Virus record (IMG/VR): IMGVR_UViG_3300009709_000001
Location: 317,336-381,335 of that record
DNA from: a virus
Lineage: Duplodnaviria > Heunggongvirae > Uroviricota > Caudoviricetes
Length of the DNA: 64,000 bases
Reading direction: 5' to 3' (one strand)
Made by a program: the position numbers and the translations under genes
In this document: positions 1 to 64,000 of the stretch, in pieces
Numbering within the stretch: position 1 is the stretch's first letter
Layout of the letters: each line of letters opens with the position of its first letter
The notes under the pieces: generated by a model
Seen by the model: the letters and a program-made list of their open reading frames with translations, nothing else
The model's database searches: none
Told to the model about the DNA's origin: nothing

Positions 1-52
1 CAGTTCGTCGAGATGATCTTCGATACATGTGACAAGGCAATAATAGAAGACT

Positions 53-238
53 TTATCCTTCGTCATCATCGGGCATCCATTCGATCGTTACCTTGATGGT
101 TCCTTTGGAAATTCCCCATTCGTCTGCCGGTACCTTGCTCATAACCGGATTATAGGATTCGCTCAAAGCTTCGCTGACATCCTGTTCGATATCAATGATA
201 CCTTCGCCGCAATAGGAACGTTCAAAGATTTTGATCAT
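53..238 (-). CDS. hypothetical protein (61 aa)
   Basis: ORF track; its ATG (236-238) overlaps the stop of the upstream 59-aa ORF (ATGA). Confidence 0.5.
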   Translation of the reverse strand: MIKIFERSYCGEGIIDIEQDVSEALSESYNPVMSKVPADEWGISKGTIKVTIEWMPDDDEG

Positions 239-414
239 ACTCTAACTCCAAGCAAGTTGTGATCTGCAAGGCGAGGTCTCGTGTTACCTGAATTGAAAAC
301 TCCTCTGGGGCCAAGGATAAATCCTGTCGGAGTTTTACAATAGGAACACACCACCGGTCCCGATCTGGGGAGTGTCAGAGGCGCACCGCAAGGTTTGCAT
401 TCTTTTTGCATCAT
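235..414 (-). CDS. small zinc-ribbon protein (59 aa, below ORF-track cutoff)
   Basis: Hand translation of minus strand: MMQKECKPCGAPLTLPRSGPVVCSYCKTPTGF...; CxxC...CxxC; fills the 239-410 gap; ATGA overlaps with both neighbours. Confidence 0.55.
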   Translation of the reverse strand: MMQKECKPCGAPLTLPRSGPVVCSYCKTPTGFILGPRGVFNSGNTRPRLADHNLLGVRV

Positions 415-671
415 GATAGCAGATACCGGTGGAACTGATCTTGGTCTACTTCGTAGTCGTAGAGCAGCAGGAAATGTAGTTGATCTTCGGCGCGATCGAA
501 CACGAGCACTTTGTGATTATCGATGAGACGAACATTGTATTTTTTCAACACAGCCTCAACATTATCCCATCCATTTAGCCAATGAACGGTCATGAAGGTT
601 CTCCACCACCGTGGACATTCCCCTAATGAGTTGTCGCCAAGATAGAGAGTGTACCCGGGTGTCTTGGTCAT
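411..671 (-). CDS. hypothetical protein (86 aa)
   Basis: ORF 411..704 trimmed to the ATG at 669-671, which overlaps the stop of 668..946 (ATGA). Confidence 0.5.
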   Translation of the reverse strand: MTKTPGYTLYLGDNSLGECPRWWRTFMTVHWLNGWDNVEAVLKKYNVRLIDNHKVLVFDRAEDQLHFLLLYDYEVDQDQFHRYLLS

Positions 672-946
672 TCTTGTTCCTTGTAGGAGCCGTGCACCGG
701 ACACACATCGCCAAAATCTTCAAGGGAAAAATCTTCCCAGAATTTCGGATAATACCGGTCCTCTTCTGCAAGATAATACGTTCCGTATTTCTTAATCAGA
801 TCAAGATCGGTAATTTCTTTGTTGTGGAGCTTTACACAATCGGCAAGGTACTCGTTGTGCTTGGCAATGATCGGTGCTTGGGCCTTGGCCGCGGCCGCGC
901 GGGTCGCATCATCATAGCGGCGAGTTTTACCAAATCGTTTGGGCAT
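668..946 (-). CDS. hypothetical protein (92 aa)
   Basis: ORF track; co-directional array; no motif recognised. Confidence 0.5.
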   Translation of the reverse strand: MPKRFGKTRRYDDATRAAAAKAQAPIIAKHNEYLADCVKLHNKEITDLDLIKKYGTYYLAEEDRYYPKFWEDFSLEDFGDVCPVHGSYKEQE

Positions 947-1637
947 GGTGTTCCCTTAAAACCGAGTTTGACCATTGATAATAGTAACCGACCGAACCTT
1001 TAAGTCCCATTTTCTTTAGTGCTAAATTCGAACTACCTGTTTCGATATACAAACCCAAGAACTCATCTTTTCTCTTATCTAATTCAGCAAATTTTTTGTT
1101 ATCCTTTTTTCTACACTCTTTGCCACAGGTAAATTTTTTTACAGAATGTAGGAATTCGCAACCACAAACCCGACAAGTTTGAAAAGAATTATCAAAATCG
1201 TTAACTCTACCCTTAAGCCATCTCTGATCTAAATAAATCTGAATTTCAGAAATCTTTATCTTTTTATTCTCTCTTAGATTTCTATTATAGATCCAACAAG
1301 TTCCAAATTGGGAATTATTTTCACCACTCGATGATTCTTTAATCGATGTCTTGGCCCACTGATAAATTCTTCCCGTAAATCTTACTTGCTCCGATGACGA
1401 ACATTTTGCCATCATAATAGCTGCCCAGGCCAGTTTAGCATTTAATGGGTTTGCCTTACTCAATAGAAGATGTGCAACATAGTGTTCTTTTGCGGTTAGT
1501 TCTACAAGATTATTTAGATTGTCGGTTCCGCCCATGCACCGCGGAATAATATGATGCCTTTCGCGATACACTTCGTCGGATAAAACTCTGTCTTTTGCTT
1601 TTTCTATGAGATTATTGTATACTTTTTGATAATCCAA
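927..1637 (-). CDS. HNH homing endonuclease (236 aa)
   Basis: HNH core RERHHIIPRCMGGTDNLNNLVELTAKEHYVAHLLL; very AT-rich; first codon is TTG; paralog of 14903, 28365 and 46924 genes. Confidence 0.8.
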   Translation of the reverse strand: MDYQKVYNNLIEKAKDRVLSDEVYRERHHIIPRCMGGTDNLNNLVELTAKEHYVAHLLLSKANPLNAKLAWAAIMMAKCSSSEQVRFTGRIYQWAKTSIKESSSGENNSQFGTCWIYNRNLRENKKIKISEIQIYLDQRWLKGRVNDFDNSFQTCRVCGCEFLHSVKKFTCGKECRKKDNKKFAELDKRKDEFLGLYIETGSSNLALKKMGLKGSVGYYYQWSNSVLREHHAQTIW

Positions 1638-1638
1638 A

Positions 1639-1671
1639 ATACTTCTACTCCTATGATGGAAGTAGAAGTAT
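1639..1671 (-). promoter_or_regulatory. 11-bp perfect hairpin abutting the HNH start codon (RBS-occluding candidate)
   Basis: atacttctact (1639-1649) pairs with agtagaagtat (1661-1671), 11-nt loop; on the mRNA the only AGGAG lies at the loop/3' arm junction and the TTG start is 1 nt after the stem. Confidence 0.5.
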
Positions 1672-1681
1672 TTATCATTTT

Positions 1682-1760
1682 TGGTACCCCGGACAGGATT
1701 CGAACCTGCATTGACTCCATTACACTTCTACGCTTTAGAAGAGCGCTGTGGTACCGAGGT
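1682..1760 (-). tRNA. tRNA-like gene, 76 nt + encoded CCA; possible anticodon UCU (Arg); non-canonical D region
   Basis: Hand fold of minus strand: acceptor ACCTCGG/CCGGGGT (7 bp, one G-U), T arm GCAGG-TTCGAAT-CCTGT, discriminator A, CCA; only 5-bp/7-nt-loop arm is GCGCT-CTTCTAA-AGCGT, displaced 12 nt toward the 5' end; no canonical D arm found. Confidence 0.5.
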
Positions 1761-1768
1761 CTGAATTA

Positions 1769-2107
1769 TTATCTAAAAGCGAGAATAACTTTCTGTTTGA
1801 TTTCCATGAGGCGCATCGGACTCATCTTTGCCCGATAACACACCTCCAGCATTTCGTATTCTCTATCGCGAATTGGGGCGATCTTATGTTCTTTCCCCGA
1901 AAGCTTCAGGAATGTTTCGTACTCGCCATCAAGGCGAATAAGCATTCCGGTTCCCTCGTATACATAGAACATCGCACCACCACGAATTAGGGTCGAATTC
2001 CCTTTTATATCATATTCGGTGATTTCGATGTCTACGTAATCCTTCAACAATTCGTAGCAACCTGCAGGAAGCTCCCGAACTGCCGAAGCACGAGCGAAGT
2101 AAATCAT
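1769..2107 (-). CDS. hypothetical protein (112 aa)
   Basis: ORF 1769..2179 trimmed to ATG 2105-2107, which overlaps the stop of the 37-aa ORF (ATGA); stop lies 8 nt before the tRNA-like 5' end. Confidence 0.5.
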   Translation of the reverse strand: MIYFARASAVRELPAGCYELLKDYVDIEITEYDIKGNSTLIRGGAMFYVYEGTGMLIRLDGEYETFLKLSGKEHKIAPIRDREYEMLEVCYRAKMSPMRLMEIKQKVILAFR

Positions 2108-2217
2108 TGCATGAGCAGCGGGGCGACAGCCATGCACAACAGTTCGGTATTGGCACCGTAAGCAGTACGATACCACCAAACGGCCATGTAGTTGAGTGCA
2201 TCCAGGATTGTGTCCAT
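2104..2217 (-). CDS. small hydrophobic protein (37 aa, below ORF-track cutoff)
   Basis: Hand translation MDTILDALNYMAVWWYRTAYGANTELLCMAVAPLLMQ; AAGGAG 7 nt upstream of ATG; own TTGACA-17-TAAAAT promoter. Confidence 0.55.
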   Translation of the reverse strand: MDTILDALNYMAVWWYRTAYGANTELLCMAVAPLLMQ

Positions 2218-2239
2218 GATCTTGCTCCTTGTTGCCTAC

Positions 2240-2268
2240 ATTTTATTGTAGGTTTAGAAAGTTGTCAA
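2240..2268 (-). promoter_or_regulatory. sigma70-type promoter TTGACA-17-TAAAAT
   Basis: Minus strand cgctcatTTGACAactttctaaacctacaaTAAAATgtagg; -35 overlaps stop of 2265..2609; ~22-nt leader with AAGGAG before the 37-aa ORF. Confidence 0.65.
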
Positions 2269-2609
2269 ATGAGCGCGGCGAGCACATCGGCATCGTCTAC
2301 GAAGTTGCCGTACGAGATATCCTTGATAGCACCGGGATTAGCACCGATGCTGGTAAACCATTCATGCCAGTCCGTCATCACTGCATGGATGTCACCCTGT
2401 TCAACTTCGTAGGTATCCATCTCGATACCCGAAGTGACATCGCTGGTTACCAGCGCACCGCCACCATATTTCGCTTCCATACGGCCGACCTGTTCGATCA
2501 TATCATCCACCACAATGGCAGAAGGATTGTCGAGCTTGAAGCCAAAGATGTACTCAGTGCCATCATCAAGATCGGCATCGTAGAAAGAGAAAGAGAAAGG
2601 AATTGTCAT
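2265..2609 (-). CDS. hypothetical acidic protein (114 aa)
   Basis: ORF track; 1-nt overlap with upstream gene. Confidence 0.55.
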   Translation of the reverse strand: MTIPFSFSFYDADLDDGTEYIFGFKLDNPSAIVVDDMIEQVGRMEAKYGGGALVTSDVTSGIEMDTYEVEQGDIHAVMTDWHEWFTSIGANPGAIKDISYGNFVDDADVLAALI

Positions 2610-2872
2610 TATTTTACTCCAAAAATTCGTTCAAAGATAGGGCGTACACGGCGATGATATTTTTCTTCGCGCTGCCGGAGATTCAACCATTTCCTATTGT
2701 CCCACACCGGATCGTCGCCGTGTTTCTCTTCTTGGCGCCTGAACCAGAAGTGTGCCTGATATTTTGACCACCACATGATGGCGCCGTCGCAGGAATTCAC
2801 CGTTTTACTGATCCCGCCGGGGCCGGAAAGTGTAACAGCAACCTTCGGTTTAACTTTGATTTTGTCGCGCAT
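2609..2872 (-). CDS. hypothetical protein (87 aa)
   Basis: ORF track; 1-nt overlaps on both sides. Confidence 0.55.
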   Translation of the reverse strand: MRDKIKVKPKVAVTLSGPGGISKTVNSCDGAIMWWSKYQAHFWFRRQEEKHGDDPVWDNRKWLNLRQREEKYHRRVRPIFERIFGVK

Positions 2873-3075
2873 TACAACACCATCAGGACGAAGGCGAGAA
2901 TGAGTTGAAGAAGTAGGATTACAATCTTCATAAATCCATAGCCAGCCGCGATGGAAATGATCTGCAATTTGGTGCTGAGTTGCGAAGCACCAGTTTCACT
3001 CATGATGTAACGGCCGGCATAGAAGCCGCCAACAACCATAAGTACCAGAGAAAAGAGGGCAAATGCAAGTTCCAT
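2872..3075 (-). CDS. small two-TM membrane protein (67 aa)
   Basis: ORF 2872..3123 trimmed to MELAFALFSLVLMVVGGFY...; ATG 3073-3075 follows the stop of the 56-aa ORF by 1 nt; two hydrophobic helices. Confidence 0.55.
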   Translation of the reverse strand: MELAFALFSLVLMVVGGFYAGRYIMSETGASQLSTKLQIISIAAGYGFMKIVILLLQLILAFVLMVL

Positions 3076-3076
3076 A

Positions 3077-3247
3077 TTAATCTTTCGGGATGATGTAAAC
3101 GGCATGGCCGCTATAGTTGCCAATCATCCAATCCTCCATCACCTCATTGTGGGAGAACTGGTATGCTGTGGCACCAAAGGTAGCCACAACATTCAATTTC
3201 TCTTCAGTCTGAATATAGACTTTGATATCATCTAAGCGCATTCGCAT
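3077..3247 (-). CDS. hypothetical protein (56 aa, below ORF-track cutoff)
   Basis: Hand translation MRMRLDDIKVYIQTEEKLNVVATFGATAYQFSHNEVMEDWMIGNYSGHAVYIIPKD; fills the 3124-3227 gap. Confidence 0.45.
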   Translation of the reverse strand: MRMRLDDIKVYIQTEEKLNVVATFGATAYQFSHNEVMEDWMIGNYSGHAVYIIPKD

Positions 3248-3629
3248 CAATCAACTCTTTCAGTTTCTTATGTTGTTGTTGATTCCAGCCCATCGTTGCT
3301 TCACTCTGCACAAATTTCTCTTCAATCCAGACGTTAGGAATTTCCCATAATGACCGATAATTACCGTCGGTAAATCCGTAACGGTAATCTTGTGGCATGC
3401 GACGAACATTCAACCAGCCACAGTGACCAGTGATTGAGGTATACCAGACATGAGCTTTGTCGTATCTCGGTACAGACATGACCACATGTCCACGTTGCCA
3501 ACCAGTAGTGGTTGTATCACATTGCACCTTAAGCATGCAATCAACAGAAGCAACAATCGGACTGGCCGGCAAGTACCATGCCCCGGGGACAATGTCCCAT
3601 AGCAGAAGAGACTTGTGTTTCTTGCTCAC
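3228..3629 (-). CDS. hypothetical protein (133 aa)
   Basis: ORF track; 4-nt overlap with upstream gene. Confidence 0.55.
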   Translation of the reverse strand: MSKKHKSLLLWDIVPGAWYLPASPIVASVDCMLKVQCDTTTTGWQRGHVVMSVPRYDKAHVWYTSITGHCGWLNVRRMPQDYRYGFTDGNYRSLWEIPNVWIEEKFVQSEATMGWNQQQHKKLKELIDANALR

Positions 3630-4252
3630 AGCTTCTCCAAAAGCCGGCCCAGCAATGCATCCATTTCTTCTTCGGTGTAGCGAAGGTATGCATTGGGCGT
3701 CGGAATTGTGTCGCCGAAATCCGTCTTAGTGAAGATGCGCGAACGTTCCTTCACTGTGGGAAACTCGAACACCATGAACGATGTGAGTTGCGTGGGATCG
3801 TTTTCCACGCTGTGAATTTCGGTGTGGCCCTGGAAGTGCATGTCACCGGGACCCAACACTTGCGTATCGTGTACGCGCAAGCCCCTCTTCGTAACCAGTT
3901 CCAGTTTGATCTTCTTTTCCTTGTTGTCCGGATGCAGTGCCGACGTGAGTGCGTAGATGTTGTAGTCATCCCGCTCGTTATCGAGCTTGTAGACAGTGTT
4001 CGTGATGGTGCCGTGGAGCACCAGAATCTGGCTGTCATACAGGTGGTTGTGGATGTTGACTGCGCGCGTCTGCAGTTCGTCTTGCGGCTCCACGATATAA
4101 AGCCGAATAGTGTGCTCCGGAGTGAACTCGAAGCACACGTAATTCAGACCGGGAAAATGGAAATTCTTGATGGACAGATCACAGATCCGTTTCAGATTGT
4201 GTTTGCGCTGGAGTGCAATCCATTGCTTCCAAAAAATCGTGGACTGGTTCAT
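3626..4252 (-). CDS. cupin-fold metalloprotein-like (208 aa)
   Basis: Two cupin-type motifs: VNIHNHLYDSQILVLHG and GPGDMHFQGHTEIHSVEN; start moved to ATG 4252 (CAGGAG upstream) because the promoter -10 lies inside the longer ORF. Confidence 0.5.
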   Translation of the reverse strand: MNQSTIFWKQWIALQRKHNLKRICDLSIKNFHFPGLNYVCFEFTPEHTIRLYIVEPQDELQTRAVNIHNHLYDSQILVLHGTITNTVYKLDNERDDYNIYALTSALHPDNKEKKIKLELVTKRGLRVHDTQVLGPGDMHFQGHTEIHSVENDPTQLTSFMVFEFPTVKERSRIFTKTDFGDTIPTPNAYLRYTEEEMDALLGRLLEKL

Positions 4253-4282
4253 CACAAACTCCTGAACTAATAGGTTGCATGC

Positions 4283-4311
4283 ATTGTAACGCATGCAAGA
4301 CGGTGTGTCAA
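4283..4311 (-). promoter_or_regulatory. sigma70-type promoter TTGACA-17-TACAAT
   Basis: Minus strand gcacTAATTGACAcaccgtcttgcatgcgtTACAATgcatgc; directly follows the stop of 4312..4731. Confidence 0.7.
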
Positions 4312-4731
4312 TTAGTGCAAGATAGGCGGTTTGCCTAGCCGAGTGGATTCTGGAAAAAGGTTATCAACCGCGTCTTTCAAATCCAAATCATCAAGTGTAA
4401 TATCGCTCATTTCATCAAGAAAGTCTTTCTCGATATTCTCCAGCATTTCAGTCTGCTGGCGTTCTTGGCGAAGAATCATTCGAAGAATATTCTTGGCATG
4501 ATCTTCGGTTAAATCCTGAACGAAGTAAGGAACTGCATCCGCGGTGATCCAAATCTCATCTCTATATTCCTTGCCATCGCCATGGGCGATATAGGTCTTA
4601 TGTTCTTGCCATTCGACCGTATATTCTTCGGTTTTGAGATTCTTTCGAATATCGATGAACCATTTATCTTCGGCGATCAATGGAGCAACGAATGCCTTCA
4701 TTTCTTCATAGACAAGGAATGTCTTTTTCAT
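4312..4731 (-). CDS. hypothetical protein (139 aa)
   Basis: ORF track; 1-nt overlap with upstream gene. Confidence 0.55.
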   Translation of the reverse strand: MKKTFLVYEEMKAFVAPLIAEDKWFIDIRKNLKTEEYTVEWQEHKTYIAHGDGKEYRDEIWITADAVPYFVQDLTEDHAKNILRMILRQERQQTEMLENIEKDFLDEMSDITLDDLDLKDAVDNLFPESTRLGKPPILH

Positions 4732-5093
4732 TATAGTTCCTTATAATTCTTTTCAATCCAGTTTGCAATCTTCTTGAAGCTTACACCGCTATCATTTGCA
4801 TCGACAAGAGATTCATACACATTGCCGGAAATAGTAAGATCATCGGCGACTGAACCTTCACCGTTGTCCATCATAGCCCAGTCCCTAACTTCAAGCGGAA
4901 GAATTGCACTCTCTCCGAGATAAAAACGAGGTTGGGATTGTTCCCTGGCAATTTTCGGATGTGCCTGTGCATGTAGATTACACAGAACACCTAGACAACA
5001 GAACCCTTCGTCATTTCGAAGAGCACCTTCGGTCTTTTTGTATTCACCACTACGAAGTGCTTTCACCCACTTTTCTGCAATCTTCTTTTTCAT
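4731..5093 (-). CDS. hypothetical protein (120 aa), KWVKALRSGEY...CCLGVLC type
   Basis: ORF track; N-terminal pattern KWVKALRSGEYKKTEGALRNDEGFCCLGVLCNL recalls a widespread phage protein of unknown function (from memory). Confidence 0.55.
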   Translation of the reverse strand: MKKKIAEKWVKALRSGEYKKTEGALRNDEGFCCLGVLCNLHAQAHPKIAREQSQPRFYLGESAILPLEVRDWAMMDNGEGSVADDLTISGNVYESLVDANDSGVSFKKIANWIEKNYKEL

Positions 5094-5394
5094 TATTGTT
5101 TTCCTCTGTGTAACCTAGTGCTTTCAACATATTATCGCACCATTGTTTCGATTCTTCTAGTGTTTCGCCCTCTAGGCCATAGCACCAATCGAGCCATTCA
5201 TCCCATTTATATTCGACGTATTTTCCACCGTCTTCAAAGTATCCGACATCCTCACGATGATATGCAGCACGGATTCGAACTCGAGGTGTCTTCTCGATAA
5301 GAGCGACACGAGTTTCTACACGGTCAGGATCGGCACCAGAAATAGTCCGAACTACGAAACCATCACATTGAATCCATGGGCTGATTTTTTGCAT
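5050..5394 (-). CDS. hypothetical protein (114 aa)
   Basis: ORF track; only ATG available is 5 nt downstream of a consensus -10 (leaderless layout). Confidence 0.55.
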   Translation of the reverse strand: MQKISPWIQCDGFVVRTISGADPDRVETRVALIEKTPRVRIRAAYHREDVGYFEDGGKYVEYKWDEWLDWCYGLEGETLEESKQWCDNMLKALGYTEENNNEKEDCRKVGESTS

Positions 5395-5399
5395 ACTTA

Positions 5400-5428
5400 A
5401 TTATATGTGAGTTCTCTGGAAAAGTCAA
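5400..5428 (-). promoter_or_regulatory. sigma70-type promoter TTGACT-17-TATAAT, ATG 5 nt after -10
   Basis: Minus strand aagTTGACTtttccagagaactcacaTATAATtaagtATGCAAAAA. Confidence 0.7.
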
Positions 5429-5600
5429 CTTGATTAAGAATAGTGTTTCGTCAATCAAGTTGTTGCCTAAAGGCAACACTTCTTCGAAAATGAAGAATTG
5501 GACGGCGTTTGACTCAAAAGTGTTGGTTCTGAGCAACAAAACGCTCTAATGTTTCAATGATTTTCGTTGTGATCTGATCAGATTTCGAATGAGTTTCGTG

Positions 5601-6176
5601 TCATTCTTCGTCATCAAATTTCGGCTTTGTAGTTCGGAAGAGGACCTCATATTCCATGTCTGATATCTGGCGCATCCTCTCATGTTTTTCGCATAAGACC
5701 TTGGTGCCGGGCATGTTTACCATTTTTCCGGGTGAACCACAATCTTCACAGATTCTTTTCGACATACTCTGCGCCATAAGCAGATAATAACCATGTTCGT
5801 CGGTGCCGTTTAACATACCGATTCTTAATGTACCGAACTTTTGACGAACGCTAGTAATGGTCGGAAGTTCAGCGCGGAATTCCTCTAATCTCTTTTCTTG
5901 TCCGATAATTAACTCTCGAAGGTTACCTGAATCCTTCACATCAGTCTTTTCGCATTCTTCTCGGTAATATTCAAGTCGATTTTCGACCTGCTGTACCTTA
6001 TGATAAATTGTTTCGAAAAAGGTTTCTAGAATACCTGCCCATCCCGGGCCAACTGCAAAATGATCTATATCTGATTTCTCGAATAGATAGGGCCATTGAA
6101 AGACAAAGGGTTCTATTTCTAGATCTGGAATATTATCAGAGCTCATATTGGGTAGATTTGGTAGACGATTAGGCAC
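5601..6176 (-). CDS. hypothetical protein (191 aa) with C-terminal Cys cluster
   Basis: ORF track (first codon GTG at 6176; alternative ATG at 6146); C-terminal CEDCGSPG...LCEKH. Confidence 0.55.
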   Translation of the reverse strand: MPNRLPNLPNMSSDNIPDLEIEPFVFQWPYLFEKSDIDHFAVGPGWAGILETFFETIYHKVQQVENRLEYYREECEKTDVKDSGNLRELIIGQEKRLEEFRAELPTITSVRQKFGTLRIGMLNGTDEHGYYLLMAQSMSKRICEDCGSPGKMVNMPGTKVLCEKHERMRQISDMEYEVLFRTTKPKFDDEE

Positions 6177-6272
6177 ATAGGCACGTTTTCTGTGCGGGAT
6201 TTTCCCGCAGGATTCCTGTGCAAGATTCCAAATCCTGCGTCCAAATCTGATCTGGAAATCTAGGTCAGAAAG

Positions 6273-6734
6273 TTACGCTAGAACTGGACATAGGATACTA
6301 TAGACCGGTGTCTTCTTTCCGTAGTTATAGAAGTTGTCTTTTGTATTCCCGAATTCTTTTGAATGAATTGGTGCATCTTTATTACTCGGGAACTTCGGGC
6401 CATTGAAATACATCTCATAAACTGCAGACATGATGCCAGTCTTACAGTTCATTACAACACCCTTCATCATGCTCGTGACCATAATTGTCTTACCATCGAC
6501 GTTAATGGTTGTAGGCTTGTCGAGTGTGATTAAAAAGTCGCCGCCCGAAATGACTGTATGGTCAACATAGGTTGCGATTAGTGTTGAAGAATCGAAATAG
6601 AGATGTTCACCATTCTTAGAAACAAGACCGTAAACTTCTTTCCATTCCGGTTCAGGAAAAATGAGACCGGCTGTAGCATAAATGCCGACAACAGCGAGAC
6701 CAAGGCAACATAAGATCTTATTCAGTTTTGACAT
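6273..6734 (-). CDS. secreted or membrane-anchored protein (153 aa)
   Basis: N-terminal hydrophobic segment ILCCLGLAVVGIYATAGLIF. Confidence 0.55.
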   Translation of the reverse strand: MSKLNKILCCLGLAVVGIYATAGLIFPEPEWKEVYGLVSKNGEHLYFDSSTLIATYVDHTVISGGDFLITLDKPTTINVDGKTIMVTSMMKGVVMNCKTGIMSAVYEMYFNGPKFPSNKDAPIHSKEFGNTKDNFYNYGKKTPVYSILCPVLA

Positions 6735-7059
6735 ACTTCTTTCTCACTCCATCGGCAATTTGAGCAACCGTTATATTTACATCGATACGCTCAATGACAA
6801 TACGATTGCAGGCCAACTTCATCAGCAATGCTTCACCCGGATCCATCTTGGCATGATAGATGGTAACCAAGCCTTCGTTGCTTCTATTTGCTATGTTTTC
6901 GATGCCGACCTTATATGCATCTTGCACCGTTTGTATGCGATATGGAATGTTTCTTTGTGTAAGGTAAACACCTACATCAAAGCCGTCTGTCCATGGCTCC
7001 AGAATTTTGTAATTCAGAAGGGCCACAGGCTCCGGAAAAAGTTCTTCACGTTCAGCCAT
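6718..7059 (-). CDS. hypothetical protein (113 aa)
   Basis: ORF track; co-directional array. Confidence 0.5.
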   Translation of the reverse strand: MAEREELFPEPVALLNYKILEPWTDGFDVGVYLTQRNIPYRIQTVQDAYKVGIENIANRSNEGLVTIYHAKMDPGEALLMKLACNRIVIERIDVNITVAQIADGVRKKYVKTE

Positions 7060-7355
7060 GGTCTATTTTTTAGAATTGTTACGCCATTGAACAGCATCTT
7101 GAGTGCTGTCATATCTTCATCATCACCAAGAATGACGAAGGTGTAAACCACATATTCGTATGTCCAATTTTCGGGAACTGTGGATCCGTAGGTTACAAAC
7201 CCTACCGCACGCTCAACCTTCTTTGGAATATAATCGAATGGGATCAGCTCTTGCGAGTAATCCGCACTTACACTATAGGCAATACCTTTGCCCTTAAGGT
7301 AAGTGACCATTTCTGTATCATCGCCACTATCAAGTGCAAAGGTAATCCATTTCAT
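7014..7355 (-). CDS. hypothetical protein (113 aa)
   Basis: ORF track; contains ILGDDEDMTALKMLF, a weak match to the EEDA-helix motif. Confidence 0.5.
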   Translation of the reverse strand: MKWITFALDSGDDTEMVTYLKGKGIAYSVSADYSQELIPFDYIPKKVERAVGFVTYGSTVPENWTYEYVVYTFVILGDDEDMTALKMLFNGVTILKNRPWLNVKNFFRSLWPF

Positions 7356-7570
7356 AGTTCTCTAATCTTTCCGGCTGTACAAGCCAATCTTAAGAAAAGC
7401 AATTCGTATTTGGTTAGTTCAACTTCATACTCGATAAACATAGTGAGTATCAAATCTTTTACGGTGCCACGCGAATTGGGTTTTTCTCGTTTCACACCGA
7501 GAAGAGCCAAAGTGGACTTTAGTTCTTCGTGGTGTGTATCTTCAATAATGATGTGGTATCTTTTCTTCAT
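7352..7570 (-). CDS. hypothetical protein (72 aa)
   Basis: ORF track; 4-nt overlap downstream, 1-nt upstream. Confidence 0.5.
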   Translation of the reverse strand: MKKRYHIIIEDTHHEELKSTLALLGVKREKPNSRGTVKDLILTMFIEYEVELTKYELLFLRLACTAGKIREL

Positions 7571-7890
7571 CAGGGTGTGGGTGGGAGGCCATCGACCTTA
7601 ACAGTGATCTTGACCTTGTGTCGTTCGTCTTGTGCTGCTTCTTCGGCAAGCTCTTCTTCTGTACGGGCACGGCGAATCTTCAGATGCTTCATGCCCAGAC
7701 GGAAAGTCAGTGCTGCCTCGGGGTCCATCTCGATAACAGATTCGAGATCGGAATAGCGAGGATCATCGGGATTAACAACCTTGTGCTTTTCGACAACGTT
7801 GTATTCTTCTTCGTTCAGGCGTTGGAGCACTTCATCGAATTTACGCTTATCGCCCTGTTCGTAAGTGAAGGTGTAGTTAGTCCAAGTCAT
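7570..7890 (-). CDS. hypothetical protein (106 aa)
   Basis: ORF track; 4-nt overlap with upstream gene. Confidence 0.55.
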   Translation of the reverse strand: MTWTNYTFTYEQGDKRKFDEVLQRLNEEEYNVVEKHKVVNPDDPRYSDLESVIEMDPEAALTFRLGMKHLKIRRARTEEELAEEAAQDERHKVKITVKVDGLPPTP

Positions 7891-8126
7891 TGTGTTTCCT
7901 TTAGGTTTCCGATAGTCCTAGTAAAATTCATGCAACCATTCAATGGGAAGATTATTTTCATTGCTATTGCATCTTCGCTATCCATTTGCACTGAATACAG
8001 ATAATTTCCTGCACTCATATCAACCGACAGTCGACTATATTCGAGATTGTGGCTTGTTAAAAACTGTTCAAATTCATCACCACGTGGAATTTGAATTTTA
8101 ATGAAGTACCTCGATTTCAAGCTCAT
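7887..8126 (-). CDS. hypothetical protein (79 aa)
   Basis: ORF track; QMDSEDAIAMKIIF is a weak EEDA-helix match. Confidence 0.5.
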   Translation of the reverse strand: MSLKSRYFIKIQIPRGDEFEQFLTSHNLEYSRLSVDMSAGNYLYSVQMDSEDAIAMKIIFPLNGCMNFTRTIGNLKETQ

Positions 8127-8359
8127 TTGATAAATTTATTGAAATATTCGGTTAATGTAAATTTGGTGCTGTCAGCCTTATCATTGATTGAATCAATGAT
8201 CTTCTGCTTTCTCATTGCAGCCTGTTCTTCCTCTAATTCCTTCAACATGGTCTCCTTGAAGATAGGCATTTCGTAATCATAGAAATATTTTGATATCTCA
8301 ATCGACTTCTTAAGACGGATTGTCTCGGAATCAAATACTCGCGGTAATAAGATAATCAC
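8123..8359 (-). CDS. hypothetical protein (78 aa)
   Basis: ORF track; 4-nt overlap downstream. Confidence 0.5.
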   Translation of the reverse strand: MIILLPRVFDSETIRLKKSIEISKYFYDYEMPIFKETMLKELEEEQAAMRKQKIIDSINDKADSTKFTLTEYFNKFIK

Positions 8360-8549
8360 CGTACTTCAACTTTAACCAGACCGCAGCATCTTCCGGGCAG
8401 GTAAAAGTCAATAATGTAAATCCTGTCTTCGTCTTATGAAAAAATGTAGCACTGGTTACAATGCCATCCGAATACAGATCATAACAATCGGCAATGAACG
8501 ATCCATGTACCCTAGAGTTTGTTGGTAATCCGAAATCTTGTGTTATCAT
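8331..8549 (-). CDS. hypothetical protein (72 aa)
   Basis: ORF track; FTCPEDAAVWLKLKY is a weak EEDA-helix match. Confidence 0.5.
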   Translation of the reverse strand: MITQDFGLPTNSRVHGSFIADCYDLYSDGIVTSATFFHKTKTGFTLLTFTCPEDAAVWLKLKYGDYLITASI

Positions 8550-9322
8550 TTTTCTTGTTCTCTAACCAATTGTTCCATGTCGAGAATACGAGTTCGTGTA
8601 TTGCGACTACCTAATAAGATTAGGATACGCTTACCGACAGAGGAATTCATTATCATTACTAGGCATCCACCTGCTGCATTGGTAAAACCAGTCTTTGATA
8701 GGATGATGCTAAATTTCGAAGTAAGTGGATTGGTGTTATGAACACTAATCAACCTGCCTTGCGCCCTAATTTGTGCTGCCGGTAAACTTGACAATTCAGT
8801 AATAACCGAATTATTAGCAGCAACCAACAGCATCTTCAACAGATCCCGAGCAGTGCTTACGTTACCGTAATCAAGGCCTGTGGGTTCATAAAATTTCGTA
8901 TCGTGCATCTCCAACGTTGATGCACGTTCGTTCATCTTCTCTACACAGTTCTCGAGATTCAGGCAAAGAATTTGTGCAGCGAAATTATCAGATCTAACAA
9001 GAGCAAGTGTGAGTAATTCCTTTCGGGTGAGCTGTGTCACCTTACGCGGAATTGTCGAACTTACTTCCCTTGTCTTCAGAATGTTAAGCTCTTCATTTAG
9101 ATCCTGCTCGCTTGCAAGAATACCAATCATTAACTTACTGATTGATGCAATGGATCTAACCTCATTGCCATCCTTCTCGGTAAGGATATTACCGGAGTCA
9201 TCAGCAACAAGGTAGCTCTTCGCACTAAATGTAGGAATAGGTATAGGCTTGGGTTTCTTAGCCGCGTAAGCATTGCCAGTGGCAAGGGCCAGTGTGCAGG
9301 CGATTGTTACCAAGGCTCTCAT
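8546..9322 (-). CDS. secreted D-alanyl-D-alanine carboxy/endopeptidase (peptidase S11, PBP-type)
   Basis: Signal peptide MRALVTIACTLALATGNAYA; SxxK (ASISKLM), SxN (RSDNFAA) and KTG (SKTGFT) in canonical order; start set to ATG 9322 because a promoter lies inside the longer ORF (8546..9346). Confidence 0.8.
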   Translation of the reverse strand: MRALVTIACTLALATGNAYAAKKPKPIPIPTFSAKSYLVADDSGNILTEKDGNEVRSIASISKLMIGILASEQDLNEELNILKTREVSSTIPRKVTQLTRKELLTLALVRSDNFAAQILCLNLENCVEKMNERASTLEMHDTKFYEPTGLDYGNVSTARDLLKMLLVAANNSVITELSSLPAAQIRAQGRLISVHNTNPLTSKFSIILSKTGFTNAAGGCLVMIMNSSVGKRILILLGSRNTRTRILDMEQLVREQEK

Positions 9323-9328
9323 GTTTAT

Positions 9329-9357
9329 AGCATAACACGAGCGCATAGGTTTGTCAA
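9329..9357 (-). promoter_or_regulatory. sigma70-type promoter TTGACA-17-TATGCT, ATG 6 nt after -10
   Basis: Minus strand TAATTGACAaacctatgcgctcgtgtTATGCTataaacATGAGAGCC; -35 directly follows the stop of 9358..9741. Confidence 0.65.
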
Positions 9358-9741
9358 TTAACCCGTAATAAGTCCACTATCTGGTGAGTTCCATAAAGGC
9401 CCAACAGAAACAGGCCCGTATGTCTTCACAGGTGCAGTCATCGTTGTTCCATCATCTAATCTAAAACTTAGGTGACCTGCACGGTTACAGATATCTAGAA
9501 AGTTATCAGTCACCTCAACCATAAATGTTCCTTCTTCCGGAGACAATAAAATGAGTTGACGCATCTTGAACTGTACCGAAGCTGGATTCTTTGGATACCA
9601 GTTAATGGATATAATCCTATCCAGGTCTGTTCCTAATAACCTGAAGTAACTTGGAATGCCGCTTGTGATAACAATGCCGACAAGGCCTGAGCCTTCATAC
9701 GGACTGGAGGGTAATGCCTGGATGCGAGAAATGACTGTCAT
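9358..9741 (-). CDS. hypothetical protein (127 aa)
   Basis: ORF track; 4-nt overlap with upstream gene. Confidence 0.55.
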   Translation of the reverse strand: MTVISRIQALPSSPYEGSGLVGIVITSGIPSYFRLLGTDLDRIISINWYPKNPASVQFKMRQLILLSPEEGTFMVEVTDNFLDICNRAGHLSFRLDDGTTMTAPVKTYGPVSVGPLWNSPDSGLITG

Positions 9742-10076
9742 CTATTATTTATCTGCAAATTATTGTTCCAGTCATAAGAGCCCGATCGAGAAATACCTTT
9801 TCGAAGCTCGAGTGTTCTTTCTTTACTAAGGAAAACTATTCTATCGGATTTTAACCTATTAAATTCCTCGTCAGTTATTAGAGGAACATTATGGCCCCAG
9901 CGAAGCTTTACATATAGGTCGAATCCCTCAGCAGATTCAATAATCCATCCATTGGACCAATCATCAAGTTTTAGATGGCCACGGCCTGTTAACTCTGCAC
10001 TAACACAGACGAGCATACCCGAATAGTCTTCTTCGAGAAGACTAATCTGAGAACTCTTTAGGTAATAGTAGCTCAT
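9738..10076 (-). CDS. hypothetical protein (112 aa)
   Basis: ORF track; 4-nt overlaps on both sides. Confidence 0.55.
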   Translation of the reverse strand: MSYYYLKSSQISLLEEDYSGMLVCVSAELTGRGHLKLDDWSNGWIIESAEGFDLYVKLRWGHNVPLITDEEFNRLKSDRIVFLSKERTLELRKGISRSGSYDWNNNLQINNR

Positions 10077-10357
10077 TTCTTTGTTCTATACTTGTCTTTA
10101 AGCTCGTCGGGAATATAAGAGATTCGCATTCGTTCAGCAAGCCAACTGTTTTGCAACCTAATCATAGTTGCTGTTTCGGAATTAATCTTGCCCCATGTAT
10201 GCCAATAGGTCGTACCATAAGAATCGTCCTGATCTTGTTCTTCGGATATATCAGTACGTTCTAACTGAAATTCATCTTGTAACATTCTAACTTCATGTGC
10301 CATTTCTAGCGCTTCAGCAGCCGTACACATGAATTCGACAAGTACAAATTCTTTCAT
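10073..10357 (-). CDS. hypothetical protein (94 aa)
   Basis: ORF 10073..10477 trimmed to ATG 10355-10357, which overlaps the stop of 10354..10689 (ATGA). Confidence 0.5.
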   Translation of the reverse strand: MKEFVLVEFMCTAAEALEMAHEVRMLQDEFQLERTDISEEQDQDDSYGTTYWHTWGKINSETATMIRLQNSWLAERMRISYIPDELKDKYRTKK

Positions 10358-10689
10358 TCTATTTCTACATATTTGATCTGTATCAATCGTCGGTTGACTA
10401 TCGAACAAGTCGGTGAATAAACTCGACCACGTACTTCGAAATTTTCTATCCTTAGAATTTCGATTGCCCGTGTGCAAGAAATTGACTTGTTCAAGGTTAC
10501 ATTAAGGATTATATCTCGATTATCGTACGATAAATCGAGGCTCTCGATACTCTCCCCAGAGTTCTTGAGCAAGGTTGGTTTCAACAGTGTCTTTTCGGGA
10601 TCGTCATTAATTAACCAGTTCAGGGTAACAACGGTTAACATTAATGACAGGACAACGGTTACCACCCCGTTGCCCAAGAACTTAGTCAT
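10354..10689 (-). CDS. membrane-anchored protein (111 aa)
   Basis: N-terminal TM GVVTVVLSLMLTVVTLNWLI; GGAGAG upstream of ATG. Confidence 0.55.
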   Translation of the reverse strand: MTKFLGNGVVTVVLSLMLTVVTLNWLINDDPEKTLLKPTLLKNSGESIESLDLSYDNRDIILNVTLNKSISCTRAIEILRIENFEVRGRVYSPTCSIVNRRLIQIKYVEIE

Positions 10690-10706
10690 ATTTCTCTCCG
10701 GAAATT

Positions 10707-11204
10707 TTATAGGTTGCAGCTCTTATAGAAATCTTGTAGGTTGGTGTTGAAATCCCGGAGATCGAAAACTGTACGGCGGCGAACGTTGTCAGTGCCTGTC
10801 CATTCAAAGCTAATGGTGCGACCAGTTTTCATGGCTTGCATCATCTGCTTTGTAGATAGGAGCGATTTCATCAGCAGGGGACCATTCTGCTCCCAGGGAC
10901 CATGATCAACGATACGACCGTCAACCTTAACCTCTGGCATTTGCGGAATGTTGCCGATAAGTGTGTTCCAATACAGCGCGATTATCGGCTCTGCTGAGTT
11001 GCCCGGTTTTGTAGAGCAAATCATCCTAAGCCCGGTAACGAACTTTTCATTCTTACCGATTTGTGTGCCGGCTGCACTGACGTGATAAATGAATCCCACA
11101 GTTGCCCTGTCCATATCCTTCACTTCGGTAAGAGTCCAGCCCGTTTGTGCTGACGCTGCAAGCGAAGTAATGGAAAGTAGGAGAGCTGCAAAGACTTTTC
11201 TCAC
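10707..11204 (-). CDS. secreted protein (165 aa)
   Basis: GTG start at 11204 with GAGG 8 nt upstream; signal peptide VRKVFAALLLSITSLAASA/QT; own promoter. Confidence 0.6.
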   Translation of the reverse strand: MRKVFAALLLSITSLAASAQTGWTLTEVKDMDRATVGFIYHVSAAGTQIGKNEKFVTGLRMICSTKPGNSAEPIIALYWNTLIGNIPQMPEVKVDGRIVDHGPWEQNGPLLMKSLLSTKQMMQAMKTGRTISFEWTGTDNVRRRTVFDLRDFNTNLQDFYKSCNL

Positions 11205-11228
11205 GATAGAACCTCTGAAATTTGTAAT

Positions 11229-11258
11229 ATTGTAACTTATAATTACCTGTAAAGTCAA
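11229..11258 (-). promoter_or_regulatory. sigma70-type promoter TTGACT-18-TACAAT
   Basis: Minus strand tgTTGACTttacaggtaattataagtTACAATattac, in the divergent AT-rich gap 11205-11296. Confidence 0.65.
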
Positions 11259-11296
11259 CAGCATAAGAATAAATAACAACATACTTATCGAGAATC

Positions 11297-12355
11297 ATGT
11301 CACAACACGTCTATATCCTTCATAATGAATCTAATGACTATGTCGTTAAAGAAATCTGCAGACGGACAATTGTAAATTCTAGGTATTTTTGCGAAAATCT
11401 AGAACTTACTGAGGATGATTTAATCTATCTGGCCGAACATAGCCCTTCAGATTATTTCTATGTTATTTCGACTAACTATGATCTCGATATTACGTTAAAT
11501 GCATTCGATTACAAGCCACCTGCCTGGGACGGACATTACCTGCATATTTGGCCTGGCGACAATATTCGACTATACAGCAAATACTCGGTACTAGAAAGTC
11601 CCGATAGATATACCGATAAACGATTGTTCGAGGGTAAAGCCGAATTAAAGAGGATGGATAATGTTGTGGCAAAGCATCCAACATTCGATATCATCTTCCT
11701 TAGCTACGACGAGTCATTCGCCGATCAGCATTTTCATGAACTCTCTAGCCGCTATCGTCGTGCCAAGAGAGTTCATGGTGTGAAAGGAATATACGAAGCG
11801 CATAAAGAGGCGGCACGCATTGCCGAAACAGATATGTTCTATGTTGTCGATGCAGATGCCAGAATTTTAGATAGCTTCGATTTTGATTGTTATCATCTGC
11901 ATAGTTTAGATAGGCAATCTGTTCATGTCTGGACATCAAGCAATCCAGTAAATCATCTAAAATACGGATATGGTGGTGTAAAACTATTTCCGACTAAAGC
12001 ACTCAGAAACTACACCGGGTCGCCGATTGATTTTACCACAAGTGTTTCGAATGGATTTAAAGTCATGGATGAAGTCAGTAACCTTACATATTTCAATACC
12101 GACCCATTCTCAACTTGGCGAAGTGCATTTAGAGAATGTACCAAACTTGCCGCTGGATTAATTCGTAATCAAGATCATACCGAAACAGAACACAGACTTA
12201 ATATCTGGTGTACTGTTGGCGATGGGGAGTATGGAGAGTTTGCGCTAATGGGCGCAAATGAGGGAAGGGATTTTGGAACGAAAAACGCTAATCATCCCGA
12301 TATGCTCAGGATGATTAACGACTATACTTGGCTGGAAGATCGATTTAGTTCTTAA
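11297..12355 (+). CDS. GT-A-like glycosyltransferase candidate (352 aa)
   Basis: IIFLSYDESFADQHF (SYNE-like) followed by FYVVDADARILD (DxD-type); one of only three plus-strand genes that is not a homing endonuclease; assignment tentative. Confidence 0.35.
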   Translation: MSQHVYILHNESNDYVVKEICRRTIVNSRYFCENLELTEDDLIYLAEHSPSDYFYVISTNYDLDITLNAFDYKPPAWDGHYLHIWPGDNIRLYSKYSVLESPDRYTDKRLFEGKAELKRMDNVVAKHPTFDIIFLSYDESFADQHFHELSSRYRRAKRVHGVKGIYEAHKEAARIAETDMFYVVDADARILDSFDFDCYHLHSLDRQSVHVWTSSNPVNHLKYGYGGVKLFPTKALRNYTGSPIDFTTSVSNGFKVMDEVSNLTYFNTDPFSTWRSAFRECTKLAAGLIRNQDHTETEHRLNIWCTVGDGEYGEFALMGANEGRDFGTKNANHPDMLRMINDYTWLEDRFSS

Positions 12356-12687
12356 CAGTGAAAGCCGAGATATTTCTCAACTAACTCATTAATGTCTCTT
12401 TCGAGTTTTTCGGTATTGATGAATACCTTAATATCTCGCATCTTCTTGAATGTTTCTTCCATCACTTCCCAGTTCGCATCTTTGTTAACTGGAATTGGAT
12501 GGGTCAATTCGCTACCGCTAAGTTCAACAACATTACCATCATAATACTGCACCAAAATGTGTTCGATGTATTTTGCTGGAATTTCTTTAGCATCTACTTC
12601 TTTCACAATCCGGTCAAAGACTGATGGTTTAGCTATTCTGCTAATAGCCTTGTCGAGATTAAAGCTCGTTGTCCTTTTCGATGGCAT
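12352..12687 (-). CDS. hypothetical protein (111 aa)
   Basis: ORF track; 1-nt overlap with upstream GIY-YIG gene. Confidence 0.55.
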   Translation of the reverse strand: MPSKRTTSFNLDKAISRIAKPSVFDRIVKEVDAKEIPAKYIEHILVQYYDGNVVELSGSELTHPIPVNKDANWEVMEETFKKMRDIKVFINTEKLERDINELVEKYLGFHC

Positions 12688-13223
12688 TAAATAATCTCCT
12701 TATTTTTCTTGGCATTTTTATTGCCAATTTTTGCTAGAGATAATTTCTTTCTATGCTCATCGGACATATTCTTGGTCGCTAACGACAATTTGTCTTTTTG
12801 GGCTTGAGACATAGGGGGCCTGGATTTACCGATTAAACTATTAGAAATATTCTTTTTAGTCTCCTCGGATCTTATAGCACCGAGATGTCTTTGAGAAATT
12901 TTTTCCTTCGATTCTCTAGTATGCTTATATCCGGATGTTCCTTCGACGCCGTTGGTAAAATTCCAAAGTGTTCCTGTTTCTAGATCACGACGACCAAAAA
13001 TTGATATTAAACATTCTTCGAGAAAGAATGAATGTTCTTCGTCCAGTGCATTTATAATTTCGATATTGACGGAAAATCCCGAATCTATAATCTTTTGTTT
13101 TCTAGATTCGACATTTTTATTTTTATCGACTTTAAATCTTCTACCTGTCCCCTTACCGACATAGAATGGCTCATTATTTCTTGTCGGATCTCTAAGAATA
13201 TAGGTAAAGAATTTCTTTGCCAT
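12687..13223 (-). CDS. GIY-YIG homing endonuclease (178 aa)
   Basis: FFTYILRDPTRNNEPFYVGKGTGRR; four NUMOD3-like repeats (HTRESKEKIS, RSEETKKNIS, MSQAQKDKLS, MSDEHRKKLS); AT-rich. Confidence 0.8.
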   Translation of the reverse strand: MAKKFFTYILRDPTRNNEPFYVGKGTGRRFKVDKNKNVESRKQKIIDSGFSVNIEIINALDEEHSFFLEECLISIFGRRDLETGTLWNFTNGVEGTSGYKHTRESKEKISQRHLGAIRSEETKKNISNSLIGKSRPPMSQAQKDKLSLATKNMSDEHRKKLSLAKIGNKNAKKNKEII

Positions 13224-13255
13224 GGTTATCTCCCGTTTACCATATATTTATATGG

Positions 13256-13284
13256 AAAACATGGTTGAATAACAACCATGTTTT
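13256..13284 (-). terminator. hairpin terminator (12-bp stem)
   Basis: aaaacatggttg-aataa-caaccatgtttt, 4 nt after the stop of 13288..14055; A/T tracts form the stem ends, so it could act in both directions. Confidence 0.6.
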
Positions 13285-13287
13285 GGG

Positions 13288-14055
13288 TCAGGCTTTCGCT
13301 GCGCGTTCAGCATCTCTCTTGAGCTTGGCCGCAACCTTAGCATCAAGAGTAGCTTCGGCCTTTTGTACCTTAGCTTCGGCAGCTTTACGTTGATCGCGTT
13401 CACGACGCTTTTGCTTCTGCTCTTCAAGCTTCTGCGCCTTGATTTCTTCCGGCAATGCTGGACGACCACGACCCGGAATAAGTTCCGGATCCAAAGCATA
13501 CGCTTCTTCCCTTAGGGCATCGGCTTTGGCTTCAAGAGCCTGTGCTTCGGTAATGATCTTCTTTGCTCTTGCAACCGGATCAGTCATCAAGCGTGCTGCT
13601 TCTTCGGCGGCCGCAGCCTTTTCAGCCGGAGTACGAGTATCTTCCACTTTAGGTGGAAGAGTCTCGCCACGTTGCTGCGCCATGTACTGATCAACCTTCT
13701 TATCGATTGTTGCATTGATAAGGGCTAGAGGTACTGACTGTCCTGGAAGCGGAACCATTGTTACATTAGCTACCGGCTCCTTACGCAGGAATCCACGTTG
13801 GTGAAGCGAAGTAAGGCAGTTCGTGCCATCCGGGAATGTTCTACGATTTAGAACTTCATAGAAGTTATTCGTTTCTGCAGCTTCTTTCGAATTTAGTGTT
13901 TGAATGACAAAGTCATGGTAACTGTCAGGTAATCTTTCTGTCTCAACGATAAGGCAATGCGAATCGTCGGTTGGAAGAGTTCTGAACACTACAGCTACAC
14001 GTACTCCGGTGTTTACAAGCATCCCGGAGTGCTTTTTGAGGCCTTCAATTGCCAT
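13288..14055 (-). CDS. hypothetical protein (255 aa) with Ala/Lys/Glu-rich coiled-coil tail
   Basis: ORF track; globular N-terminal ~120 aa, then a long charged helical region. Confidence 0.6.
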   Translation of the reverse strand: MAIEGLKKHSGMLVNTGVRVAVVFRTLPTDDSHCLIVETERLPDSYHDFVIQTLNSKEAAETNNFYEVLNRRTFPDGTNCLTSLHQRGFLRKEPVANVTMVPLPGQSVPLALINATIDKKVDQYMAQQRGETLPPKVEDTRTPAEKAAAAEEAARLMTDPVARAKKIITEAQALEAKADALREEAYALDPELIPGRGRPALPEEIKAQKLEEQKQKRRERDQRKAAEAKVQKAEATLDAKVAAKLKRDAERAAKA

Positions 14056-14064
14056 ATTACTCCT

Positions 14065-14487
14065 TTATCCAATGACCGATGCCGGCACATTTGGAAATTT
14101 TCTTTTTAGTTCTTCTCTGAGCTTTGGCTTAACATTGTTTTCGAAATTCTCTTGCACCTTGGCAATACTTGGTGGCCTCGGTGAGAATGGCGCCATAACA
14201 ATCGGCTCGGCCCTTACCCTGATTAAATAATCGATGAGCATATTATTCAACCCATTGTGGGTCATGGCCATATTCATAAGTAAGACTTGAGTGTGCTCAT
14301 CTTCATAATCTAGACTTATAGCCATATAGTAATGTTCGACCCTAACATGCTCACTATGCTCATATTCGTCATCCGTAAGGGTTACTCGATATGAACCAAC
14401 ATTAACGGTTAGATTATTTGCTTCGAAAAAGCATTTAATCAATTCGATGTTTTGTGGTGTTGCGATAATAGTGGTATTCTTAATCAT
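14065..14487 (-). CDS. hypothetical protein (140 aa)
   Basis: ORF track; GGAG upstream of ATG. Confidence 0.55.
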   Translation of the reverse strand: MIKNTTIIATPQNIELIKCFFEANNLTVNVGSYRVTLTDDEYEHSEHVRVEHYYMAISLDYEDEHTQVLLMNMAMTHNGLNNMLIDYLIRVRAEPIVMAPFSPRPPSIAKVQENFENNVKPKLREELKRKFPNVPASVIG

Positions 14488-14516
14488 GTTACTCCATGGG
14501 GCTGAAGCTCCATCGA

Positions 14517-14810
14517 TTACTCTGCTTCTGCGGTTGCGGTTGCGGTTGCTTCAGCTTCTTTTTCCTTGGCCTGTACGCTCTCGACGTATGCAAGGAAGCC
14601 GGCAAGCTTGTTATAAGCCTCGCCAACTTGTGAAAGCTCGGCAGCTTGGAATGCGCCACGACGCGATGCCAAATCGACAATACGTGCTAGGACCTGGAGG
14701 TCAGAAACAGAGAGTTGAACTGGTTCGAGCGAAGCAGTTGCTGGTGCGTTTTCAGCAGCGGTTACAGTTTCTTGTACTTCAGGGACAGCCTTCTTGGTAT
14801 TCTTAGCCAT
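14517..14810 (-). CDS. hypothetical protein (97 aa)
   Basis: ORF 14517..14822 trimmed to MAKNTKK (GGAGA 5 nt upstream of ATG 14810). Confidence 0.55.
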   Translation of the reverse strand: MAKNTKKAVPEVQETVTAAENAPATASLEPVQLSVSDLQVLARIVDLASRRGAFQAAELSQVGEAYNKLAGFLAYVESVQAKEKEAEATATATAEAE

Positions 14811-14902
14811 TGTTTTCTCCATATGTGGTTTAATAATCTACCGTTTTTATTTAGCTGAATTTGCTAAAATCACCCATAATATTGATAATTATCTGGACGA
14901 TT

Positions 14903-15439
14903 TTACAAAGAATACAGCAATGCAGTGATTATAGCGGAATCTTTGGCTTTCTGCAAGTCTAACCAATATTTCTTCCAATATAAATCAACTTCTTCGGGAG
15001 TTTTGAATGGCCGTTGTTTATAGGTGGTATTTCTAAGAGCTTCAGCCCTTTTAGCAATATGCTCGGGTGTTTGTTTACGACCGCGATTAGCATTACCTAT
15101 CTTTTTCTTGTGTTGTTCGGATTTTGGCTTGTCTTTGTGAAGTTTTGAGATTTCTTCAGCCACACGATTTCTTAACCATCCGTACATTTTATTCCTTTTT
15201 ACTTTTCCATCTTTGGACATTCTAACCAATGCGAAAATAAGATATGGATGTTCCGGATATATACGAACTAATAACCTATGTGCAAGCCAATGTTCTTCGG
15301 CTGTTAGTTTAACGATATTTTCGGGATCATCTGTGCCACCTATGCATCGTGGAATTATATGATGCTTTTCGCAATATCCGATAATTTCACGTGATTTGGC
15401 ACATTCGATGAGTTTATTGTATGCTTCTTGATATTTCAT
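14903..15439 (-). CDS. HNH homing endonuclease (178 aa)
   Basis: HHIIPRCIGGTDDPENIVKLTAEEHWLAHRLL; N-terminus MKYQEAYNKLIE parallels MDYQKVYNNLIE of the 927 gene, so the start is set to ATG 15439 (track start 15472 is TTG). Confidence 0.8.
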   Translation of the reverse strand: MKYQEAYNKLIECAKSREIIGYCEKHHIIPRCIGGTDDPENIVKLTAEEHWLAHRLLVRIYPEHPYLIFALVRMSKDGKVKRNKMYGWLRNRVAEEISKLHKDKPKSEQHKKKIGNANRGRKQTPEHIAKRAEALRNTTYKQRPFKTPEEVDLYWKKYWLDLQKAKDSAIITALLYSL

Positions 15440-15501
15440 AACTTGAGATAATACCAGTGGATCTACATCCAAGCCGGCAATTTGGTAAATAATCAGTGCT
15501 C

Positions 15502-15534
15502 AAAAATAAAAAAGGACTGCGCCAACAGTCCTTT
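15502..15534 (-). terminator. rho-independent terminator
   Basis: Minus strand aaaggactg-ttggcg-cagtccttt followed by tttatttttg. Confidence 0.75.
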
Positions 15535-15667
15535 GCGAGTAACAGAAGTGAACTATCCTAAGGGATATGCAGTAAGGCCTTCGTTTAACATACCAGGCCC
15601 TACCACCTTTTGTACTCAAAGTTATTTATCATAAATGTTTCTAGTATTTATCAACATATAGAATCAA

Positions 15668-15695
15668 CCAAGAGAAAGCGCCCCGCGGGGCGCTT
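15668..15695 (-). terminator. GC-rich hairpin terminator after HNH gene 15697..16305
   Basis: aagcgccc-cgcg-gggcgctt starts 1 nt after the stop, followed on the minus strand by tctcttggtt. Confidence 0.6.
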
Positions 15696-15696
15696 G

Positions 15697-16305
15697 TTAG
15701 TCGGAATCCTTATTACTGGGTTCCCGAAGGCGTTGCCTGGGTACATTCACCACATGGATGAGATGCTCGGGCCAATCCACATAGTATGCCCATTCCGGTT
15801 CACGAATTTGAAGTGGCATCGTTTTCTTCTTTGCCAGTATCTCGTAGTAAGTCGGAACATGCGGCATCTTCTTAGGAACAATCTTTGCATTGTCGCCCTT
15901 GGTGCTGTTACAGTCCTTGCAAGCGGTGCAAATATTTTTCCAGTTGGATTTACCACCCATAGACGCAGGGACTACGTGGTCCAGCGTGAGCTCATTCACT
16001 TTGGCTTTTCCGCGGTTTTCCTTGCAATGCTTAGTGATTTGCAGCTGGCACGTGTAGTCGTCACGCAGGTAAATGTTGCCACGTGAATACTTCACCTTCT
16101 TATCCCATGAAACGTGCTTGACCATCATGACAATAGAAGGTACCTTGATCTCAAGCTTTTGAGACTTGATAACCCAGTCGTCGTATTCCTTAACAACCCT
16201 AACCTTACCATTATAGAGCATGTGCAATGCTCGTGCGGCAGGAATCACTGAGAAAGGACTCAGTGACATCGGTTGGCCGTCGGCATTAAGCAGTAATGTA
16301 TCCAT
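15697..16305 (-). CDS. HNH endonuclease (202 aa, McrA-like core)
   Basis: LTLDHVVPASMGGKSNWKNICTACKDCNSTKG. Confidence 0.75.
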   Translation of the reverse strand: MDTLLLNADGQPMSLSPFSVIPAARALHMLYNGKVRVVKEYDDWVIKSQKLEIKVPSIVMMVKHVSWDKKVKYSRGNIYLRDDYTCQLQITKHCKENRGKAKVNELTLDHVVPASMGGKSNWKNICTACKDCNSTKGDNAKIVPKKMPHVPTYYEILAKKKTMPLQIREPEWAYYVDWPEHLIHVVNVPRQRLREPSNKDSD

Positions 16306-16380
16306 AAAGCACCATTATAGTTAGGGAGTTTTAATTCTTGTACCAGTATACGGGAACGTATACTGAAAGGTTAATTGGAG

Positions 16381-16611
16381 TTATCCAATTAATTCAAGGT
16401 AGTCTTGAAATTCGGGCGGGAGTCCGCGTAGACGAAGAGCAACAGCATCTTCTTGTTTTTCGAAATCGACAGTCATGGCATTACGTTCGACTTTATAGAC
16501 GACTTGTTGCTCACAAATCTGATCTACCCAATCCTTGAAGAATAATTCAACTAATAATTTCTTATCAGTCTCGATATTCTCTTTAGTCTTGAATAGTATG
16601 GATGTTCGCAC
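16381..16611 (-). CDS. hypothetical protein (76 aa)
   Basis: ORF track (TTG at 16614); GTG at 16611 has AGGAG 7 nt upstream; FEKQEDAVALRLRG is a weak EEDA-helix match. Confidence 0.5.
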   Translation of the reverse strand: MRTSILFKTKENIETDKKLLVELFFKDWVDQICEQQVVYKVERNAMTVDFEKQEDAVALRLRGLPPEFQDYLELIG

Positions 16612-16643
16612 CAATAGTCTCCTATTGATGCTATTTATCCTTA

Positions 16644-16931
16644 TCAGGATGGAGAAATGAGAAGCTTTAGATTTATGGCCGAAATAACAGCCTCGGCTTC
16701 GATGCGATATGCATCTCTTTGCTCTGCATCGTTATCTGTTGTACCATTCCACAAGGAATCGAATACACGATCCTTTGCATCATCTAGTGCATTGGTCGGA
16801 AGCCTTTTTAAGCTTTCACCAATCATTTGACCAAGTGCCTTGGTTACGTCCCTGTCCCATCGAGTGCGTGCAATCTTCTTTGCAACGAAATCGATAAATT
16901 CTTGATCTGTTGGGAGTAGGTATCCTGACAT
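16644..16931 (-). CDS. hypothetical protein (95 aa)
   Basis: ORF track; 1-nt overlap upstream. Confidence 0.55.
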   Translation of the reverse strand: MSGYLLPTDQEFIDFVAKKIARTRWDRDVTKALGQMIGESLKRLPTNALDDAKDRVFDSLWNGTTDNDAEQRDAYRIEAEAVISAINLKLLISPS

Positions 16932-17122
16932 TAATTCTTTTCCTTAGGTGTATGTTCGACTAGCCATGTAGTCGTATCGCGATAAATTCCCCTGATCGCG
17001 AATTTGGTAAATCCGTCTTCATCTAATACATGATCCCACCAACATGGTAGAAGTATCGAAAGAAGAATAACTCCGAAAGCGAGTCTAATGACTAGCCCTT
17101 CGGTGTGTGTTCTGTTAGCCAC
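16931..17122 (-). CDS. small membrane protein (63 aa), paralog of 17092..17298
   Basis: TM LAFGVILLSILLPCWW; C-terminus WLVEHTPKEKN matches WLTEHTPKG of its neighbour. Confidence 0.55.
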   Translation of the reverse strand: MANRTHTEGLVIRLAFGVILLSILLPCWWDHVLDEDGFTKFAIRGIYRDTTTWLVEHTPKEKN

Positions 17123-17298
17123 TTACAGATGTCCTTATTTATTTCAGAGATCCGCAAGGCCATGCTATCTACGAAATAGGAAAACTGCTTTTGATGCACA
17201 GCCGCACGTTGGGAAGATGCGGGGTCGTAATACCACACACCGAACAAAAACATGGACCACACACCGAACAAAAACATGGCAACTAGAAAGTATTTCAT
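17092..17298 (-). CDS. small membrane protein (68 aa), paralog of 16931..17122
   Basis: Trimmed to MKYFLVAMFLFGVW...; contains a 24-bp in-frame tandem duplication. Confidence 0.55.
   Translation of the reverse strand: MKYFLVAMFLFGVWSMFLFGVWYYDPASSQRAAVHQKQFSYFVDSMALRISEINKDICKWLTEHTPKG
17233..17279. repeat. 24-bp period tandem duplication (2 copies) inside a TM segment
   Basis: ccacacaccgaacaaaaacatgg at 17233-17255 and 17257-17279; encodes the duplicated FGVW(S/Y)MFL-type segment. Confidence 0.85.
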
Positions 17299-17299
17299 A

Positions 17300-17800
17300 T
17301 CAATAGTCGTAAGATCTGTCGGGATCGAAACCGTACTCAAGAACAATTGCAGTACGTTCCGGAGGAGTTAGGCCCCATTTGCCCTCTGCAAAACTGCGGG
17401 CGTTAAGCAACGAAATATTTGCTTTTAGCGCGTGTAAATCTGCAATTTTACGCGAGTTAAGCGCGCTGTAATAATGCCGCGCTATGTTGAGCTCACGCGC
17501 ATTTGCGTTGACCCAAATCGCGGTTGTTGTGTTGGGATTGGCTTTGACATATTCGTTGAGCAGCTCAACTGCATCGCCGTAATACGGTTCTTCGACTCGG
17601 CAAATCTGTGGAGTGTCACCATTGGGCAACTCAACCCAATAACGTGTACCTGAACCACCTGCGCCCAAAGGAATGTTATATTCCTCCGAACGAATGGTCA
17701 GAATCTTGTTCATTTCCAGCTCTGTGAACTTGGGAGTTATGCTTTCCAGCGCAACATCCTCTCTCACGAACAACGGAGCATTTTCAAGGCGTTGTAACAC
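17300..17800 (-). CDS. hypothetical protein (166 aa)
   Basis: ORF track. Confidence 0.55.
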   Translation of the reverse strand: MLQRLENAPLFVREDVALESITPKFTELEMNKILTIRSEEYNIPLGAGGSGTRYWVELPNGDTPQICRVEEPYYGDAVELLNEYVKANPNTTTAIWVNANARELNIARHYYSALNSRKIADLHALKANISLLNARSFAEGKWGLTPPERTAIVLEYGFDPDRSYDY

Positions 17801-18218
17801 TTTTATCCTTGCATTGAAGACCAGTGATATCCGGATACACCTTTACAAACTTGTCATCAGCAATATCACCGATAAACCAAGTATTGTTCGAAGTTTTGTA
17901 GAAGTTGATACCTTCAACAAAGTACCACCCGATCAACTTATCCGGCTCACTGGTATCGTTGAACAACAGGAAGAAGGCACGTTCACGTGCACCGTCAACA
18001 CAGACCTTGGACATACGTGCATACGGTCGCACCATTGCATCGAGCATTTGTTGCGTGGTAGGCTTTTCCACAGGTTCGGCTGCTGGTTGTTCAACTGCCG
18101 ATGCAGCAGCTTCTACCTTGGCCACTTCCTTAGGCTTATCATCAGAGCAGCCGCTCATAGCGGCAGTCACCAATGCAACATTGAGTGCGGTAAGGATGAT
18201 TGTTTTTAACGGCTTCAT
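17784..18218 (-). CDS. lipoprotein (144 aa)
   Basis: Trimmed to MKPLKTIILTALNVALVTAAMSGC (lipobox-like AMSGC). Confidence 0.6.
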   Translation of the reverse strand: MKPLKTIILTALNVALVTAAMSGCSDDKPKEVAKVEAAASAVEQPAAEPVEKPTTQQMLDAMVRPYARMSKVCVDGARERAFFLLFNDTSEPDKLIGWYFVEGINFYKTSNNTWFIGDIADDKFVKVYPDITGLQCKDKSVTTP

Positions 18219-18230
18219 ATATCTCGTAAG

Positions 18231-18252
18231 AATGGGGCATTTCTGCCCCATT
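18231..18252 (-). terminator. 9-bp hairpin after VWA gene (weak T tract)
   Basis: aatggggca-tttc-tgccccatt, 4 nt downstream of the stop of 18257..19456. Confidence 0.45.
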
Positions 18253-18256
18253 GTGT

Positions 18257-19456
18257 TTACCTATTGTTTTGGGGCGAATGGTTGTCCGGCTCGTACCAAG
18301 CAGTCATACCAAACGGTGCGACCAGCCGTCGTTGCGTATCGCCGTGGATGAGGAACAGAGTGTCGCAGTAATTCTCGTCACCCCAGCTACCGCAAGGATA
18401 GCCGTCAGTCATCACGATGAAGCGTTCCGGCATCACATCATTTTCCTTCATGTAATCCCAGTTCACTGTGAAGTCGGTACCGCCACCACCCTTCAGATCG
18501 TAGGTATCGATGTCATCGATATTTTCCGGCGTAAAGATCTGCGGGTTGTAAACGCGAGTGTCGAATGTCCAAACGGTAAGCTTGAAGTCCATGAACTGTT
18601 CCATGATGCCCTTGACTTCGCCGAGCAAGTCACGCAGCATGTCTTCAGACATAGAACCCGATGCGTCAATTGCCACAGCGGCCTCGACACGTACATCTTC
18701 CTTCGTACCCGGCAGGTAGATGCCGCTCGACTGAGACTTACGCGAGCAGCGACTCCAGGTGAAGTCATTGCGAATCATCGACTGAATCTTCATGTTCAGG
18801 ATTTCACGCCAATCCATCTGCGGATTGGTCAAATCCTTCAGCATGCGCTTCACACCTGCAGGCACATTGCCAGCGCCAGCTGCCTTCGAAGCTTGCATCA
18901 CGGCAGCACGGATCTCGTCGCCCAGGATACGGCGTTCTTCCTCTGTCATCGGCTCACCCTTGCCATCGCCTGGCTCCAAGTGGATGTCGAATTCGGGGAA
19001 CTTCTGGCTCGGGTCCTTCATTAGGGCTTCGTACACTTCTTCAGCGAACATACCCTTGAACTTGGGATCGAAGCAGGCAGTCACACCAGATGTCTTGGGG
19101 TCGGGGATCTTACCGACACTGTTCTCGTGGAGTTCCCAGTTGATGACGTAGTCGGCAGCAGCGTTCCAAGCCTTCGGCTTACGCGAACCACGACGACCCA
19201 TGTGGTCATAGACGCAGTGTTCCACTTCGTGCGCAACCAAGAAAATCGTTTCTTGTTTGTTCAACTTCAGAATGAAGTTGCGATTGAAGTAGAAACTGCG
19301 ACCATCGGTGGCAGCAGTGGGGCACCAGCCATCGGGATCGTCGGTAGCGTCCTTCAGAATCAAGCGAGTGGCCAACGTGCCCCAGAACGGCTGTTGCAGA
19401 AGAAGAGAGATGCGTGCTCGCGTCAGCTGTTCAAATGCTTTTTCCTGATCGGTCAT
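18257..19456 (-). CDS. VWA-domain protein with N-terminal HExxH metallopeptidase-like region (MoxR partner, CobT-like)
   Basis: AHEVEHCVYDH (HExxH) and MIDAS AIDASGSMS (DxSxS); GC-rich; own promoter and hairpin. Confidence 0.8.
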   Translation of the reverse strand: MTDQEKAFEQLTRARISLLLQQPFWGTLATRLILKDATDDPDGWCPTAATDGRSFYFNRNFILKLNKQETIFLVAHEVEHCVYDHMGRRGSRKPKAWNAAADYVINWELHENSVGKIPDPKTSGVTACFDPKFKGMFAEEVYEALMKDPSQKFPEFDIHLEPGDGKGEPMTEEERRILGDEIRAAVMQASKAAGAGNVPAGVKRMLKDLTNPQMDWREILNMKIQSMIRNDFTWSRCSRKSQSSGIYLPGTKEDVRVEAAVAIDASGSMSEDMLRDLLGEVKGIMEQFMDFKLTVWTFDTRVYNPQIFTPENIDDIDTYDLKGGGGTDFTVNWDYMKENDVMPERFIVMTDGYPCGSWGDENYCDTLFLIHGDTQRRLVAPFGMTAWYEPDNHSPQNNR

Positions 19457-19483
19457 AAATTTCCTTATTTGTTGCTTAATTAC

Positions 19484-19513
19484 ACTGTAGCATCACCATT
19501 GACGGACTGTCAA
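19484..19513 (-). promoter_or_regulatory. sigma70-type promoter TTGACA-18-TACAGT
   Basis: Minus strand cccTTTGACAgtccgtcaatggtgatgcTACAGTgtaat; AAGGA before ATG 19456. Confidence 0.6.
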
Positions 19514-19731
19514 AGGGTAGCAAACTTGAGTGCGAAGAGTGTGGCTGTCTCTTCATTCTCAAACTCAATATATGGTGTCCCAAAATGGTCAATCATTCCG
19601 TACTCTGCCTTCATTTTTCTCCAGAACTCCTTAACCTCTTCAGAATCAATATCACCATTGGTTCCATAGATGCTGACATAGTTATTCCAGGCTTTGCCAA
19701 ATTGACCTTCGTATACATTCACGAGATGCAT
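19510..19731 (-). CDS. EEDA-helix small protein family member (73 aa)
   Basis: C-terminus YIEFENEETATLFALKFATL. Confidence 0.6.
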   Translation of the reverse strand: MHLVNVYEGQFGKAWNNYVSIYGTNGDIDSEEVKEFWRKMKAEYGMIDHFGTPYIEFENEETATLFALKFATL

Positions 19732-19741
19732 TTTATTCTTA

Positions 19742-19963
19742 TTATGTCCATTTTAGGAGGAAGATTGTTACATCCTCCTCGGTTTCAAATTCGAGTTTAT
19801 GTCGATCAACAACTCTGATACATTTGATGTCTCTGAATGCTCGTTCAAGGCCTCCTTTGCCATCGAATTGAACTTGATCGACAAAGTTAGACCATGCGTT
19901 ATTATTCTTTTCGGAGGCCTTGGGACCGGTAACAGTTAGGTATCGAGACATTATACTGACCAC
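19742..19963 (-). CDS. EEDA-helix small protein family member (73 aa)
   Basis: C-terminus LEFETEEDVTIFLLKWT. Confidence 0.6.
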   Translation of the reverse strand: MVSIMSRYLTVTGPKASEKNNNAWSNFVDQVQFDGKGGLERAFRDIKCIRVVDRHKLEFETEEDVTIFLLKWT

Positions 19964-20169
19964 CTCAGAAGAAATGCAGTTGCATCCTCATCTTCTTCAA
20001 ATTCAATATATGGTGTGTCCCACAAATTATGTCCACCGAATTTTGCCAACTCTTCGAAGATGTCGTAGTAGGGTGTCGGACTATTTTCCGAAATATAATC
20101 ACGAAATCTTAACCATTCGGTTCGGTGTAAACCACCATTGACTATATCTAATCTTGTTGTCATGCCCAT
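19951..20169 (-). CDS. EEDA-helix small protein family member (72 aa)
   Basis: C-terminus YIEFEEDEDATAFLLRWSV. Confidence 0.6.
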   Translation of the reverse strand: MGMTTRLDIVNGGLHRTEWLRFRDYISENSPTPYYDIFEELAKFGGHNLWDTPYIEFEEDEDATAFLLRWSV

Positions 20170-20357
20170 CTGAGCTTGAAGATCAATTCCTGTTCTTCAG
20201 ACTGGAACGGAATTTTTAGCCAATTAATATTCGTACCTAGGTTGAATTGTCGACCTTGATCAACTAACCAGGCCTCGTATTCAAGGCCAGTACCGCCAAT
20301 ATACTTACGAAAATAATCATAAGCATTTTCGAAATAGGGTTGTATCGGGAGTGCCAT
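20160..20357 (-). CDS. EEDA-helix small protein family member (65 aa)
   Basis: C-terminus IPFQSEEQELIFKLRWA. Confidence 0.6.
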   Translation of the reverse strand: MALPIQPYFENAYDYFRKYIGGTGLEYEAWLVDQGRQFNLGTNINWLKIPFQSEEQELIFKLRWA

Positions 20358-20418
20358 AATTTATATCATATATTTTAACAAAATTAGTTATAGTCTGCAA
20401 GATATAAACATAAATACT

Positions 20419-21405
20419 ATGGTAAATGTATTCTATAAGGAATTTCTAAAGATGAAGACACACAAATGCGAAAATATGACTTGCCAGAATAAATCCGAAA
20501 AGGATAAGTACGGCAATTATAAAAGATACTGCTCGGATGAATGCAAAAAGGTATCGAGATTATTAAAATTCAAAGAAACATATCAACATAAAGATATGGG
20601 TGCAATATTACAAAAACGAAAAGATACATTATTGTCTAAGTATGGTGTCGAGAACGCAGCATGTATATCTGAGGTCAAAGAAAAACTGCGTATAACCACT
20701 ACTAATACCGCGCAAATCCGCACAATAAAAACTAAAGAGACAAACTTAGCACGTTACGGCGTTGAGAGTACAAATTCCCTTGAGTCTGTTCAAGAGAAGA
20801 AAAAGCAAACCTTACTTGAAAGGTACGGCGTAGATCATCAACTTAAAATACCAGGAGTAGCTGCCGAAGTTTCGAAGAAGAATTCGGAAAATGCTAAGGA
20901 GCGACTAGTAAAGTCGAAGAAGACCAATCTTGAAAGATATGGATGTGAAAATCCATCTGCAAACGAAGATATCAAACTCAAAAGAACTGCAACTATGATT
21001 GAACGGTTCGGTGTAGAGAATGCATCGCAGAATGCTAAGGTTCAGTCGAAAAAAGTCAGGGCCGGCTTTAAGACTAAAAAATATACTTTCCCGTCCGGAA
21101 GAATAGACCATGTCCAAGGATATGAACCTTTGGCACTCAGTCAACTTTTACAGGAGGGATATCAAGAAAATGACATTATTACGCTTGATGAATTGATGCC
21201 GGAACTATGGTATCATGAATCGGATGGATCTAAGCGCAGATATTTCCCAGATATTTATATCCCGAAAGAAAATCTATTAATCGAAGTTAAATCCGAATAT
21301 ACTTATCGCGGATTTATTGGTTGGCTAATAACCAACCAATTAAAAGAGCAATGTGCCAGAGATGCTGGATTTAATTATCGACTAATGATAATGGTAAAGA
21401 AATAA
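20419..21405 (+). CDS. repeat-rich PD-(D/E)xK-like homing endonuclease candidate (328 aa)
   Basis: Five ~35-aa modules (KYGVENAAC, RYGVESTNS, RYGVDHQLK, RYGCENPSA, RFGVENASQ); C-terminal YFPDIYIPKENLLIEVKSEYT (D...ExK); AT-rich, antisense to the gene array; alternative start at 20452. Confidence 0.55.
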   Translation: MVNVFYKEFLKMKTHKCENMTCQNKSEKDKYGNYKRYCSDECKKVSRLLKFKETYQHKDMGAILQKRKDTLLSKYGVENAACISEVKEKLRITTTNTAQIRTIKTKETNLARYGVESTNSLESVQEKKKQTLLERYGVDHQLKIPGVAAEVSKKNSENAKERLVKSKKTNLERYGCENPSANEDIKLKRTATMIERFGVENASQNAKVQSKKVRAGFKTKKYTFPSGRIDHVQGYEPLALSQLLQEGYQENDIITLDELMPELWYHESDGSKRRYFPDIYIPKENLLIEVKSEYTYRGFIGWLITNQLKEQCARDAGFNYRLMIMVKK

Positions 21406-21432
21406 AAAAGCCCGGTTTAACCGGGCTTTTTG
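21405..21432. terminator. bidirectional rho-independent terminator
   Basis: aaaaagcccgg-tttaa-ccgggcttttt between convergent genes 20419..21405 (+) and 21484..22710 (-). Confidence 0.8.
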
Positions 21433-21483
21433 TTGATAACTTACTTTGCAAAGGCGTTGTAAGTCATTGATTTTAAAGGATTT

Positions 21484-22710
21484 TCAGTCCTCGAGGATGA
21501 ACTTGCCGTACTTGTCGTGGAACGACTTGAACTGCTTCAGCTCACGGTGGTTGATCGGCAACGAATAGTCCCGCAGCGCGGTCTTGGCTCCCAGAACGAT
21601 CATCTCAGTCTGGAAGTTGTCCATCATGAACTTGAAGAAGTGGTCCACGCACTCGTGCCATTGCTTCATGTCGAAGCCGTCGCCATCGCCCTTGCCGTTG
21701 TTCTGCTTGGCCTTCAGCGACCATTCCTGCAGCGTGTAGCAGAGGCTGATGGTCAGCGAGTACATGGCAGACAGGTCCTTGACGTTCAGCGTCTTTTCCT
21801 TGCCCATCAGCACGTCTTCCGACTTCGGCATCTTCGCCGCAACGCGACGGTGTGCAGTGAACTCGGTAGCGTTGCCTTCACCGACGGTACCTGCCACGAG
21901 GGAGGTGTTCATCGATTCCGGCAGGCTGTCGCTGATCAGCTGGGACACGAAAGTCCAGGAACGCGGCGTAGCGAACGCCTTGTCCGGCGACTTCGGATCG
22001 AAGTCGAACAGCTTCTGCTTGTGGTGCGACAGGAAGCCCACAACGTCCGGGTGAACCTTGGCGCCGATCGCCCACTTCTGCCAGTCTTCGAAGTTCGAAG
22101 TCATCTCGATGTGAACCAGACGGTTTGCCAGCGGGCTGGGCATACGGTAGGTCACGCCCTTGTCGCTGTCGCGGTTACCAGCGCACAGCATGGACACGCC
22201 ATCGGGCAGGTGGTATTCGCCGACACGACGGTTCAGGATGAGCTGGTAAGCAGCAGCCTGCACGCTCGGAGGAGCAGCGTTGATTTCGTCCAGGAACAGG
22301 ATCGCGTTGCTCATGTCGTAAGCGGCGCGGATCGACAGGGCGTATTCGCGAGCAGTTTCAGCTTCTTCGCTGACGTCCTTCTCGTCGAACTTGGCCGCAG
22401 CGGCCTCTGCCTTCTCGACGTCCTTCTTCTTGATGGACTTCGGCAGGTCGGCAGGATGTGCCCACTTCATGGTCTTGGTCTCGACGTCGAAGTAGGGGAT
22501 GCCCTTGATGTCAGTCGGTTCGAGCAGCAGCAAGCGCATGTCGATCACCTTGCGACCGGCCTTTGCGCCGATTTCAGCGATCAGTTCCGATTTGCCAATG
22601 CCCGGGGGACCCCAGATCATTGCGGGGCGGCGCACTTCCATGCAGCGCTCCAGAAGAGTCTTGACGTCCTTCGGACGTTCTTGACGGGAAGTAGAATGAT
22701 TTGCAGCCAT
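21484..22710 (-). CDS. MoxR-type AAA+ ATPase (CobS-like, 408 aa)
   Basis: Walker A GPPGIGKS, Walker B ILFLDEINAA; GC-rich; own promoter and terminator. Confidence 0.85.
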   Translation of the reverse strand: MAANHSTSRQERPKDVKTLLERCMEVRRPAMIWGPPGIGKSELIAEIGAKAGRKVIDMRLLLLEPTDIKGIPYFDVETKTMKWAHPADLPKSIKKKDVEKAEAAAAKFDEKDVSEEAETAREYALSIRAAYDMSNAILFLDEINAAPPSVQAAAYQLILNRRVGEYHLPDGVSMLCAGNRDSDKGVTYRMPSPLANRLVHIEMTSNFEDWQKWAIGAKVHPDVVGFLSHHKQKLFDFDPKSPDKAFATPRSWTFVSQLISDSLPESMNTSLVAGTVGEGNATEFTAHRRVAAKMPKSEDVLMGKEKTLNVKDLSAMYSLTISLCYTLQEWSLKAKQNNGKGDGDGFDMKQWHECVDHFFKFMMDNFQTEMIVLGAKTALRDYSLPINHRELKQFKSFHDKYGKFILED

Positions 22711-22751
22711 GTGTTCTCCAGTTGGCGGGGTTAAAATTGCGTTGTGTCTGT

Positions 22752-22780
22752 ATTATGTCTGCATGCAACGAATGAGTCAA
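22752..22780 (-). promoter_or_regulatory. sigma70-type promoter TTGACT-17-CATAAT
   Basis: Minus strand gccgtTTGACTcattcgttgcatgcagaCATAATacag; ~40-nt leader with GGAGA before ATG 22710. Confidence 0.7.
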
Positions 22781-22806
22781 ACGGCAAATGCAGGTACTTG
22801 GGGAAA

Positions 22807-23478
22807 TTAAGAATAATGACCACCTTTTAGGATTTTCATAATTCGAATTTGGTCTGCTTCGTATTTGGCCTGTGCAGCCTCGAAGTCTTCATCGGCCCAT
22901 TGTTGGGCAAGGCTGGGCCAATCTTCCAAAAAGATAATTACATCCCAGCCCCATTCTTCGTTACCACCTCCCCCACTGGAAGTTTTAATTCCAACAAAGT
23001 TGAGGAGATTACTCATCGGGTAAGAACCAAAATTGGTAGTACGGCTTAGGGAACCTCGACAATAACCAGTCCACCCGGGATAACCGGTAGGTTTGTTCTT
23101 ATCTTGAGCACACCAATTCATGAGTCCCCAATCAGGACGTACATGAGAATTTGATGCATGCTTAAATGATGACATATCGAGCTTGATATTTGATATGTCA
23201 TCATTTGCGTGGAAAAAGTCTCCCCACTTGCCAGCCCTAATTGTATTACACCAATCCATAAGTTGTTTCTGGTGCTTTTGAATCCAGGGGCAGATTTCAT
23301 GAAGGTAACTTACTTCTTTCTTCAGTTCGCGAAGTTCCTTCAGAATGTTCGATACAGTCTTTTCGTACCTTGCTTGTGCTACCCGTTTCTTACGGAGTTC
23401 AAGAAGGTGTTCACCATATTCAGCTCTATCTGTGAATATAGAACCAGTGAAAGGACATTTATTAACGATGATTCTCAT
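22807..23478 (-). CDS. hypothetical protein (223 aa)
   Basis: ORF track; no motif recognised. Confidence 0.55.
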   Translation of the reverse strand: MRIIVNKCPFTGSIFTDRAEYGEHLLELRKKRVAQARYEKTVSNILKELRELKKEVSYLHEICPWIQKHQKQLMDWCNTIRAGKWGDFFHANDDISNIKLDMSSFKHASNSHVRPDWGLMNWCAQDKNKPTGYPGWTGYCRGSLSRTTNFGSYPMSNLLNFVGIKTSSGGGGNEEWGWDVIIFLEDWPSLAQQWADEDFEAAQAKYEADQIRIMKILKGGHYS

Positions 23479-23749
23479 ATTTCAATTTAAAAATCGTTGC
23501 ATGTTCTTCATGAAGAAAATAGAATGAGAATTCGTATCTCCAGACTACATCTTTTGACCAACACCAATCGTCACCAAACTGCTCGTCACAATAGTCGAAT
23601 ATTTCATTAAATTTTAGTCCCGGGACATTGTCAAAAGAGACTTTTGTCCAATCTTGCACCTTTTCTTGCCAATTGTCGGATGTAAGTTCGAATTTAGCAA
23701 CCTTCCGAGCAAGGCTCAGGGCCTTAATATCGGCCATCGTATAACTCAT
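23462..23749 (-). CDS. EEDA-helix small protein family member (95 aa)
   Basis: C-terminus FYFLHEEHATIFKLKYENHR. Confidence 0.55.
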   Translation of the reverse strand: MSYTMADIKALSLARKVAKFELTSDNWQEKVQDWTKVSFDNVPGLKFNEIFDYCDEQFGDDWCWSKDVVWRYEFSFYFLHEEHATIFKLKYENHR

Positions 23750-24087
23750 TTAACCTTCCCGGCTAAGACTTCCCACATCAACTTAGCTTCGGCCTCTTCG
23801 ATAAACGAGGGCCAGATCTCTAAAAGCTTTTCAGGCGAAATTTTGACATAGCCCTTGCGTAGTTTGCTCTCACGCAGCTTGTTTAGGTCATGACCCGTAA
23901 TATCCGCCTTAAACTGCATGGCTTTGCCCCTGCGTCCCCAGAATATGCAGCAGTTATAGCCCCAGTCTTTAGTAGTCCATGCAGCCGCATCGGGTGTGGG
24001 GCGCAAGAAGTAACCCCAGATCTTGTCCGAATTTCCCTCTTGGCACCAACCAATAAACACAAATTCTGTAGTCATAGTGTTATTCAA
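23746..24087 (-). CDS. WGR-domain protein (113 aa)
   Basis: NSDKIWGYF ... FWGRRGKAMQFK ... KLRKGYVKI matches the WGR pattern (recalled from PARP/MolR-type proteins). Confidence 0.6.
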   Translation of the reverse strand: MNNTMTTEFVFIGWCQEGNSDKIWGYFLRPTPDAAAWTTKDWGYNCCIFWGRRGKAMQFKADITGHDLNKLRESKLRKGYVKISPEKLLEIWPSFIEEAEAKLMWEVLAGKVK

Positions 24088-24128
24088 TAGTCATAAGATA
24101 AATATAGTTTAGCAGGAGAATAGAAATT

Positions 24129-24881
24129 ATGCAAGAATTTAAACCAACATGGTTATACATAAAGAAACACAATATCACTGGTTTACAATATTTCGGTAAA
24201 ACAAATAGATATCATCCCGAGAAATATATAGGGTCTGGAAAATACTGGCTAGCGCATTTAAGGGTGCATGGAAAAGATATATCAACAACATGGTGTGAAC
24301 TATTCTTCGACCAGCAAACATTGGTAGAATATGCGCTTAAATTTTCAAAAGAAAATAATATAGCCGAATCAAGTGAATGGGCCAATCTTAAGTTTGAAAA
24401 CGGTCTTGATGGAGGTCACAGTGGCGTGGCAAGGAGCGATGAGACAAAGGAAAAATTATCTAAGAAAAATAGAGGAAAACGACATACAAAGGAAACCAAA
24501 AATAAAATTTCAGATTCCAATAAAGGTAAACATAACATGGTAAGACCTGCAGATGTCGGAGCCAAAATTTCGAAAGCACTGACCGGTAAAAAACGAGGTC
24601 CAATGCCAGATGAAACAAAAAGAAAAATTGGTGATGCAAATAAAGGAAAACCTTCATCAAAGAAGGGTATACCAATGCCAGATGAAACAAAAAGAAAAAT
24701 TGGTGATGCAAATAAAGGAAAACCTTCATCAAAGAAGGGTATACCTAGGTCAGCTATTGATAAAGATAAAATCAGAAAAGGCCAAGAAAATGTACCCGAA
24801 ATAACTTGCCCACACTGTCATATTTCAAATAAACCCGGATGTATGAAAAGATGGCACTTTGATAATTGTAAAAAGAAATAA
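24129..24881 (+). CDS. GIY-YIG-type (Seg-like) homing endonuclease (250 aa)
   Basis: WLYIKKHNITGLQYFGKTN; NUMOD3-like repeats (RSDETKEKLS, HTKETKNKIS, PMPDETKRKIG x2); C-terminal CPHC...KRWHFDNC zinc finger; AGGAGA RBS. Confidence 0.75.
   Translation: MQEFKPTWLYIKKHNITGLQYFGKTNRYHPEKYIGSGKYWLAHLRVHGKDISTTWCELFFDQQTLVEYALKFSKENNIAESSEWANLKFENGLDGGHSGVARSDETKEKLSKKNRGKRHTKETKNKISDSNKGKHNMVRPADVGAKISKALTGKKRGPMPDETKRKIGDANKGKPSSKKGIPMPDETKRKIGDANKGKPSSKKGIPRSAIDKDKIRKGQENVPEITCPHCHISNKPGCMKRWHFDNCKKK
24600..24744. repeat. perfect 72-bp tandem duplication (2 copies) inside the endonuclease gene
   Basis: caatgccagatgaaacaaaaagaaaaattggtgatgcaaataaaggaaaaccttcatcaaagaagggtatac at 24601-24672 and 24673-24744; duplicates 24 aa PMPDETKRKIGDANKGKPSSKKGI. 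Confidence 0.95.
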
Positions 24882-24903
24882 GGTGACTTAGTCACCTTAT
24901 TTA
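24879..24903. terminator. bidirectional hairpin terminator
   Basis: taaggtgac-tta-gtcacctta (9 bp); T-rich flank on the minus strand (tttcttttt), weaker (ttt) on the plus strand; lies between convergent genes. Confidence 0.65.
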
Positions 24904-24921
24904 GATTGACGTCAACTGGCT

Positions 24922-25545
24922 TTAGAAGAACAAGCCGCCGAATGCAATGCAGATAATCGTCAGGACGAGCATGACCCAGAAGCCAAGCCATTCGCCGTCG
25001 GTTTTGAGGTCGCCAAAGCTCTTCGGGATGCGAATCAGCTTCGTGCCCTTGAAGAATCCACCCAGGTACGAATATTCCACCTTCTCGTAACGGGCAGTGA
25101 ACAGGCGCTTGTAGATCACACGCACCATCGTCAGGCCCACCGTCAAGAAGATCACACCGTAGAGTGCCTTCATCAGCGCTGCACCAGCGACCTTCCAGAT
25201 GATGATCAGTGCGGTCAGCTTACCCGCGTCAGACTTGAGGAAGTCATTTATCGTGACATTCAGTTCCTTGGCTGCGATGCCCATGGCCTTGGCAAAGCCT
25301 TCGGCTGCGGCAGCGGCCTGTTGGCCCCAGGTTGCAGCGAGTGTCATTGTGGCACCCACATCCTTGGCGGGCGCAGCAGCATCGGCGACACCCTTGGCCT
25401 GTTGTGCGACGATCTGGGCAGCGTGTGCCTTCAGGTCTGCGATCTGGGCATCGGACAGACCCGATGTATCGATATTCGTGCTAGCCGCGAAAGAGGTTGC
25501 GGCGCACAGTGCGAGTGCCATACCGGCGATCATTTTGCGAAACAT
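24922..25545 (-). CDS. membrane protein with signal peptide (207 aa), GC-rich
   Basis: MFRKMIAGMALALCAATSFAAS; C-terminal TMs (LTALIIIWKVAGAALM, GVIFLTVGLTMV, LGFWVMLVLTIICIAFGGLFF); AAGGA RBS. Confidence 0.65.
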   Translation of the reverse strand: MFRKMIAGMALALCAATSFAASTNIDTSGLSDAQIADLKAHAAQIVAQQAKGVADAAAPAKDVGATMTLAATWGQQAAAAAEGFAKAMGIAAKELNVTINDFLKSDAGKLTALIIIWKVAGAALMKALYGVIFLTVGLTMVRVIYKRLFTARYEKVEYSYLGGFFKGTKLIRIPKSFGDLKTDGEWLGFWVMLVLTIICIAFGGLFF

Positions 25546-25583
25546 GGTTTTCCTTTCAGAACAAAGTTTTAACTGACAAATGC

Positions 25584-25613
25584 ATTATAGGGCCACCAGG
25601 GCCCTATAGTCAA
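25584..25613 (-). promoter_or_regulatory. sigma70-type promoter TTGACT-18-TATAAT whose spacer is a 9-bp hairpin
   Basis: Minus strand cagTTGACTatagggccctggtggcccTATAATgcatttg; tatagggcc/ggccctata stem spans the spacer and -10. Confidence 0.65.
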
Positions 25614-25641
25614 CTGAGTTTTACGTCAATTGGAACTGGTT

Positions 25642-26820
25642 TTACCAGTCGCTGCTGCCGGAATCGCTGCTGGAGCTGCTGCCGGAGTCGGACGAACCCC
25701 AGCTGCTGCCGCTGTCGCTGCTCGAACTGGACCAGCTGCTGGAACGGCTGCTGCTGTCGTCATCGTCACGGCTGGACGAATAGCTCGGAGCAGGGGCCGG
25801 CGCGTAGTACGGTGCAGGGGCGGGAGCCGGTTCCGGGGCAGAGCTGGAGCTGAACTCGGAAGTACCACCCCACTCGGCGTCGTCCTTGGCCGAGCTGCTG
25901 AAGGTCGGTGCAGGTGCCGTGATCACGGGCGGGGTGTACGTCGAAGCACTCGAACTGTAGTCACTGGTGCCCGAGGATTCCTCGCGGCGTCGACGAGTCA
26001 CAGTGTCATCATCATGACGATGACGGAGCGCATCGCTGATCATGTTGCCAGCAACCACACCACCTGCCACTGCCACACCCGTTTCCAGAGCCGACGGACC
26101 GGTATGGACCACGGTCGGAGGAACATAGGTGGGTGCCGGAGGAGCCGTATAGGTGCGCGACGGACGGGACCATGCAGCCGGGCTCGGTGCCGGAGGCGTC
26201 GAATAGGTGCTGCGAGTGGTACCCATACCGCTACTGGCCGTGGTCACAGAGGAGGGAGCCGAGGTAGCGGTTGCAGTCACAGGACTGGAGAAGTCGACGC
26301 CACCGTCTTCAGACTTGGTCCGGCGATACCAGTAGTAGCCCAGGCCACCCAGCGTGAACAGGAACAGCAGAACCAGGAACTTGGAACCGAACGAGCTGCC
26401 TTCATCGGCCGGCTTCGTTACCGCCACGGGTTGTGCCTGCACTTGAGGTGCAGCTTGGACGACCACGGGAGGAGGGGGCGGCACATAGGCCTGGACCACC
26501 GGCTGACGGGCGCCGGCGATGTCGCGTTCCATCTTGGCGAACAGGCGCGAACCGAGCACGTCACCCTTGTGATCGTATGCGCGGACGGCGTCCAGTTCAC
26601 GCTGGGCGAGATTGGGGTCTCGTTCCAGACACATGATCGTTGCCGCATTCAGCAGGTGAGCGCGAGCGCTATCCGGGCGCGACACCAGGATCTCATTCAC
26701 GTAATTGCGCGCTTGGGCGCAGTTGCCGTTTTCCAGGGCGGATTCGACCTGCTTCGGACTGGGGAGGGCCATTGCGGTCGCAGACAGCAAGGCAAGGGAA
26801 AGGGACAGAATACGCTTCAT
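25642..26820 (-). CDS. signal peptide + helical-repeat (TPR-like) domain + TM + Ser/Pro/Thr-rich tail (392 aa), GC-rich
   Basis: MKRILSLSLALLSATAMA; TM FLVLLFLFTLGGLGYYWY; tail ends SSSSDSGSSDW; AAGGAG 6 nt before ATG. Confidence 0.65.
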   Translation of the reverse strand: MKRILSLSLALLSATAMALPSPKQVESALENGNCAQARNYVNEILVSRPDSARAHLLNAATIMCLERDPNLAQRELDAVRAYDHKGDVLGSRLFAKMERDIAGARQPVVQAYVPPPPPVVVQAAPQVQAQPVAVTKPADEGSSFGSKFLVLLFLFTLGGLGYYWYRRTKSEDGGVDFSSPVTATATSAPSSVTTASSGMGTTRSTYSTPPAPSPAAWSRPSRTYTAPPAPTYVPPTVVHTGPSALETGVAVAGGVVAGNMISDALRHRHDDDTVTRRRREESSGTSDYSSSASTYTPPVITAPAPTFSSSAKDDAEWGGTSEFSSSSAPEPAPAPAPYYAPAPAPSYSSSRDDDDSSSRSSSWSSSSSDSGSSWGSSDSGSSSSSDSGSSDW

Positions 26821-26838
26821 GTGTAGCTCCTTGGGGGT

Positions 26839-26865
26839 GAAAACTGGGGCCCCGAAGGGCCCCAG
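26839..26865 (-). terminator. rho-independent terminator
   Basis: Minus strand ctggggccc-ttcg-gggccccag followed by ttttc, 3 nt after the stop of 26869..27966. Confidence 0.8.
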
Positions 26866-26868
26866 GGG

Positions 26869-27966
26869 TCAGATTGCAGCCATCCAGTCGTAGTTGGCGC
26901 GGCCGTACACCTCACGGGTGAACACCACGACCGTCTGCGCCGGCGTACCTTCGTCGACCACGTAAGTGAACGTACCCGCTTCCGGTTCGATGCGCTTCAG
27001 GTGCTTCGGATTCAGCTCCAGGGTGAAGCTGTCGTCCTTGTCTTCCGGGCAGCCGGCCGACTCGCCAACGCTGATGTTCAGCTCTTCGCTGGCCACCGGG
27101 CTTCCGCGCCACGTGTCGGGGTAGATGCGGTTGGTGTCGATCGCCTTGCCTTCGCGGATGATGCTGACCTTGTGGCGCATGCTGCTGTCGGCGAACGGTT
27201 TCGCGTTGAGCAGTTCCAGCACTTGGTGCGGCGTCTCGTTGTAGCGGTTCATGTCTTCGACCAGCGCCTTCAGCATGTCGAAGTTGAAGCTTTCGTACAG
27301 CATGGCCAGACGGCAGATCGTCGGGATGTGCGTCTTGTCGTTGAGGCGATCGTTGCAGTATTCTTCGATGAACGCTGCGTCGATGCCCTTGTACTCCAGG
27401 CAGTAGAAGACACGACCCGGCCGATTGCGCATGTGGCTGTTGACGCGGTACTTGTCGTTGCAGGTCAGGATGAACAGCTTCTTGCTCGGGAACACGCCGT
27501 CGAGCAGGGTCAGGATAGCTTCCTGTTCCTTTTCGCCGAACACCTTCTCGAACTCGTCGAACACGACCACGCACGGCTGGTTGATGTTCTGAATGAAGGC
27601 GTTGAAGCCGTCACCGCAGAAGTCGCTGTTGATGACCAGGACGGGCATGTTGTGCGCTTCAACCGCGTTCTTGGCGATGAGCTTGGCCAACATCGTCTTG
27701 CCCGAACCCTTTTCGCCGGTCAGCAGCACACCAGTGCTGTTCGGGCGATCGAGGAAGGTGCTCATGATGCGATCAGCACGGCCGTGGATGTTGCCGTAGA
27801 TCTTGCCGTCGATGTTGAAGTTGTTGATGGGCTTCAAGAAGAAGCCTCGGCCCGGCATTGCACCGACCGTGTACGTGCCCGGGGGCAGCGTCTCGTGCAT
27901 GTCGAGCGCCGCTTTCGGGGTGGGGAAAAACAAGCCGCCTTCGCGGGAGAAAATGGTGCTACTCAT
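26869..27966 (-). CDS. AAA+ ATPase (365 aa), GC-rich
   Basis: Walker A LLTGEKGSGKT, Walker B VVVFDEFEK. Confidence 0.8.
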   Translation of the reverse strand: MSSTIFSREGGLFFPTPKAALDMHETLPPGTYTVGAMPGRGFFLKPINNFNIDGKIYGNIHGRADRIMSTFLDRPNSTGVLLTGEKGSGKTMLAKLIAKNAVEAHNMPVLVINSDFCGDGFNAFIQNINQPCVVVFDEFEKVFGEKEQEAILTLLDGVFPSKKLFILTCNDKYRVNSHMRNRPGRVFYCLEYKGIDAAFIEEYCNDRLNDKTHIPTICRLAMLYESFNFDMLKALVEDMNRYNETPHQVLELLNAKPFADSSMRHKVSIIREGKAIDTNRIYPDTWRGSPVASEELNISVGESAGCPEDKDDSFTLELNPKHLKRIEPEAGTFTYVVDEGTPAQTVVVFTREVYGRANYDWMAAI

Positions 27967-28021
27967 CGCTTCTTTCTTGGTTGCGGGATAAATCCCTGGT
28001 TAAATTTGTTTAACAGTCTCT

Positions 28022-28050
28022 ATTTTATGCAGACGCGTGCGGTGACGCAA
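28022..28050 (-). promoter_or_regulatory. sigma70-type promoter TTGCGT-17-TAAAAT
   Basis: Minus strand cagTTGCGTcaccgcacgcgtctgcaTAAAATagag. Confidence 0.55.
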
Positions 28051-28056
28051 CTGATT

Positions 28057-28287
28057 TTATAGGTTGTAGTTTCTGATCCAGGAAGCCGTTTCTTCGTTGT
28101 CGGTATACAACATAATTTTCGAATGCGGATCGTAACCCTGCTTTTCGATAATATATGTTTTCGAATCAACGGAATCCTTCAGAGAGCGGAAGAAATCCGC
28201 CATTTCCAAAAGATTCTCCATATTGATCTGGCCAAAGTTGAAACCAAACTTGGCCTTCCGTGCTTTCACTTCAACAAAGACACTCAT
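28057..28287 (-). CDS. hypothetical protein (76 aa)
   Basis: ORF track; YTDNEETASWIRNYNL is a weak EEDA-helix match. Confidence 0.5.
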   Translation of the reverse strand: MSVFVEVKARKAKFGFNFGQINMENLLEMADFFRSLKDSVDSKTYIIEKQGYDPHSKIMLYTDNEETASWIRNYNL

Positions 28288-28364
28288 AGCGTACCCACCA
28301 CAGTTTCATCTTTTAATTTCCAAATGCCATCGCCAATTATTGGTCCAAAAAGATAAATAAACAT

Positions 28365-29192
28365 ATGAATACTCCATTTCTAAATAACAAATATACTGCC
28401 CGATATTATAAAATTATTAATACCGTTTTAGAATTAAATCGAAAGAAATTAAAAAGAAATAACCCTGATTACAGGTATTATGAATTGCATCATATTATTC
28501 CCAAATCATTAGGTGGTGACAATTCTTCTGCAAATCTTATACCTTTGACACCAAGGGAACATTATATATGCCACCTTTTACTCACCCGAATGACTGAAGG
28601 TAAAAATAGATATAAGATGCTCTGTGCATTCAACAGAATAACAAATAGAGGCCAGGCAGAAATTAAAAATTCTAGATTATATAATTCTATTCGAGAAGAC
28701 TTTTCGAAATCGCAGGCCGAAAATTATAAAGGTGATAAAAATCATTTTTATGGAAAGACTCACACAAAAGAAATCAGAGATTATTTAGCTGAGGTATGTC
28801 CACGATTCGGTAAAGATAATGGCAATTTTGGTAAATCATTATCTCAATCACAAAAAGATGCAATTTCGAAAAGTAATAAATCCAGAAAAATTATACCTCC
28901 ACCTCCGCAACTCGGTTCAAAAAATCATTTTTCTAAGATTTATAAAATAATCGACCCAACCGGTAATAAATTTACAATAAAATGCATGAGTGAATTTTGT
29001 GAAAGAAACAATCTTTGTAGTCGAACAATGATTTTATTTAAGGACAAAGGAAAAATTCCTGAATTGCAATTCGAACGAGAATATCGTGTAAAGAATCTCC
29101 AAGCAAAGAAGAACTGTGAAGGTTATTCTATTATTTCAATGACCTCGCCCCTTGGTCCTTTTCCATCAATCGACCATACAGTTACCGGATAA
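28365..29192 (+). CDS. HNH homing endonuclease (275 aa)
   Basis: LHHIIPKSLGGDNSSANLIPLTPREHYICHLLL; a 70-nt sample at the 5' end is 23% G+C by hand count; 3' end overlaps the macro-domain gene by 70 nt (convergent). Confidence 0.8.
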   Translation: MNTPFLNNKYTARYYKIINTVLELNRKKLKRNNPDYRYYELHHIIPKSLGGDNSSANLIPLTPREHYICHLLLTRMTEGKNRYKMLCAFNRITNRGQAEIKNSRLYNSIREDFSKSQAENYKGDKNHFYGKTHTKEIRDYLAEVCPRFGKDNGNFGKSLSQSQKDAISKSNKSRKIIPPPPQLGSKNHFSKIYKIIDPTGNKFTIKCMSEFCERNNLCSRTMILFKDKGKIPELQFEREYRVKNLQAKKNCEGYSIISMTSPLGPFPSIDHTVTG

Positions 29193-29626
29193 GTAACTGT
29201 TTCTTCAATAATGCTCTTAATTATATTCCACGAACCTCCGCCGAGGCCAGCACCAATAAACGGAATATGAATTTCCTTGGGTTGAAGATCTGCCATGCTT
29301 TCGAAGCCAGCATTTAGGTAATCCTCAACTTGTTGAAAACAAGTCTGAACTGCGTCATAACTTGTATGACGACCTGGACCACCAAACCCGTCTTGTGTCA
29401 CGGCATTCCAAATCTTGAGATTGATCGTTGCCAGAGATGGATATGCATTACCGAGTTTAAGCTTACCGGCTTCATATAGCTCACGGTAATCAAGATACAC
29501 ACTCGGATAAAGATTCTTGACTCCGAGCGCAACACCCGAACCCATCACACCTTGTGCGTTACAACCATGGACAATATGTCCGGCTGTGACATTGAACAAA
29601 TTACCGGTTTTGACTTGGATCTTCAT
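29123..29626 (-). CDS. macro-domain protein (ADP-ribose binding/hydrolase type, 167 aa)
   Basis: GHIVHGCNAQGVMGSGVALGVK and FIGAGLGGG. Confidence 0.8.
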   Translation of the reverse strand: MKIQVKTGNLFNVTAGHIVHGCNAQGVMGSGVALGVKNLYPSVYLDYRELYEAGKLKLGNAYPSLATINLKIWNAVTQDGFGGPGRHTSYDAVQTCFQQVEDYLNAGFESMADLQPKEIHIPFIGAGLGGGSWNIIKSIIEETVTYPVTVWSIDGKGPRGEVIEIIE

Positions 29627-29636
29627 TTCTTACCTT

Positions 29637-30092
29637 TCAGTATTCGGCAGGACCTTCTTCGATCTCGGGACGAACAATTTCGACACGAGCGCAATACTTC
29701 TCTTTCCACGACTTGTAAGCTTCCTTGACAAAGCCGTCCGGATCATTGCGATGTGCTTCCTTATATTCTTGGCGTTTCTCACTAAACCAAGACATTAGCG
29801 CTACGAAGCCTATTGCAAGGCCAAGGACAGCGATGACACCCATGGCGAGCTGGGCAACCTCGCTGAAGATGAACATGCCATACCAGAGGCTGAAACCGAT
29901 GCCAACAAGTATTTGCGACACGACAAAAGATGCAAGAGTTACACCGAGCAGAATAAGCCCGATTGTCAACAATGAAAACAGGAAGTATCTTGTGTAGGAA
30001 CAAATATCCACAAGGTCACGATCGCGTGCCGGTGTATATTTGTAAATCATCTTGTAATGCCAGCTATCGGGGCTAAACTTGAGAGTTTTCAT
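29637..30092 (-). CDS. multi-pass membrane protein (151 aa)
   Basis: Trimmed to MKTLKFSPDSW (ATG 30092 overlaps upstream stop, TAATG); several hydrophobic helices. Confidence 0.55.
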   Translation of the reverse strand: MKTLKFSPDSWHYKMIYKYTPARDRDLVDICSYTRYFLFSLLTIGLILLGVTLASFVVSQILVGIGFSLWYGMFIFSEVAQLAMGVIAVLGLAIGFVALMSWFSEKRQEYKEAHRNDPDGFVKEAYKSWKEKYCARVEIVRPEIEEGPAEY

Positions 30093-30544
30093 TATTCGAT
30101 CCTTTGGTTGAGTGTTTTGGTTACATCTTCGATCAGAATGTCCTCGGGGATCCATTCGACCTTGTGACTTTCGTACACACGGGTATAGAACTCGCTGCTG
30201 CCGAACAGATCGTGCACAAATTCATGAGCACAATCACCGAAGTCTTCGGTGTCGAGATATTCGGCAATGTTCTCATCGGGCATTGCTTCCGGAGGATGCC
30301 TCTTGAATAGTGTGCGCATTGCAGCAACGTAGGTCTTTTGCTCCCTGTCATTAGGCTCATACATATTACCGAAACCAGCCGGCCAGTTGTTCTTCGATTT
30401 GTGTAGAAGGGCAAGTTCGACCAACAACTTGACTTGAGGAAGAGTAAGACCTTCGGTAATGGTTGTGTTGTAACTATCACCGTCATTTTCCCATGACGTG
30501 ACAGTCAATCGGTAACCCTTAGGGATTCGTGTTTGGACGCTCAT
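30092..30544 (-). CDS. hypothetical protein (150 aa)
   Basis: ORF track; 4-nt overlap upstream. Confidence 0.55.
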   Translation of the reverse strand: MSVQTRIPKGYRLTVTSWENDGDSYNTTITEGLTLPQVKLLVELALLHKSKNNWPAGFGNMYEPNDREQKTYVAAMRTLFKRHPPEAMPDENIAEYLDTEDFGDCAHEFVHDLFGSSEFYTRVYESHKVEWIPEDILIEDVTKTLNQRIE

Positions 30545-30759
30545 TTCTTACCTTTCAGTTTTTCTACTACCTTTTCCATATCGTATAATGCCTTGCATTC
30601 AGGTGGCATACCGATACTTCCTACGACTGCCATACAAGTGGTGCAGCGATAACTGATTCCACTTGAGATATCGAATTCTGCAATACTTCCACAGAGCAAC
30701 TCGATGTCAGGCTCATTACTCGGTTCTATATAAGACCAATCAGGATTTGATTTCCACAT
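30541..30759 (-). CDS. small Cys-rich protein (72 aa)
   Basis: ORF track; CGS...CTTC...PEC. Confidence 0.5.
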   Translation of the reverse strand: MWKSNPDWSYIEPSNEPDIELLCGSIAEFDISSGISYRCTTCMAVVGSIGMPPECKALYDMEKVVEKLKGKK

Positions 30760-30762
30760 CTT

Positions 30763-31035
30763 TTATAAATTCTTTCCGGAGAGTTTCGCAATTATTTGTT
30801 CTTCTTCAATAAATTTCTTCGCTTCGGTTATGAACGTAAGTAGCTCATTCGGACTTACCTTAGTGCTTAGGCTGAAATTACCCTGAGACATAATCAGTTC
30901 GCCATTGCTCTTGATTGCTATTCTAACATCCTTACTGGCATAACCAGTACTTGCATCACACTGTTGGACTTCAATGCCGATTCGATCGGATTGACCTTCC
31001 ATCTCATTAACCGTTAAATACCGTACAGTTGTCAT
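30763..31035 (-). CDS. hypothetical protein (90 aa)
   Basis: ORF track. Confidence 0.55.
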   Translation of the reverse strand: MTTVRYLTVNEMEGQSDRIGIEVQQCDASTGYASKDVRIAIKSNGELIMSQGNFSLSTKVSPNELLTFITEAKKFIEEEQIIAKLSGKNL

Positions 31036-31112
31036 TGTGTTTGTGTGCGTGTGGCGTTGCGTATTGTGCGTTGGAATTTAACGTTAAAACCGTGCAATTT
31101 AGCGTGGCTGCT

Positions 31113-31307
31113 TTAGATTCTGCCCTGTAGCTTTAAAAAGGTATAGCGCTCTTGCAAAGCTTCGTTAAACTCTTCGAGTGTCCAACCCCTCATTTCGCAA
31201 ATCTTGGTTAGTACTGCCGCATCTGTTATCGACGTGTTCATTCGATAAATTGCAAGTTCATTTCGCAATACATCAAAATCACACTTTACAATAGGTGAAT
31301 GGTCCAT
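31113..31307 (-). CDS. hypothetical protein (64 aa)
   Basis: ORF track. Confidence 0.5.
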   Translation of the reverse strand: MDHSPIVKCDFDVLRNELAIYRMNTSITDAAVLTKICEMRGWTLEEFNEALQERYTFLKLQGRI

Positions 31308-31334
31308 GCAACATTATTGCACGGACCATCGAAA

Positions 31335-31359
31335 ACTACAACAGGGCCAAGGGCCCTGT
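31335..31359 (-). terminator. rho-independent terminator of the SPFH operon
   Basis: Minus strand acagggcc-ctt-ggccctgt followed by tgtagttttc, 5 nt after the stop at 31365. Confidence 0.7.
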
Positions 31360-31364
31360 GTTTC

Positions 31365-32612
31365 TTAGCGCTTGTTGGTTGCTGCGCCGCCCTTGACCGA
31401 CAAGTCGATGCCCATTTCACGAGCAGTCTTTGCCGTCATCAGGTCCACCAGATCAGTTGCACGGCTGGCCGAACCACCCGAACCCGATGCGCCCATCACC
31501 ACTTGCGGGCTCCAAGCACCCGGTTGTGCCTTCTCGATCGCCGCTGCGTACAGGCCGTTGATCTTGACCAGCGCTTCCAGCTTCTTGTCCAGTTGACCGT
31601 CAGCTTCCATGACCAGGCGCTTGCGAGTTGCTTCACCTTCACCGCGCAGCACTTCAGACTTCTTGAACGCTTCTGCTTCCTTGACTTGCGCTTCCGCGAT
31701 CGTCACTCGAGCTTGGGCTTCAGCAATCGTCTTCGCAGCCAGGGTCTTTTGTTCCCATTCGGCCTTGGCAGCGTTTGCCTTACCTTGAGCTTCGGCAGTC
31801 AGCGTATCCTGGTCGGCCTTCTTCGCAGTTGCGATGGCCACCACAGCCGCGTTCGTTGCCGCCTGTTGTTCCTGAATCTGCTTCTCGACACGGTCCTCGT
31901 ACTTGAAGCCCGAGATCGTCATCGGCAGCATCTGCACGTTGTACTTCTGCACATAGCTGGCCTGAGCACGCAGCGGAGCACCCTTTTCATCCTTGATGAT
32001 CTCGGTGACCGTCATGTCCTTTTCCACACCAGCGATGTCCTTGGCACGAACCACCACGCTTCGCGTCTTGTAGACGCCGTTCAGCGTTTGATCGTTCATG
32101 ATCTGCAGGAGTTCGTTGCGACGACCAGCTGCCGATTCGAACGAAGTCATCGTCGGACCGGAGAAGGTTGCAGCCGATTCCATGGAGCGTCGGATGGCTT
32201 GCAGCTCGAAGGCTTCGGCCGAACGGAACTCCTTGTGGATCTCGATCACGTCTTTCGGCGTCAGGGGCATCAGCCACGAGATGGAGCCGCAGAGTGCCGC
32301 GTTACCGCCGTCATAGAAACGAATCGCCAGACCAGCGGATGCTTGCGCATGAGCTTTGTCAGTGTCGTTCTTGGCGCAGGCCGGGTCGATGAACTTCAGT
32401 TCGTTACGACGCGGGTACTTGGTGACAGTGCCGAAGCCTTGCCATTTCCAGCCCGGGTCGGTATATACCGCCAGTTCGCCCGACATCGGGCTTTGGATCA
32501 CCATGATCTCCGATGCATCCAGGTTCTCCACCAGCATGGGCGCCGAGATCATCAGGAACAGGGCCACGAAAGCGGCACTGCCGCCAATCAAAACACGTTT
32601 CAAGGACATCAT
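31365..32612 (-). CDS. SPFH/band-7-like membrane protein (415 aa)
   Basis: N-terminal TM GGSAAFVALFLMISAPML, ~250-aa domain, then a long Ala/Glu/Lys coiled coil; family assigned from overall pattern, not one motif. Confidence 0.55.
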   Translation of the reverse strand: MMSLKRVLIGGSAAFVALFLMISAPMLVENLDASEIMVIQSPMSGELAVYTDPGWKWQGFGTVTKYPRRNELKFIDPACAKNDTDKAHAQASAGLAIRFYDGGNAALCGSISWLMPLTPKDVIEIHKEFRSAEAFELQAIRRSMESAATFSGPTMTSFESAAGRRNELLQIMNDQTLNGVYKTRSVVVRAKDIAGVEKDMTVTEIIKDEKGAPLRAQASYVQKYNVQMLPMTISGFKYEDRVEKQIQEQQAATNAAVVAIATAKKADQDTLTAEAQGKANAAKAEWEQKTLAAKTIAEAQARVTIAEAQVKEAEAFKKSEVLRGEGEATRKRLVMEADGQLDKKLEALVKINGLYAAAIEKAQPGAWSPQVVMGASGSGGSASRATDLVDLMTAKTAREMGIDLSVKGGAATNKR

Positions 32613-32857
32613 TCCTTCTTCTCCAGTTGTGCCTTACGGCGGTTGATTTCATCCAGTTCTTCGCGAAGGTGAACGTATTCACGCGCTTCTTCGAGCTCGT
32701 GCTCGGCAGCGTCGACCTTCACCTTCTGCTCCGTATCCTTGCGGAAATTCGGGAAAAGAGGAGTGCCGTACGCCAGCGGCAGACCGACTTGGGTTACGAA
32801 TAGAATCGCAACGCCAAACAGGGCGGCCAAAATCAGCAAATCAAGCAAAACAATCAT
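32609..32857 (-). CDS. small TM + coiled-coil protein (82 aa)
   Basis: MIVLLDLLILAALFGVAILFV; AGGAGA RBS; stop overlaps the SPFH ATG (ATGA). Confidence 0.6.
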   Translation of the reverse strand: MIVLLDLLILAALFGVAILFVTQVGLPLAYGTPLFPNFRKDTEQKVKVDAAEHELEEAREYVHLREELDEINRRKAQLEKKE

Positions 32858-32902
32858 TTTTCCATCTCCTGCGGCGCAAGCAAAATTGTTGACCGCAAAT
32901 GC

Positions 32903-32930
32903 ATTATAACAGTTACAGGAAGTGGGTCAA
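32903..32930 (-). promoter_or_regulatory. sigma70-type promoter TTGACC-16-TATAAT
   Basis: Minus strand ccagTTGACCcacttcctgtaactgtTATAATgcatttg; shares TATAATGCATTTG with the 25584 promoter. Confidence 0.65.
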
Positions 32931-33292
32931 CTGGCTTGCTTAGTGAGCCAGCCAAAAGATAGAATTTTAATTTCACGTTTTGCCTTTAGCATGCCGTGTT
33001 CTACCAAATCCGGACGAAATAGTGTAAATCTCCACCATCGTCGACATTTACCCAAAACATACATTCGATCACCCACAAAATTTCGACCTTCGAAAACGAA
33101 ATTAATTCGATGATGATTGTAGCCGGGCTTCACGGGATCCTTGTGCGTAGGCACAGACACCCCTTCTGGGATTTTGAGGAGGTAAAGATCGCATTTGAAA
33201 AATTCAGAAATCCAAAGCGGCATTTTAAAGTAACCGCTTCCTTGTCGACCTTCAATCCATTTAAAGCTCATCAGCCAGATCCTCAAGTTCAC
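32927..33292 (-). CDS. hypothetical protein (121 aa)
   Basis: ORF track; start uncertain (32-nt overlap with upstream gene). Confidence 0.5.
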   Translation of the reverse strand: MNLRIWLMSFKWIEGRQGSGYFKMPLWISEFFKCDLYLLKIPEGVSVPTHKDPVKPGYNHHRINFVFEGRNFVGDRMYVLGKCRRWWRFTLFRPDLVEHGMLKAKREIKILSFGWLTKQAS

Positions 33293-34337
33293 GAATCAAC
33301 GTAACAAGGGTACCATCCTTGCACTTGTTGAATACATTGTCGATTGTCCAATCGGCACCCGAATAGAAGACATGACTTGTCTTTCCAGACTTAATCACAT
33401 CTTCAATGCAATCGTAAATAGCCTGGTCGTCGTCTCTGAATGTATCACTCTTTAGCGCATCCAACGCCAAATTGGCAAGGTTTCGAGATTCCGCGAAATC
33501 TCTATTTGCCTTGTAACTCAAGAACATATAGTATCCTGTTCTTAGATACCTATCCTTTTTAATGGTATTCTCGATTGCTGTAGCCAAGCAATAATCGATA
33601 ACTCCCGCTTTTTCTCCGGGAACCGCTTTCTGTACTTCATCCAGGATGTTTACCCCGGCTTGCATCAATGTTGCAACAAGGCGCGGATTTCCCAGGATTT
33701 TCTTGTTAACAGTTTCGGTATCTTTTTCGATGCGAGCCTTCTTATCAGCTTCTCTAGTTTCAGTAAGCCAACGAGCATAGTTTCTCTCGTATTCCTGCAA
33801 CTGGTATCTGATTGAGGGAAGATTAGTTTTCGGAACTGTTCGATTCAAGTCGCCGATATAACCTGCAGTATGTGTGATCTGCTTTTTTGTGCGGCTACGA
33901 GAGGTGGGATATTCATAGGTGCTGTAATTCGGAGTAACACCCAGACGTGTCATAATTTCAGTAACACGCTCGACAATCTTCTTATTGTGATCAGCAAGAG
34001 GAATATTTTCGAGTTCAATGACCTCGATGTGAGCTTTCTGTGCTGCGATGGCAGCCAATACTTGCTTATCAATCTCTTCAAGACTAGTTCGTGTCCTAGG
34101 TCCCCATTGACTTGATGATTTCGGCTCATACAATTCCCGATAATCGGGAAGACTATTAACCGCATCTTTTAGTGGTAAAAATCCAACATTTTCGTCGAAT
34201 CCTGCAATTTTCTCTGCCTTGGCGAACTCACGTGTGACACGATCGCGCAAATCGACAAGTTTATCAAAGATTTGGTTCAATTCGGGATCAGTGCCGTACT
34301 TGAAGGGATTATCTTTTTTGGTAATTGGAAGTGTCAT
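33261..34337 (-). CDS. hypothetical protein (358 aa)
   Basis: ORF track; no motif recognised. Confidence 0.6.
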   Translation of the reverse strand: MTLPITKKDNPFKYGTDPELNQIFDKLVDLRDRVTREFAKAEKIAGFDENVGFLPLKDAVNSLPDYRELYEPKSSSQWGPRTRTSLEEIDKQVLAAIAAQKAHIEVIELENIPLADHNKKIVERVTEIMTRLGVTPNYSTYEYPTSRSRTKKQITHTAGYIGDLNRTVPKTNLPSIRYQLQEYERNYARWLTETREADKKARIEKDTETVNKKILGNPRLVATLMQAGVNILDEVQKAVPGEKAGVIDYCLATAIENTIKKDRYLRTGYYMFLSYKANRDFAESRNLANLALDALKSDTFRDDDQAIYDCIEDVIKSGKTSHVFYSGADWTIDNVFNKCKDGTLVTLIRELEDLADEL

Positions 34338-34340
34338 ATG

Positions 34341-34586
34341 TCACCAGGTAAGTCTAAGTTTTGTAATCAGTTCTGCTTGAGGGTGATTGATTAGCGGGAG
34401 TGGTAAACCAAACGGGCAATGGTCTCTTAGAAGAACGACATTCGTACAATAGTCGGAACCGTTATATACGGTAGTACCCCAGATATTCACAAACTCAAAA
34501 CCGATTGGAAATGTGGCTGCTTCAGCTGGGGTAATCAGTGCAAGTGTTTCATCCCATTTTATCATTTTGCTTTGAGGCTTCTTCAA
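34341..34586 (-). CDS. hypothetical protein (81 aa)
   Basis: ORF track; start uncertain. Confidence 0.5.
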   Translation of the reverse strand: MKKPQSKMIKWDETLALITPAEAATFPIGFEFVNIWGTTVYNGSDYCTNVVLLRDHCPFGLPLPLINHPQAELITKLRLTW

Positions 34587-34833
34587 ATAGCTCGTCTATC
34601 GTCCATCCATTATCGGAATAATAATTATGCCATTCTGATGACGGGCGCCCATGCGGCAATGGAGTTTTATCATTGTTAAGACGAGCCCACATCCTGATAA
34701 TCATTTGTATTCTGGATTCTCTTGAGCTACGGGCGAATATTGTCTGCGATACATGATCCACAACTTCAAGGAATGGAGTACGTGTCAGAAGACGAAATGT
34801 CTTCTCTTCCGGAGTTTCATTTTCGCGAACCAT
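34549..34833 (-). CDS. TFxxLxRTPF/GWT small protein family member (94 aa)
   Basis: KTFRLLTRTPFLEV ... DNGWTIDELFEEA. Confidence 0.6.
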   Translation of the reverse strand: MVRENETPEEKTFRLLTRTPFLEVVDHVSQTIFARSSRESRIQMIIRMWARLNNDKTPLPHGRPSSEWHNYYSDNGWTIDELFEEASKQNDKMG

Positions 34834-35131
34834 TTTTGGTGAACAATTCTTTATCTTCGTGTAATGGCAAGGTCACTCTACGCCGGCATTCATTTACAGT
34901 ATCAAACCATGTCCAATTGTGCTTTGCTAGAAATTCAGGACAAGAAAGTCTTGTCAGATTTTCTGTGGGATTACCCGAATACGACCAACGATAAACAATA
35001 TCGTCGAGTGTATAGTTTCCATAGTGGCAAAATTCCTTGATATAATCAGCAATCATTATCTCAAATGGGGTTCGTGTCAACGCCTCAAATGTATCGTCGA
35101 CTGTCGGGACCTTTTTACGAAATGGCCACAT
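34817..35131 (-). CDS. TFxxLxRTPF/GWT small protein family member (104 aa)
   Basis: DTFEALTRTPFEIM ... KHNWTWFDTVNEC. Confidence 0.6.
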   Translation of the reverse strand: MWPFRKKVPTVDDTFEALTRTPFEIMIADYIKEFCHYGNYTLDDIVYRWSYSGNPTENLTRLSCPEFLAKHNWTWFDTVNECRRRVTLPLHEDKELFTKNGSRK

Positions 35132-35313
35132 TACCGTGTATTGGAGTAATAGCCTTCAAGCCATGCAAAAAATTCATCAGTACCGTATTCGTATGGAATA
35201 GCACCAAGGCGAATTAGTTCCTGCATGTCCTTTTCAACAGGATTGTGGACAGCGTAAATAAAGCCTTCCTTCCAGGCTTGATATTCACGTGTCCCTTCGA
35301 CATAACTACTCAT
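35131..35313 (-). CDS. hypothetical protein (60 aa)
   Basis: ORF track; 1-nt overlap downstream. Confidence 0.5.
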   Translation of the reverse strand: MSSYVEGTREYQAWKEGFIYAVHNPVEKDMQELIRLGAIPYEYGTDEFFAWLEGYYSNTR

Positions 35314-35566
35314 TATTATCCTTTTTATATTTTACAGATTCATCTAACAATTCCCGAAATGTCCATCCATGTGATTTATAAAATTCAATCATTTTAACGG
35401 ACGGCCAACAATTGTCAGACGATAGTGTCCAATTTGTATAATGTCGACTCCAACCCCCGATAACCTCATCAATACTAGATCTCGGTGAATATCGAGAAAT
35501 TGCATATTCTATCACCTTAATAAAAGGTGTTCGTCTCAAGGTATTGAATGTATCATCTTCTGACAT
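35306..35566 (-). CDS. TFxxLxRTPF/GWT small protein family member (86 aa)
   Basis: DTFNTLRRTPFIKV ... SHGWTFRELLDES. Confidence 0.6.
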   Translation of the reverse strand: MSEDDTFNTLRRTPFIKVIEYAISRYSPRSSIDEVIGGWSRHYTNWTLSSDNCWPSVKMIEFYKSHGWTFRELLDESVKYKKDNNE

Positions 35567-35618
35567 ACATATTCTGAAAAATTAGCACTCGAGAAAATAC
35601 CCATCTATAAGAATTGGA

Positions 35619-36884
35619 TTAGCCCTTGACACATAACACCTGCTTCAAGGTGTGTACAACCTTGACCAAGTCAGTTTGGCTGAGCATCACATCGTCAATG
35701 GACTTATAGGCTGCCGGACTTTCGTCAATCATGCCTTCGTCCTTACGGCATTCCACACCTGCAGTGGCCGCCACGTGTTCTTCAACCGTAATTTCCTTCT
35801 TTGCTTTGGAACGGCTCATCTTGCGTCCTGCACCATGGCTGCATGAGCAGAAGCTTTCAACATTACCCAGGCCTTCAACGATGAAGCTCTTTGCACCCAT
35901 CGAGCCCGGGATGATGCCCAACTCACCAGCTTGTGCGCTTACCGCGCCCTTACGAGTAACGATCACGTTTTCACCAAAGTGAACTTCTTCGTTGATGTAG
36001 TTGTGGTGGCAATTGATAGCTTCCTTCGTGATCTTGAAGACAGGAAGATGACGAGTCAGCGCCGTAATAACCAGTTCCAACATTGCGTCACGGTTGCGAC
36101 GTGCGTATTCCTGCGCCCAGCTCATTGCCTCGACATAATCGTCGTAATGTTGGCTACCTTCCTGCAAGTAAGCCAGATCCTTGTTCGGAAGAACAATCTT
36201 CTGTTCTTCAGCGTCTTTCTGTGCCAGCTCGATAAAGTAACGACCGATTGCATTACCAATGCCGCGAGAACCACTGTGGAGCATAATCCACACATCGTTG
36301 TTTTCATCGATGCACAGTTCGATGAAGTGATTGCCTCCGCCCAACGAACCGAGCTGAGTACGCGCCTTCTTTTCAGCGTCCTTGACCATCTTGTCGATGC
36401 CAGGATGCTTTGCAACGATTGCTTCCAGGCCAGTCTTCAGATTCTTGAACTGGTTGTTCAGAACGGTGCGTGTATTTTGATGACCCTTGCCATTCAAACG
36501 GTCGGTACTGTGTTCGTCGAACCCAACAGGCACCATCAATTCGATTTCGGAACGAACCTTGTGCAGATTGTCCGGAAGCTGATCAGCAGTCAAGCTGGTA
36601 CGACATGCAATCATGCCGCAACCAATATCAACGCCAACAGCCGCAGGAATTACAGTGCCGTGCGTTGCAAGCACCGTACCAACAGTAGAACCAGTACCAA
36701 CGTGTACGTCCGGCATCGCAGCCACGTGCTTAAATACAAAAGGCAGTTTGGTAATGCTGCGAAGTTGATCGATCGCGCCGGATTCGACGGGGACGTGCTT
36801 AGTCCACATTTTCACATCAACAAGGTCTCCTCGAATTAAATTATATGGGAGATATTTCTCATCATTAATATCTTCTTGCATCAT
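35619..36884 (-). CDS. rtcB: RtcB RNA 3'-phosphate ligase (421 aa)
   Basis: HSGSRGIGN, CHHNY and CSCSHGAGR motifs; full length. Confidence 0.95.
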   Translation of the reverse strand: MMQEDINDEKYLPYNLIRGDLVDVKMWTKHVPVESGAIDQLRSITKLPFVFKHVAAMPDVHVGTGSTVGTVLATHGTVIPAAVGVDIGCGMIACRTSLTADQLPDNLHKVRSEIELMVPVGFDEHSTDRLNGKGHQNTRTVLNNQFKNLKTGLEAIVAKHPGIDKMVKDAEKKARTQLGSLGGGNHFIELCIDENNDVWIMLHSGSRGIGNAIGRYFIELAQKDAEEQKIVLPNKDLAYLQEGSQHYDDYVEAMSWAQEYARRNRDAMLELVITALTRHLPVFKITKEAINCHHNYINEEVHFGENVIVTRKGAVSAQAGELGIIPGSMGAKSFIVEGLGNVESFCSCSHGAGRKMSRSKAKKEITVEEHVAATAGVECRKDEGMIDESPAAYKSIDDVMLSQTDLVKVVHTLKQVLCVKG

Positions 36885-37558
36885 TTTTCCTTACAATTAT
36901 CGAAATGCCATCTTTTCATTTGGCTATTACCGCCAATTTTACCACAATATGGGCACTCAATTTTTATACGAGGAACTCTCATTTTTATTTTTTGTTCCTC
37001 GCTCATTGGTCTATTTTTACTAAATGGTTCTCTACCTTTGTTAGCCAAAGAAATTTTATTTTTCGTTTCTTGAGTTGTAATATGCCCCTTCAGGGAATTG
37101 GATCGTTTTATATTTTCTTCTATTGAAGGTTTTCTACCGGGTACACCTTTCTTAGATTTCGAAATTTTTTCTTTTGTAGAGGCTAAACACGGGCCGGTAC
37201 TCTTTCCAATTTTTGCTACAGACATTTTGGACTTGGCGGCTTCAGAATGTTTTCTTCCACCCGGACCTTCGCCGCCATCTGTTAGATTAAGCAACGGACC
37301 TTTACCGAGATCTTTTCTTCCAAATTTAGAAATAAGTTCTTCCTCAATTAAGTGCGCCAGTTCTTCATCGAGGCCAGAATAAATACCAATAATCGGAATA
37401 ATTTGGTTTCTTTCCATTAATTTTAATCGTTGTATTAATGGATGTTTTCCTTTTCTCTTTAAATGACTCCATGCACGACTATCTCTGCCTTTACCGACAT
37501 ATATCGGTTCATTATTTCGAGAAGGATCGTAGTAGATATAGGTGTAATAATTATTCAT
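36881..37558 (-). CDS. GIY-YIG homing endonuclease (225 aa)
   Basis: YYTYIYYDPSRNNEPIYVGKGRDSRAWSH; NUMOD3-like repeats; C-terminal CPYC...KRWHFDNC zinc finger; stop overlaps the rtcB ATG (ATGA). Confidence 0.8.
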   Translation of the reverse strand: MNNYYTYIYYDPSRNNEPIYVGKGRDSRAWSHLKRKGKHPLIQRLKLMERNQIIPIIGIYSGLDEELAHLIEEELISKFGRKDLGKGPLLNLTDGGEGPGGRKHSEAAKSKMSVAKIGKSTGPCLASTKEKISKSKKGVPGRKPSIEENIKRSNSLKGHITTQETKNKISLANKGREPFSKNRPMSEEQKIKMRVPRIKIECPYCGKIGGNSQMKRWHFDNCKEK

Positions 37559-37573
37559 TACACTATTTATCTA

Positions 37574-37663
37574 TCAGATAAGGTCAACAAGGTCGCCCTT
37601 GATCACGTTATAGAGGTAATCACCAACTTCGTCTTCGTCAATCTTCACTTGCTCAGTCATCAT
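37574..37663 (-). CDS. possible acidic micro-protein (29 aa)
   Basis: Hand translation MMTEQVKIDEDEVGDYLYNVIKGDLVDLI; ATG overlaps the stop of 37660..38082 (ATGA); fills the 100-nt gap. Confidence 0.3.
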   Translation of the reverse strand: MMTEQVKIDEDEVGDYLYNVIKGDLVDLI

Positions 37664-38082
37664 ATACCTTTCAATCGTTCAATGATGCGCTTTTCGCGCT
37701 CGTCGTAAACTTTCTCAGCCAACGTCATCATTGGCGCTTCCATCTTTATAATTGTACTGCAAACCGTTGTGTCGCTATACATGGTATCAGTGGTTTTTTG
37801 AATATTAGTCTCGAGAGTCGTTACTTCGGCCTGTTCGAATATACAATCTTTTAGAAGATGTTGACCATCCCATGTGCTGACACGATAGAGAGTGCTATCG
37901 ATATATTCCTCTGCCTCAAAGATACCTTCGTCAGCATCTCTCCAATGGCCACGCGCCTTCTGTAGTTTACGACCACGAGAACCATACAACGTTACATTCC
38001 ACAATACCCGGTTAGTTTTCGTATTTCTAATTCGAAATCTACGTTCGACTTCCTTAACCCGAACTGTTTTCTTAACCGTCAT
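37660..38082 (-). CDS. hypothetical protein (140 aa)
   Basis: ORF track; 4-nt overlap upstream. Confidence 0.55.
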   Translation of the reverse strand: MTVKKTVRVKEVERRFRIRNTKTNRVLWNVTLYGSRGRKLQKARGHWRDADEGIFEAEEYIDSTLYRVSTWDGQHLLKDCIFEQAEVTTLETNIQKTTDTMYSDTTVCSTIIKMEAPMMTLAEKVYDEREKRIIERLKGI

Positions 38083-38351
38083 CTTAATCTCTGGACGATT
38101 AAATCTTGCCGGATATCATCGACAATCTCCAGAATCCATCTCTCGCTCGGAACTTCTGTAAATTCGTATGCAAGAATTTGATGGTCGGAAAAATCTATCT
38201 CGACATTATTTTTGATCTGTTGTTCAATCCAATATTTTACTTCATGATAGTCCGAGGGCTCTACATGATAGGTGTAATGCGGACCGTTCCAATGATTTAG
38301 GATTGCAAATTCGTCAGTTGAGCGTTTTCTGATCTTGTAATATTTAAGCAT
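38079..38351 (-). CDS. hypothetical protein (90 aa)
   Basis: ORF track. Confidence 0.55.
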   Translation of the reverse strand: MLKYYKIRKRSTDEFAILNHWNGPHYTYHVEPSDYHEVKYWIEQQIKNNVEIDFSDHQILAYEFTEVPSERWILEIVDDIRQDLIVQRLR

Positions 38352-38676
38352 TCTTTCTTTTAAGTTTTTCTGCCACGGCTTCTAGGGACGCTTCTTCGAT
38401 TAGACTTTTTGCTGTTTCCGAAGGTTCGCGCACCTCCCAAGTCCATGTCTCAACTTCGAAATCATCTGCGAAGTCGATTTTCGAACATAGAGTTAGAAGA
38501 CGTTTTAGGTGGTCTATTGTTATTGCTTTACACACCGGCCTTGCATCATTACCGAATTGGGCATGAAGGCCATAATCCCCAATAGTTTTCTGCCAACGAG
38601 CTTTGGATATCTTTCCAGCTTTAAAAGCTGGAAAGATATTTTCCCGTCGACTTACGCTTAATCGCGTAATATTCAA
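38344..38676 (-). CDS. hypothetical protein (110 aa)
   Basis: ORF track; 4-nt overlap upstream. Confidence 0.55.
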   Translation of the reverse strand: MNITRLSVSRRENIFPAFKAGKISKARWQKTIGDYGLHAQFGNDARPVCKAITIDHLKRLLTLCSKIDFADDFEVETWTWEVREPSETAKSLIEEASLEAVAEKLKRKNA

Positions 38677-39281
38677 CCCTCGACTTCGTCAGCGCCATCG
38701 GCCATTTCCTTCTTCATGCGATCGATATTATCCTGAAGAATTTTGGCAACAAAGTCGTTAAAAGTCATATCTGCTTCATGAGCCAATTTCATTGCAGACA
38801 ACATCACATCGTCTTCCAGATTGATTTCAACCATGATGCGTGTATCGTAGGGTTCGCCTCGATACAATGCCGATGCCTTTTCCAACACGTCGGCAGCTAC
38901 TTCAAGATCAATGTATTTTCTTCCATCGATACTTTCTTCCGGATTTTGATTTCGTTCTTTGTGTTCGTTGAAGAGTGCTTCCTTGAAATCAGGACGGACC
39001 CAACGATACTCTCGATTATTGGCATAATCCCATATTTCCATCTCATACACAATATGCGAGCGCGTATCGTATACGACACTGATGCTACGACCATCAGCGT
39101 GTTTGCCGTCCCAATATTCCATGTGCATTGCATTCGGGCCATAACAATCGAACAAGAATGCATCACCCGTGGTGGCATCGTAATTGATGGTTTCCAGAAA
39201 GTCGGTAAGAGTAATCATGATTTTCAAAGTCCTAAAATTGGTGAAGTCAATATTGACACCCCTGCCAATTATTGACTTCAC
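38673..39281 (-). CDS. hypothetical protein (202 aa)
   Basis: ORF track; alternative start at MITLTDF (39218). Confidence 0.55.
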   Translation of the reverse strand: MKSIIGRGVNIDFTNFRTLKIMITLTDFLETINYDATTGDAFLFDCYGPNAMHMEYWDGKHADGRSISVVYDTRSHIVYEMEIWDYANNREYRWVRPDFKEALFNEHKERNQNPEESIDGRKYIDLEVAADVLEKASALYRGEPYDTRIMVEINLEDDVMLSAMKLAHEADMTFNDFVAKILQDNIDRMKKEMADGADEVEG

Positions 39282-39319
39282 ACTTATTACCTACAACTAT
39301 AATGCATCTTCAAGAAAAC

Positions 39320-40312
39320 TTAAAGAGTGCGCTTTTCAATATATTCATCAACCTCAAGTTTGGTAAACACTCGTGGCTCGATTTCTTTAAAGCTTGTTTC
39401 AGTCGCTTTGTAGAATTTCCAATTTTCGAGTTCAATGCAGGTTAATCCTGCCCAGCCCGGCGGAGGTGCAGAATAATCACCATACGGTGTACTTGTTGTA
39501 GGAACCGAAGCATATGCACAGGTATCGATATTAGTTTGACCATCCAATGTTAATGGATGCATCATAATAGTGTGGCCCGAAATAATATGCGACAATTCCG
39601 GATTAAAGTTATTAAGGCGCGGTCTGTATGCAACAAGTTTCTTTATCACATGACTTCTATCCGATGTATCATTTTTGTAGAACGGCATATAAAGGGCACG
39701 ATTCCACAAGAATGCATCACCATCGCCGGCGGTAATCTTAGCAAGAGCTTCGACATTGGATGCCTGTGATAATCTTTCATCGGTGATCTTACCTACGTTA
39801 AGTGGTAATTCCGCATGCAGAATATGATACTTTTTGCCTGCCCTTGTATTCACTGTGATGAGATATGGCATCTCATCAACAAGTTCTAACAAATCGATAA
39901 CTTCTTGATTTTCAGTAGTTGGATATCTGTGAGCAGGATCGTTATTCGGTAATTTGCTCGCCATATAATCGTTTACTGCTTCAGCTCCCCAGAAGCCACC
40001 GTTCTGAAACCAGTATCTACCCATGTATCCGCCGTCGAAGCACGATTGCATGAGTTGTTCATGATTGGCAAGAACAGGATGGAACCAGGGCTGACGAAGT
40101 AACTCTAGGCACTTCTTGCTTTCTGGTCCACGGTCGATTAAATCGCCTACAGAAAACATTCTATCCACTGTAGGATCGAAGTTTATGTTTTTCAGAAGAT
40201 TTTCAAATACGCGATATGCGCCGTGCAAATCGCCTATAACAAAGTCTCGTCCTTTCTCATTCGCCTGAAACGTCTTCAGGGGAAATTTCATTGTCGCTGC
40301 CATCCTTGTCAT
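39320..40312 (-). CDS. Ser/Thr protein phosphatase-family metallophosphoesterase (330 aa)
   Basis: VIGDLHGAY, SVGDLIDRGPES, LANHEQ, SGHT; start ambiguous (ATGs at 40312, 40303, 40291). Confidence 0.85.
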   Translation of the reverse strand: MTRMAATMKFPLKTFQANEKGRDFVIGDLHGAYRVFENLLKNINFDPTVDRMFSVGDLIDRGPESKKCLELLRQPWFHPVLANHEQLMQSCFDGGYMGRYWFQNGGFWGAEAVNDYMASKLPNNDPAHRYPTTENQEVIDLLELVDEMPYLITVNTRAGKKYHILHAELPLNVGKITDERLSQASNVEALAKITAGDGDAFLWNRALYMPFYKNDTSDRSHVIKKLVAYRPRLNNFNPELSHIISGHTIMMHPLTLDGQTNIDTCAYASVPTTSTPYGDYSAPPPGWAGLTCIELENWKFYKATETSFKEIEPRVFTKLEVDEYIEKRTL

Positions 40313-41183
40313 TTTCTTCTTCTTTTTCTTCTTCTTGTTTCTTGAGCTTGTTAATCGCTCTTTGTAATTGCTTCGACTGTGTAGATTTACCAGTTAGCAT
40401 TTCAGCTGTCAAGTCAAGCATCATGACTTCTCTGAGTGTATCGTCCATTTCCCAATCGCTTAAAGCATTCTTTTCGGACATACCCGCAATGAAAAGTGCC
40501 CATTGCTTAACCGTGAGCTTGGATTTAGCAATGTTGTCTACCGTTAGCAACTTGATGATATCGGGATGCTTTCTGATAACTTCACGAATGTCAGTCTTAG
40601 TCGAGCATGTCGATGCATACTTAATGAAGACTTCTTTAAATTTCTCGTCATGCTTAATAAGCTTCAACCAGAAATTAGCATAAGTGGAAAAGCCGGTAAA
40701 ATCAGTAATGTGCTTATCGAATACCCATTTATTGGATTGAATAAGTGTACTAAGGTCACCTGATGTCAGTTTCGATGGTACAGGCTGGCCAGCATCAAGA
40801 ATTCTCTTTGGAATCTGTGCAAATAGGTTACCCTGTGCTCTAACACCCATTCCTTTGTAAAGATCTATATCAAAATATTTCTTTGGATCCTTAGCCATTA
40901 GTCTCGATTTTTGTGCGTCGGATAAGACTTCAAGTTCCTTGGTGGTTAATGTGATTAGCTTACTAGCCGAAACATTCACACCTTCGATTGCATAAACCTT
41001 TTCTCCAATACTAGAAAACTTAATCTTACTAGCCACTTCCGGCACATTGTTAAGGAGCGCAATCTTTTCACTTAGTGATAGATTTGTGAATGAAAATAAT
41101 TCAGGCTGAGACTTAGCCAATTCCACAATGTCCTTTAAGCATCCTGATAAGATACTCTTTGTCGATCCATAATAGTAACTCAT
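40257..41183 (-). CDS. hypothetical protein (308 aa) with acidic C-terminus
   Basis: ORF track; 4-nt overlap upstream. Confidence 0.6.
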   Translation of the reverse strand: MSYYYGSTKSILSGCLKDIVELAKSQPELFSFTNLSLSEKIALLNNVPEVASKIKFSSIGEKVYAIEGVNVSASKLITLTTKELEVLSDAQKSRLMAKDPKKYFDIDLYKGMGVRAQGNLFAQIPKRILDAGQPVPSKLTSGDLSTLIQSNKWVFDKHITDFTGFSTYANFWLKLIKHDEKFKEVFIKYASTCSTKTDIREVIRKHPDIIKLLTVDNIAKSKLTVKQWALFIAGMSEKNALSDWEMDDTLREVMMLDLTAEMLTGKSTQSKQLQRAINKLKKQEEEKEEENDKDGSDNEISPEDVSGE

Positions 41184-41638
41184 AGCAATCCTTTTCTTGT
41201 TCTTCTAGCTATTTCTTTTTTGTATTGTTTCGGAGGAAGCTTCTGCCCATCAATCCAGTATTGTTTTGGTCCACCCGGATCTTCAATGGCAGGTCCATCA
41301 AGTCGATGGAGCTTTCCGTCCTTCATCCAAATCTTTGTGTCTTTGTGTATAATCGCCGGACCACCTTCACGGTGTCTTATGCCGTGAATATACCATTCTT
41401 CAATTTCATATTTGAAACCGATGTAGGCAGGGCCATATACGCGATGATAACGTCCTTCATCATCACGATACGCAATATCTTTAGGGTGTTCGTCTGTGTT
41501 ATGATTCCACCAGTACCACCGGTTAAAATCACTTCTCCAGGCGTCCCCTCCATAGCCGCCGTATAGGCCGCCTCGGGGATCTTCGTATCGTTTTTCTAGT
41601 GTTAGACGTTCAAAAAGTGCATCAAGATTCTCGTCCAT
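41180..41638 (-). CDS. MORN-repeat-variant-like protein (152 aa)
   Basis: Repeats of the type hR.dGPA...W..dGk: YHRVYGPAYI, RHREGGPAIIHKDTKIWMKDGKLHRLDGPAIE, YWIDGQKL; ATG 6 nt after a consensus -10. Confidence 0.5.
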   Translation of the reverse strand: MDENLDALFERLTLEKRYEDPRGGLYGGYGGDAWRSDFNRWYWWNHNTDEHPKDIAYRDDEGRYHRVYGPAYIGFKYEIEEWYIHGIRHREGGPAIIHKDTKIWMKDGKLHRLDGPAIEDPGGPKQYWIDGQKLPPKQYKKEIARRTRKGLL

Positions 41639-41644
41639 GCTTTA

Positions 41645-41673
41645 ATTATAGCATACTTTTCAATATCTGTCAA
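41645..41673 (-). promoter_or_regulatory. perfect consensus sigma70 promoter TTGACA-17-TATAAT, ATG 6 nt after -10
   Basis: Minus strand ccTAATTGACAgatattgaaaagtatgcTATAATtaaagcATGGACGAA. Confidence 0.75.
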
Positions 41674-42040
41674 TTAGGAAACAGTTCTCCAAGAACTGTT
41701 CAATTCCACCGCAGAGTTTTACGGTCATTGCATCCATTTCAGAAAAGAGTATAAGACGACGAGATGTAAAGAAGTAAGGATATTCCATATTAGCCATACC
41801 TGCATGGTGCCTGGCTTTAATTGTTTCTGGAATCTCGAAACTATAGACTGTGAAAATTCGCTTCAGGATAAGAAATCCCGAGTATGTCAACCTTAAGCCA
41901 TCTCTGTGATGAAAAATACGTTGATGGAGTTGTTCATCATTAAGTTCGGCCGCTTCTGCATTCTGTTTGCGGACCTCTTCAAAAATGGCCAACTTGAGTG
42001 GTGTCATAATCGTATTTATATTCTCGTTCTGTTCGGACAT
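41660..42040 (-). CDS. hypothetical protein (126 aa)
   Basis: ORF track. Confidence 0.55.
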   Translation of the reverse strand: MSEQNENINTIMTPLKLAIFEEVRKQNAEAAELNDEQLHQRIFHHRDGLRLTYSGFLILKRIFTVYSFEIPETIKARHHAGMANMEYPYFFTSRRLILFSEMDAMTVKLCGGIEQFLENCFLIDRY

Positions 42041-42059
42041 TTTTTAGATAAATAGTGAT

Positions 42060-42428
42060 ATGAAACTTCGCGAAATTCTACTAGAACACATGGTAACGCA
42101 CTTGCTCGAATTATGCAAACGTGAACTAGAAATTGATCAATTTCCTCAAATACAGCTTATCAACGAGCCAACAACTCGTAGCGGCACATCATTCGGCGAA
42201 TTTGACGGAAATATTGTGGTAGTTATTAAGGGAAGACACCCGATGGATGTTATGAGAACTCTTGCACACGAGTTGGTGCACTGGAAACAAAGAGTTGAAA
42301 ATTTGGAACTAGATGGTTCCGATGGAAGTGATACCGAAAATCAGGCAAATGCGATTGCCGGTATCATAATGCGAAAATTCGGGCAAATGTATCCCGAATA
42401 TTTCTTTGAAACTCTTCCAAAATCTTAA
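42060..42428 (+). CDS. small HExxH-motif protein (122 aa), putative metallopeptidase-like
   Basis: TLAHELVHWKQ; occupies a gap in the minus-strand array. Confidence 0.45.
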   Translation: MKLREILLEHMVTHLLELCKRELEIDQFPQIQLINEPTTRSGTSFGEFDGNIVVVIKGRHPMDVMRTLAHELVHWKQRVENLELDGSDGSDTENQANAIAGIIMRKFGQMYPEYFFETLPKS

Positions 42429-42721
42429 TCGTCACTTTCGGTACACAATGTACCTTCGATTAACTTGTAGACTGCAAAGTCTTCGGTCTTGAACATCTTA
42501 TTCAATCTTTCTGCAAGGTTGAAAGCATGTCCCGAATTTGAAAAACTAACCTTCTTGTATTTTGGTCCCGGATAAGATATCAGGTGGCTGAGTGTTCTTA
42601 GATTGATTGGTTTACCTTGATAGAAAACCGCATAGATAGCTTCGGCCTCTAAAACTTGCTCAGCCTTGTAAGTTTTGGAATTAACATTCTCTAGAATGAT
42701 ATTTGGTTTAGGTCTTGCCAC
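42425..42721 (-). CDS. hypothetical protein (98 aa)
   Basis: ORF track. Confidence 0.5.
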   Translation of the reverse strand: MARPKPNIILENVNSKTYKAEQVLEAEAIYAVFYQGKPINLRTLSHLISYPGPKYKKVSFSNSGHAFNLAERLNKMFKTEDFAVYKLIEGTLCTESDD

Positions 42722-42804
42722 TTCAATGTCTCCTTTATAGTAGTATTTATCTGATCGGAATGAAAAACACTCCGGTTGAAATAAATACTAAACTGGGAGA
42801 AACT

Positions 42805-43041
42805 ATGAAGTTATACGAATTGGCTGAAGGTTATTGGAAAAATATCGACATTGCTCGACAGGAAAGACCTGCTCCGCCATCTGTGTTAAACAAGCCTAAA
42901 AGATTTCATGTTCTTATCAATGGTAAGGTTTGGAAGAAAAATGGAGAACCTGTAGAATTTACTTCACAGGGATCAGCTCAACGTGCAGCCGATACTATTC
43001 GTACACGTCGTAACATTACCACTCAGGTTGTTCCGGCTTAA
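42805..43041 (+). CDS. hypothetical basic protein (78 aa)
   Basis: ORF 42715..43041 trimmed to MKLYELAEGYW (GGAGA 5 nt upstream of ATG 42805). Confidence 0.5.
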   Translation: MKLYELAEGYWKNIDIARQERPAPPSVLNKPKRFHVLINGKVWKKNGEPVEFTSQGSAQRAADTIRTRRNITTQVVPA

Positions 43042-43429
43042 GTGGTCCACCTAGCACCAGCTCCCCACGCATTTTCATAATCGAAATTTGCATCAAGAAC
43101 TCTTCTGCAATAGAAGATCCACATTTACCAAGAAACTTATCGTTTTCTATAACTCTGAAATTTTTCGACTTATCGGCTAACTCTTGAGTTAGTTCTTCGA
43201 AGTCGTCTACCTTTTCGATTGTAATAGATTTACCAATCTTACCGTAGAACTTGTAATAGATCTTGTCTGGCTTACGGAACTTACGATTTACTTCGTCCCA
43301 GTAATCATAAACCATCTTGTCCTGATCTTTAGGCACGAAGTATCCCCAAAAGGAACCCTTGTTCGCATCCTTGCGAATGCCAACCCATTTAAGATCAATA
43401 TAACCGTTAATCGATAAAGGATCCGCCAT
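43016..43429 (-). CDS. WGR-like protein (137 aa), tentative
   Basis: NKGSFWGYFV ... FYGKIGKSITIEK parallels NSDKIWGYF ... FWGRRGKAMQFK of 23746..24087. Confidence 0.4.
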   Translation of the reverse strand: MADPLSINGYIDLKWVGIRKDANKGSFWGYFVPKDQDKMVYDYWDEVNRKFRKPDKIYYKFYGKIGKSITIEKVDDFEELTQELADKSKNFRVIENDKFLGKCGSSIAEEFLMQISIMKMRGELVLGGPLKPEQPEW

Positions 43430-43607
43430 CTAATATCTTCGGTGTTGTCGATACTTCTTTGACTACAACTTGGGCTGGCTTTTTAGCCTGTTCAACAAGT
43501 GCATCAATTTCGGTTAACAAATTCCTAGCCTCCGTAACTGTCATTCTGTATTCGGGAACACCTTTAGATATATTCTTTAGGCGAGTTCTTAGTTTTTCAA
43601 TTTCCAT
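43407..43607 (-). CDS. hypothetical protein (66 aa)
   Basis: ORF track. Confidence 0.5.
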   Translation of the reverse strand: MEIEKLRTRLKNISKGVPEYRMTVTEARNLLTEIDALVEQAKKPAQVVVKEVSTTPKILDGGSFID

Positions 43608-43947
43608 ATTGTCGTCCCTGTAATACCGAGAATGTCATATCGATGACTGTATCCTCGAGTAGATTCCAGACTTCGCCTAACGGATGTGAAATTCCTTCGT
43701 GCGAAATATCTTCATAGATCTGTTTCAGATTGAAGATTTCGGCTCTAATATTTTTCAGACCAAAATTCTGCAGAGATCCGAGTGATTTGCAATACGATAC
43801 CGTACCGTTAACAAGTCCAACCATGTAAGATTGAAATAGCTGATCTTTTATGATATTACCGCATGATCCGGTTGGTCTAAAGATGAGGACGTGCAACTCC
43901 TCATCTCCATCCATTCTACGACCAATGAAATCAATTTTATAATGCAT
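43597..43947 (-). CDS. hypothetical protein (116 aa)
   Basis: ORF track. Confidence 0.55.
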   Translation of the reverse strand: MHYKIDFIGRRMDGDEELHVLIFRPTGSCGNIIKDQLFQSYMVGLVNGTVSYCKSLGSLQNFGLKNIRAEIFNLKQIYEDISHEGISHPLGEVWNLLEDTVIDMTFSVLQGRQYGN

Positions 43948-44233
43948 CTTTCAACACTTTCATCGAAAGTTGTATTTCGATATCGCGTATTACCTCTGGA
44001 AAGCTCGACTTAATTCTTTCCATCGAAATATCTTTCCAGCCCTGCGTTAATTTTGTAGATCTTGTCGATCTCGGTATTTCAAAGGACCAATGAATTCTAT
44101 TCATATGCATGTGGGCCGATTTGCATTCACCGTAGACACGATAAGCATCTTGTCCGACTGTAATCGTTCCATAGAGATGATGCTTCCCGCGTTGATCGCG
44201 TTTATGCACCATCCATACTAACGACCAGCTCAT
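43937..44233 (-). CDS. WGR-like protein (98 aa), tentative
   Basis: KLTQGWKDISMERIKSSFPEV parallels KLRKGYVKISPEKLLEIWPSF of 23746..24087. Confidence 0.4.
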   Translation of the reverse strand: MSWSLVWMVHKRDQRGKHHLYGTITVGQDAYRVYGECKSAHMHMNRIHWSFEIPRSTRSTKLTQGWKDISMERIKSSFPEVIRDIEIQLSMKVLKDAL

Positions 44234-44727
44234 TTCTTGCTGTTATTTTCTTTACGAAGTTTGTTCAACGCCAAACGCATTTCTGCTTCGGTCTTAAACG
44301 GACCGGCATATTCGTATGTTTGTAGAGTTGAGTATTTCGGGCAATGTGCAGGCATCCAATTCTTAGGGAAATGGAGACAGTAATAACCGGCACTGTAATA
44401 AACATCACTTGTCGGCTTCTTGCTGAACAATGGCAATTTATTTCCTTTGATGATTACTTCATGTGGGCTATCGAAATCTACAGGATAACCATTGATGAAA
44501 TAATCCTTCTTTACTTCTTCTTCGGGTTCGACAGCAACAACATTGTCGAATACATTTTCCTTGAAGTAACCATTTACGTCTTTCTGGGAGAGGAACAATT
44601 TCTTTTCACCCTTTACCATCAGGACATACTGATCTCTAATTTCCGACAGAAGACCAATTCGCATCTCTTCTGTGTCGCCCAATACTAACCAGCTCTTTTC
44701 TGTTATTGGTTTTAGTTTTACCGTCAT
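44230..44727 (-). CDS. hypothetical protein (165 aa)
   Basis: ORF track; 4-nt overlaps on both sides. Confidence 0.55.
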   Translation of the reverse strand: MTVKLKPITEKSWLVLGDTEEMRIGLLSEIRDQYVLMVKGEKKLFLSQKDVNGYFKENVFDNVVAVEPEEEVKKDYFINGYPVDFDSPHEVIIKGNKLPLFSKKPTSDVYYSAGYYCLHFPKNWMPAHCPKYSTLQTYEYAGPFKTEAEMRLALNKLRKENNSKK

Positions 44728-44924
44728 TTGATCTCGATTATAGATTCTTTCTTAATACATACCATATCTTGACTATGTGTCAAGATGGCGTAACCCTGCA
44801 GGTCGGTACACTGTCTTCTAAATTTTGAATAAGGACTATCCCTTAGGTCACCGCGTTCAGCACGAGCAAAGCTCAAGCCAGCCAGAATAAGAACTAACAA
44901 TAGAACACCGACTGCAGATTTCAT
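44724..44924 (-). CDS. small secreted/membrane protein (66 aa)
   Basis: MKSAVGVLLLVLILAGLSFA. Confidence 0.55.
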   Translation of the reverse strand: MKSAVGVLLLVLILAGLSFARAERGDLRDSPYSKFRRQCTDLQGYAILTHSQDMVCIKKESIIEIK

Positions 44925-45976
44925 TATACATACCTAGATTTTAGCATTGGCATGAACTTCTCAGAGTGATTGCCAATTCTTTGCAGATCCCATTTACCAC
45001 AGAAGCGCATAAATCCCATACCAATCTCGATTGCCGGCACTGGTGGACGATTTACTGTTTCATTGATGATAGCTAAGCTCGATGCTTTAATATCTGCAGG
45101 GATTTCAGAAAGATCAATGAGCTTCTTATTCAGCTCGTATCTTTCTTTAACACGCTGCTCGACATCATTATGATCGACCCATTTCTGCAACATGAAATTG
45201 TTCCATGCGTATCCCTTACCATTCATGTCACCGTAGGCTTCGCGAATACCGACAGTAGTCTTGGTACCCTTTTCACGAACACCGGGATATGCACTGAAAA
45301 TGTTATCGGTATTATCACCACGAATGCACTTTAGGAACAATGCATATTCATACCATTTGTCTTCGCATACAAATGTCGGATCTTTCTTACCTACTTTAAT
45401 CTTCGCCTGGCTGGTAACAGTAAACGATAACTTATTGCCGTCATCGTCATATACACCATCTTGTTTGATCAGGATATCCTTAACCGGATCGTATAATGTT
45501 ACATTCGGGAAACGCAACAACTGGAAGAAGTCTGAATCTGAACTAACCAGAATGTGCTTATCATCTGGATGCGCTTCAATAAAGATTGCAATCATATCAT
45601 CAGCTTCGGCAACTGGATTGCGCAGAACTGTGATATTGGTCTTTGTTGATAAGAATTCAACGAAATCGTCAAATGCTTCCACCGCGATCATGTGATCTTC
45701 TTGTTCTTTCGGTGTCTGCTTGGCAAAGGTGACTGCTCTATTCAGTTTATATTCTGGATAGATATTCCTGCGCCAAGAACGACCTTCCATGTAAAACACG
45801 GTATGCGTACCACCCCACTTGTTATACTCCTTTTTCATGGAGTTAAAGATCATGTGGAGTGCCATACCGATAGCACTATCCAAACCCAACGAAGGGTTGG
45901 TCATATTAATCTGTCTATGAAACAGATTACTGCCGTCGGTATGAATAAAAACGTGTGGCTTTTTCTCTTCAGTCAT
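44924..45976 (-). CDS. 5'-3' exonuclease / RNase H (FEN-type, T4 RNase H-like, 350 aa)
   Basis: HTDGSNLFHR, YPEYKLNR, AEADDMIA, SSDSDFFQL. Confidence 0.8.
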   Translation of the reverse strand: MTEEKKPHVFIHTDGSNLFHRQINMTNPSLGLDSAIGMALHMIFNSMKKEYNKWGGTHTVFYMEGRSWRRNIYPEYKLNRAVTFAKQTPKEQEDHMIAVEAFDDFVEFLSTKTNITVLRNPVAEADDMIAIFIEAHPDDKHILVSSDSDFFQLLRFPNVTLYDPVKDILIKQDGVYDDDGNKLSFTVTSQAKIKVGKKDPTFVCEDKWYEYALFLKCIRGDNTDNIFSAYPGVREKGTKTTVGIREAYGDMNGKGYAWNNFMLQKWVDHNDVEQRVKERYELNKKLIDLSEIPADIKASSLAIINETVNRPPVPAIEIGMGFMRFCGKWDLQRIGNHSEKFMPMLKSRYV

Positions 45977-46247
45977 TAGCGAAATGTTCCCTCATTGCCT
46001 TGTACTGTTCCGGATGTGAACGCCAGTACATGGTATAGGCCTTATGTCCGGCATTGTAGTATCTATCGAAAATACGGCCACGAACTCTTTCGCTGCGAAC
46101 TTTGTGACCAATATTACCAGGACACTGATGTGTTCTATGCTCGAGAAGCTTGTCCCGAACTGTTCGATTGCATCCAATTCTGTTCTTAAAAGGAACGTGA
46201 CTTGTAGTGCCGATTTTGGCTGCTGTATGTGCGTTTACCGAAATCAT
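45969..46247 (-). CDS. hypothetical basic protein (92 aa)
   Basis: ORF track. Confidence 0.5.
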   Translation of the reverse strand: MISVNAHTAAKIGTTSHVPFKNRIGCNRTVRDKLLEHRTHQCPGNIGHKVRSERVRGRIFDRYYNAGHKAYTMYWRSHPEQYKAMREHFAND

Positions 46248-46882
46248 TTGTAACCCTTTCTTCCGTCCTTAAAGACTTCTGTTTCAAAACTCCAGCGTTT
46301 CATGGCTTCAAGGTTTGCTTCCGAATCAGCAGTGAAATCACCAGTACCATCAAATTCTTCGAGTGCTACGTTTCTGCATACTTCCATAAACCATTGGTTT
46401 ACCAGATGATCAGCAGATGGGCCTACATATCCTTCAGACTTTAGCTTTTCAACAAAAGCATCGTTCCAGTCTAATTCAAAACTACCTTCGAGTGATGTAG
46501 ACTTACCGAAGTCCATATGTACCACCGTAACCCACGGCTCTCCCTTAAGTGTAGCACATTTTTTAGAATATTCTGTATCCCCAATTGAGCCTTCACGAAA
46601 GTCAAGTTCCGCCTTTGCTAAGGCACGAAGTTTATCGTCCTTAATCAAATCTAACAATCCATGTTCGTATTCTGACCTTGTGATCTTGGCATACTTCAGC
46701 CTGAGGTCTAACATTCTCTGATTGAAGTCTTCCGATGACATTTCATCTTGGCGAATTTGGAGTAATTTTTCTTCTCTCTCAAATCCAGTAAGCTCGTATT
46801 CAGCTTTAGCAGTCTCTCTTGTCTTTCCGGCTAGGCCCCAACTATAGGGCCACCAGGAAAAAGGAATTAATCGTTTAGACAT
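46244..46882 (-). CDS. hypothetical protein (212 aa)
   Basis: ORF track. Confidence 0.6.
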   Translation of the reverse strand: MSKRLIPFSWWPYSWGLAGKTRETAKAEYELTGFEREEKLLQIRQDEMSSEDFNQRMLDLRLKYAKITRSEYEHGLLDLIKDDKLRALAKAELDFREGSIGDTEYSKKCATLKGEPWVTVVHMDFGKSTSLEGSFELDWNDAFVEKLKSEGYVGPSADHLVNQWFMEVCRNVALEEFDGTGDFTADSEANLEAMKRWSFETEVFKDGRKGYK

Positions 46883-46923
46883 TATTTCAGCTCCCAGAAA
46901 CTTATGCGTTGATAAATATATTT

Positions 46924-47592
46924 ATGATCAATATTCATTTTTATAAAACATTTTTAGGTAACAAATACTCGAAATGGTATTTGTCTATTATTGTTGCTGC
47001 ACAATCGAAAAATCGTAAAAAATCCGAAGATTGCTATTACGAGCGTCATCATATTATACCCAAATCTATAAATCCTGAGATTTCGAACTTAAAATTAAAT
47101 CCCTGGAATGGAGTATTACTAACCGCGAAAGAGCATTTCATTTGTCATCTTCTTCTTACAAAAATGGCTATAGGAAAAGATAAGAATAAGATGATTTATG
47201 CATTATGGAATCTACGTAATCAGAAAACTAAATCTCAGGACCAGAGATTTACCTCAAATCTATACAACGTATACAAGAAACAGATGCAAGAAGCATTATC
47301 TGTAGATCGAAAAGGTAAATCTCTGGAAGAACGATACGGGATTACTCGTGCATCGGAGATTAAAGCATCCTACCGCACAAGAATCCCTCGTGGGAAAGTT
47401 TCCAATGAAGAAAAGGGTAAACTTTCTGAAAATATGAAAACTCTTCATCAAACCCGGCCTTGGAAAAGATTTATGCAAACCAACGGTGTTCTTCCAAAAA
47501 ATACCTGCCCGCATTGTAATAAAACAATGGATGTCGGTAATTATGGAAGATATCACGGGGACAAATGTAAATTACGCGAGATTAGCAAATAG
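46924..47592 (+). CDS. HNH homing endonuclease (222 aa)
   Basis: RHHIIPKSINPEISNLKLNPWNGVLLTAKEHFICHLLL; C-terminal CPHC...YHGDKC zinc finger; first ATG is 46924 (track start 46909 is TTG); 3' end overlaps the QueE 3' end by 21 nt. Confidence 0.8.
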   Translation: MINIHFYKTFLGNKYSKWYLSIIVAAQSKNRKKSEDCYYERHHIIPKSINPEISNLKLNPWNGVLLTAKEHFICHLLLTKMAIGKDKNKMIYALWNLRNQKTKSQDQRFTSNLYNVYKKQMQEALSVDRKGKSLEERYGITRASEIKASYRTRIPRGKVSNEEKGKLSENMKTLHQTRPWKRFMQTNGVLPKNTCPHCNKTMDVGNYGRYHGDKCKLREISK

Positions 47593-48453
47593 ATGCATTT
47601 GCATTTGCATTCTGTAACCGTGCTCCATACAATATCTACCCACGTATTCGTGATTTTCTTGTATCTTCTGCATATTTAATAATCCCGGTTCGAAGAAATT
47701 AATAACTTCATCAACAGTTGAGCGCTCATCCATTGTGATATTGCCTTTTTCGTTGTGTAGAATTTTAATCTTCTGTGGAAGGCTGTTATACACATTCATC
47801 GGGCTAAGATATACTTCCTTAGTAGGATTATTTCTTTTCCACTCATGTGCCCATTCCGGAATTTGATTGTATGGGCTATCTGTTTCGGCACTAACGACAA
47901 ACTTCAAGCAATCTGCTCTTTCCAAAATTTGTTTGGTAGGAGAAAGATACTTAGTAGCCACACCATTCTTTTCAGCACATTTCGGGCTGCAAACGAGTGT
48001 AACACCTTCAGGAATAGGAAGATTTACAGTACCATTGCTTTCGATTTGTACTGCTCTGAAGTTAGGAACTTGTCTTTCTAGGAATGCTGTAAGGTTTGAT
48101 TGTAGTGTGGGTTCACCACCTGTAATAACCATAACAATGTTCGGGAAACTATATGCCTTCTTATCTGGATGTGCCCAAATAGGTGCTACACCACCTTTGT
48201 CTTCCCAATATTTATAGATCGTGTCACCTACCTTCTTTTCCAGTTCTTCATAAGTCATCCAATCTCCATCATCGAAGAATGTATCACAGAAAGAACAAGC
48301 TAGGTTACATTTTGTCAATCTAATGAATAGTGCAGGAGAACCGGCGTATGGACCCTCGCCTTGAAGTGTAAAGAACATACTTGTAACAAATAAACTATTC
48401 TCTGGTGCATCTTTGAAAAATTTCTGGCCAATAATTTGGTTAGTTCCGAACAT
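47572..48453 (-). CDS. queE: 7-carboxy-7-deazaguanine synthase QueE-like radical SAM enzyme (293 aa)
   Basis: TLQGEGPYAG followed by CNLACSFCDT (CxxxCxxC). Confidence 0.8.
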   Translation of the reverse strand: MFGTNQIIGQKFFKDAPENSLFVTSMFFTLQGEGPYAGSPALFIRLTKCNLACSFCDTFFDDGDWMTYEELEKKVGDTIYKYWEDKGGVAPIWAHPDKKAYSFPNIVMVITGGEPTLQSNLTAFLERQVPNFRAVQIESNGTVNLPIPEGVTLVCSPKCAEKNGVATKYLSPTKQILERADCLKFVVSAETDSPYNQIPEWAHEWKRNNPTKEVYLSPMNVYNSLPQKIKILHNEKGNITMDERSTVDEVINFFEPGLLNMQKIQENHEYVGRYCMEHGYRMQMQMHLFANLA

Positions 48454-48985
48454 CTATTAATTCCTTCATTTCGTTTAGTGATAGAAATAACTTTTCACAG
48501 CTAAAACCATCTTTCTTATATTTGCTATTTTCTAAACACCAGCTTCTTATTGTTGTGTGATAAACACCGTAGAATTTGGCAGCGTGTTCTAGGGATGGAA
48601 ATTTTCCGTCTAGTGTGGTTACCAACATTTTCCATCCTTTTGCATCATCTCTGTCAATTTTGCCGAGAGAACACTCAACTTCTGGAACAACATATTCTCT
48701 AGAAAGGTAATTTATTGCACTTTGTAGAAGAGAAATATCATCCTTGAATAACCCGAGTGCGGTGTTGCAGTCAGTGCATAGTAGACCTCTGATTTTTCCA
48801 GATACATGATTATGATCAACTGCTAGATCTCTTCCGCAATAGTCGACTTGCTGGCAGATGCAACAGACACCATTTTGATCGGATTTTATTGCTTCATATT
48901 GATCGTAGTTTATTCCAAACTTCAAAAGAAGCCCATTTTTCTTTCTTCTTTTTTTAGATCTTTCCGGTGTATTAATTATTCCCAT
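48440..48985 (-). CDS. Endonuclease VII-type (HNH-like) homing endonuclease candidate (181 aa)
   Basis: CCICQ...LAVDHNHVSGKIRGLLCTDCNTALG; C-terminal HTH-like tail; AT-rich. Confidence 0.75.
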   Translation of the reverse strand: MGIINTPERSKKRRKKNGLLLKFGINYDQYEAIKSDQNGVCCICQQVDYCGRDLAVDHNHVSGKIRGLLCTDCNTALGLFKDDISLLQSAINYLSREYVVPEVECSLGKIDRDDAKGWKMLVTTLDGKFPSLEHAAKFYGVYHTTIRSWCLENSKYKKDGFSCEKLFLSLNEMKELIDVRN

Positions 48986-48991
48986 AAAAAT

Positions 48992-49018
48992 CTCCTTGTT
49001 TCTTATTTATACAAGGAG
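48992..49018 (-). promoter_or_regulatory. hairpin sequestering the Shine-Dalgarno of the EndoVII-type gene
   Basis: mRNA CTCCTTG-tataaataagaaa-CAAGGAG-attttt-ATG; the 3' arm contains the AAGGAG RBS. Confidence 0.55.
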
Positions 49019-49023
49019 CTGGT

Positions 49024-49049
49024 AAACACTATAGAAATCTATAGTGTTT
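49024..49049 (-). terminator. 11-bp hairpin overlapping the stop of 49048..49629
   Basis: aaacactatag-aaat-ctatagtgttt; T tract lies within the stem end. Confidence 0.5.
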
Positions 49050-49629
49050 ATTCATCGGTCCCTTTTAACTTTTCAATAATTTTAGAGGATTCCAGCATGA
49101 AAGTCAAGTCATCTGCTGTCAGGGCGCCTTTCTCCTTCGCAAACCGAATTACATCTTCAAAGACTTGATCTCGAATCTTACATTTCAGAGCGTGACTAAT
49201 ACCGAGTTTATTTTCGACACTAAAATTCAGCATCTTTTCAAATTGTCGGGATGCTTCATTGACATCTACTTCGGGCGCCCATTCGACTGATCCATCCTTA
49301 TTCAGACGAACAAGTTCTTTACCTGCGGCAGAATAGATTGTCAACAATGTCTTATCAGTTGCTGAGCTGCTGAATACATATGAAGAAGCTGGCGGAGACG
49401 CCGGCATTGTAAACCAACTCGACGAAACTCCTACGCCACCAGTAAGAATACCACTTGTGAACATTCCGCTGCTACTACCGGTAGTAGTGATCGAGCCCAT
49501 ATTAATTCCCGATGATCCTACTGCACCGACATTAGTCATTGGTGTTCCACTTGCATTACCTGTTGGTGCTGGTGGTACTACATTATTCAACGGAGTCTCT
49601 TGTCTTTTCTTAAAATATTTTTCAAACAT
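49048..49629 (-). CDS. hypothetical protein (193 aa) with Gly/Ser/Thr-rich N-terminal half
   Basis: ORF track. Confidence 0.55.
   Translation of the reverse strand: MFEKYFKKRQETPLNNVVPPAPTGNASGTPMTNVGAVGSSGINMGSITTTGSSSGMFTSGILTGGVGVSSSWFTMPASPPASSYVFSSSATDKTLLTIYSAAGKELVRLNKDGSVEWAPEVDVNEASRQFEKMLNFSVENKLGISHALKCKIRDQVFEDVIRFAKEKGALTADDLTFMLESSKIIEKLKGTDE
49079..49107 (-). promoter_or_regulatory. internal sigma70-type promoter TTGACT-17-TAAAAT upstream of the EndoVII-type gene
   Basis: Minus strand gacTTGACTttcatgctggaatcctcTAAAATtattg, inside the 3' end of 49048..49629. Confidence 0.5.
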
Positions 49630-49913
49630 TATTCCTCCTTGCCAGCTGCCGGTCCATTAACCAGTGCTAGAATAGTTTGATATGCATCATATGCTTCCTT
49701 GAGTGCTGGATATTTCTCATGTAACTCAAGGTGCGGATGTAGAATTAGAAGCCGTGTCTCAATATTGCTGAGGCGTGCTTCTATTTGTGCAAGATTTTCT
49801 TGCGTCTTATCGGTTGTCGTTGTCCAATAAGCGGTTGTGCCTGTGCTGCCGCTCATCAGAACATTGCCAAGTGCACCGTAATTTGTCGGAAGTATTGAAT
49901 TTGTTGTACTCAT
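49629..49913 (-). CDS. hypothetical protein (94 aa)
   Basis: ORF track; 1-nt and 4-nt overlaps. Confidence 0.55.
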   Translation of the reverse strand: MSTTNSILPTNYGALGNVLMSGSTGTTAYWTTTTDKTQENLAQIEARLSNIETRLLILHPHLELHEKYPALKEAYDAYQTILALVNGPAAGKEE

Positions 49914-50188
49914 TTTGAAAACCTTATTTTGAAAACTAATGCATCTTCAGGATTTTCAAAGCCCACGAAGACTATTACATTTCCGTGATTGCTGAGCACT
50001 TTCACATCTGCTGACCCCGACGTATTATCGTGGAGCCAGTAGAGCAATTCTAAATACATTTCCTGCTGATACGGAAACTTGATTATAGTTCTGAATTTTT
50101 CGTCGAAGTTAACCACTAATGGTTCCGGCTCCAGACTTACTGTCGGTTGCTTCCGGAACATATTCCAAAGTTGCGCCATTTTCCCCAT
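49910..50188 (-). CDS. EEDA-helix small protein family member (92 aa)
   Basis: C-terminus VFVGFENPEDALVFKIRFSK; start uncertain (overlaps the QueD-like 3' end). Confidence 0.55.
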   Translation of the reverse strand: MGKMAQLWNMFRKQPTVSLEPEPLVVNFDEKFRTIIKFPYQQEMYLELLYWLHDNTSGSADVKVLSNHGNVIVFVGFENPEDALVFKIRFSK

Positions 50189-50495
50189 CTTCGCTAACCT
50201 CTACGGAAATTTTACGATTTGGATAGGTCTTGCTGATGTAGTCAATTAAGTCTTCAGCAAGCATTTCGCAACTCTTGAAATCTACCTGCAATGTTGCTTC
50301 GGAATACAGAGCTTCGAGTTCTCTCTTAAATAGGATGAACTCGATATCCCTGTCATTGTGAAATACTTCCACTGTAACCCTGAAGTGGAAAATATGTCTG
50401 TGTGGATGTTTTAGAAATTCTACACCTTCTGGTGCATCGGGATACCTATGAATCCCTTCTTTCTGAAATGTTACGAAAATTGTCCGTGAAATCAT
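50109..50495 (-). CDS. queD: QueD/6-pyruvoyl-tetrahydropterin synthase-like protein (128 aa)
   Basis: TFQKEGIHRYPDAPEGVEFLKHPHRHIFHFRVTVEV aligns by eye with the E. coli QueD N-terminus ([30 protein letters not shown], from memory). Confidence 0.55.
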   Translation of the reverse strand: MISRTIFVTFQKEGIHRYPDAPEGVEFLKHPHRHIFHFRVTVEVFHNDRDIEFILFKRELEALYSEATLQVDFKSCEMLAEDLIDYISKTYPNRKISVEVSEDGENGATLEYVPEATDSKSGAGTISG

Positions 50496-50701
50496 TTTAT
50501 TCTTTTTGTCTTAACCTTATACCTAGATTTGAATTCCATCTTCTTTAATTTCCGATAGTATTCTTCGAAAGTATATGGTCGAAAAATCATTGCCGCACCA
50601 ACTGGTGCAAAGCTTGTCTTGTCTTCATGCCACAGAGAAACTAAGCGTCCACTTAGTTTCTCTATGATATATAACTTCTCTGCTTCGGCACGAGTTGTCA
50701 T
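50492..50701 (-). CDS. hypothetical protein (69 aa)
   Basis: ORF track; 4-nt overlap downstream. Confidence 0.5.
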   Translation of the reverse strand: MTTRAEAEKLYIIEKLSGRLVSLWHEDKTSFAPVGAAMIFRPYTFEEYYRKLKKMEFKSRYKVKTKRIK

Positions 50702-51583
50702 TTACTTCTTCTTAGATGCCGCCTTTTTCGCACCCGATTCTTGGGTTTCGGTCGTGCCATCTGCATGAGCATAGAGATCAGCGACTTCCTGCTTCGTCGA
50801 GCTTCCTTGCGAAAGAACAACTTCACTCTTGACTTCTTCATCCGCTTCAGCCTTTAGTTGAGAAGGTGAGGTTGGGTCAAGGCCGAGAGATGCATCGTTC
50901 TGCACGGGTGTCTCGGCCTTCTCAACAGCCTTAACCTGCTTTGCGATCAAATCACTCGGATCGATGTAAGTAATCTCTCGTTCTGGCTCCTTGCGAACAA
51001 CATATGGAGGCATCGGTGTAGGTAATACATCATGAGACGGTGATGCAGAGATATTAACCTGACCGGTAACATCTTCATCAGTCACATAATCTTGCCAATC
51101 AGTGAAACGATTGCTGTCGGTTAATTCAGTGAAATGCCTGCACCATACACCTGGATTAGTTGCCTTGAAATCAATATCATCGATCTTAACCGTTAGATTA
51201 GGACTAGACATTTCGATCTTAGGAATACGAACACTGAGCAAGGGCACGAATAAACGAGATTGCCATACACCAGCACTGAAGATGTTTAAGACATCCTTAT
51301 GTTGATGTGCCTGATAATCGATTGTTACCCAAAAACCACGATCGAGCAAGTGTGTTGCAAGATCATTCCAATTCTTGTTTTCGACATCAGAATTTGCCTC
51401 AACATCAAATGAATGATTTGCGCCAAGGAATACATGCTGTACCTTATATTGGCGAGCATATTTTTCCACTTCTTGTGGACTCTGATATCCGACTACAAAG
51501 AGTGTCTTTTTCGAGTATGCCGGAGTATGTTCAACTTCCGGTCCAATGAAATATTTTGTTTTTTCGTGTCCTGCTCTATTCAT
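50702..51583 (-). CDS. hypothetical protein (293 aa): unknown N-domain + acidic/Lys-rich disordered tail
   Basis: ORF track; no motif recognised; embedded in the deazaguanine gene set. Confidence 0.6.
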   Translation of the reverse strand: MNRAGHEKTKYFIGPEVEHTPAYSKKTLFVVGYQSPQEVEKYARQYKVQHVFLGANHSFDVEANSDVENKNWNDLATHLLDRGFWVTIDYQAHQHKDVLNIFSAGVWQSRLFVPLLSVRIPKIEMSSPNLTVKIDDIDFKATNPGVWCRHFTELTDSNRFTDWQDYVTDEDVTGQVNISASPSHDVLPTPMPPYVVRKEPEREITYIDPSDLIAKQVKAVEKAETPVQNDASLGLDPTSPSQLKAEADEEVKSEVVLSQGSSTKQEVADLYAHADGTTETQESGAKKAASKKK

Positions 51584-51592
51584 AATTTCCTT

Positions 51593-52783
51593 TTAGTATT
51601 TTTCGCGGCCGACGTGCTTTCTATAATCTAGTCCGTTTCGTGCCCACTGTGCGCCGTTACCCTTTTCGCCACCCTCAAGGATATCGATGGTACGGTCAAT
51701 TGTTCCATTCTGCCAATCGCTGACTGCACCAGTTGTAAACTTTGCAGGATTGTTCAGCATTGCGGTTAGCTTTGCTGCGGCATCATCTAAGCTCCACGGA
51801 ATATACAAGTTATTCGCATTATTTGCGAACACTTCCGGGAAACTACGATAAGCTGGGAACAAGGTCAGTGTTCCAAATGTGTCGGCTTCGCTAACAGTGT
51901 TACTTACCCAATCTTGAAGGGCACAGTTGAATAAAACGACACTGTCTGCGACAATTTCGTAATAATCGTTCTTCTTCAGACCGGTATAGACCTTGAAATT
52001 AGCAGTTCCGCTAGATTCCAGGTATTTCGCAAACTCGATGTTTTGCGGATTGTTGCTCTTCAATTCAGGATGTCCAGTCACTACCGCAAATTCCACATCA
52101 GGGTGTGTCTTGAACATTTTCTGTGCGAGCTGCATATAGAAGTCGGGTTGCTTCTCATCATCCCAACGAGCTGCAAACACGACACGTTGTTCACGCGAGG
52201 TAATTGGCTTGATGTACTCAACACGTTCAAGCACTTCTTCTTTGCCAAACGGAAGACCAGTAACATAGATAGGTGCCTTGAATCCTGCGATACGCAGATT
52301 AGCAACCATTTCTTCACTTGCCACAAGGATGCCCGATACAAATTCGTCGATCATCAACTCATAGTTACGCATCCAATGACCCATTCCTTCGCGGTTAACG
52401 AAATCATCGGGATCAATGGATTGTGCAAGACAACGAACATAAACCTTCGGACGATACTTCTTAGGCACCTGGTCCATGATGTACGGTAAACATTCAATGC
52501 CTGGAGTAAACATATCTTCGTAGAAGATAACGTCATTACTTGTGACTTTACCTTCCTTCATCAGCTTGATCAGATTTGCAGTCTGCATCATGCTGTAATA
52601 TGTTCGACCGTGTGCATCAAGTACACTACCGGTAACAATGTTCTTGTCGGCAGTTAATTCTGCACCTTTGACAATCTCGTAGTCGATGCCACGAGCTTGA
52701 AATACACGTTCATTCCAGTCTTGGAGTTGCAGTGTGTATCGAGCTTCGTATGCTTCCAAGCCCATATAGAACAGTTTTTTCAT
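51593..52783 (-). CDS. GT-B-like glycosyltransferase candidate (396 aa)
   Basis: Trimmed to MKKLFYMGLEAY (ATGA overlap with upstream stop); C-terminal half RVVFAARWDDEKQPDFY ... VSEADTFGTLTLFP resembles a GT-B Rossmann domain; size similar to T4 alpha-glucosyltransferase; tentative. Confidence 0.4.
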   Translation of the reverse strand: MKKLFYMGLEAYEARYTLQLQDWNERVFQARGIDYEIVKGAELTADKNIVTGSVLDAHGRTYYSMMQTANLIKLMKEGKVTSNDVIFYEDMFTPGIECLPYIMDQVPKKYRPKVYVRCLAQSIDPDDFVNREGMGHWMRNYELMIDEFVSGILVASEEMVANLRIAGFKAPIYVTGLPFGKEEVLERVEYIKPITSREQRVVFAARWDDEKQPDFYMQLAQKMFKTHPDVEFAVVTGHPELKSNNPQNIEFAKYLESSGTANFKVYTGLKKNDYYEIVADSVVLFNCALQDWVSNTVSEADTFGTLTLFPAYRSFPEVFANNANNLYIPWSLDDAAAKLTAMLNNPAKFTTGAVSDWQNGTIDRTIDILEGGEKGNGAQWARNGLDYRKHVGREKY

Positions 52784-53151
52784 AGGTCTTCCTTGTTGAT
52801 TCCCCATTTTACTTTAAGTGTATGTATATCGTCAAAGGGGCCAGTCATTGGCTGCACTCCGAGAAGTTCATCGGCAATAATGTTAGGCATAATTCGATTA
52901 ATCATTGGAATTCTTATACCCTTAGGCTTTGGAGGGGCCTTAAGTTTTTCGATAATCTTTTCAGCCTCAATTTCCTCTGTTGTCATACCCGCAAGACGCA
53001 ATTCTTCTGCAGCCTCTGCATCAATCTTTTCGGCAAAAATCCTGGCTTGTTCTTCCAGCATATACTTGACGATATCATTATTACTACTGGTAATCGAATC
53101 TATTAATTCTTTCTTGGATTCGTTCCAGTTTTCGAATAATTTCTTTGTCAT
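52780..53151 (-). CDS. 123-aa protein carrying a T4 gp23-type capsid motif
   Basis: INRIMPNIIADELLGVQPMTGP versus T4 gp23 VRRAIPNLIAFDICGVQPMNSP (from memory). Confidence 0.5.
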   Translation of the reverse strand: MTKKLFENWNESKKELIDSITSSNNDIVKYMLEEQARIFAEKIDAEAAEELRLAGMTTEEIEAEKIIEKLKAPPKPKGIRIPMINRIMPNIIADELLGVQPMTGPFDDIHTLKVKWGINKEDL

Positions 53152-53432
53152 TTCGACATTCTCAATACATAGGCCACGGCATCGGGTCCGTCGAGTTTAA
53201 TTGACGCGTCGCTATAAATCTGATATCCTGCCTCGGGCATCCAACCATAGCCAGACTTGGCAAGTGGCTTTACCTTGATTGTTTTCGGACTAATTGTAGT
53301 GACCTTGCTGACGATTAATTGGTTTTGTCTAGCAAATGCTACTGTATCGCCTAATTTTAGTTCAGTACCTAGAAGATCTTTTTGGACTAACGGTTCTTTC
53401 TTTTTTCTTGTTGTTTTTATTTCTTCAGTCAC
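53148..53432 (-). CDS. hypothetical protein (94 aa)
   Basis: ORF track. Confidence 0.55.
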   Translation of the reverse strand: MTEEIKTTRKKKEPLVQKDLLGTELKLGDTVAFARQNQLIVSKVTTISPKTIKVKPLAKSGYGWMPEAGYQIYSDASIKLDGPDAVAYVLRMSK

Positions 53433-53445
53433 TTACCTACTTTCC

Positions 53446-53913
53446 TTAAATCCAGGTACCCTCTCTCGATACCTTGTTATCAATACCTGCCAATTTATTC
53501 ATCGTTTTTTGCTGATTTGCAAATTCAGTTTCTTGATCGATGCGCTTCTTTAGATATGTTCTAATCACGTCACGATGATACCAAATGAATTCTTCATATT
53601 TGGATAGACCATTACATGGACAACACAATACGAAATTAATGCCATTGATAATACGACCTGATACTGCATCGCTGTCGTAATGCAAGATCACTTTATCAGG
53701 ACTTTCTTTATATCGAAACTCGCAATGTTCTGCCCAGTTCTTTTCATCTTCTTCGTCACACTCAGACCAACCCCAATCGACATTGACGCACAAATGTTCA
53801 CGTCCGCACCAATTGCAATCCATCTGATAAGAACCGTGGCCAGGTTCTGCTTCACGGCAGGCATCTAAAAAAAGCTCCGTTGGAGCTTTTGGGCAATCTT
53901 TAGGATTTTTCAT
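53446..53913 (-). CDS. Cys/Trp-rich hypothetical protein (155 aa)
   Basis: ORF track; CNWCGREHLC ... LCCPC. Confidence 0.55.
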   Translation of the reverse strand: MKNPKDCPKAPTELFLDACREAEPGHGSYQMDCNWCGREHLCVNVDWGWSECDEEDEKNWAEHCEFRYKESPDKVILHYDSDAVSGRIINGINFVLCCPCNGLSKYEEFIWYHRDVIRTYLKKRIDQETEFANQQKTMNKLAGIDNKVSREGTWI

Positions 53914-54145
53914 GTCCGTCCTTTATAATATCGAATATAGTGCTCTTATACTCGTATTCAGTCGCAAAGAATATCTTGTTCATGATCATATCAAATCTTG
54001 TCCAATAGGGTTGATGAACTTGTTTTCTTAGTACAAATTCTAACCAAACTGTTTCTTTGTCATTGATCTTAACTGGATGCCAAGCAAACCAGCGGTGCCA
54101 TACTAAGCGTGGATTTTCTGACGGATTATAAACTTTCCATCTCAT
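53900..54145 (-). CDS. hypothetical protein (81 aa)
   Basis: ORF track. Confidence 0.5.
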   Translation of the reverse strand: MRWKVYNPSENPRLVWHRWFAWHPVKINDKETVWLEFVLRKQVHQPYWTRFDMIMNKIFFATEYEYKSTIFDIIKDGHEKS

Positions 54146-54978
54146 GGTTCAAAGTCCTTTGCCTGCTCGTGTGTTCTTTTAAAGCCGGATGCAGTCTTGT
54201 GGCCACCGCCTCCAAAGATTTCGGCAATCTCAGCAACATTCATACCTTCTGCAGTCGAACGTAGACCAAATTCTCTATGTGTGGCAGTGTCGTAATAATA
54301 CGCTGCGAAAGGCTCGTTTTTCGCCAAAATTGAGCAAATATCAGAACCAAACTGATAGGGAACGTTAGCAGCTGGAACATTAAACCCTGCAATATTCAGA
54401 CGTCTAACGACAACGCCAAGTAATTCCTTGACATTTTTCATGTTGGCACGCTCGATAGCTGTACCATCTCTGATTTGCTCTTCAATGCTTTGTTCCGCAA
54501 TCATGTCCCAGTTTTCGAAGTTGTATTCGTAGCTGAAAATGCTCGCGTTGACTTCACGGCAGCCCGGAATTAAAAACTTCCAACGATCCCTATCATCGAC
54601 ATAGCGGATAAACGGTGGAACTTCTAGATCCTTGAAGAAATACTTCCAAGCCAGCATTGCACCGCTTTCAGTATTCTTTGGACTGTAGAAAGATTCGAAT
54701 TTAGGATCCGAAAAACCTTCCATGTCACGAATTGCTGTTTCGTGATGGTCAATGTGAATAACCTGTTTTGCGTCACGAACAATTTGTTCCATGATCGGAC
54801 GCTTATAGCTGAAGTCGACGATGTAGACAATCTTGTCTTTTACATCAGGCGGCTCTTCTTTGTAGACGCCAGGATGATATACAATACTTTCATCCTTGCC
54901 GTGTGCTGCTCTGACTACCCATGCAGCAGTAAATCCATCAATGCATTTGCCGTGATAGATACATACAATTCCACTCAT
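54142..54978 (-). CDS. DHH/DHHA1-family phosphoesterase (278 aa)
   Basis: HGKCIDGFTAAW, HIDHHETA, FGGGGHKTASGF. Confidence 0.8.
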   Translation of the reverse strand: MSGIVCIYHGKCIDGFTAAWVVRAAHGKDESIVYHPGVYKEEPPDVKDKIVYIVDFSYKRPIMEQIVRDAKQVIHIDHHETAIRDMEGFSDPKFESFYSPKNTESGAMLAWKYFFKDLEVPPFIRYVDDRDRWKFLIPGCREVNASIFSYEYNFENWDMIAEQSIEEQIRDGTAIERANMKNVKELLGVVVRRLNIAGFNVPAANVPYQFGSDICSILAKNEPFAAYYYDTATHREFGLRSTAEGMNVAEIAEIFGGGGHKTASGFKRTHEQAKDFEP

Positions 54979-55175
54979 TTGTTCCCGGCTCCGTGGCTCT
55001 GTGCGATAAACGCCTTCAACTCAGCTTCATGTGCCCTCATGAATTGCTCAGCGATAAGAAGGGAAATTCCGGTGGTTCCACCGATTACCTTCGTTGCTAT
55101 ATGTGCTTCTTGCGCTTCTTGCAGGGCGGTAAACACCTCCCCTACAGTTAGCGGATATTGAGCTAGATTTCTCAT
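54975..55175 (-). CDS. hypothetical protein (66 aa)
   Basis: ORF track; 4-nt overlaps. Confidence 0.5.
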   Translation of the reverse strand: MRNLAQYPLTVGEVFTALQEAQEAHIATKVIGGTTGISLLIAEQFMRAHEAELKAFIAQSHGAGNK

Positions 55176-55396
55176 TTCTTTCCTTTGTGTCGAACCCGTG
55201 ATTCGCGCCTAATCTTTTTCGGCATAACATAAAAGTCGGGTTTCATACCAGAAATTAGAGAATGAGAATAAATCATCCCGTTCATCATACCATGCATGTA
55301 CTGGGAGGGTTCACTTGCGGAGGACTGTAAACAATCCTCCTGTATGCCCATCATTTCCTCTAATTTTTTCAGGCGCTTTTGCAGCTCGTCATTCAT
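55172..55396 (-). CDS. hypothetical protein (74 aa; start uncertain)
   Basis: ORF 55172..55477 trimmed to MNDELQKRLKKLEE to limit the overlap with the DpdA-like gene; no clear RBS. Confidence 0.4.
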   Translation of the reverse strand: MNDELQKRLKKLEEMMGIQEDCLQSSASEPSQYMHGMMNGMIYSHSLISGMKPDFYVMPKKIRRESRVRHKGKK

Positions 55397-56954
55397 CGAT
55401 CTTAGAATGATCATCTTGACCTTGATCTGCCATTTCTTCACCAGATGGTGTTTCAGCACGATGGCCATCGATATCACCCCACATTACTGTGTTGGTCATT
55501 GTAGTAGTGGTTTTCTTATCGCCAAAACTTACAAAGTCGAGGAATTTCTGATTCTCTGCCAACATATTGTAAGGGTCTTTGTTGGAAGGGTCAAGTAATT
55601 CCTCAACAAAGGAGTTGAAATACAAAATTGAGTTTGGAACAAAGTTACTAATCGGTGTACTGCTCTTTTTATCACCGGGGCGATAATCTTTCCAACTAAT
55701 TTTAGGCTTCAAAATATATTCGATGTCTGCAAGACGATTAATTTCTTGCACAGCCTGAATATGATTGTATACATTATGTGCCATGACAAGAGCATAAGTG
55801 GTTGTATCCCAACTTGTCTTGCCTTCTTTGCCATGCTTGTTCAAATCGCCGGGCCCCATCACACACATATCAGATGCGTATAATCTTTCCATAATCGGTC
55901 CTTGGAACGGCATTGCAATTTTCTTATCTTTCAAATCCTTGCTATCAATGCCCCTGCCCATCGCATAGGTAAGTTGATCGGGTTTGAAATAATTGTAATT
56001 GTAGGAGAGTGCATAACCACCAGCCGCAACAAAAGGTGATGCAGCGTCGAAGCTGATATTGATATTAGGATTATCGTATTTCTTCAACAGACGCTCGATA
56101 CTAGACAAATAACATGCCCAATCTAAACGACCAATACCCAGAAAGTGAATCCAATCTTTACCCTCTAACAGTCCATCTCTGCGCAAGTCAAGAATACGTT
56201 CAAGAACAGTTTTCATGTTCTTCATGTTGATACCTGCAAATGCCCAACCTTCTAATGTTCTATCCTTGGAATAGCCCATAGCTTCAACACTCGATGGAAT
56301 ACTGAAGTGTTTTACTGTTTCATACCAATCACGAGAATTGCTATTATCACTACCCGAAAGAACATTAAGAAACTTAGTTGCTCCCGGAACCCGATTCTTC
56401 ATGAAATAATGCAAATTGTATTCGGTAACATCCAGACAGTCCTGAAACTTAGTAAGTCCAGTTTTTGCACTCAATGGTGGAAGAGCAGCAAATGCCGGCA
56501 CGTCCAATGTCATTGACCAATCAGCAGTATGTTCTAGGTAACGTAGAATTTCTTCACGTAGCTTATCACCTGCGTCTGTCATGACTGTTGACCAATCAAG
56601 CTTAATAACGCCGGTTGCAATCTGGAAGCCGCCAGAGTCGCCAATCAGTACGGTGTCATCTCCACGCTTGTGAATCATCGGTTCACGATCGTCACAACGT
56701 GATAAATTTCTATCAGCATGTCCTGCTGAATACAAACCCCACTTGTAGTGAAAATAACTATCTTCTGATTTTAGGAAATCGAGTCCTTGAATACCATATT
56801 CAAATTTTTCAGGCACACGTTCTTTCGGTACAAAGTTCTCGTCTGCAAGATCTTTACCGAGATGAGTGGTATAAAAACCACTAATGGCGGGAAGGTATTT
56901 TGCCCAACCGCCTTCGATATGTCTTTCGGTAAAATCTACTCTATTTTTTGTCAT
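55389..56954 (-). CDS. dpdA: DpdA-like tRNA-guanine-transglycosylase-family protein (521 aa), putative DNA 7-deazaguanine transglycosylase
   Basis: LIGDSGGFQIATG (TGT DSGGFQ), WSMTLDVPAF, WIHFLGIGRLDW. Confidence 0.7.
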   Translation of the reverse strand: MTKNRVDFTERHIEGGWAKYLPAISGFYTTHLGKDLADENFVPKERVPEKFEYGIQGLDFLKSEDSYFHYKWGLYSAGHADRNLSRCDDREPMIHKRGDDTVLIGDSGGFQIATGVIKLDWSTVMTDAGDKLREEILRYLEHTADWSMTLDVPAFAALPPLSAKTGLTKFQDCLDVTEYNLHYFMKNRVPGATKFLNVLSGSDNSNSRDWYETVKHFSIPSSVEAMGYSKDRTLEGWAFAGINMKNMKTVLERILDLRRDGLLEGKDWIHFLGIGRLDWACYLSSIERLLKKYDNPNINISFDAASPFVAAGGYALSYNYNYFKPDQLTYAMGRGIDSKDLKDKKIAMPFQGPIMERLYASDMCVMGPGDLNKHGKEGKTSWDTTTYALVMAHNVYNHIQAVQEINRLADIEYILKPKISWKDYRPGDKKSSTPISNFVPNSILYFNSFVEELLDPSNKDPYNMLAENQKFLDFVSFGDKKTTTTMTNTVMWGDIDGHRAETPSGEEMADQGQDDHSKIDE

Positions 56955-57153
56955 ATATTTCTTGTACTTTGGCTATCAGTAATTCAACTGTCCAACCGTG
57001 TTTTGCGATAGTGTCTAATGCACCAGATGGAAACCATACAGATTCATCCTGCCGAACTTCGTATAAGCGACCATATTTGGCTATCATCTCTGTGTGCAGA
57101 GTATGAAAGCTTGATCTCTTTAATCGTTCGAATGTAAGGTCAATGTCTTCCAT
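56941..57153 (-). CDS. TFxxLxRTPF/GWT small protein family member (70 aa)
   Basis: LTFERLKRSSFHTL ... KHGWTVELLIAKV. Confidence 0.55.
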   Translation of the reverse strand: MEDIDLTFERLKRSSFHTLHTEMIAKYGRLYEVRQDESVWFPSGALDTIAKHGWTVELLIAKVQEIYDKK

Positions 57154-57371
57154 TATTCTTGAATTGGCACTATTTGAAAGATCCTATATTTAGATTTGTT
57201 CGGGAACATTGGATCTTTTTTCTGGTTTGCATTTAGGAAATCTCTTGATGATTTTGCACGGTGAAGTGTTCCGTGAAATATTTCACCACCACTTGTGTAA
57301 AAACCAACCTCAGAATTGGGGTTGGTTTCGTCCCAGAGAAATCCTAATGCGAAATATGCATTATCGTTCAT
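57153..57371 (-). CDS. hypothetical protein (72 aa)
   Basis: ORF 57153..57431 trimmed to MNDNAYFALGFLW (ATG 57371, 1 nt after the clamp stop). Confidence 0.5.
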   Translation of the reverse strand: MNDNAYFALGFLWDETNPNSEVGFYTSGGEIFHGTLHRAKSSRDFLNANQKKDPMFPNKSKYRIFQIVPIQE

Positions 57372-57372
57372 C

Positions 57373-58125
57373 TTAGCTCTTGCTTGCTGGAAGAATGTAG
57401 GAATACTTACCAATGCCACTATCGATCTCAATCTTCATTGCACCCATGTCTGAGAAGTACATGGTTGTATCCTTGGCAGTTTCGCTCAACTTCAAAATGC
57501 TGAGAACTTGTGCAAGAGGCCAAGACCACTGATGCTTTAAGCTACCGGTAACATTTTCGGCAAACGGAACAACAGTTCTATCAGTTGGACCTGTACCTAC
57601 AGAGAAGTTCAATGTGTTATTTGCATCGACACTTGCAATGAAGCGCTTTTCAAATCCACCCAATACACCCGAGAAGTAAGAAAGTTCTGCAATCTTCTTC
57701 TTTTCTGGAGTTACAGTCAGATTCCAAGTTGCACCCTTGAATGGCGGAACTTTAATCTGCTCACTAACCATAGCTTCACTCATAAAGCGATAGTTAGATA
57801 CGTGGCCTGTGCCGCTTGCGAATTTGATTTCAGTTGGCATTACATCGCCATTGCGTGTTTCTGTAACGACTTCGACCTTTGCTTTATCTCCAGCAAATGG
57901 TGGGAAGTCGATATAACCCTTGAGAATGCCCATTCTGGACAATCCAATAGTTTTATCAAGTCCATCGATTGGTTGATACATGCTGCCGAAAATAACGACA
58001 GTCTTATCAGCATCGATTGCTTCAATCTTTGCATCGTTAGCTTCGCCAACGATTTTAACCATATCAATAAAGCCCAGCGAACTGGTGTGCTTCACGATAT
58101 CTTTCATGTTATCTAAAATGCTCAT
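57373..58125 (-). CDS. putative sliding clamp (gp45-like, 250 aa)
   Basis: Size and position immediately downstream of PolB, own promoter; no diagnostic motif, so tentative. Confidence 0.4.
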   Translation of the reverse strand: MSILDNMKDIVKHTSSLGFIDMVKIVGEANDAKIEAIDADKTVVIFGSMYQPIDGLDKTIGLSRMGILKGYIDFPPFAGDKAKVEVVTETRNGDVMPTEIKFASGTGHVSNYRFMSEAMVSEQIKVPPFKGATWNLTVTPEKKKIAELSYFSGVLGGFEKRFIASVDANNTLNFSVGTGPTDRTVVPFAENVTGSLKHQWSWPLAQVLSILKLSETAKDTTMYFSDMGAMKIEIDSGIGKYSYILPASKS

Positions 58126-58165
58126 AGTTGTTCCTTATGTTTCTAGTATTTCTACAGCTTTTCAC

Positions 58166-58194
58166 AGTTTAAAGACTTTCAGCGCGAAAGTCAA
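58166..58194 (-). promoter_or_regulatory. sigma70-type promoter TTGACT-17-TAAACT
   Basis: Minus strand aaaTTTGACTttcgcgctgaaagtcttTAAACTgtg; the spacer pairs with the PolB 3' end (ttcagcgcg/cgcgctgaa). Confidence 0.6.
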
Positions 58195-58199
58195 ATTTT

Positions 58200-61151
58200 T
58201 CAAAACGCGCTGAAGTCGAATAATGTTTCAAGGTGTGCGTGTTCTTTATTAGTTCTCGAAAGATCCCAATTCAAAACACCTAGAAGATTCTTAACCTTCT
58301 GATCGACAATCGAACCCATCATTTCATCACTGTCAAATGGGAGGTTCAAGAACCAATCTGGTAAATGGGCTTCATCAACCGGATATGCAATGCTACTCAA
58401 ATTGTTTTCGGCATTGATCTTGAGTTTACAAACAATAATCTTCTGTCCGTCAATAATCCTCATTGCATGCTGGTCACGATGAATTTCTTTCAATCGATTC
58501 CACGCAAGGCTTGCTGTAACGTGTCCTGGTACATGCAAGTTACCGACTGTAATACCTTTTGCTTTCTGAATACCTGCAAGTTCAATCTTATCACGATAGT
58601 GAGTTAGCTTGTTAACTGCTCGCGGAGTTCCTTGTTTCCAAGGCTTCAAATCTTCAAACTGTTCTTTAAACAGGCGAATTTTCTCAATAACGGCATTTTC
58701 GCCCTTGTCTAGTAGAGTATCAAGTAAGATCTCAGACAAGAATTTTTGCACGAATTTAGGTGTATCTGCACGCTTCAAATCGAGACCCATAGCCTTGACT
58801 TTACCCGGCTTTCCGTCGACATCATATCTAATGCCGTCCTTATCGTACATCAAGCAAGCATATCTCTTCTTAACAATCCAAATACCTGTTTCGGACACAG
58901 TTTCACGAGACGATGCAATAACACCAGTCGAACGCTTTTGTGGCACATTCAATTTCTTGTTCAAGAACTCGGGGAATGTAGCAGAAACTGCTTTTGCCAA
59001 ATCATTGTAAAGATCGACAATGCTTTCCTTTGTCCACATAATATCACCACGTGCAATTTCTTCACGTAGAATTGGATATGCAGAGAAATAGCACGAGTCC
59101 GTATCACCATAAACAATTGCCTTGCCGTAATGATTATATTCACCAGCAATCATTTCATTTGTCTGAGCTGCCATGTGCTTCGTGATTGTACGACCAGTAA
59201 GCGTTGTGGATTGTCCTAGACGTTGATCGAAGAATCGACTACCTGCATTCAACAAAGCGCCGTATGCCGAGTTCAAGTTAATCTTCTTAACGAGCTGACG
59301 TTTGTCCCAGAAGCCAACAATACGCTTCAAATCCTTTTGATCGCGATGAATTGCTTTACCGTCCTTGACCATAAGGTTGTGTTGATTCATGTACTGAACA
59401 ACTCTCTTCTTATGACCTTCGGCGATAATTTCCTTCAGTTTCTTCGGCTTGTACGATTCCGATTCTGAATAGGGATTAGCCTTCAATTCTACATCACTGA
59501 TATCATCATTTGTGAACAATTCTGCCGGAACTAGAGTACCTTCAATTTTGGAGTTATCCTGAATGTCTTCATAGTTGGTCATAATACCTTGAAGCGTCTT
59601 ACGCTCGGTATACCAACGTGTCAGAATTCCCGGAATAATACCGTCAATATCTGTTCTAAAGATTGTACCGTTTGCACTGATACACCATGGCTGTCCACTC
59701 TTGAAAATCAAGTCATGCAATTCCTTGCCAGTGACTTCAAATTCAGAGCCGTCTTCCATATCAAGAGTTAGCTTATTGGCAATATCTTGATTATAAAAGT
59801 CTTCCATTTCTAGAACGTTGAATCTATCGTTCCACCAGTTAGCGAATGTGTATTTCGCACCTTTCTTTTCCCAAATGCCGATTGCATCGTTTGTACGATC
59901 TAGACGAATCTGTCCAACAATTGTTTCTGGACTCATATTCAGTGCTCTAAGAACCGACGGATACAGAGACTTCATGTCAGTTGAACCAATCCAGCGATGG
60001 AATCCCTTTCTTGGAGTTGCAACCCAGCCACCTGCAGCACGATTTGCTTCTTCGTCGCTACCACGCTTCTTATCTGGACAGATAAGTCCGCGATTGTGTG
60101 CTTCGACAAGTACAGCCTGGTCAGTAACTGCAACCGCACCCATTGTGGTCTGAATTAGAACACAGTTGGCATGTGCAATCGAATTTGCAAGATCCATGAA
60201 CTGGAGCTTCTTATCTAATCGATCAAGAAGTCGCGTATCCTGGATGTTATACTGTAAGAACTGCTCAAAGTCGTCATTGTAGAGTTCGTCAAGCGTACCT
60301 TCGTATTGTACCTTAGTTTCGTTAAGTTCAATTTCCGAGATAGCATTCAACGCATAACTATGTCTTTCTTCATAGTTGTATTTCTTGTAAAGCTGAAGAT
60401 AATCAACGTGAACACGACCAATAAGGTCGTAAGTTGGTTGAGTCTTGCCGCCGCGTTCAAATTCACGAACTTTAGGTTGCTGGTCCCACAGACAAAGTCT
60501 GCGAGCTTCATGCTTACCAAGAACACGCTTGATACGATTTACAACATAAGGAATATCGTATGCTTCACTATTCCATCCACTAAGAATGTCTGCATCTTCG
60601 ACAACGTCAATGAATGCATTAAGCATGTCTGCTTCGTTCTTGAATAGAACTACATTACCTACCTTATTTGCAATTTCATTAGCTTCATCCCAGGTCAATG
60701 TCTCTGGTGGCAATGCCAAGCAGATAATTTCATCTAGCCATTGCAGATGAACAGAAATTGAAGTGATGTAATTTAGTGCTTCGCTTGCTTCTGACCAGCC
60801 CGACTCTTTATCAAAGCTGGTTTCAATGTCGAAGAATGCAATGTTAAGGGAAGGAGCATCTTGCCCCTGATAATTGTGTTCAATACAGCGGAAGATTGGA
60901 TCTACATCCGATTCCCATGTTTTCGTATTGCTTGCCACAGTTTTCATTAGCTTCTGCTTTTCAGCATAGGTGCGTGGCGCTACCTTTTTTACGGAATTAC
61001 CGTAGATGGTCTTATTAAGACCCTTCGGGTCATTAATGAAGAAGTGATAGTCAGGTTGGAATTCCCGGTAAACTCTCTTACCGTTAACACGTTCAACAAT
61101 TTTGATTACTTCGCTATCACCGCCTCTTTTGAACAAGGCGTCAATATACAT
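58200..61151 (-). CDS. family B DNA polymerase (T4 gp43-like, 983 aa)
   Basis: Exo I FFDIETS, Exo II WNSEAYDIPY, Exo III YNIQDTRLL, motif A DMKSLYPS, motif B KINLNSAYG, motif C YGDTDS; uninterrupted. Confidence 0.97.
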   Translation of the reverse strand: MYIDALFKRGGDSEVIKIVERVNGKRVYREFQPDYHFFINDPKGLNKTIYGNSVKKVAPRTYAEKQKLMKTVASNTKTWESDVDPIFRCIEHNYQGQDAPSLNIAFFDIETSFDKESGWSEASEALNYITSISVHLQWLDEIICLALPPETLTWDEANEIANKVGNVVLFKNEADMLNAFIDVVEDADILSGWNSEAYDIPYVVNRIKRVLGKHEARRLCLWDQQPKVREFERGGKTQPTYDLIGRVHVDYLQLYKKYNYEERHSYALNAISEIELNETKVQYEGTLDELYNDDFEQFLQYNIQDTRLLDRLDKKLQFMDLANSIAHANCVLIQTTMGAVAVTDQAVLVEAHNRGLICPDKKRGSDEEANRAAGGWVATPRKGFHRWIGSTDMKSLYPSVLRALNMSPETIVGQIRLDRTNDAIGIWEKKGAKYTFANWWNDRFNVLEMEDFYNQDIANKLTLDMEDGSEFEVTGKELHDLIFKSGQPWCISANGTIFRTDIDGIIPGILTRWYTERKTLQGIMTNYEDIQDNSKIEGTLVPAELFTNDDISDVELKANPYSESESYKPKKLKEIIAEGHKKRVVQYMNQHNLMVKDGKAIHRDQKDLKRIVGFWDKRQLVKKINLNSAYGALLNAGSRFFDQRLGQSTTLTGRTITKHMAAQTNEMIAGEYNHYGKAIVYGDTDSCYFSAYPILREEIARGDIMWTKESIVDLYNDLAKAVSATFPEFLNKKLNVPQKRSTGVIASSRETVSETGIWIVKKRYACLMYDKDGIRYDVDGKPGKVKAMGLDLKRADTPKFVQKFLSEILLDTLLDKGENAVIEKIRLFKEQFEDLKPWKQGTPRAVNKLTHYRDKIELAGIQKAKGITVGNLHVPGHVTASLAWNRLKEIHRDQHAMRIIDGQKIIVCKLKINAENNLSSIAYPVDEAHLPDWFLNLPFDSDEMMGSIVDQKVKNLLGVLNWDLSRTNKEHAHLETLFDFSAF

Positions 61152-61402
61152 TAGCCGAGACCTCCAGCCTTGTATAGTTCTTCAAGTTCGTCCCAATCTT
61201 CACGGGCGTCATTCATTCGACCCTTTTGAACGATCTTGATTAGCTTATTCAACTGTGCTGGTTTGACTTCTAGTTCCTCGGCGATTGCCTTCACTGTTTC
61301 ATTGAGACCTTGCTTCAGGTCTTCGCATTCCTGAAGAACTGATACACCATCTTGAACGAGTTGTTTCAGACGTGTGATATTTTCTTGGCTAAGTTTCGCC
61401 AT
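61151..61402 (-). CDS. hypothetical protein (83 aa)
   Basis: ORF track; 1-nt overlap with PolB. Confidence 0.55.
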
Positions 61403-62000
61403 TTTTATTTTTCTCCTGCTCTAATTTTCTTTTAGCCCATCGCTCTTTCATCGATGCACTCTGTTTCATTTTTGCTTCAGGCGTCTGTGGTTGTCCCTTA
61501 TTATAAGGCACTCTACCAGACATATTCTTACTCATTGATTCTTTTGCGGATTCTGTGTGTTTGCGACCCAACATCGGGTGCTGCAATTTAGATCTTGCTT
61601 CGGTTGCTTTTTCATAAACCCAGTCGGGTTGTCTTTTGCCGAAAAATGAGCTATTTTCACCAGAGTGTTGCTGTCTTAATTTTTCTCTAATTTCCGGTGT
61701 TTTAGCATCAGACATTTTCTGTTTGGTTTCAGCAGTATGTTTTCTTCCCGAGGCGCCTTCACCACCGTCGGTTAAATTTCTAAGAATACCTGTTCCGATA
61801 TCTTTTCTGCCATACCAACGAATATATCTTCGTTCTAGTGCAAATGCACCTATTTCTGTAAGATTAGACTCGAGTATAATAATCCGAAATTTATCCGGTG
61901 GGACATTTACAGTATGTCGACCGAGAAATCTTTTACCTGATCCTTTACCGATATAATAAGGAGTATTATCTACTCTAAGATAAGCGTAAACATAGAACAT
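61389..62000 (-). CDS. GIY-YIG homing endonuclease (203 aa)
   Basis: [24 protein letters not shown]; NUMOD3-like repeats ([20 protein letters not shown]). Confidence 0.8.
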
Positions 62001-62021
62001 AAATTACTTACCATTTCAGTA

Positions 62022-62050
62022 AGTATACTCTAGACAACATTGAAAGTCAA
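62022..62050 (-). promoter_or_regulatory. sigma70-type promoter TTGACT-17-TATACT
   Basis: Minus strand actcTTGACTttcaatgttgtctagagTATACTtactg. Confidence 0.65.
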
Positions 62051-62079
62051 GAGTTTCAATGCAAGTCAAAAAAGGGAGA

Positions 62080-62670
62080 TCAGAATCTTCCGTAGGCATC
62101 CCCGGTAATAGGATCGTTGGTTCCCTTATACATATGGGGATCATAGCCGTGAATTGGAGACAATAAACCCTTGGCTTGATTGTCATCACGTACATCACCG
62201 GTAAATCTGTACATTTGGTCAGGCATTACTCGCTTGAACCATTCGACAATTAGCGGTCTAACATCTTGACCGGGCTCTGATTCTTCGATTGACTTGAACT
62301 GATCTGTTAATTCATCGTCATCAATTAGGCCTTCAATAAAAATCGGTGCTATCACAGCAGGGATTGGTTTCTCAAGCATTTTCTTTGCAAGCTCAAAATC
62401 ATCATTTGAGAGTGGCAAACGATGTACTGCTTCAGATAAGGTATTTGACATGCACATTTCCGGAACTAGGCCTTTAAGTTCACGATAATCTGCACGAAGC
62501 TTATCTTTTAGGAATTCTCTGCCGTTAGGAGATGTTCCTGGGTGCATAATCTTATCAACATATCGATCCATGCGTCCTTGGAGCATGTCAATACGCATGG
62601 CTGTTTGCGGCGAGAGGCTACGATCACTCATAGCCCCTTTCGGTAATAATAGTTCTAGAATTCGCATCAT
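62080..62670 (-). CDS. hypothetical protein (196 aa)
   Basis: ORF track. Confidence 0.55.
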   Translation of the reverse strand: MMRILELLLPKGAMSDRSLSPQTAMRIDMLQGRMDRYVDKIMHPGTSPNGREFLKDKLRADYRELKGLVPEMCMSNTLSEAVHRLPLSNDDFELAKKMLEKPIPAVIAPIFIEGLIDDDELTDQFKSIEESEPGQDVRPLIVEWFKRVMPDQMYRFTGDVRDDNQAKGLLSPIHGYDPHMYKGTNDPITGDAYGRF

Positions 62671-62696
62671 GTATTTATCACATGATGCGTCGGTTA

Positions 62697-63068
62697 TTAA
62701 CCGATAGCGAATTCTTCCGCTACGCTTGTAGGAATAAGATCGACATCAAATTCCTTAGCAAATTCAACCAACATTGGAAGAACAAAAACAGTTCCCGGGA
62801 TCGCAAGCAAGAATGCAAAGCGAGTAGAAACCATCAATTCATGTGCTATCTTGTTGGCCTTGGCAATTTCATTTACCGATGCATCACCGGTAGTTGCCTT
62901 CTGATAAATCTGCCACATTTCCTTGCTGTTCTTGGATTCAGCTTGGAAAACGGCCTTAACCTTTTCAAGCAATGCCTTCACATCAGTTTCGTTCTTTGGA
63001 AACTGAGTAAGGTAGCTCGAAGTTACTTTGAAAAATTCTTGTGGGGTCTTTGGAATGGGTCTGAACAT
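62697..63068 (-). CDS. hypothetical protein (123 aa)
   Basis: ORF 62697..63101 trimmed to MFRPIPK (AGGAGA 6 nt upstream of ATG 63068). Confidence 0.55.
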   Translation of the reverse strand: MFRPIPKTPQEFFKVTSSYLTQFPKNETDVKALLEKVKAVFQAESKNSKEMWQIYQKATTGDASVNEIAKANKIAHELMVSTRFAFLLAIPGTVFVLPMLVEFAKEFDVDLIPTSVAEEFAIG

Positions 63069-63169
63069 ATAGTGTCTCCTGTTTATTATTGTGCATTGCA
63101 CGATATTTGTAATGTAGCATATTTACCTCTTGCAGTGCAACATTTCCTTATTACGCGGTAAATATTTGT

Positions 63170-63709
63170 ATGAATACTATCAAATATTGTGCATTACCCG
63201 AATGTGGTAAACCTTTCACTAATTGGAGAAGTTCTTGTTGTTGCAAAAGCCATCAGGGAATCTTTTCGGCTAAAAGTCGACATGGAACACTTGGTAAGCC
63301 TAACATATCAAAAGAGGAATTGAAGATAAAGGCAAAAGATAGAAAAATTCTAAATCAAGAATTTATAGGCCCAAAGAAACCAAAAGAAAAAAGAGTCTAT
63401 ACCAAGAAAGTAAAAACATCTTCCGAATATATAACAATCGAAGAAAGAAAGGCTAAATGGGCAGCTTATATTGCAAATAGGAAGAAGAAAAGGGATCAGT
63501 CAATGCCAGCATGGGCTGACAAAGATAAGATTTTAGAATTCTATATAGAAGCAAGAAAACTTACAAAAGAAACTGGAATACTTCATGAGGTTGATCATAT
63601 TATCCCTTCTAATCATAAGTTAGTCTGTGGTTTACACAATGAGTTTAATCTTCAGATATTAACCAAAGATGAAAATCGTAAGAAAAGTAATAAATTCAAA
63701 ATAGAATAA
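63170..63709 (+). CDS. HNH endonuclease (179 aa)
   Basis: HEVDHIIPSNHKLVCGLHNEFNLQILTKDENRKKSNKF; N-terminal Cys cluster; AT-rich. Confidence 0.8.
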   Translation: MNTIKYCALPECGKPFTNWRSSCCCKSHQGIFSAKSRHGTLGKPNISKEELKIKAKDRKILNQEFIGPKKPKEKRVYTKKVKTSSEYITIEERKAKWAAYIANRKKKRDQSMPAWADKDKILEFYIEARKLTKETGILHEVDHIIPSNHKLVCGLHNEFNLQILTKDENRKKSNKFKIE

Positions 63710-64000
63710 TTATTCCGAAATCCTGAGCGAGCGGAAGACTCTACGAAATAGTTCCTTCTTATCTTTGTCGGATAATAGTGTTGGACACCATTTGAAAAAT
63801 TCTTCAAGCTTACCTTGCTGTGCATACTTTCGCATCTTGGATGCACTAACACCATTTACCTTGCCTGAATTATTTCTGAGGCCGGCCGATTTAACATCTA
63901 ATTCAATGCCCCATTCCTTAGCGTAGGGCATCATTCGTTCTGTAAATTCGGAAACTTGATCACTACCCACAATAAGAATGGCTTTATCGTAATTTTTCGA
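63710..64000 (-). CDS. cytidylyltransferase-superfamily nucleotidyltransferase (NMNAT-like), C-terminal part; continues beyond the window
   Basis: In-frame to the window edge (SKNYDKAILIVGSDQ...); GVSASKMRKY resembles the ISxTxxR motif; its stop abuts the stop of the HNH gene (TAATTA). Confidence 0.45.
   Translation of the reverse strand, partial: SKNYDKAILIVGSDQVSEFTERMMPYAKEWGIELDVKSAGLRNNSGKVNGVSASKMRKYAQQGKLEEFFKWCPTLLSDKDKKELFRRVFRSLRISE

Follow-up and report, generated by a model that had tools for sequence, protein, structure and literature searches.

The stretch of DNA analysed here (the window, 64 kb) is part of a 385,394-bp metagenome contig from an uncultivated jumbo T4-like phage of about 385 kb, and the identical sequence was recovered from two assemblies (JGI and Logan SRR5829574). 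Its PolB is 40–43% identical to those of the jumbo phages Phosso, Atu_ph07, and RaK2. The comparison set comprises 241 related IMG/VR loci, not de-replicated, in which PolB identity is mostly 75–86% and gene order is collinear with the window; no counterpart of window positions 1–8 kb (around the gene at 927) was found among the relatives fetched. Twelve open reading frames had been proposed by a first-pass annotation to be homing-endonuclease genes. All twelve are present, family or profile matches identify a nuclease core in each, and the catalytic residues of the cores are intact in alignments. Four are phrog_655-type HNH genes and four are GIY-YIG genes with NUMOD3; the other four are an Endo VII/Hpy99I-like gene, a divergent HNH gene, an HNH_5 gene, and a DUF7487 gene whose product has a TnsA/Vsr-like PD-(D/E)xK domain. 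The HMM searches that had been suggested as a check matched NUMOD3, Endonuclease_7, HNH, and HNH_5, and GIY-YIG was recognized through a family profile rather than the Pfam model. Jackhmmer found no extra paralogues of these nucleases in the window. The nuclease genes, together with a tRNA gene adjoining one of them, are as follows.

927..1637, minus strand: free-standing HNH homing-endonuclease gene (phrog_655 5.5e-44; HHIIP...EH..H; GC 0.357)
1685..1760, minus strand: tRNA gene (Rfam RF00005, 35.2 bits vs a gathering score of 29)
12687..13223, minus strand: free-standing GIY-YIG + NUMOD3 homing-endonuclease gene (NUMOD3 1.1e-6; phrog_314; GIY-YIG invariants in alignment)
14903..15472, minus strand: free-standing HNH homing-endonuclease gene (phrog_655 1e-51; Pfam HNH 8e-5)
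15697..16305, minus strand: HNH_5 protein gene (Pfam HNH_5 7e-12; PDB 4h9d 6e-6; GC 0.471, rank 97 of 116)
20419..21405, plus strand: free-standing DUF7487 gene (zinc finger, five helical "YGV" repeats, C-terminal TnsA/Vsr-like PD-(D/E)xK)
24129..24881, plus strand: free-standing GIY-YIG (Seg-like variant) + NUMOD3 gene with a C-terminal CPHC...RWHFDNC zinc finger (NUMOD3 7e-14; phrog_314)
28365..29192, plus strand: free-standing HNH homing-endonuclease gene with NUMOD3 (phrog_655 1e-34; HNH and HNH_4 3e-4; GC 0.316)
36881..37558, minus strand: free-standing GIY-YIG + NUMOD3 + zinc finger gene (NUMOD3 1e-10; family profile vs PDB 9u75 3.6e-5)
46924..47592, plus strand: free-standing HNH homing-endonuclease gene (phrog_655 1.6e-37)
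48440..48985, minus strand: free-standing Endo VII/Hpy99I-like (beta-beta-alpha-Me) endonuclease gene (Pfam Endonuclease_7 7e-22; Hpy99I 5.6e-8; T4 Endo VII 1e-4)
61389..62000, minus strand: free-standing GIY-YIG + NUMOD3 gene (NUMOD3 1e-14; phrog_15526 and phrog_314)
63170..63709, plus strand: free-standing divergent HNH gene with an N-terminal Cys-rich region (family profile vs Cas9 HNH domain 7e-4; GC 0.320)

The genes at 927, 14903, 28365, and 46924 (the last likely starting at the ATG at 46924 of a reading frame that opens at a TTG at 46909) all match phrog_655, "homing endonuclease", with E values of 1e-34 to 1e-52, share the motif HHIIP...N...EH..H, and retrieve one another in jackhmmer searches. 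The 927 gene lies immediately downstream of the tRNA gene, which was not called by ARAGORN, and is preceded by GATAAATA and an AGGAG ribosome-binding site. The 28365 gene has the highest AT content of all genes in the window. The 46924 gene is convergent with a QueE-like gene, and its C-terminal zinc-finger/NUMOD module is common to the GIY-YIG genes. In the four GIY-YIG genes (12687, 24129, 36881, and 61389) NUMOD3 is matched at 1e-6 to 1e-14; their N-terminal domain has no match to the Pfam GIY-YIG model, and their family profile matches the solved GIY-YIG domain of PDB 9u75 (3.6e-5), with Y20, G22, G24, and N91 invariant and R28 and E72 nearly invariant in the alignment. The 12687 gene is preceded by TATAAATA and GGGAG, the stop of the 36881 gene overlaps the start of RtcB by 4 bp, and the 61389 gene lies directly upstream of a DsbA-like gene and the PolB operon.

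The 48440 gene belongs to a 595-bp cassette (about 48454–49047) that carries a hairpin, TATAAATA, and AAGGAG, and that DNA alignment fits, to the base, between a stop codon upstream and the ATG of the QueE-like gene. Its protein has Leu at the position of T4 Endo VII E65, as does Hpy99I, and by sequence comparison it is closer to the sequence-specific Hpy99I than to the T4 resolvase. The true start of the 20419 gene is probably the ATG at 20452, and no mention of DUF7487 was found in the literature searched. The 63170 gene has no Pfam match and no homologue in the 241 relative loci; D142, H143, N160, and N169 are invariant in its family.

The twelfth candidate, at 15697, keeps its syntenic place in 34/34 relatives (54–63% identity), and its GC and codon usage are typical, which rules it out as a mobile homing endonuclease and identifies it as a conserved core HNH protein; its N-terminus is possibly IscB-PLMP-like. 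The proposed total of twelve homing-endonuclease genes is therefore reduced to eleven, or one per 5.8 kb and 11.6% of the bases, counted over 64 kb of a genome of about 385 kb.

The composition of the eleven is foreign and their orientation strand-independent. As a group the nuclease genes had been described as among the most AT-rich, and 11 of the 12 do take ranks between 1 and 26 when the 116 genes are ordered by GC (median 0.357 vs 0.423; Mann-Whitney 1.6e-7), the exception being 15697. Nucleases account for five of the eight credible plus-strand genes, as had been noted (Fisher 1.4e-4), and half of the eleven are antisense to a genome that is 97% minus-strand. An ATAAATA resembling the T4 late promoter lies upstream of 7/11; at 28365 and 36881 the start codon follows it after about 5 nt, too short a distance for a promoter. 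The nuclease genes are all intergenic, and none is carried by an intron or intein (Rfam found no group I intron in the window); at four sites other than 48440, the nuclease reading frames overlap a neighbouring gene by 1–20 bp. Their placement had been characterized as beside conserved enzymes. The flanking genes are conserved among relatives, but several have no known function, and "between genes conserved among relatives" is the better wording. Most of the neighbours that had been named are verified: the tRNA, the macro-domain gene, RtcB, the QueE-like radical SAM gene (nucleases on both flanks, at 46909 and 48440), and PolB, where the neighbour is a DsbA-like gene plus PolB. The MoxR label is plausible because that AAA ATPase is paired with a DUF2201/VWA gene, and no family match was found for the "NMNAT-like" gene at 62080–62670.

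The comparison with related genomes, which had been set beforehand as the refutation test, came out in favour of mobility for 10 of the 12 genes: these vary in presence or absence at collinear sites, most of them missing in all relatives, and 15697 is syntenic throughout. The gene is missing at 12687 in 39/39 relatives (flanking genes 68–238 bp apart), at 28365 in 9/9 (gap of 36–310 bp between the AAA and macro-domain genes), at 48440 in 20/20 (flanking genes 2–13 bp apart in 13), and at 63170 in 25/25 with both flanks (gap of 97–176 bp in 22). It is likewise missing at 24129 in 9/9 loci with both flanks and at 36881 in 6/6; copies of these two genes adjoin the 23746 homologue in three relatives (51–53% identical) and abut RtcB in one (67% identical), respectively. 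The remaining sites are occupied in some relatives: 14903 by a 37–53% identical HNH gene in 5/41 (other inserts in 2/41; no such gene in 34/41, with a gap of 151–308 bp), 20419 in 9/34 close relatives, 46924 in 2/21 (one full-length gene at 53% identity and one remnant), and 61389 by a 40–53% identical GIY-YIG gene in 6, against 10 that are clearly empty (77–92 bp) and many with other inserts. Relatives also bear the same nuclease families at sites that are empty here, for example the DsbA/PolB junction and downstream of PolB. Same-site copies are 37–67% identical, whereas flanking genes are 60–85% identical, and paralogues within the window are 29–44% identical, each having a closer homologue (62–69%) in other metagenomes. 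These patterns point to independent acquisitions. Some of the genes may be inactive or domesticated, since the shared-site copies are old (at most 67% identical).

Eleven of the twelve genes are thus very probably free-standing homing-endonuclease genes, selfish cassettes that have independently invaded intergenic sites of a jumbo T4-like phage. What the DNA itself documents is catalytic residues preserved across four nuclease folds, placement in spacers between collinear conserved genes, variable occupancy of 10 sites, one insertion resolved to the base, foreign composition, orientation regardless of strand, and, for most, a late-promoter-like element; site-specific cleavage, the identities of the targets, and current activity would follow by analogy with T4 seg and mob genes. 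On that model, in a mixed infection the nuclease would cut the corresponding allele of a related phage that lacks it, at a target within or close to the conserved neighbour, and recombinational repair would then copy the nuclease gene and flanking markers into the cut genome.

That the nucleases have instead been domesticated, being kept for phage benefit with selfish homing no longer the driver, is unlikely. The benefits proposed include excluding competitor phages or satellites, amplifying or mobilising cargo neighbours (as for T4-type SegB and "HEG islands"), and DNA processing for replication or packaging. In this clade an HNH protein can belong to the fixed core, as 15697 does, and the 927 gene adjoins a tRNA, like T4 SegB (PMC2330249, PMC13096335). 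Nucleases bracket both the QueE-like gene (46909 and 48440) and a GC-rich block at 24922–27966 (24129 and 28365), resembling HEG islands (PMC10448857), but the bracketed cargo is not unusually similar (QueE-like at most 71% identity, neighbours 66–68%), and such benefits are compatible with selfish homing rather than exclusive of it. The foreign composition of the nucleases and the lack of ten of the genes in most or all close relatives, unexpected for useful fixed functions, argue for selfish cassettes. It is very improbable that the density is an artefact, whether of the assembly of strain variants or of ordinary phage nucleases (a resolvase, a packaging HNH, or a repair enzyme) mistaken for mobile ones. 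HNH proteins help terminases in some phages, Endo VII is the T4 resolvase family, and one of the twelve (15697) is indeed an ordinary phage nuclease. The 48440 gene, by comparison, is missing in all 20 relatives, where its neighbours are normally 2–13 bp apart, and is nearer Hpy99I than the T4 resolvase. Although the sequence is a metagenome contig, the same sequence is present in both assemblies, and at the 48440 junction, the one with a clean base-level alignment, neither neighbouring gene is disrupted.

The genome is an outlier in its own clade for nuclease load. With the same HMM set, which was seeded from the window's own genes and so under-counts in relatives any families absent from the window, eight syntenic 40–66 kb regions of relatives contain 4, 0, 0, 2, 1, 2, 0, and 1 genes, vs 11 here. 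One example missed by these HMMs is a Vsr-like gene that lies inside PolB, which is split, in six relatives; when 108 ORFs specific to relatives were scanned with Pfam, no homing-endonuclease family had at least two members. Density had been put at about twice that of T4, which has 15 homing endonucleases in about 169 kb (PMC2988022); the arithmetic is right, but the value is not unprecedented. Pectobacterium phage CB7 (Certrevirus) has a comparable density, with 23 in 142.8 kb, or one per 6.2 kb (PMC7344957), although that figure is for a whole genome, and the window is thus roughly level with the most heavily infested phages known. As in the window, the CB7 genes are mostly free-standing and close relatives have far fewer; unlike those of the window, which are all free-standing and of four folds, they are almost all HNH, five lie in introns, and LAGLIDADG enzymes occur in inteins.

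The window is a well-supported new example of a known phenomenon, and the element type is already well understood. T4 carries free-standing GIY-YIG (Seg A–G) and HNH (Mob A–E) enzymes that undergo intronless homing and marker exclusion, their genes lying between conserved genes (PMC2988022). The window resembles T4 in its T4-like host, in GIY-YIG and HNH enzymes with NUMOD-type DNA-binding modules, in nuclease genes that are sporadic among relatives and occupy the spaces between genes which those relatives conserve, in late-promoter-like upstream elements, in the tRNA neighbour shared with SegB, and in being one heavily infested genome in its clade, as T4 is among T-even phages. It differs in that its proteins are no more than distant relatives of the T4 enzymes (the Pfam GIY-YIG model does not match them at all), in its roughly twofold local density, in cleavage and homing being putative here, and in two added folds, the PD-(D/E)xK DUF7487 and Endo VII/Hpy99I-like nucleases. 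The unusually high nucleotide identity of bracketed cargo between otherwise diverged phages that defines the HEG islands of Barth, Dunham and Seed 2023 (PMC10448857) is not seen here; the bracketing of conserved genes by nucleases of different classes, the different or absent endonuclease genes at cognate sites in relatives, and the shuffling of DNA-binding modules between nuclease classes are alike.

For the two added folds, partial parallels exist. F-CphI of cyanophage S-PM2 (PMC6083498) is a free-standing homing endonuclease with the Endo VII catalytic motif, and in both cases an Endo VII-type beta-beta-alpha-Me nuclease serves a free-standing mobile gene of a T4-like phage. It is the C-terminus of F-CphI that is reported to align with Endo VII's catalytic domain, which is N-terminal there; in the 48440 protein the motif is N-terminal (residues 22–95), and about 85 further residues extend beyond it. 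PD-(D/E)xK and EDxHD homing endonucleases (I-Ssp6803I, I-Bth0305I) and TnsA/Vsr-like nucleases are known (PMC3239194); unlike the intron-encoded I-Ssp6803I and I-Bth0305I, the 20419 gene is free-standing, and its family, a Pfam DUF, has an architecture of its own, with a zinc finger and five helical "YGV" repeats.

Ten of the nuclease genes in the window are absent from some or all of the collinear related loci, which is the polymorphism that the first-pass annotation had proposed to seek at each site. The window (GC 0.432, transcribed almost wholly from the minus strand) is a portion of an uncultivated jumbo T4-like phage. This placement follows from its family-B DNA polymerase (PolB, 58200-61151; 40-43% identity to the jumbo myoviruses Phosso, Atu_ph07, and RaK2/K64-1), from three proteins with 100% identical copies on a 385,394-bp JGI metagenome contig, and from the additional presence of the window sequence in Logan assemblies of SRR5829574. 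A megablast search of 50,697 phage records with 12 kb (window 50000-62000, a segment that excludes the cargo genes bracketed by nuclease genes) returned no match, and thus no annotated close relative. Relatives were drawn instead from 241 IMG/VR loci gathered via anchors (PolB, a DUF2201 protein, an RNase H-like exonuclease, RtcB, and one further anchor). Many of these loci belong to a clade with PolB 75-86% identical, some lie on contigs of 100-370 kb, and their gene order is collinear with that of the window.

At each nuclease site, the distance between the homologues of both flanking genes and the content of the gap were recorded in the relatives. Homologues of the flanking genes, 60-85% identical, were present in 9 to 105 of the related loci. 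Comparisons are few for the RtcB site, whose anchor yielded 3 loci, and nil for 927, where the 3626-4294 anchor brought in distant loci alone; window 1-8 kb, around 927, has almost no counterpart among the relatives' loci.

Occupancy of nuclease sites in related loci. Genes are named by start position.
12687, GIY-YIG with NUMOD3: absent from 39 of 39 relatives; flanking genes 68-238 bp apart
14903, phrog_655-type HNH: absent from 34 of 41; same-site HNH gene, 37-53% identical, in 5; other inserts in 2
20419, DUF7487: DUF2201-AAA gap of 77 bp to 7.7 kb in relatives; 9 of 34 close relatives have a DUF7487 gene, which may point either way and is 71-244 bp from the AAA gene in every case
24129, GIY-YIG with NUMOD3: absent from 9 of 9; a 51-53% copy beside the same neighbor in three other loci
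28365, phrog_655-type HNH: absent from 9 of 9; gap of 36-310 bp
36881, GIY-YIG with NUMOD3: absent from 6 of 6; a 67% copy abuts RtcB in the locus L078, the same arrangement as in the window
46909 (likely start 46924), phrog_655-type HNH: one full copy and one remnant among 21 relatives
48440, Endo VII/Hpy99I-like: absent from 20 of 20; flanking genes 2-13 bp apart in 13
61389, GIY-YIG with NUMOD3: clearly empty (77-92 bp) in 10; a 40-53% GIY-YIG gene in 6
63170, divergent HNH: absent from 25 of 25; no homologue in any of the 241 loci

The genes are intergenic and outside any intron or intein, and the ten compared with related loci lie between genes conserved in relatives. At 63170, the DNA alignment with relatives is too diverged for exact insertion boundaries. 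The neighbors named in the first-pass annotation were mostly recovered, namely a tRNA, an AAA ATPase with a DUF2201/VWA partner, a macro domain gene, RtcB, a QueE-like radical SAM gene, and a DsbA-like gene together with PolB; for the neighbor labeled NMNAT-like, no family match was obtained. The tRNA (1685-1760, minus strand) scores 35.2 bits with Rfam, above the gathering score, while ARAGORN makes no call; it may be divergent or degenerate.

All twelve nuclease open reading frames claimed for the window are present, and their proposed cores are matched by Pfam, PHROG, or family profiles with catalytic residues intact; the folds are recognized homing-endonuclease folds, as expected of free-standing genes of the T4 seg/mob type. 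No additional paralogues emerged when the six reading frames of the window were searched iteratively. Four genes (927, 14903, 28365, and 46909/46924) match phrog_655, "homing endonuclease," at 1e-35 to 1e-52 and carry the HHIIP...EH..H (HH...N...H) motif, with merely marginal matches to Pfam HNH models. The four GIY-YIG candidates (12687, 24129, 36881, and 61389) have NUMOD3 matches at 1e-6 to 1e-14 and no match to the Pfam GIY-YIG model at E<=0.01. Their family alignment (34 sequences) conserves Y5/Y7/Y9, Y20-x-G22-x-G24, R28, E72, and N91, and the family profile matches a solved GIY-YIG domain (PDB 9u75) at 3.6e-5 and UvrC weakly. The candidates therefore show the defining features of the superfamily (motifs, Arg, catalytic Glu, Asn, and a domain of ~90 residues), with 24129 as a divergent variant. 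The product of 63170 has no Pfam match; D142, H143, N160, and N169 are invariant among the 31 members of its family alignment, and the family profile matches the Cas9 HNH domain at 7e-4. In 20419, a restriction-endonuclease fold and an acidic/Lys PD-(D/E)xK signature were found. Single-sequence PDB searches with the GIY-YIG, phrog_655 HNH, and DUF7487 proteins were uninformative, and their fold assignment required family profiles or predicted structure. Annotation pipelines would miss most of these genes, as the Pfam GIY-YIG and HNH models fall below threshold for 7 of the 11.

The twelfth gene, 15697, is a conserved core HNH protein outside the homing elements. Its match to Pfam HNH_5 is clear (7e-12), yet the first-pass listing of it among the homing genes fails on polymorphism: it is present and syntenic in 34 of 34 relatives at 54-63% identity, and it is excluded from the homing set for this reason. 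Its GC content (0.471, rank 97 of 116) and its codon usage are typical. Mobile HNH genes are inserted on either side of its homologue in various relatives. The N-terminus of the product (15697-16305, minus strand; LLLNADGQPMSLSPFS...AARALHMLYNGKVRVV) aligns weakly, at -3.3 bits and far from significance, with a region of TbaIscB (PDB 9k30) that we take to be the PLMP domain. As an unconfirmed lead, 15697 may represent a core gene of the clade that encodes a stand-alone PLMP-HNH protein.

Base composition and orientation also set the eleven remaining genes apart, in the manner of foreign, autonomous cassettes. The claim that they are AT-rich is borne out (median GC 0.357 versus 0.423 for the other 105 genes, p = 1.6e-7; GC ranks 1-26 of 116), and most fall below the codon-usage score trained on long genes. 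The claimed strand bias likewise holds, with 5 of 11 nuclease genes on the plus strand versus 3 of 105 others (p = 1.4e-4), an excess that would follow if the genes entered a unidirectional genome without regard to orientation. In the window, 23 copies of the T4 late-promoter core ATAAATA were counted against 13.8 expected, and the motif lies <=60 nt upstream of 7 of 11 nuclease genes versus 7 of 105 others (p = 2e-5). A Shine-Dalgarno sequence follows the motif at a plausible distance at 927, 12687, 24129, and 48440; the copies at 28365 and 36881 sit too near the start codon to count as promoters. NUMOD3 and CPHC...RWHFDNC zinc-finger C-terminal modules are common to the GIY-YIG and HNH genes, and module shuffling between such endonuclease genes has already been described (PMC10448857). 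The set appears to have been acquired independently, gene by gene, rather than by recent duplication, because paralogues within the window are 29-44% identical, whereas closer homologues of each (62-69%) occur in other metagenomes.

The insertion is best defined at 48440, where DNA alignment places a 595-bp cassette precisely between the stop codon of the upstream gene and the QueE-like ATG; in relatives, these two codons overlap as TAATG. The insert carries a hairpin, TATAAATA, AAGGAG, and the open reading frame, the last codons of which enter the QueE-like gene. The product matches Pfam Endonuclease_7 at 7e-22 and has CxxC, DHxH, and CN motifs. A Holliday-junction resolvase of the T4 Endo VII type, which would be an essential, conserved phage gene with a complete catalytic set including E65, was considered. 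This identity was rejected: the gene is missing from the site in all the relatives compared, the 241 loci hold a single weak partial homologue, the restriction enzyme Hpy99I is a better match in the PDB (5.6e-8) than T4 Endo VII (1e-4), and Leu occupies the position of T4 E65, as it does in Hpy99I. Comparison with relatives at this site gives evidence, modestly novel, that the gene for an Endo VII/Hpy99I-like enzyme whose catalytic domain is N-terminal, a poorly characterized type, is mobile.

Sporadic occupancy of one intergenic site, in both orientations, is the basis for regarding DUF7487 genes as mobile. Judged from sequence, 20419 would combine the fold, signature, and mobility of a PD-(D/E)xK homing endonuclease. 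DUF7487 genes always adjoin the 3' end of the AAA gene, whichever way they point, which suggests that their target lies in this end. These comparisons provide evidence that DUF7487 proteins are encoded by mobile PD-(D/E)xK endonuclease genes, a modestly novel finding for a poorly characterized type. The DUF2201-AAA gap also receives other genes. In four loci of a more distant clade (L131, L132, L133, and L135; 45-48% identity), it holds a 326-aa open reading frame without similarity to any window gene, and in two others (L101 and L125) it holds RtcB-like or SPFH genes; the gap is a general insertion hot spot.

The free-standing homing-endonuclease interpretation of the first-pass annotation is supported for ten genes and likely for the eleventh (927), with 15697 reclassified as a core gene. 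An intron-encoded origin was dropped on the negative Rfam search, which found neither group I nor group II introns in the window. The window resembles HEG islands (PMC10448857) in that nuclease genes stand on both sides of the QueE-like gene and of the 24922-27966 block. The defining signature of such islands, however, is cargo far more similar between phages than the remainder of the genome, and it is absent here: protein identity of the bracketed QueE-like gene does not exceed 71%, versus 66-68% for its neighbors, and the bracketed GC-rich block is 49-74% identical to relatives. GC-rich genes (0.53-0.63, against 0.43 for the genome) lie at 18257-19456, 21484-22710, 24922-27966, and 31365-32857; they include a DUF2201/VWA-like gene, two AAA ATPases, and an SPFH protein, and several are flanked by nuclease genes. 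These nuclease-flanked blocks (GC 0.57-0.63) were considered as recent host-derived cargo, but the enrichment is a clade-wide property because homologues in relatives are likewise GC-enriched (0.48-0.53 versus ~0.41).

The window presents a new and unusually rich case of an element type that is already well known. Free-standing homing endonucleases influence marker exclusion between phages and the boundaries at which they recombine, and to our knowledge almost all experimental knowledge of them comes from T4. By analogy with the T4 paradigm (PMC2988022), each enzyme would break the DNA of a co-infecting relative that lacks the nuclease gene, within or close to the conserved neighbor, and repair by recombination would then transfer the nuclease gene along with flanking markers to the broken genome. 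Sequences of many empty-site alleles exist already; insertion points are therefore defined, and candidate targets can be synthesized for direct testing.

The eleven genes occupy 7,446 bp, or 11.6% of the window, at one per 5.8 kb. The claimed density of about twice that of T4 (15 genes, PMC2988022) stands, and it equals that of Pectobacterium phage CB7 (23 in 142,778 bp, 7% of the genome; PMC7344957). High density continues outside the window on the left, since an HNH_3 gene lies about 6.4-7 kb past that edge (L242:16572-17144), directly downstream of an FtsH-like AAA/peptidase M41 gene (658 aa); no such gene is evident in the 4.2 kb past the right edge. Eight reconstructed syntenic regions of relatives (40-66 kb) contain 4, 0, 0, 2, 1, 2, 0, and 1 such genes, as counted without the 15697 homologue by one profile set that was seeded from the window's genes and is therefore biased toward the window. 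These profiles missed one Vsr-like gene class in relatives with split PolB, and a Pfam scan of 108 relative-specific open reading frames found no endonuclease family among those with >=2 members; at least 20 further families had a single member. This genome is an outlier of its clade, as is T4 among the T-evens, to which "no other phage comes close" (PMC2988022). It adds a second clade with the T4 pattern of a heavily infested genome amid sparsely infested, collinear relatives.

A bolder and rather doubtful proposal is that the phage is a "super-host" for homing endonucleases, with DUF7487 as an uncharacterized free-standing PD-(D/E)xK homing family. If the density (11 in 64 kb plus the left-edge HNH gene) held over ~385 kb, the genome would carry several dozen genes of at least four folds, the largest homing-endonuclease load reported for any phage. 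With close relatives that carry almost no such genes, the clade would then be a natural setting in which to study the conditions that allow endonuclease genes to build up, and the tandem helical "YGV" repeats of DUF7487 could be a modular DNA-recognition array.

Several further features of the window and its relatives were observed. A 123-aa open reading frame (52780-53151, minus strand) aligns with the N-terminal portion of major head protein families (phrog_138, 1e-10) and overlaps by 28 bp the next one (51593-52807, 404 aa), which is conserved in 46 loci; tblastn of the former in relatives gave no match. The interval 51593-53151 may represent a capsid gene that is split or has a frameshift, or else a misassembly. 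Among the 108 relative-specific open reading frames of the eight syntenic regions, 7 match NAD-dependent epimerase/dehydratase, a gene that the window lacks, and genes for Acb1 (anti-CBASS), GGDEF, peptide deformylase, NifU, or UvdE occur there in single relatives.

PolB is uninterrupted in the window. In six relatives (L056, L057, L058, L062, L071, and L075), it is split at one residue (685/686, just past YGDTDS) by inserts of 0.5-1.6 kb, and an Rfam intron search at the split found none. In L057 (795-5340), the N-terminal half runs beyond YGDTDS into extra sequence, and the C-terminal half opens with extra sequence ending ...LLHN|S; together these resemble a split intein. A 336-aa open reading frame between the two halves has "KYGEE" helical repeats and a Vsr-like "FYGTYWH" C-terminus. 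The split PolB of this locus matches the "fractured gene" arrangement, a split intein with a free-standing endonuclease, of PMC2677866.

Follow-up and report, generated by a model that had tools for sequence, protein, structure and literature searches.

A hairpin over the ribosome-binding site of a Mob-like HNH gene, overlapped by a T4-type late-promoter-like box, in a jumbo phage genome

The HNH gene and its neighbors

The DNA analyzed here is a 64,000-nucleotide stretch (the window) of the genome of an uncultured jumbo phage. The phage DNA polymerase was about 40% identical to those of jumbo phages of the T4 superfamily (e.g., RaK2, Atu_ph07, and Phosso), and by this sequence comparison the phage is a member of the T4 superfamily that is distant from T4. 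A megablast search with 6 kb against phages found no close relative, a search of IMG/VR with the exact hairpin pattern found no match, and searches of IMG/VR and the JGI metagenomes with the flanking proteins found no relative, the single other copy being the same phage. Because close relatives were lacking, the comparative evidence was drawn from distant homologues.

A free-standing gene for a Mob-like HNH homing endonuclease was located between a tRNA-like gene and a backbone gene. The genes and signals at the locus were as follows.

2268-2240, minus strand: sigma70-like promoter, TTGACA-17-TAAAAT, identified by sequence match (11/12 match)
1769..2107, minus strand: upstream 112-aa open reading frame of the phage backbone
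1760-1682, minus strand: tRNA-like gene with a UCU anticodon loop and an encoded CCA (Rfam tRNA model, 35.2 bits)
1637-1635, minus strand: UUG start codon of the HNH gene, placed by homologue alignment (ATG in homologues L036, L037, and L038)
927..1637, minus strand: free-standing Mob-like HNH homing endonuclease gene, 236 aa (phrog_655, E = 5.5e-44)
668..946, minus strand: downstream 92-aa backbone gene, the start of which overlaps the HNH 3' end by 20 nt

The match of the HNH protein to Pfam HNH_5 was below threshold, and all of the invariant columns of a 26-member family alignment were present in the protein, including HH28-29, N43, H52, and H56. The gene formed an island of low GC content (31-39%, compared to 45-50% in the flanks). 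In position and composition, 927-1637 on the minus strand has the marks of an intergenic insertion of foreign composition beside a conserved gene of the target type.

The start codon was examined via homologue alignments. Phage homologues aligned with the HNH protein from residue 1. Specifically, homologues L001 and L002 started with ATG-GAT/GAC-TAT-CAA-AAA-GT, and the window had TTG-GAT-TAT-CAA-AAA-GT at the same spot. An ATG occupied the exact position of the TTG codon, before GAY-TAY, in 70 of the 80 metagenomic homologues, and two independent gene callers picked the TTG start. On the basis of these alignments and predictions, we consider the TTG start to be secure.

The initial annotation of this DNA had noted a tRNA-like 3' end upstream of the HNH gene, and this end proved to belong to a covarying tRNA-like gene at 1760-1682. 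The acceptor, anticodon, and T arms were present and covarying, a 7-nt linker took the place of the D-arm, and a 19-nt linker separated the anticodon and T arms. A canonical four-arm tRNA was rejected for this gene, since the D-arm was absent and ARAGORN called no tRNA at 1760-1682. The tRNA-like gene was kept in phages PAK_P2, phiPsa397, DC31, and 121Q, with 9 of 18 pairs compensated, and orthologous loci carried a canonical tRNA-Arg(UCU) at the corresponding position. A likeness between a linker of the tRNA-like gene (GUAGAAGU) and the 3' arm of the hairpin described below (13/16, p ~0.03) was set aside as too weak.

It had also been proposed that the HNH gene is reached by read-through transcription, and the setting fits that proposal. 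A scan of the minus strand found no terminator-like site between the strong sigma70-like promoter at 2268-2240 and the HNH gene, and this promoter is the likely source of early read-through transcripts that would pass through the tRNA-like gene into the HNH gene.

The hairpin at the HNH start codon and the overlapping box

The leader of the HNH gene contained an inverted repeat, a Shine-Dalgarno element, and a sequence resembling a T4-type late promoter. The positions of these elements were as follows.

1676-1669, minus strand: T4-type late-promoter-like box GATAAATA, -13 to -6, with its last five bases within the 5' arm of the hairpin
1673-1661, minus strand: hairpin 5' arm, AAAUACUUCUACU
1663, minus strand: predicted late transcription start (A1663), the sixth nucleotide after the box
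1660-1650, minus strand: hairpin loop of 11 nt, UCCAUCAUAGG, including the first three bases of AGGAG
1652-1648, minus strand: Shine-Dalgarno sequence AGGAG, 10 nt upstream of the start
1649-1637, minus strand: hairpin 3' arm, AGUAGAAGUAUUU, the last base of which is the first U of the start codon

From the tRNA-like gene to the HNH open reading frame, the minus strand read ...CCA AAAAUG AUAAAUA CUUCUACU UCCAUCAUAGG AGUAGAAGUAUUU UGG AUU AUC... The stem began 9 nt past the encoded CCA, and UUUU directly followed it. A perfect 11-bp hairpin (1671-1661 paired with 1649-1639) had been described here, with the TTG start 2 nt past the stem. The paired positions and the use of TTG as the start were correct, but the extent of the stem was not, since the perfect stem was 13 bp long (1673-1661 paired with 1649-1637, 3 of the 13 pairs being G-C) and its terminal pair took U1637, the first base of the UUG codon. 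The AGGAG at the junction of the loop and the 3' arm was, as first described, the sole Shine-Dalgarno-like element for the HNH start. Four of its five bases were predicted to be paired, because two extra C-G pairs (C1659 and C1658 with G1651 and G1650) form within the loop.

The computed structure was exceptionally stable. The folding energy of the hairpin core was -17.0 kcal/mol, and that of a 56-nt context was -18.4 kcal/mol (z = -5.0), with none of 200 dinucleotide shuffles being equally stable. In addition, perfect stems of at least 13 bp with loops of 3-20 nt were expected 0.02 times per 64 kb and were found in none of 200 shuffles. The low expectation and the shuffle results therefore indicated a genuine structure that did not arise by chance. 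The probability of pairing from -15 to +3 was calculated for 122 candidate starts across the window, and that of the HNH gene was the highest (0.86, compared to a median of 0.49), which bears out the occlusion of the ribosome-binding site that had been proposed from the letters of the sequence. Thus, a stable stem-loop covers most of AGGAG as well as the first U of the start codon.

The 10-mer GATAAATACT at 1676-1667 overlapped the 5' arm of this hairpin. Allowing one mismatch or none, the 10-mer had 14 matches in the window, compared to 5.8 expected. ATAAATA was the most enriched 7-mer in the 50 nt before gene starts, where 16 of its 23 copies were located (16.6-fold enrichment), and no Shine-Dalgarno-like word in the window was enriched as strongly. 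The genes preceded by ATAAATA included an endonuclease VII homologue, a virion structural protein gene, and several homing endonuclease genes. T4-type late promoters have TATAAATA at -13 to -6 (PMC1524935). The window box has a G rather than a T at -13, a position at which the T of the late box is poorly conserved among T4 relatives (PMC1524935). A phmmer search with T4 gp55 found no match in the 64-kb window, which is about one sixth of the ~385-kb genome, or in the adjacent loci.

When the T4 geometry was applied, the predicted +1 was A1663, which is inside the 5' arm (1673-1661). A late RNA from A1663 would carry just 3 nt of the 13-nt 5' arm, and such a transcript would therefore be unable to form the hairpin. 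Independent support for initiation at the sixth nucleotide past the box came from a sharp peak in the spacing between boxes and start codons, as the window had four instances of the arrangement box-N5-ATG and 17 of the 82 family members had it as well. Box-N5-ATG is an alternative design, one that would yield leaderless late mRNAs.

The two predicted kinds of RNA were also modeled. The read-through RNA had a folding energy of -23.3 kcal/mol and a pairing probability of 0.87 from the Shine-Dalgarno sequence to the start, and the RNA from A1663 had values of -6.1 kcal/mol and 0.54. The modeled late RNA kept a weak 5-bp alternative helix, and the pairing of AGGAG itself fell only from 0.80 to 0.58.

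Leaders of homologous HNH genes

The nearest homologues of the HNH protein were 42-46% identical to it, and five of them (L036, L037, L038, L127, and L029) had an orthologous leader. A scan of bacterial and archaeal genomes with the leader pattern gave 94 matches, all of which were due to chance; one genuine further leader orthologue came from IMG/VR. The common order of elements was the tRNA 3' end (...GGTACCA), an A/T-rich spacer, [C/G/T]ATAAATAC, the hairpin, the Shine-Dalgarno sequence, and the start codon. The cassette was conserved. The arms were nearly identical in sequence across the orthologous leaders, and the L037 leader, AUAAAUACUUCUACU-ACAACUAUAGG-AGUAGAAGU-AUG, was 89% identical to that of the window from the box to the start, compared to about 64% for the best-conserved part of the adjoining open reading frame. 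The box was at the same position in four of the five orthologous leaders; in L036 the box was ATAGATA and the hairpin was intact.

The helix was maintained in all five relatives, as would be expected of the RBS-occluding structure that the initial annotation had proposed. In L038, where C-G replaces a U-A pair, U·G replaces a C-G pair, and a bulge is present, the helix was still kept, and in L029 it was kept through a C-G to G-C change. In an alignment of the five leaders, 87% of the cells were paired. One pair was changed on both sides in the sequence-based alignment, and there were one or two double-sided changes overall, with MAFFT mis-registering L029. Formal covariation was accordingly weak on five such similar leaders, in which the helix seems to be kept mainly by sequence identity, and a constraint at the DNA level would give the same pattern as conservation of an RNA helix. 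A comparison of sense and antisense folding showed the same bias in all of the locus classes defined below and did not tell RNA function from DNA function.

The window differed from L036-L038 by a TTT insertion (GAAGUA-UUU-UG compared to GAAGUA-UG). The insertion changes AUG to UUG, lets two further A-U pairs form with the box AAA so that the stem is 2 bp longer, and stretches the spacer between the Shine-Dalgarno sequence and the start from 7 to 10 nt. By this alignment, the UUG start is a derived state and ATG the ancestral one. The weak start codon on which the earlier proposal had drawn thus arose via the same insertion that lengthened the stem. The extension of the stem also made the window core the most stable of the set, as the following core energies indicate.

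Window: -17.0 kcal/mol
L036: -12.9 kcal/mol
L037: -12.8 kcal/mol
L038: -8.3 kcal/mol
L029: -5.0 kcal/mol

The leader was not a property of all members of the HNH family. An HNH paralogue in the window (14903-15439), which was 42% identical to the HNH protein, had neither box nor hairpin, and the hairpin is therefore no genome-wide habit of this family. The close homologues L001, L002, and L032 were also without the switch leader, which indicated that the switch is lineage-specific.

A wider comparison covered 80 homologous loci that were chosen on protein motifs only, to which L027, L029, and the window were added. The loci were classed by the distance from ATAAATA to the start codon, with the following results.

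Box 12-36 nt from the start (leadered): 29 loci, 30 with the window; mean start-region pairing 0.68
Box 4-7 nt from the start: 25 loci; mean start-region pairing 0.51
No box within 45 nt: 27 loci; mean start-region pairing 0.54

Among the 82 homologues, the leadered loci were more occluded than the rest (0.68 versus 0.51-0.54, p = 7e-5). When shuffling was confined to the sequence lying 5' of the predicted late start, the mean pairing of the leadered loci fell from 0.68 to 0.54 (p = 2e-4), and the identical shuffle left the other two classes unaffected (p = 0.47). Several of the leadered loci had unrelated arms (e.g., CUGUUAAC/GUUAACAG, whose 5' arm precedes the box), which indicated that the design recurs and is not merely inherited sequence.

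The HNH family was strongly associated with tRNA genes. Of the 74 loci for which the available upstream sequence was long enough, 25 had a same-strand tRNA gene no more than 200 nt upstream, and six of these 25 genes, including those of the three closest homologues, were tRNA-Arg(UCU).

The leaders also resembled the anticodon loops of the neighboring tRNA genes, which provided a further lead. In the window, the 5' arm contained CUUCUA, the anticodon-loop sequence of the adjacent Arg(UCU)-type gene, and the same was true of four orthologues. The complement of CUUCUA was located between the Shine-Dalgarno sequence and the start codon. In a family of leaders beside Asn(GUU) genes, the whole loop, ACUGUUAA, made both arms of the hairpin. 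The copy of the anticodon loop coincides with the predicted late start, and the complement is flanked by the Shine-Dalgarno sequence and the start codon; the element could therefore double as an operator that mimics the homing site. The operator of I-TevI is similar to the I-TevI homing site and overlaps the late promoter of that gene (PMC2988022), and an autoregulatory operator at the HNH gene is a speculative analogy with that case. Alternatively, and more radically, the 3' arm could pair with the tRNA anticodon loop as an RNA element. The broader idea that the box and hairpin form a portable module of the Mob-like HNH lineage, which resides beside tRNA genes and copies the anticodon loop for an operator or RNA role, is one to which we assign a rather low probability.

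A candidate late-only switch and its known counterparts

We think it probable that the hairpin provides the translational component of a T4-style switch with two parts, which would restrict expression of the Mob-like HNH gene to late infection. Transcripts initiated upstream, for example at the promoter at 2268-2240, would cross the tRNA-like gene and hold both arms of the hairpin. In such transcripts, the 13-bp helix would hide most of AGGAG and the first base of UUG, and with the Shine-Dalgarno sequence and start buried in this way, we propose that 30S binding would be poor and little endonuclease would be made. Transcripts from GATAAATA, which we infer to be used as a late promoter, would begin near A1663 without the 5' arm and would leave the Shine-Dalgarno sequence and start exposed. 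Relative to the orthologues, the TTT insertion would have tightened the switch via the longer stem, the TTG codon, and the wider spacing between the Shine-Dalgarno sequence and the start. The first part of this scheme, in which the hairpin would throttle HNH translation from read-through transcripts, is the part that had been put forward in the initial annotation, and the sequence comparisons presented above support it. A late transcript starting within the hairpin had been named there only as a point to check.

The hairpin might instead be a constitutive throttle and nothing more, such that endonuclease levels are always low and the box is inactive or a relic carried with the cassette. T4 segB, which has an occluding hairpin and no nearby promoter (PMC2330249), provides a precedent for this arrangement, and in L036 a mutated box (ATAGATA) lies beside an intact hairpin. 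The search of the window with T4 gp55, which gave no match, points the same way, and the longer stem, TTG codon, and longer spacer in the window might suit a gene that is being silenced. However, the box was the top upstream motif in the genome and was also found at non-mobile genes, it was at the same position in four of the five orthologous leaders, and the family-wide occlusion was tied to the sequence upstream of the predicted late start. Given this evidence, we regard a throttle without late escape as unlikely. A chance palindrome without function, for which only the AT-richness of the region speaks, is almost certainly not the explanation, as stems of this kind were expected 0.02 times per 64 kb and seen in 0 of 200 shuffles, the fold had a z value of -5.0, and the helix was kept in five other contigs.

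The stem-loop could also serve the tRNA-like gene, as a weak terminator, a 3'-processing signal, or a protective 5' structure. Its position would suit such a role, because the stem starts 9 nt after CCA and is followed by UUUU, and 3' processing of the tRNA would leave the hairpin at the 5' terminus of the downstream RNA, where it would still form. On the other hand, only 3 of the 13 pairs are G-C, the loop is 11 nt long, and the terminator scan did not flag the stem, whereas the genuine terminators in the window were GC-rich with long T runs. The U run was created by the TTT insertion and was found in the window only, being absent after the stem in L036, L037, L038, and L127, and this hairpin was missing 3' of the same tRNA-like gene in PAK_P2, phiPsa397, DC31, and 121Q. 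A role in serving the tRNA-like gene is thus very improbable, and an intrinsic (rho-independent) terminator in particular was rejected on its anatomy and on the missing U run in the orthologues. Another reading is that the inverted repeat is a DNA operator for the HNH protein or another regulator, placed over the late start site. In its favor, the arms were near-identical even though the proteins were only about 45% identical, which is more than structure alone requires; the arm holds CTTCTA, the sequence of the anticodon loop in the neighboring gene of tRNA-Arg(UCU) type; the anticodon-loop hexamer of the leader's own tRNA was found in 11 of 30 leaders, compared to 6.2% of cross pairs; and autorepression by I-TevI is a precedent (PMC2988022). 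The anticodon-loop match, however, was post hoc, and the cases were not independent, as they represented about five or six lineages. Moreover, the L029 arms match a Thr loop, yet the neighbor is tRNA-Pro, and the U·G pair and bulge of L038 suit an RNA better than a DNA palindrome. An operator in place of the RNA switch is therefore improbable in our judgment, and an operator role as such could coexist with the switch.

The preferred reading, a late-only switch, would mean that a classic T4 design, a late promoter placed within the 5' arm of a hairpin that occludes the RBS, extends to an uncultured jumbo phage of ~385 kb. The mechanism itself is already known from T4; what is new is this member in a very distant jumbo phage. 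The leader cassette was kept while the HNH proteins diverged to about 45% identity, which argues that tight late-only expression is under selection. The switch reading also makes a testable prediction, namely, a transcript 5' end at about position 1663.

The combination of an RBS-sequestering hairpin and a late promoter that gives short transcripts has been shown for T4 e, soc, 49, and I-TevI/II/III (PMC2988022, PMC3014915), and the same design has been shown or inferred for Aeh1 mobE and T4 segB (PMC2988022, PMC3014915, PMC2330249). In the T4 genes e, soc, and 49, the TATAAATA late promoter is part of the DNA encoding the 5' strand of the inhibitory helix, which covers the translation initiation region (McPheeters et al. 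1986, in PMC3014915); these are ordinary phage genes and not mobile elements like the gene in the window. [quoted passage not shown] 1988; PMC2988022), and a late (or middle) promoter immediately upstream yields transcripts that are too short for the hairpin (PMC2988022), a design like that proposed for the window. These three genes are intron-encoded, however, and the splicing-protection rationale for I-TevI is not applicable to the HNH gene. I-TevI also autorepresses via a homing-site-like operator, and a parallel in the window is speculative only.

The two free-standing counterparts each share part of the anatomy of the window. T4 segB, like the HNH gene, is a free-standing homing endonuclease gene that is co-transcribed with tRNA precursors, and its hairpin (-20.2 kcal) is predicted to hold the Shine-Dalgarno sequence and start codon (PMC2330249). 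It differs in that the segB enzyme is of the GIY-YIG rather than the HNH type, and no promoter near the segB hairpin was reported (PMC2330249), whereas a late-type box overlaps the 5' arm in the window. Aeh1 mobE is a free-standing Mob-type HNH gene of a T4-superfamily phage (Gibb & Edgell 2007, 2009, via PMC2988022, PMC3014915). According to the anatomy given in these two reviews, it has an RBS-sequestering hairpin from which late transcripts escape by means of a late promoter, as would those of the window gene. Unlike the window gene, mobE is embedded in a ribonucleotide reductase gene and not located beside a tRNA gene, and the Aeh1 late boxes are CTAAATA. The HNH protein of the window is only distantly related to mobE, and its gene starts with UUG. 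Judged by sequence, the element in the window has every sequence-level feature of the T4-type class of late-promoter/hairpin switches.

Late-type boxes next to start codons

The density of homing-endonuclease-like ORFs was unusually high, with at least nine in 64 kb, and a NATAAATA box was found directly upstream of six of them.

Homing-endonuclease-like ORFs in the window
927-1637 (the Mob-like HNH gene with the hairpin leader)
12687-13223
14903-15439
18257-19456
20419-21405
24129-24881
28365-29192
36881-37558
61389-62000

At four sites in the window, a spacer of exactly 5 nt separated a late-type box from ATG (box-N5-ATG); a variant had a 4-nt spacer (N4).

Box-to-start arrangements in the window
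28353-28367, plus strand, box-N5-ATG
37556-37570, minus strand, box-N5-ATG
42005-42019, minus strand, box-N5-ATG
42048-42062, plus strand, box-N5-ATG
9739-9752, minus strand, box-N4 variant

The box-N5-ATG arrangement was also present in 17 of the 82 HNH homologues, and six more had the N4 spacing (family loci L042-L111); an upstream SD was usually absent. Because transcription from the sixth nucleotide after the box would place the 5' end of the mRNA at the A of the AUG, genes with this arrangement would produce leaderless late mRNAs, if +1 is indeed the sixth nucleotide. The arrangement looks like an alternative way of confining translation to late transcripts. A limited literature search found no description of such a leaderless late design.

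Boxes and hairpins elsewhere in the window

The region at 16611-16638 (minus strand) is a second candidate for a box/hairpin switch of the HNH type. Here, ATAAATA (16638-16632) was followed by a hairpin, CAUCAAUAG-GAGA-CUAUUGGUG, that contained AGGAG together with the start codon (UUG/GUG) of a 77-aa ORF (16381-16614). The 5' arm included the predicted +1, and pairing of the start region was 0.78. At 62663-62689, a late-type box occupied the loop of a 10-bp perfect hairpin, CGCAUCAUGU-GAUAAAU-ACAUGAUGCG, and a probable start with an SD was located about 35 nt downstream.

In this phage, a terminator-like hairpin usually came first, followed by TATAAATA, an SD and the gene; the endonuclease VII homologue (48440-48985) is one gene with this arrangement upstream. 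The HNH leader reverses this hairpin-then-box order, and its box overlaps the hairpin.

Terminator-like hairpins and boxes in the usual layout
13256-13284, hairpin; box at 13245-13252, minus strand
49023-49050, hairpin; box at 49004-49011, minus strand

The second Mob-like HNH paralogue (14903-15439, minus strand), which starts with ATG and was 42% identical in the N-terminal domain, had no box, hairpin or clear SD. A canonical GC-rich terminator (15502-15534, minus strand) was located 65 nt ahead of it, and an exact GATAAATACT was found upstream of that terminator at 15652-15643 (minus strand). This element appears to drive a putative non-coding transcript, about 138 nt long, whose end would lie at the terminator (15502-15652, minus strand). 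The candidate transcript had zero matches in Rfam.

Anticodon-loop copies and the tRNA-like gene

The leaders of tRNA-flanking HNH genes tended to carry the anticodon-loop sequence of the tRNA immediately upstream. In a post hoc comparison of leaders that were non-independent cases, the sequence from the leader's own upstream tRNA was present in 11 of 30, versus 6.2% of cross pairs. The leaders concerned were those of loci L036, L037, L038, L127, L049, L063, L099 and L027, and that of the window (1661-1668 and 1641-1648). In the Arg(UCU) and Asn(GUU) lineages, both arms of the leader hairpin were formed by an anticodon-loop copy.

Gene upstream of the HNH gene
1682-1760, minus strand, tRNA-like gene whose anticodon loop carries UCU and whose CCA is encoded; counterparts in loci L023 (about 395-475), L024, L025 and L026

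The D-arm was absent from this gene, with a 7-nt linker in its place, and a conserved linker of 18-19 nt (UAAUGGAGUCAAU) preceded the T arm. Compensated pairs numbered 9 of 18, and ARAGORN detected none of the copies in the window or in other phages. The linker also held GUAGAAGU (1724-1731, minus strand), which was identical to part of the 3' arm of the HNH hairpin, complementary to the anticodon loop of the same tRNA-like gene, and confined to this phage's copy. Local alignment of the linker with the 3' arm matched 13 of 16 positions (p about 0.03).

In PAK_P2, a different HNH gene began 25 nt past the CCA of the tRNA-like gene. The window's tRNA-like gene showed 87% identity over 62 nt with copies in the unrelated phages PAK_P2, phiPsa397 and Limnohabitans DC31. 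In jumbo phages of the 121Q type the copies are annotated as tRNA-Leu, and identity with these was about 78%.
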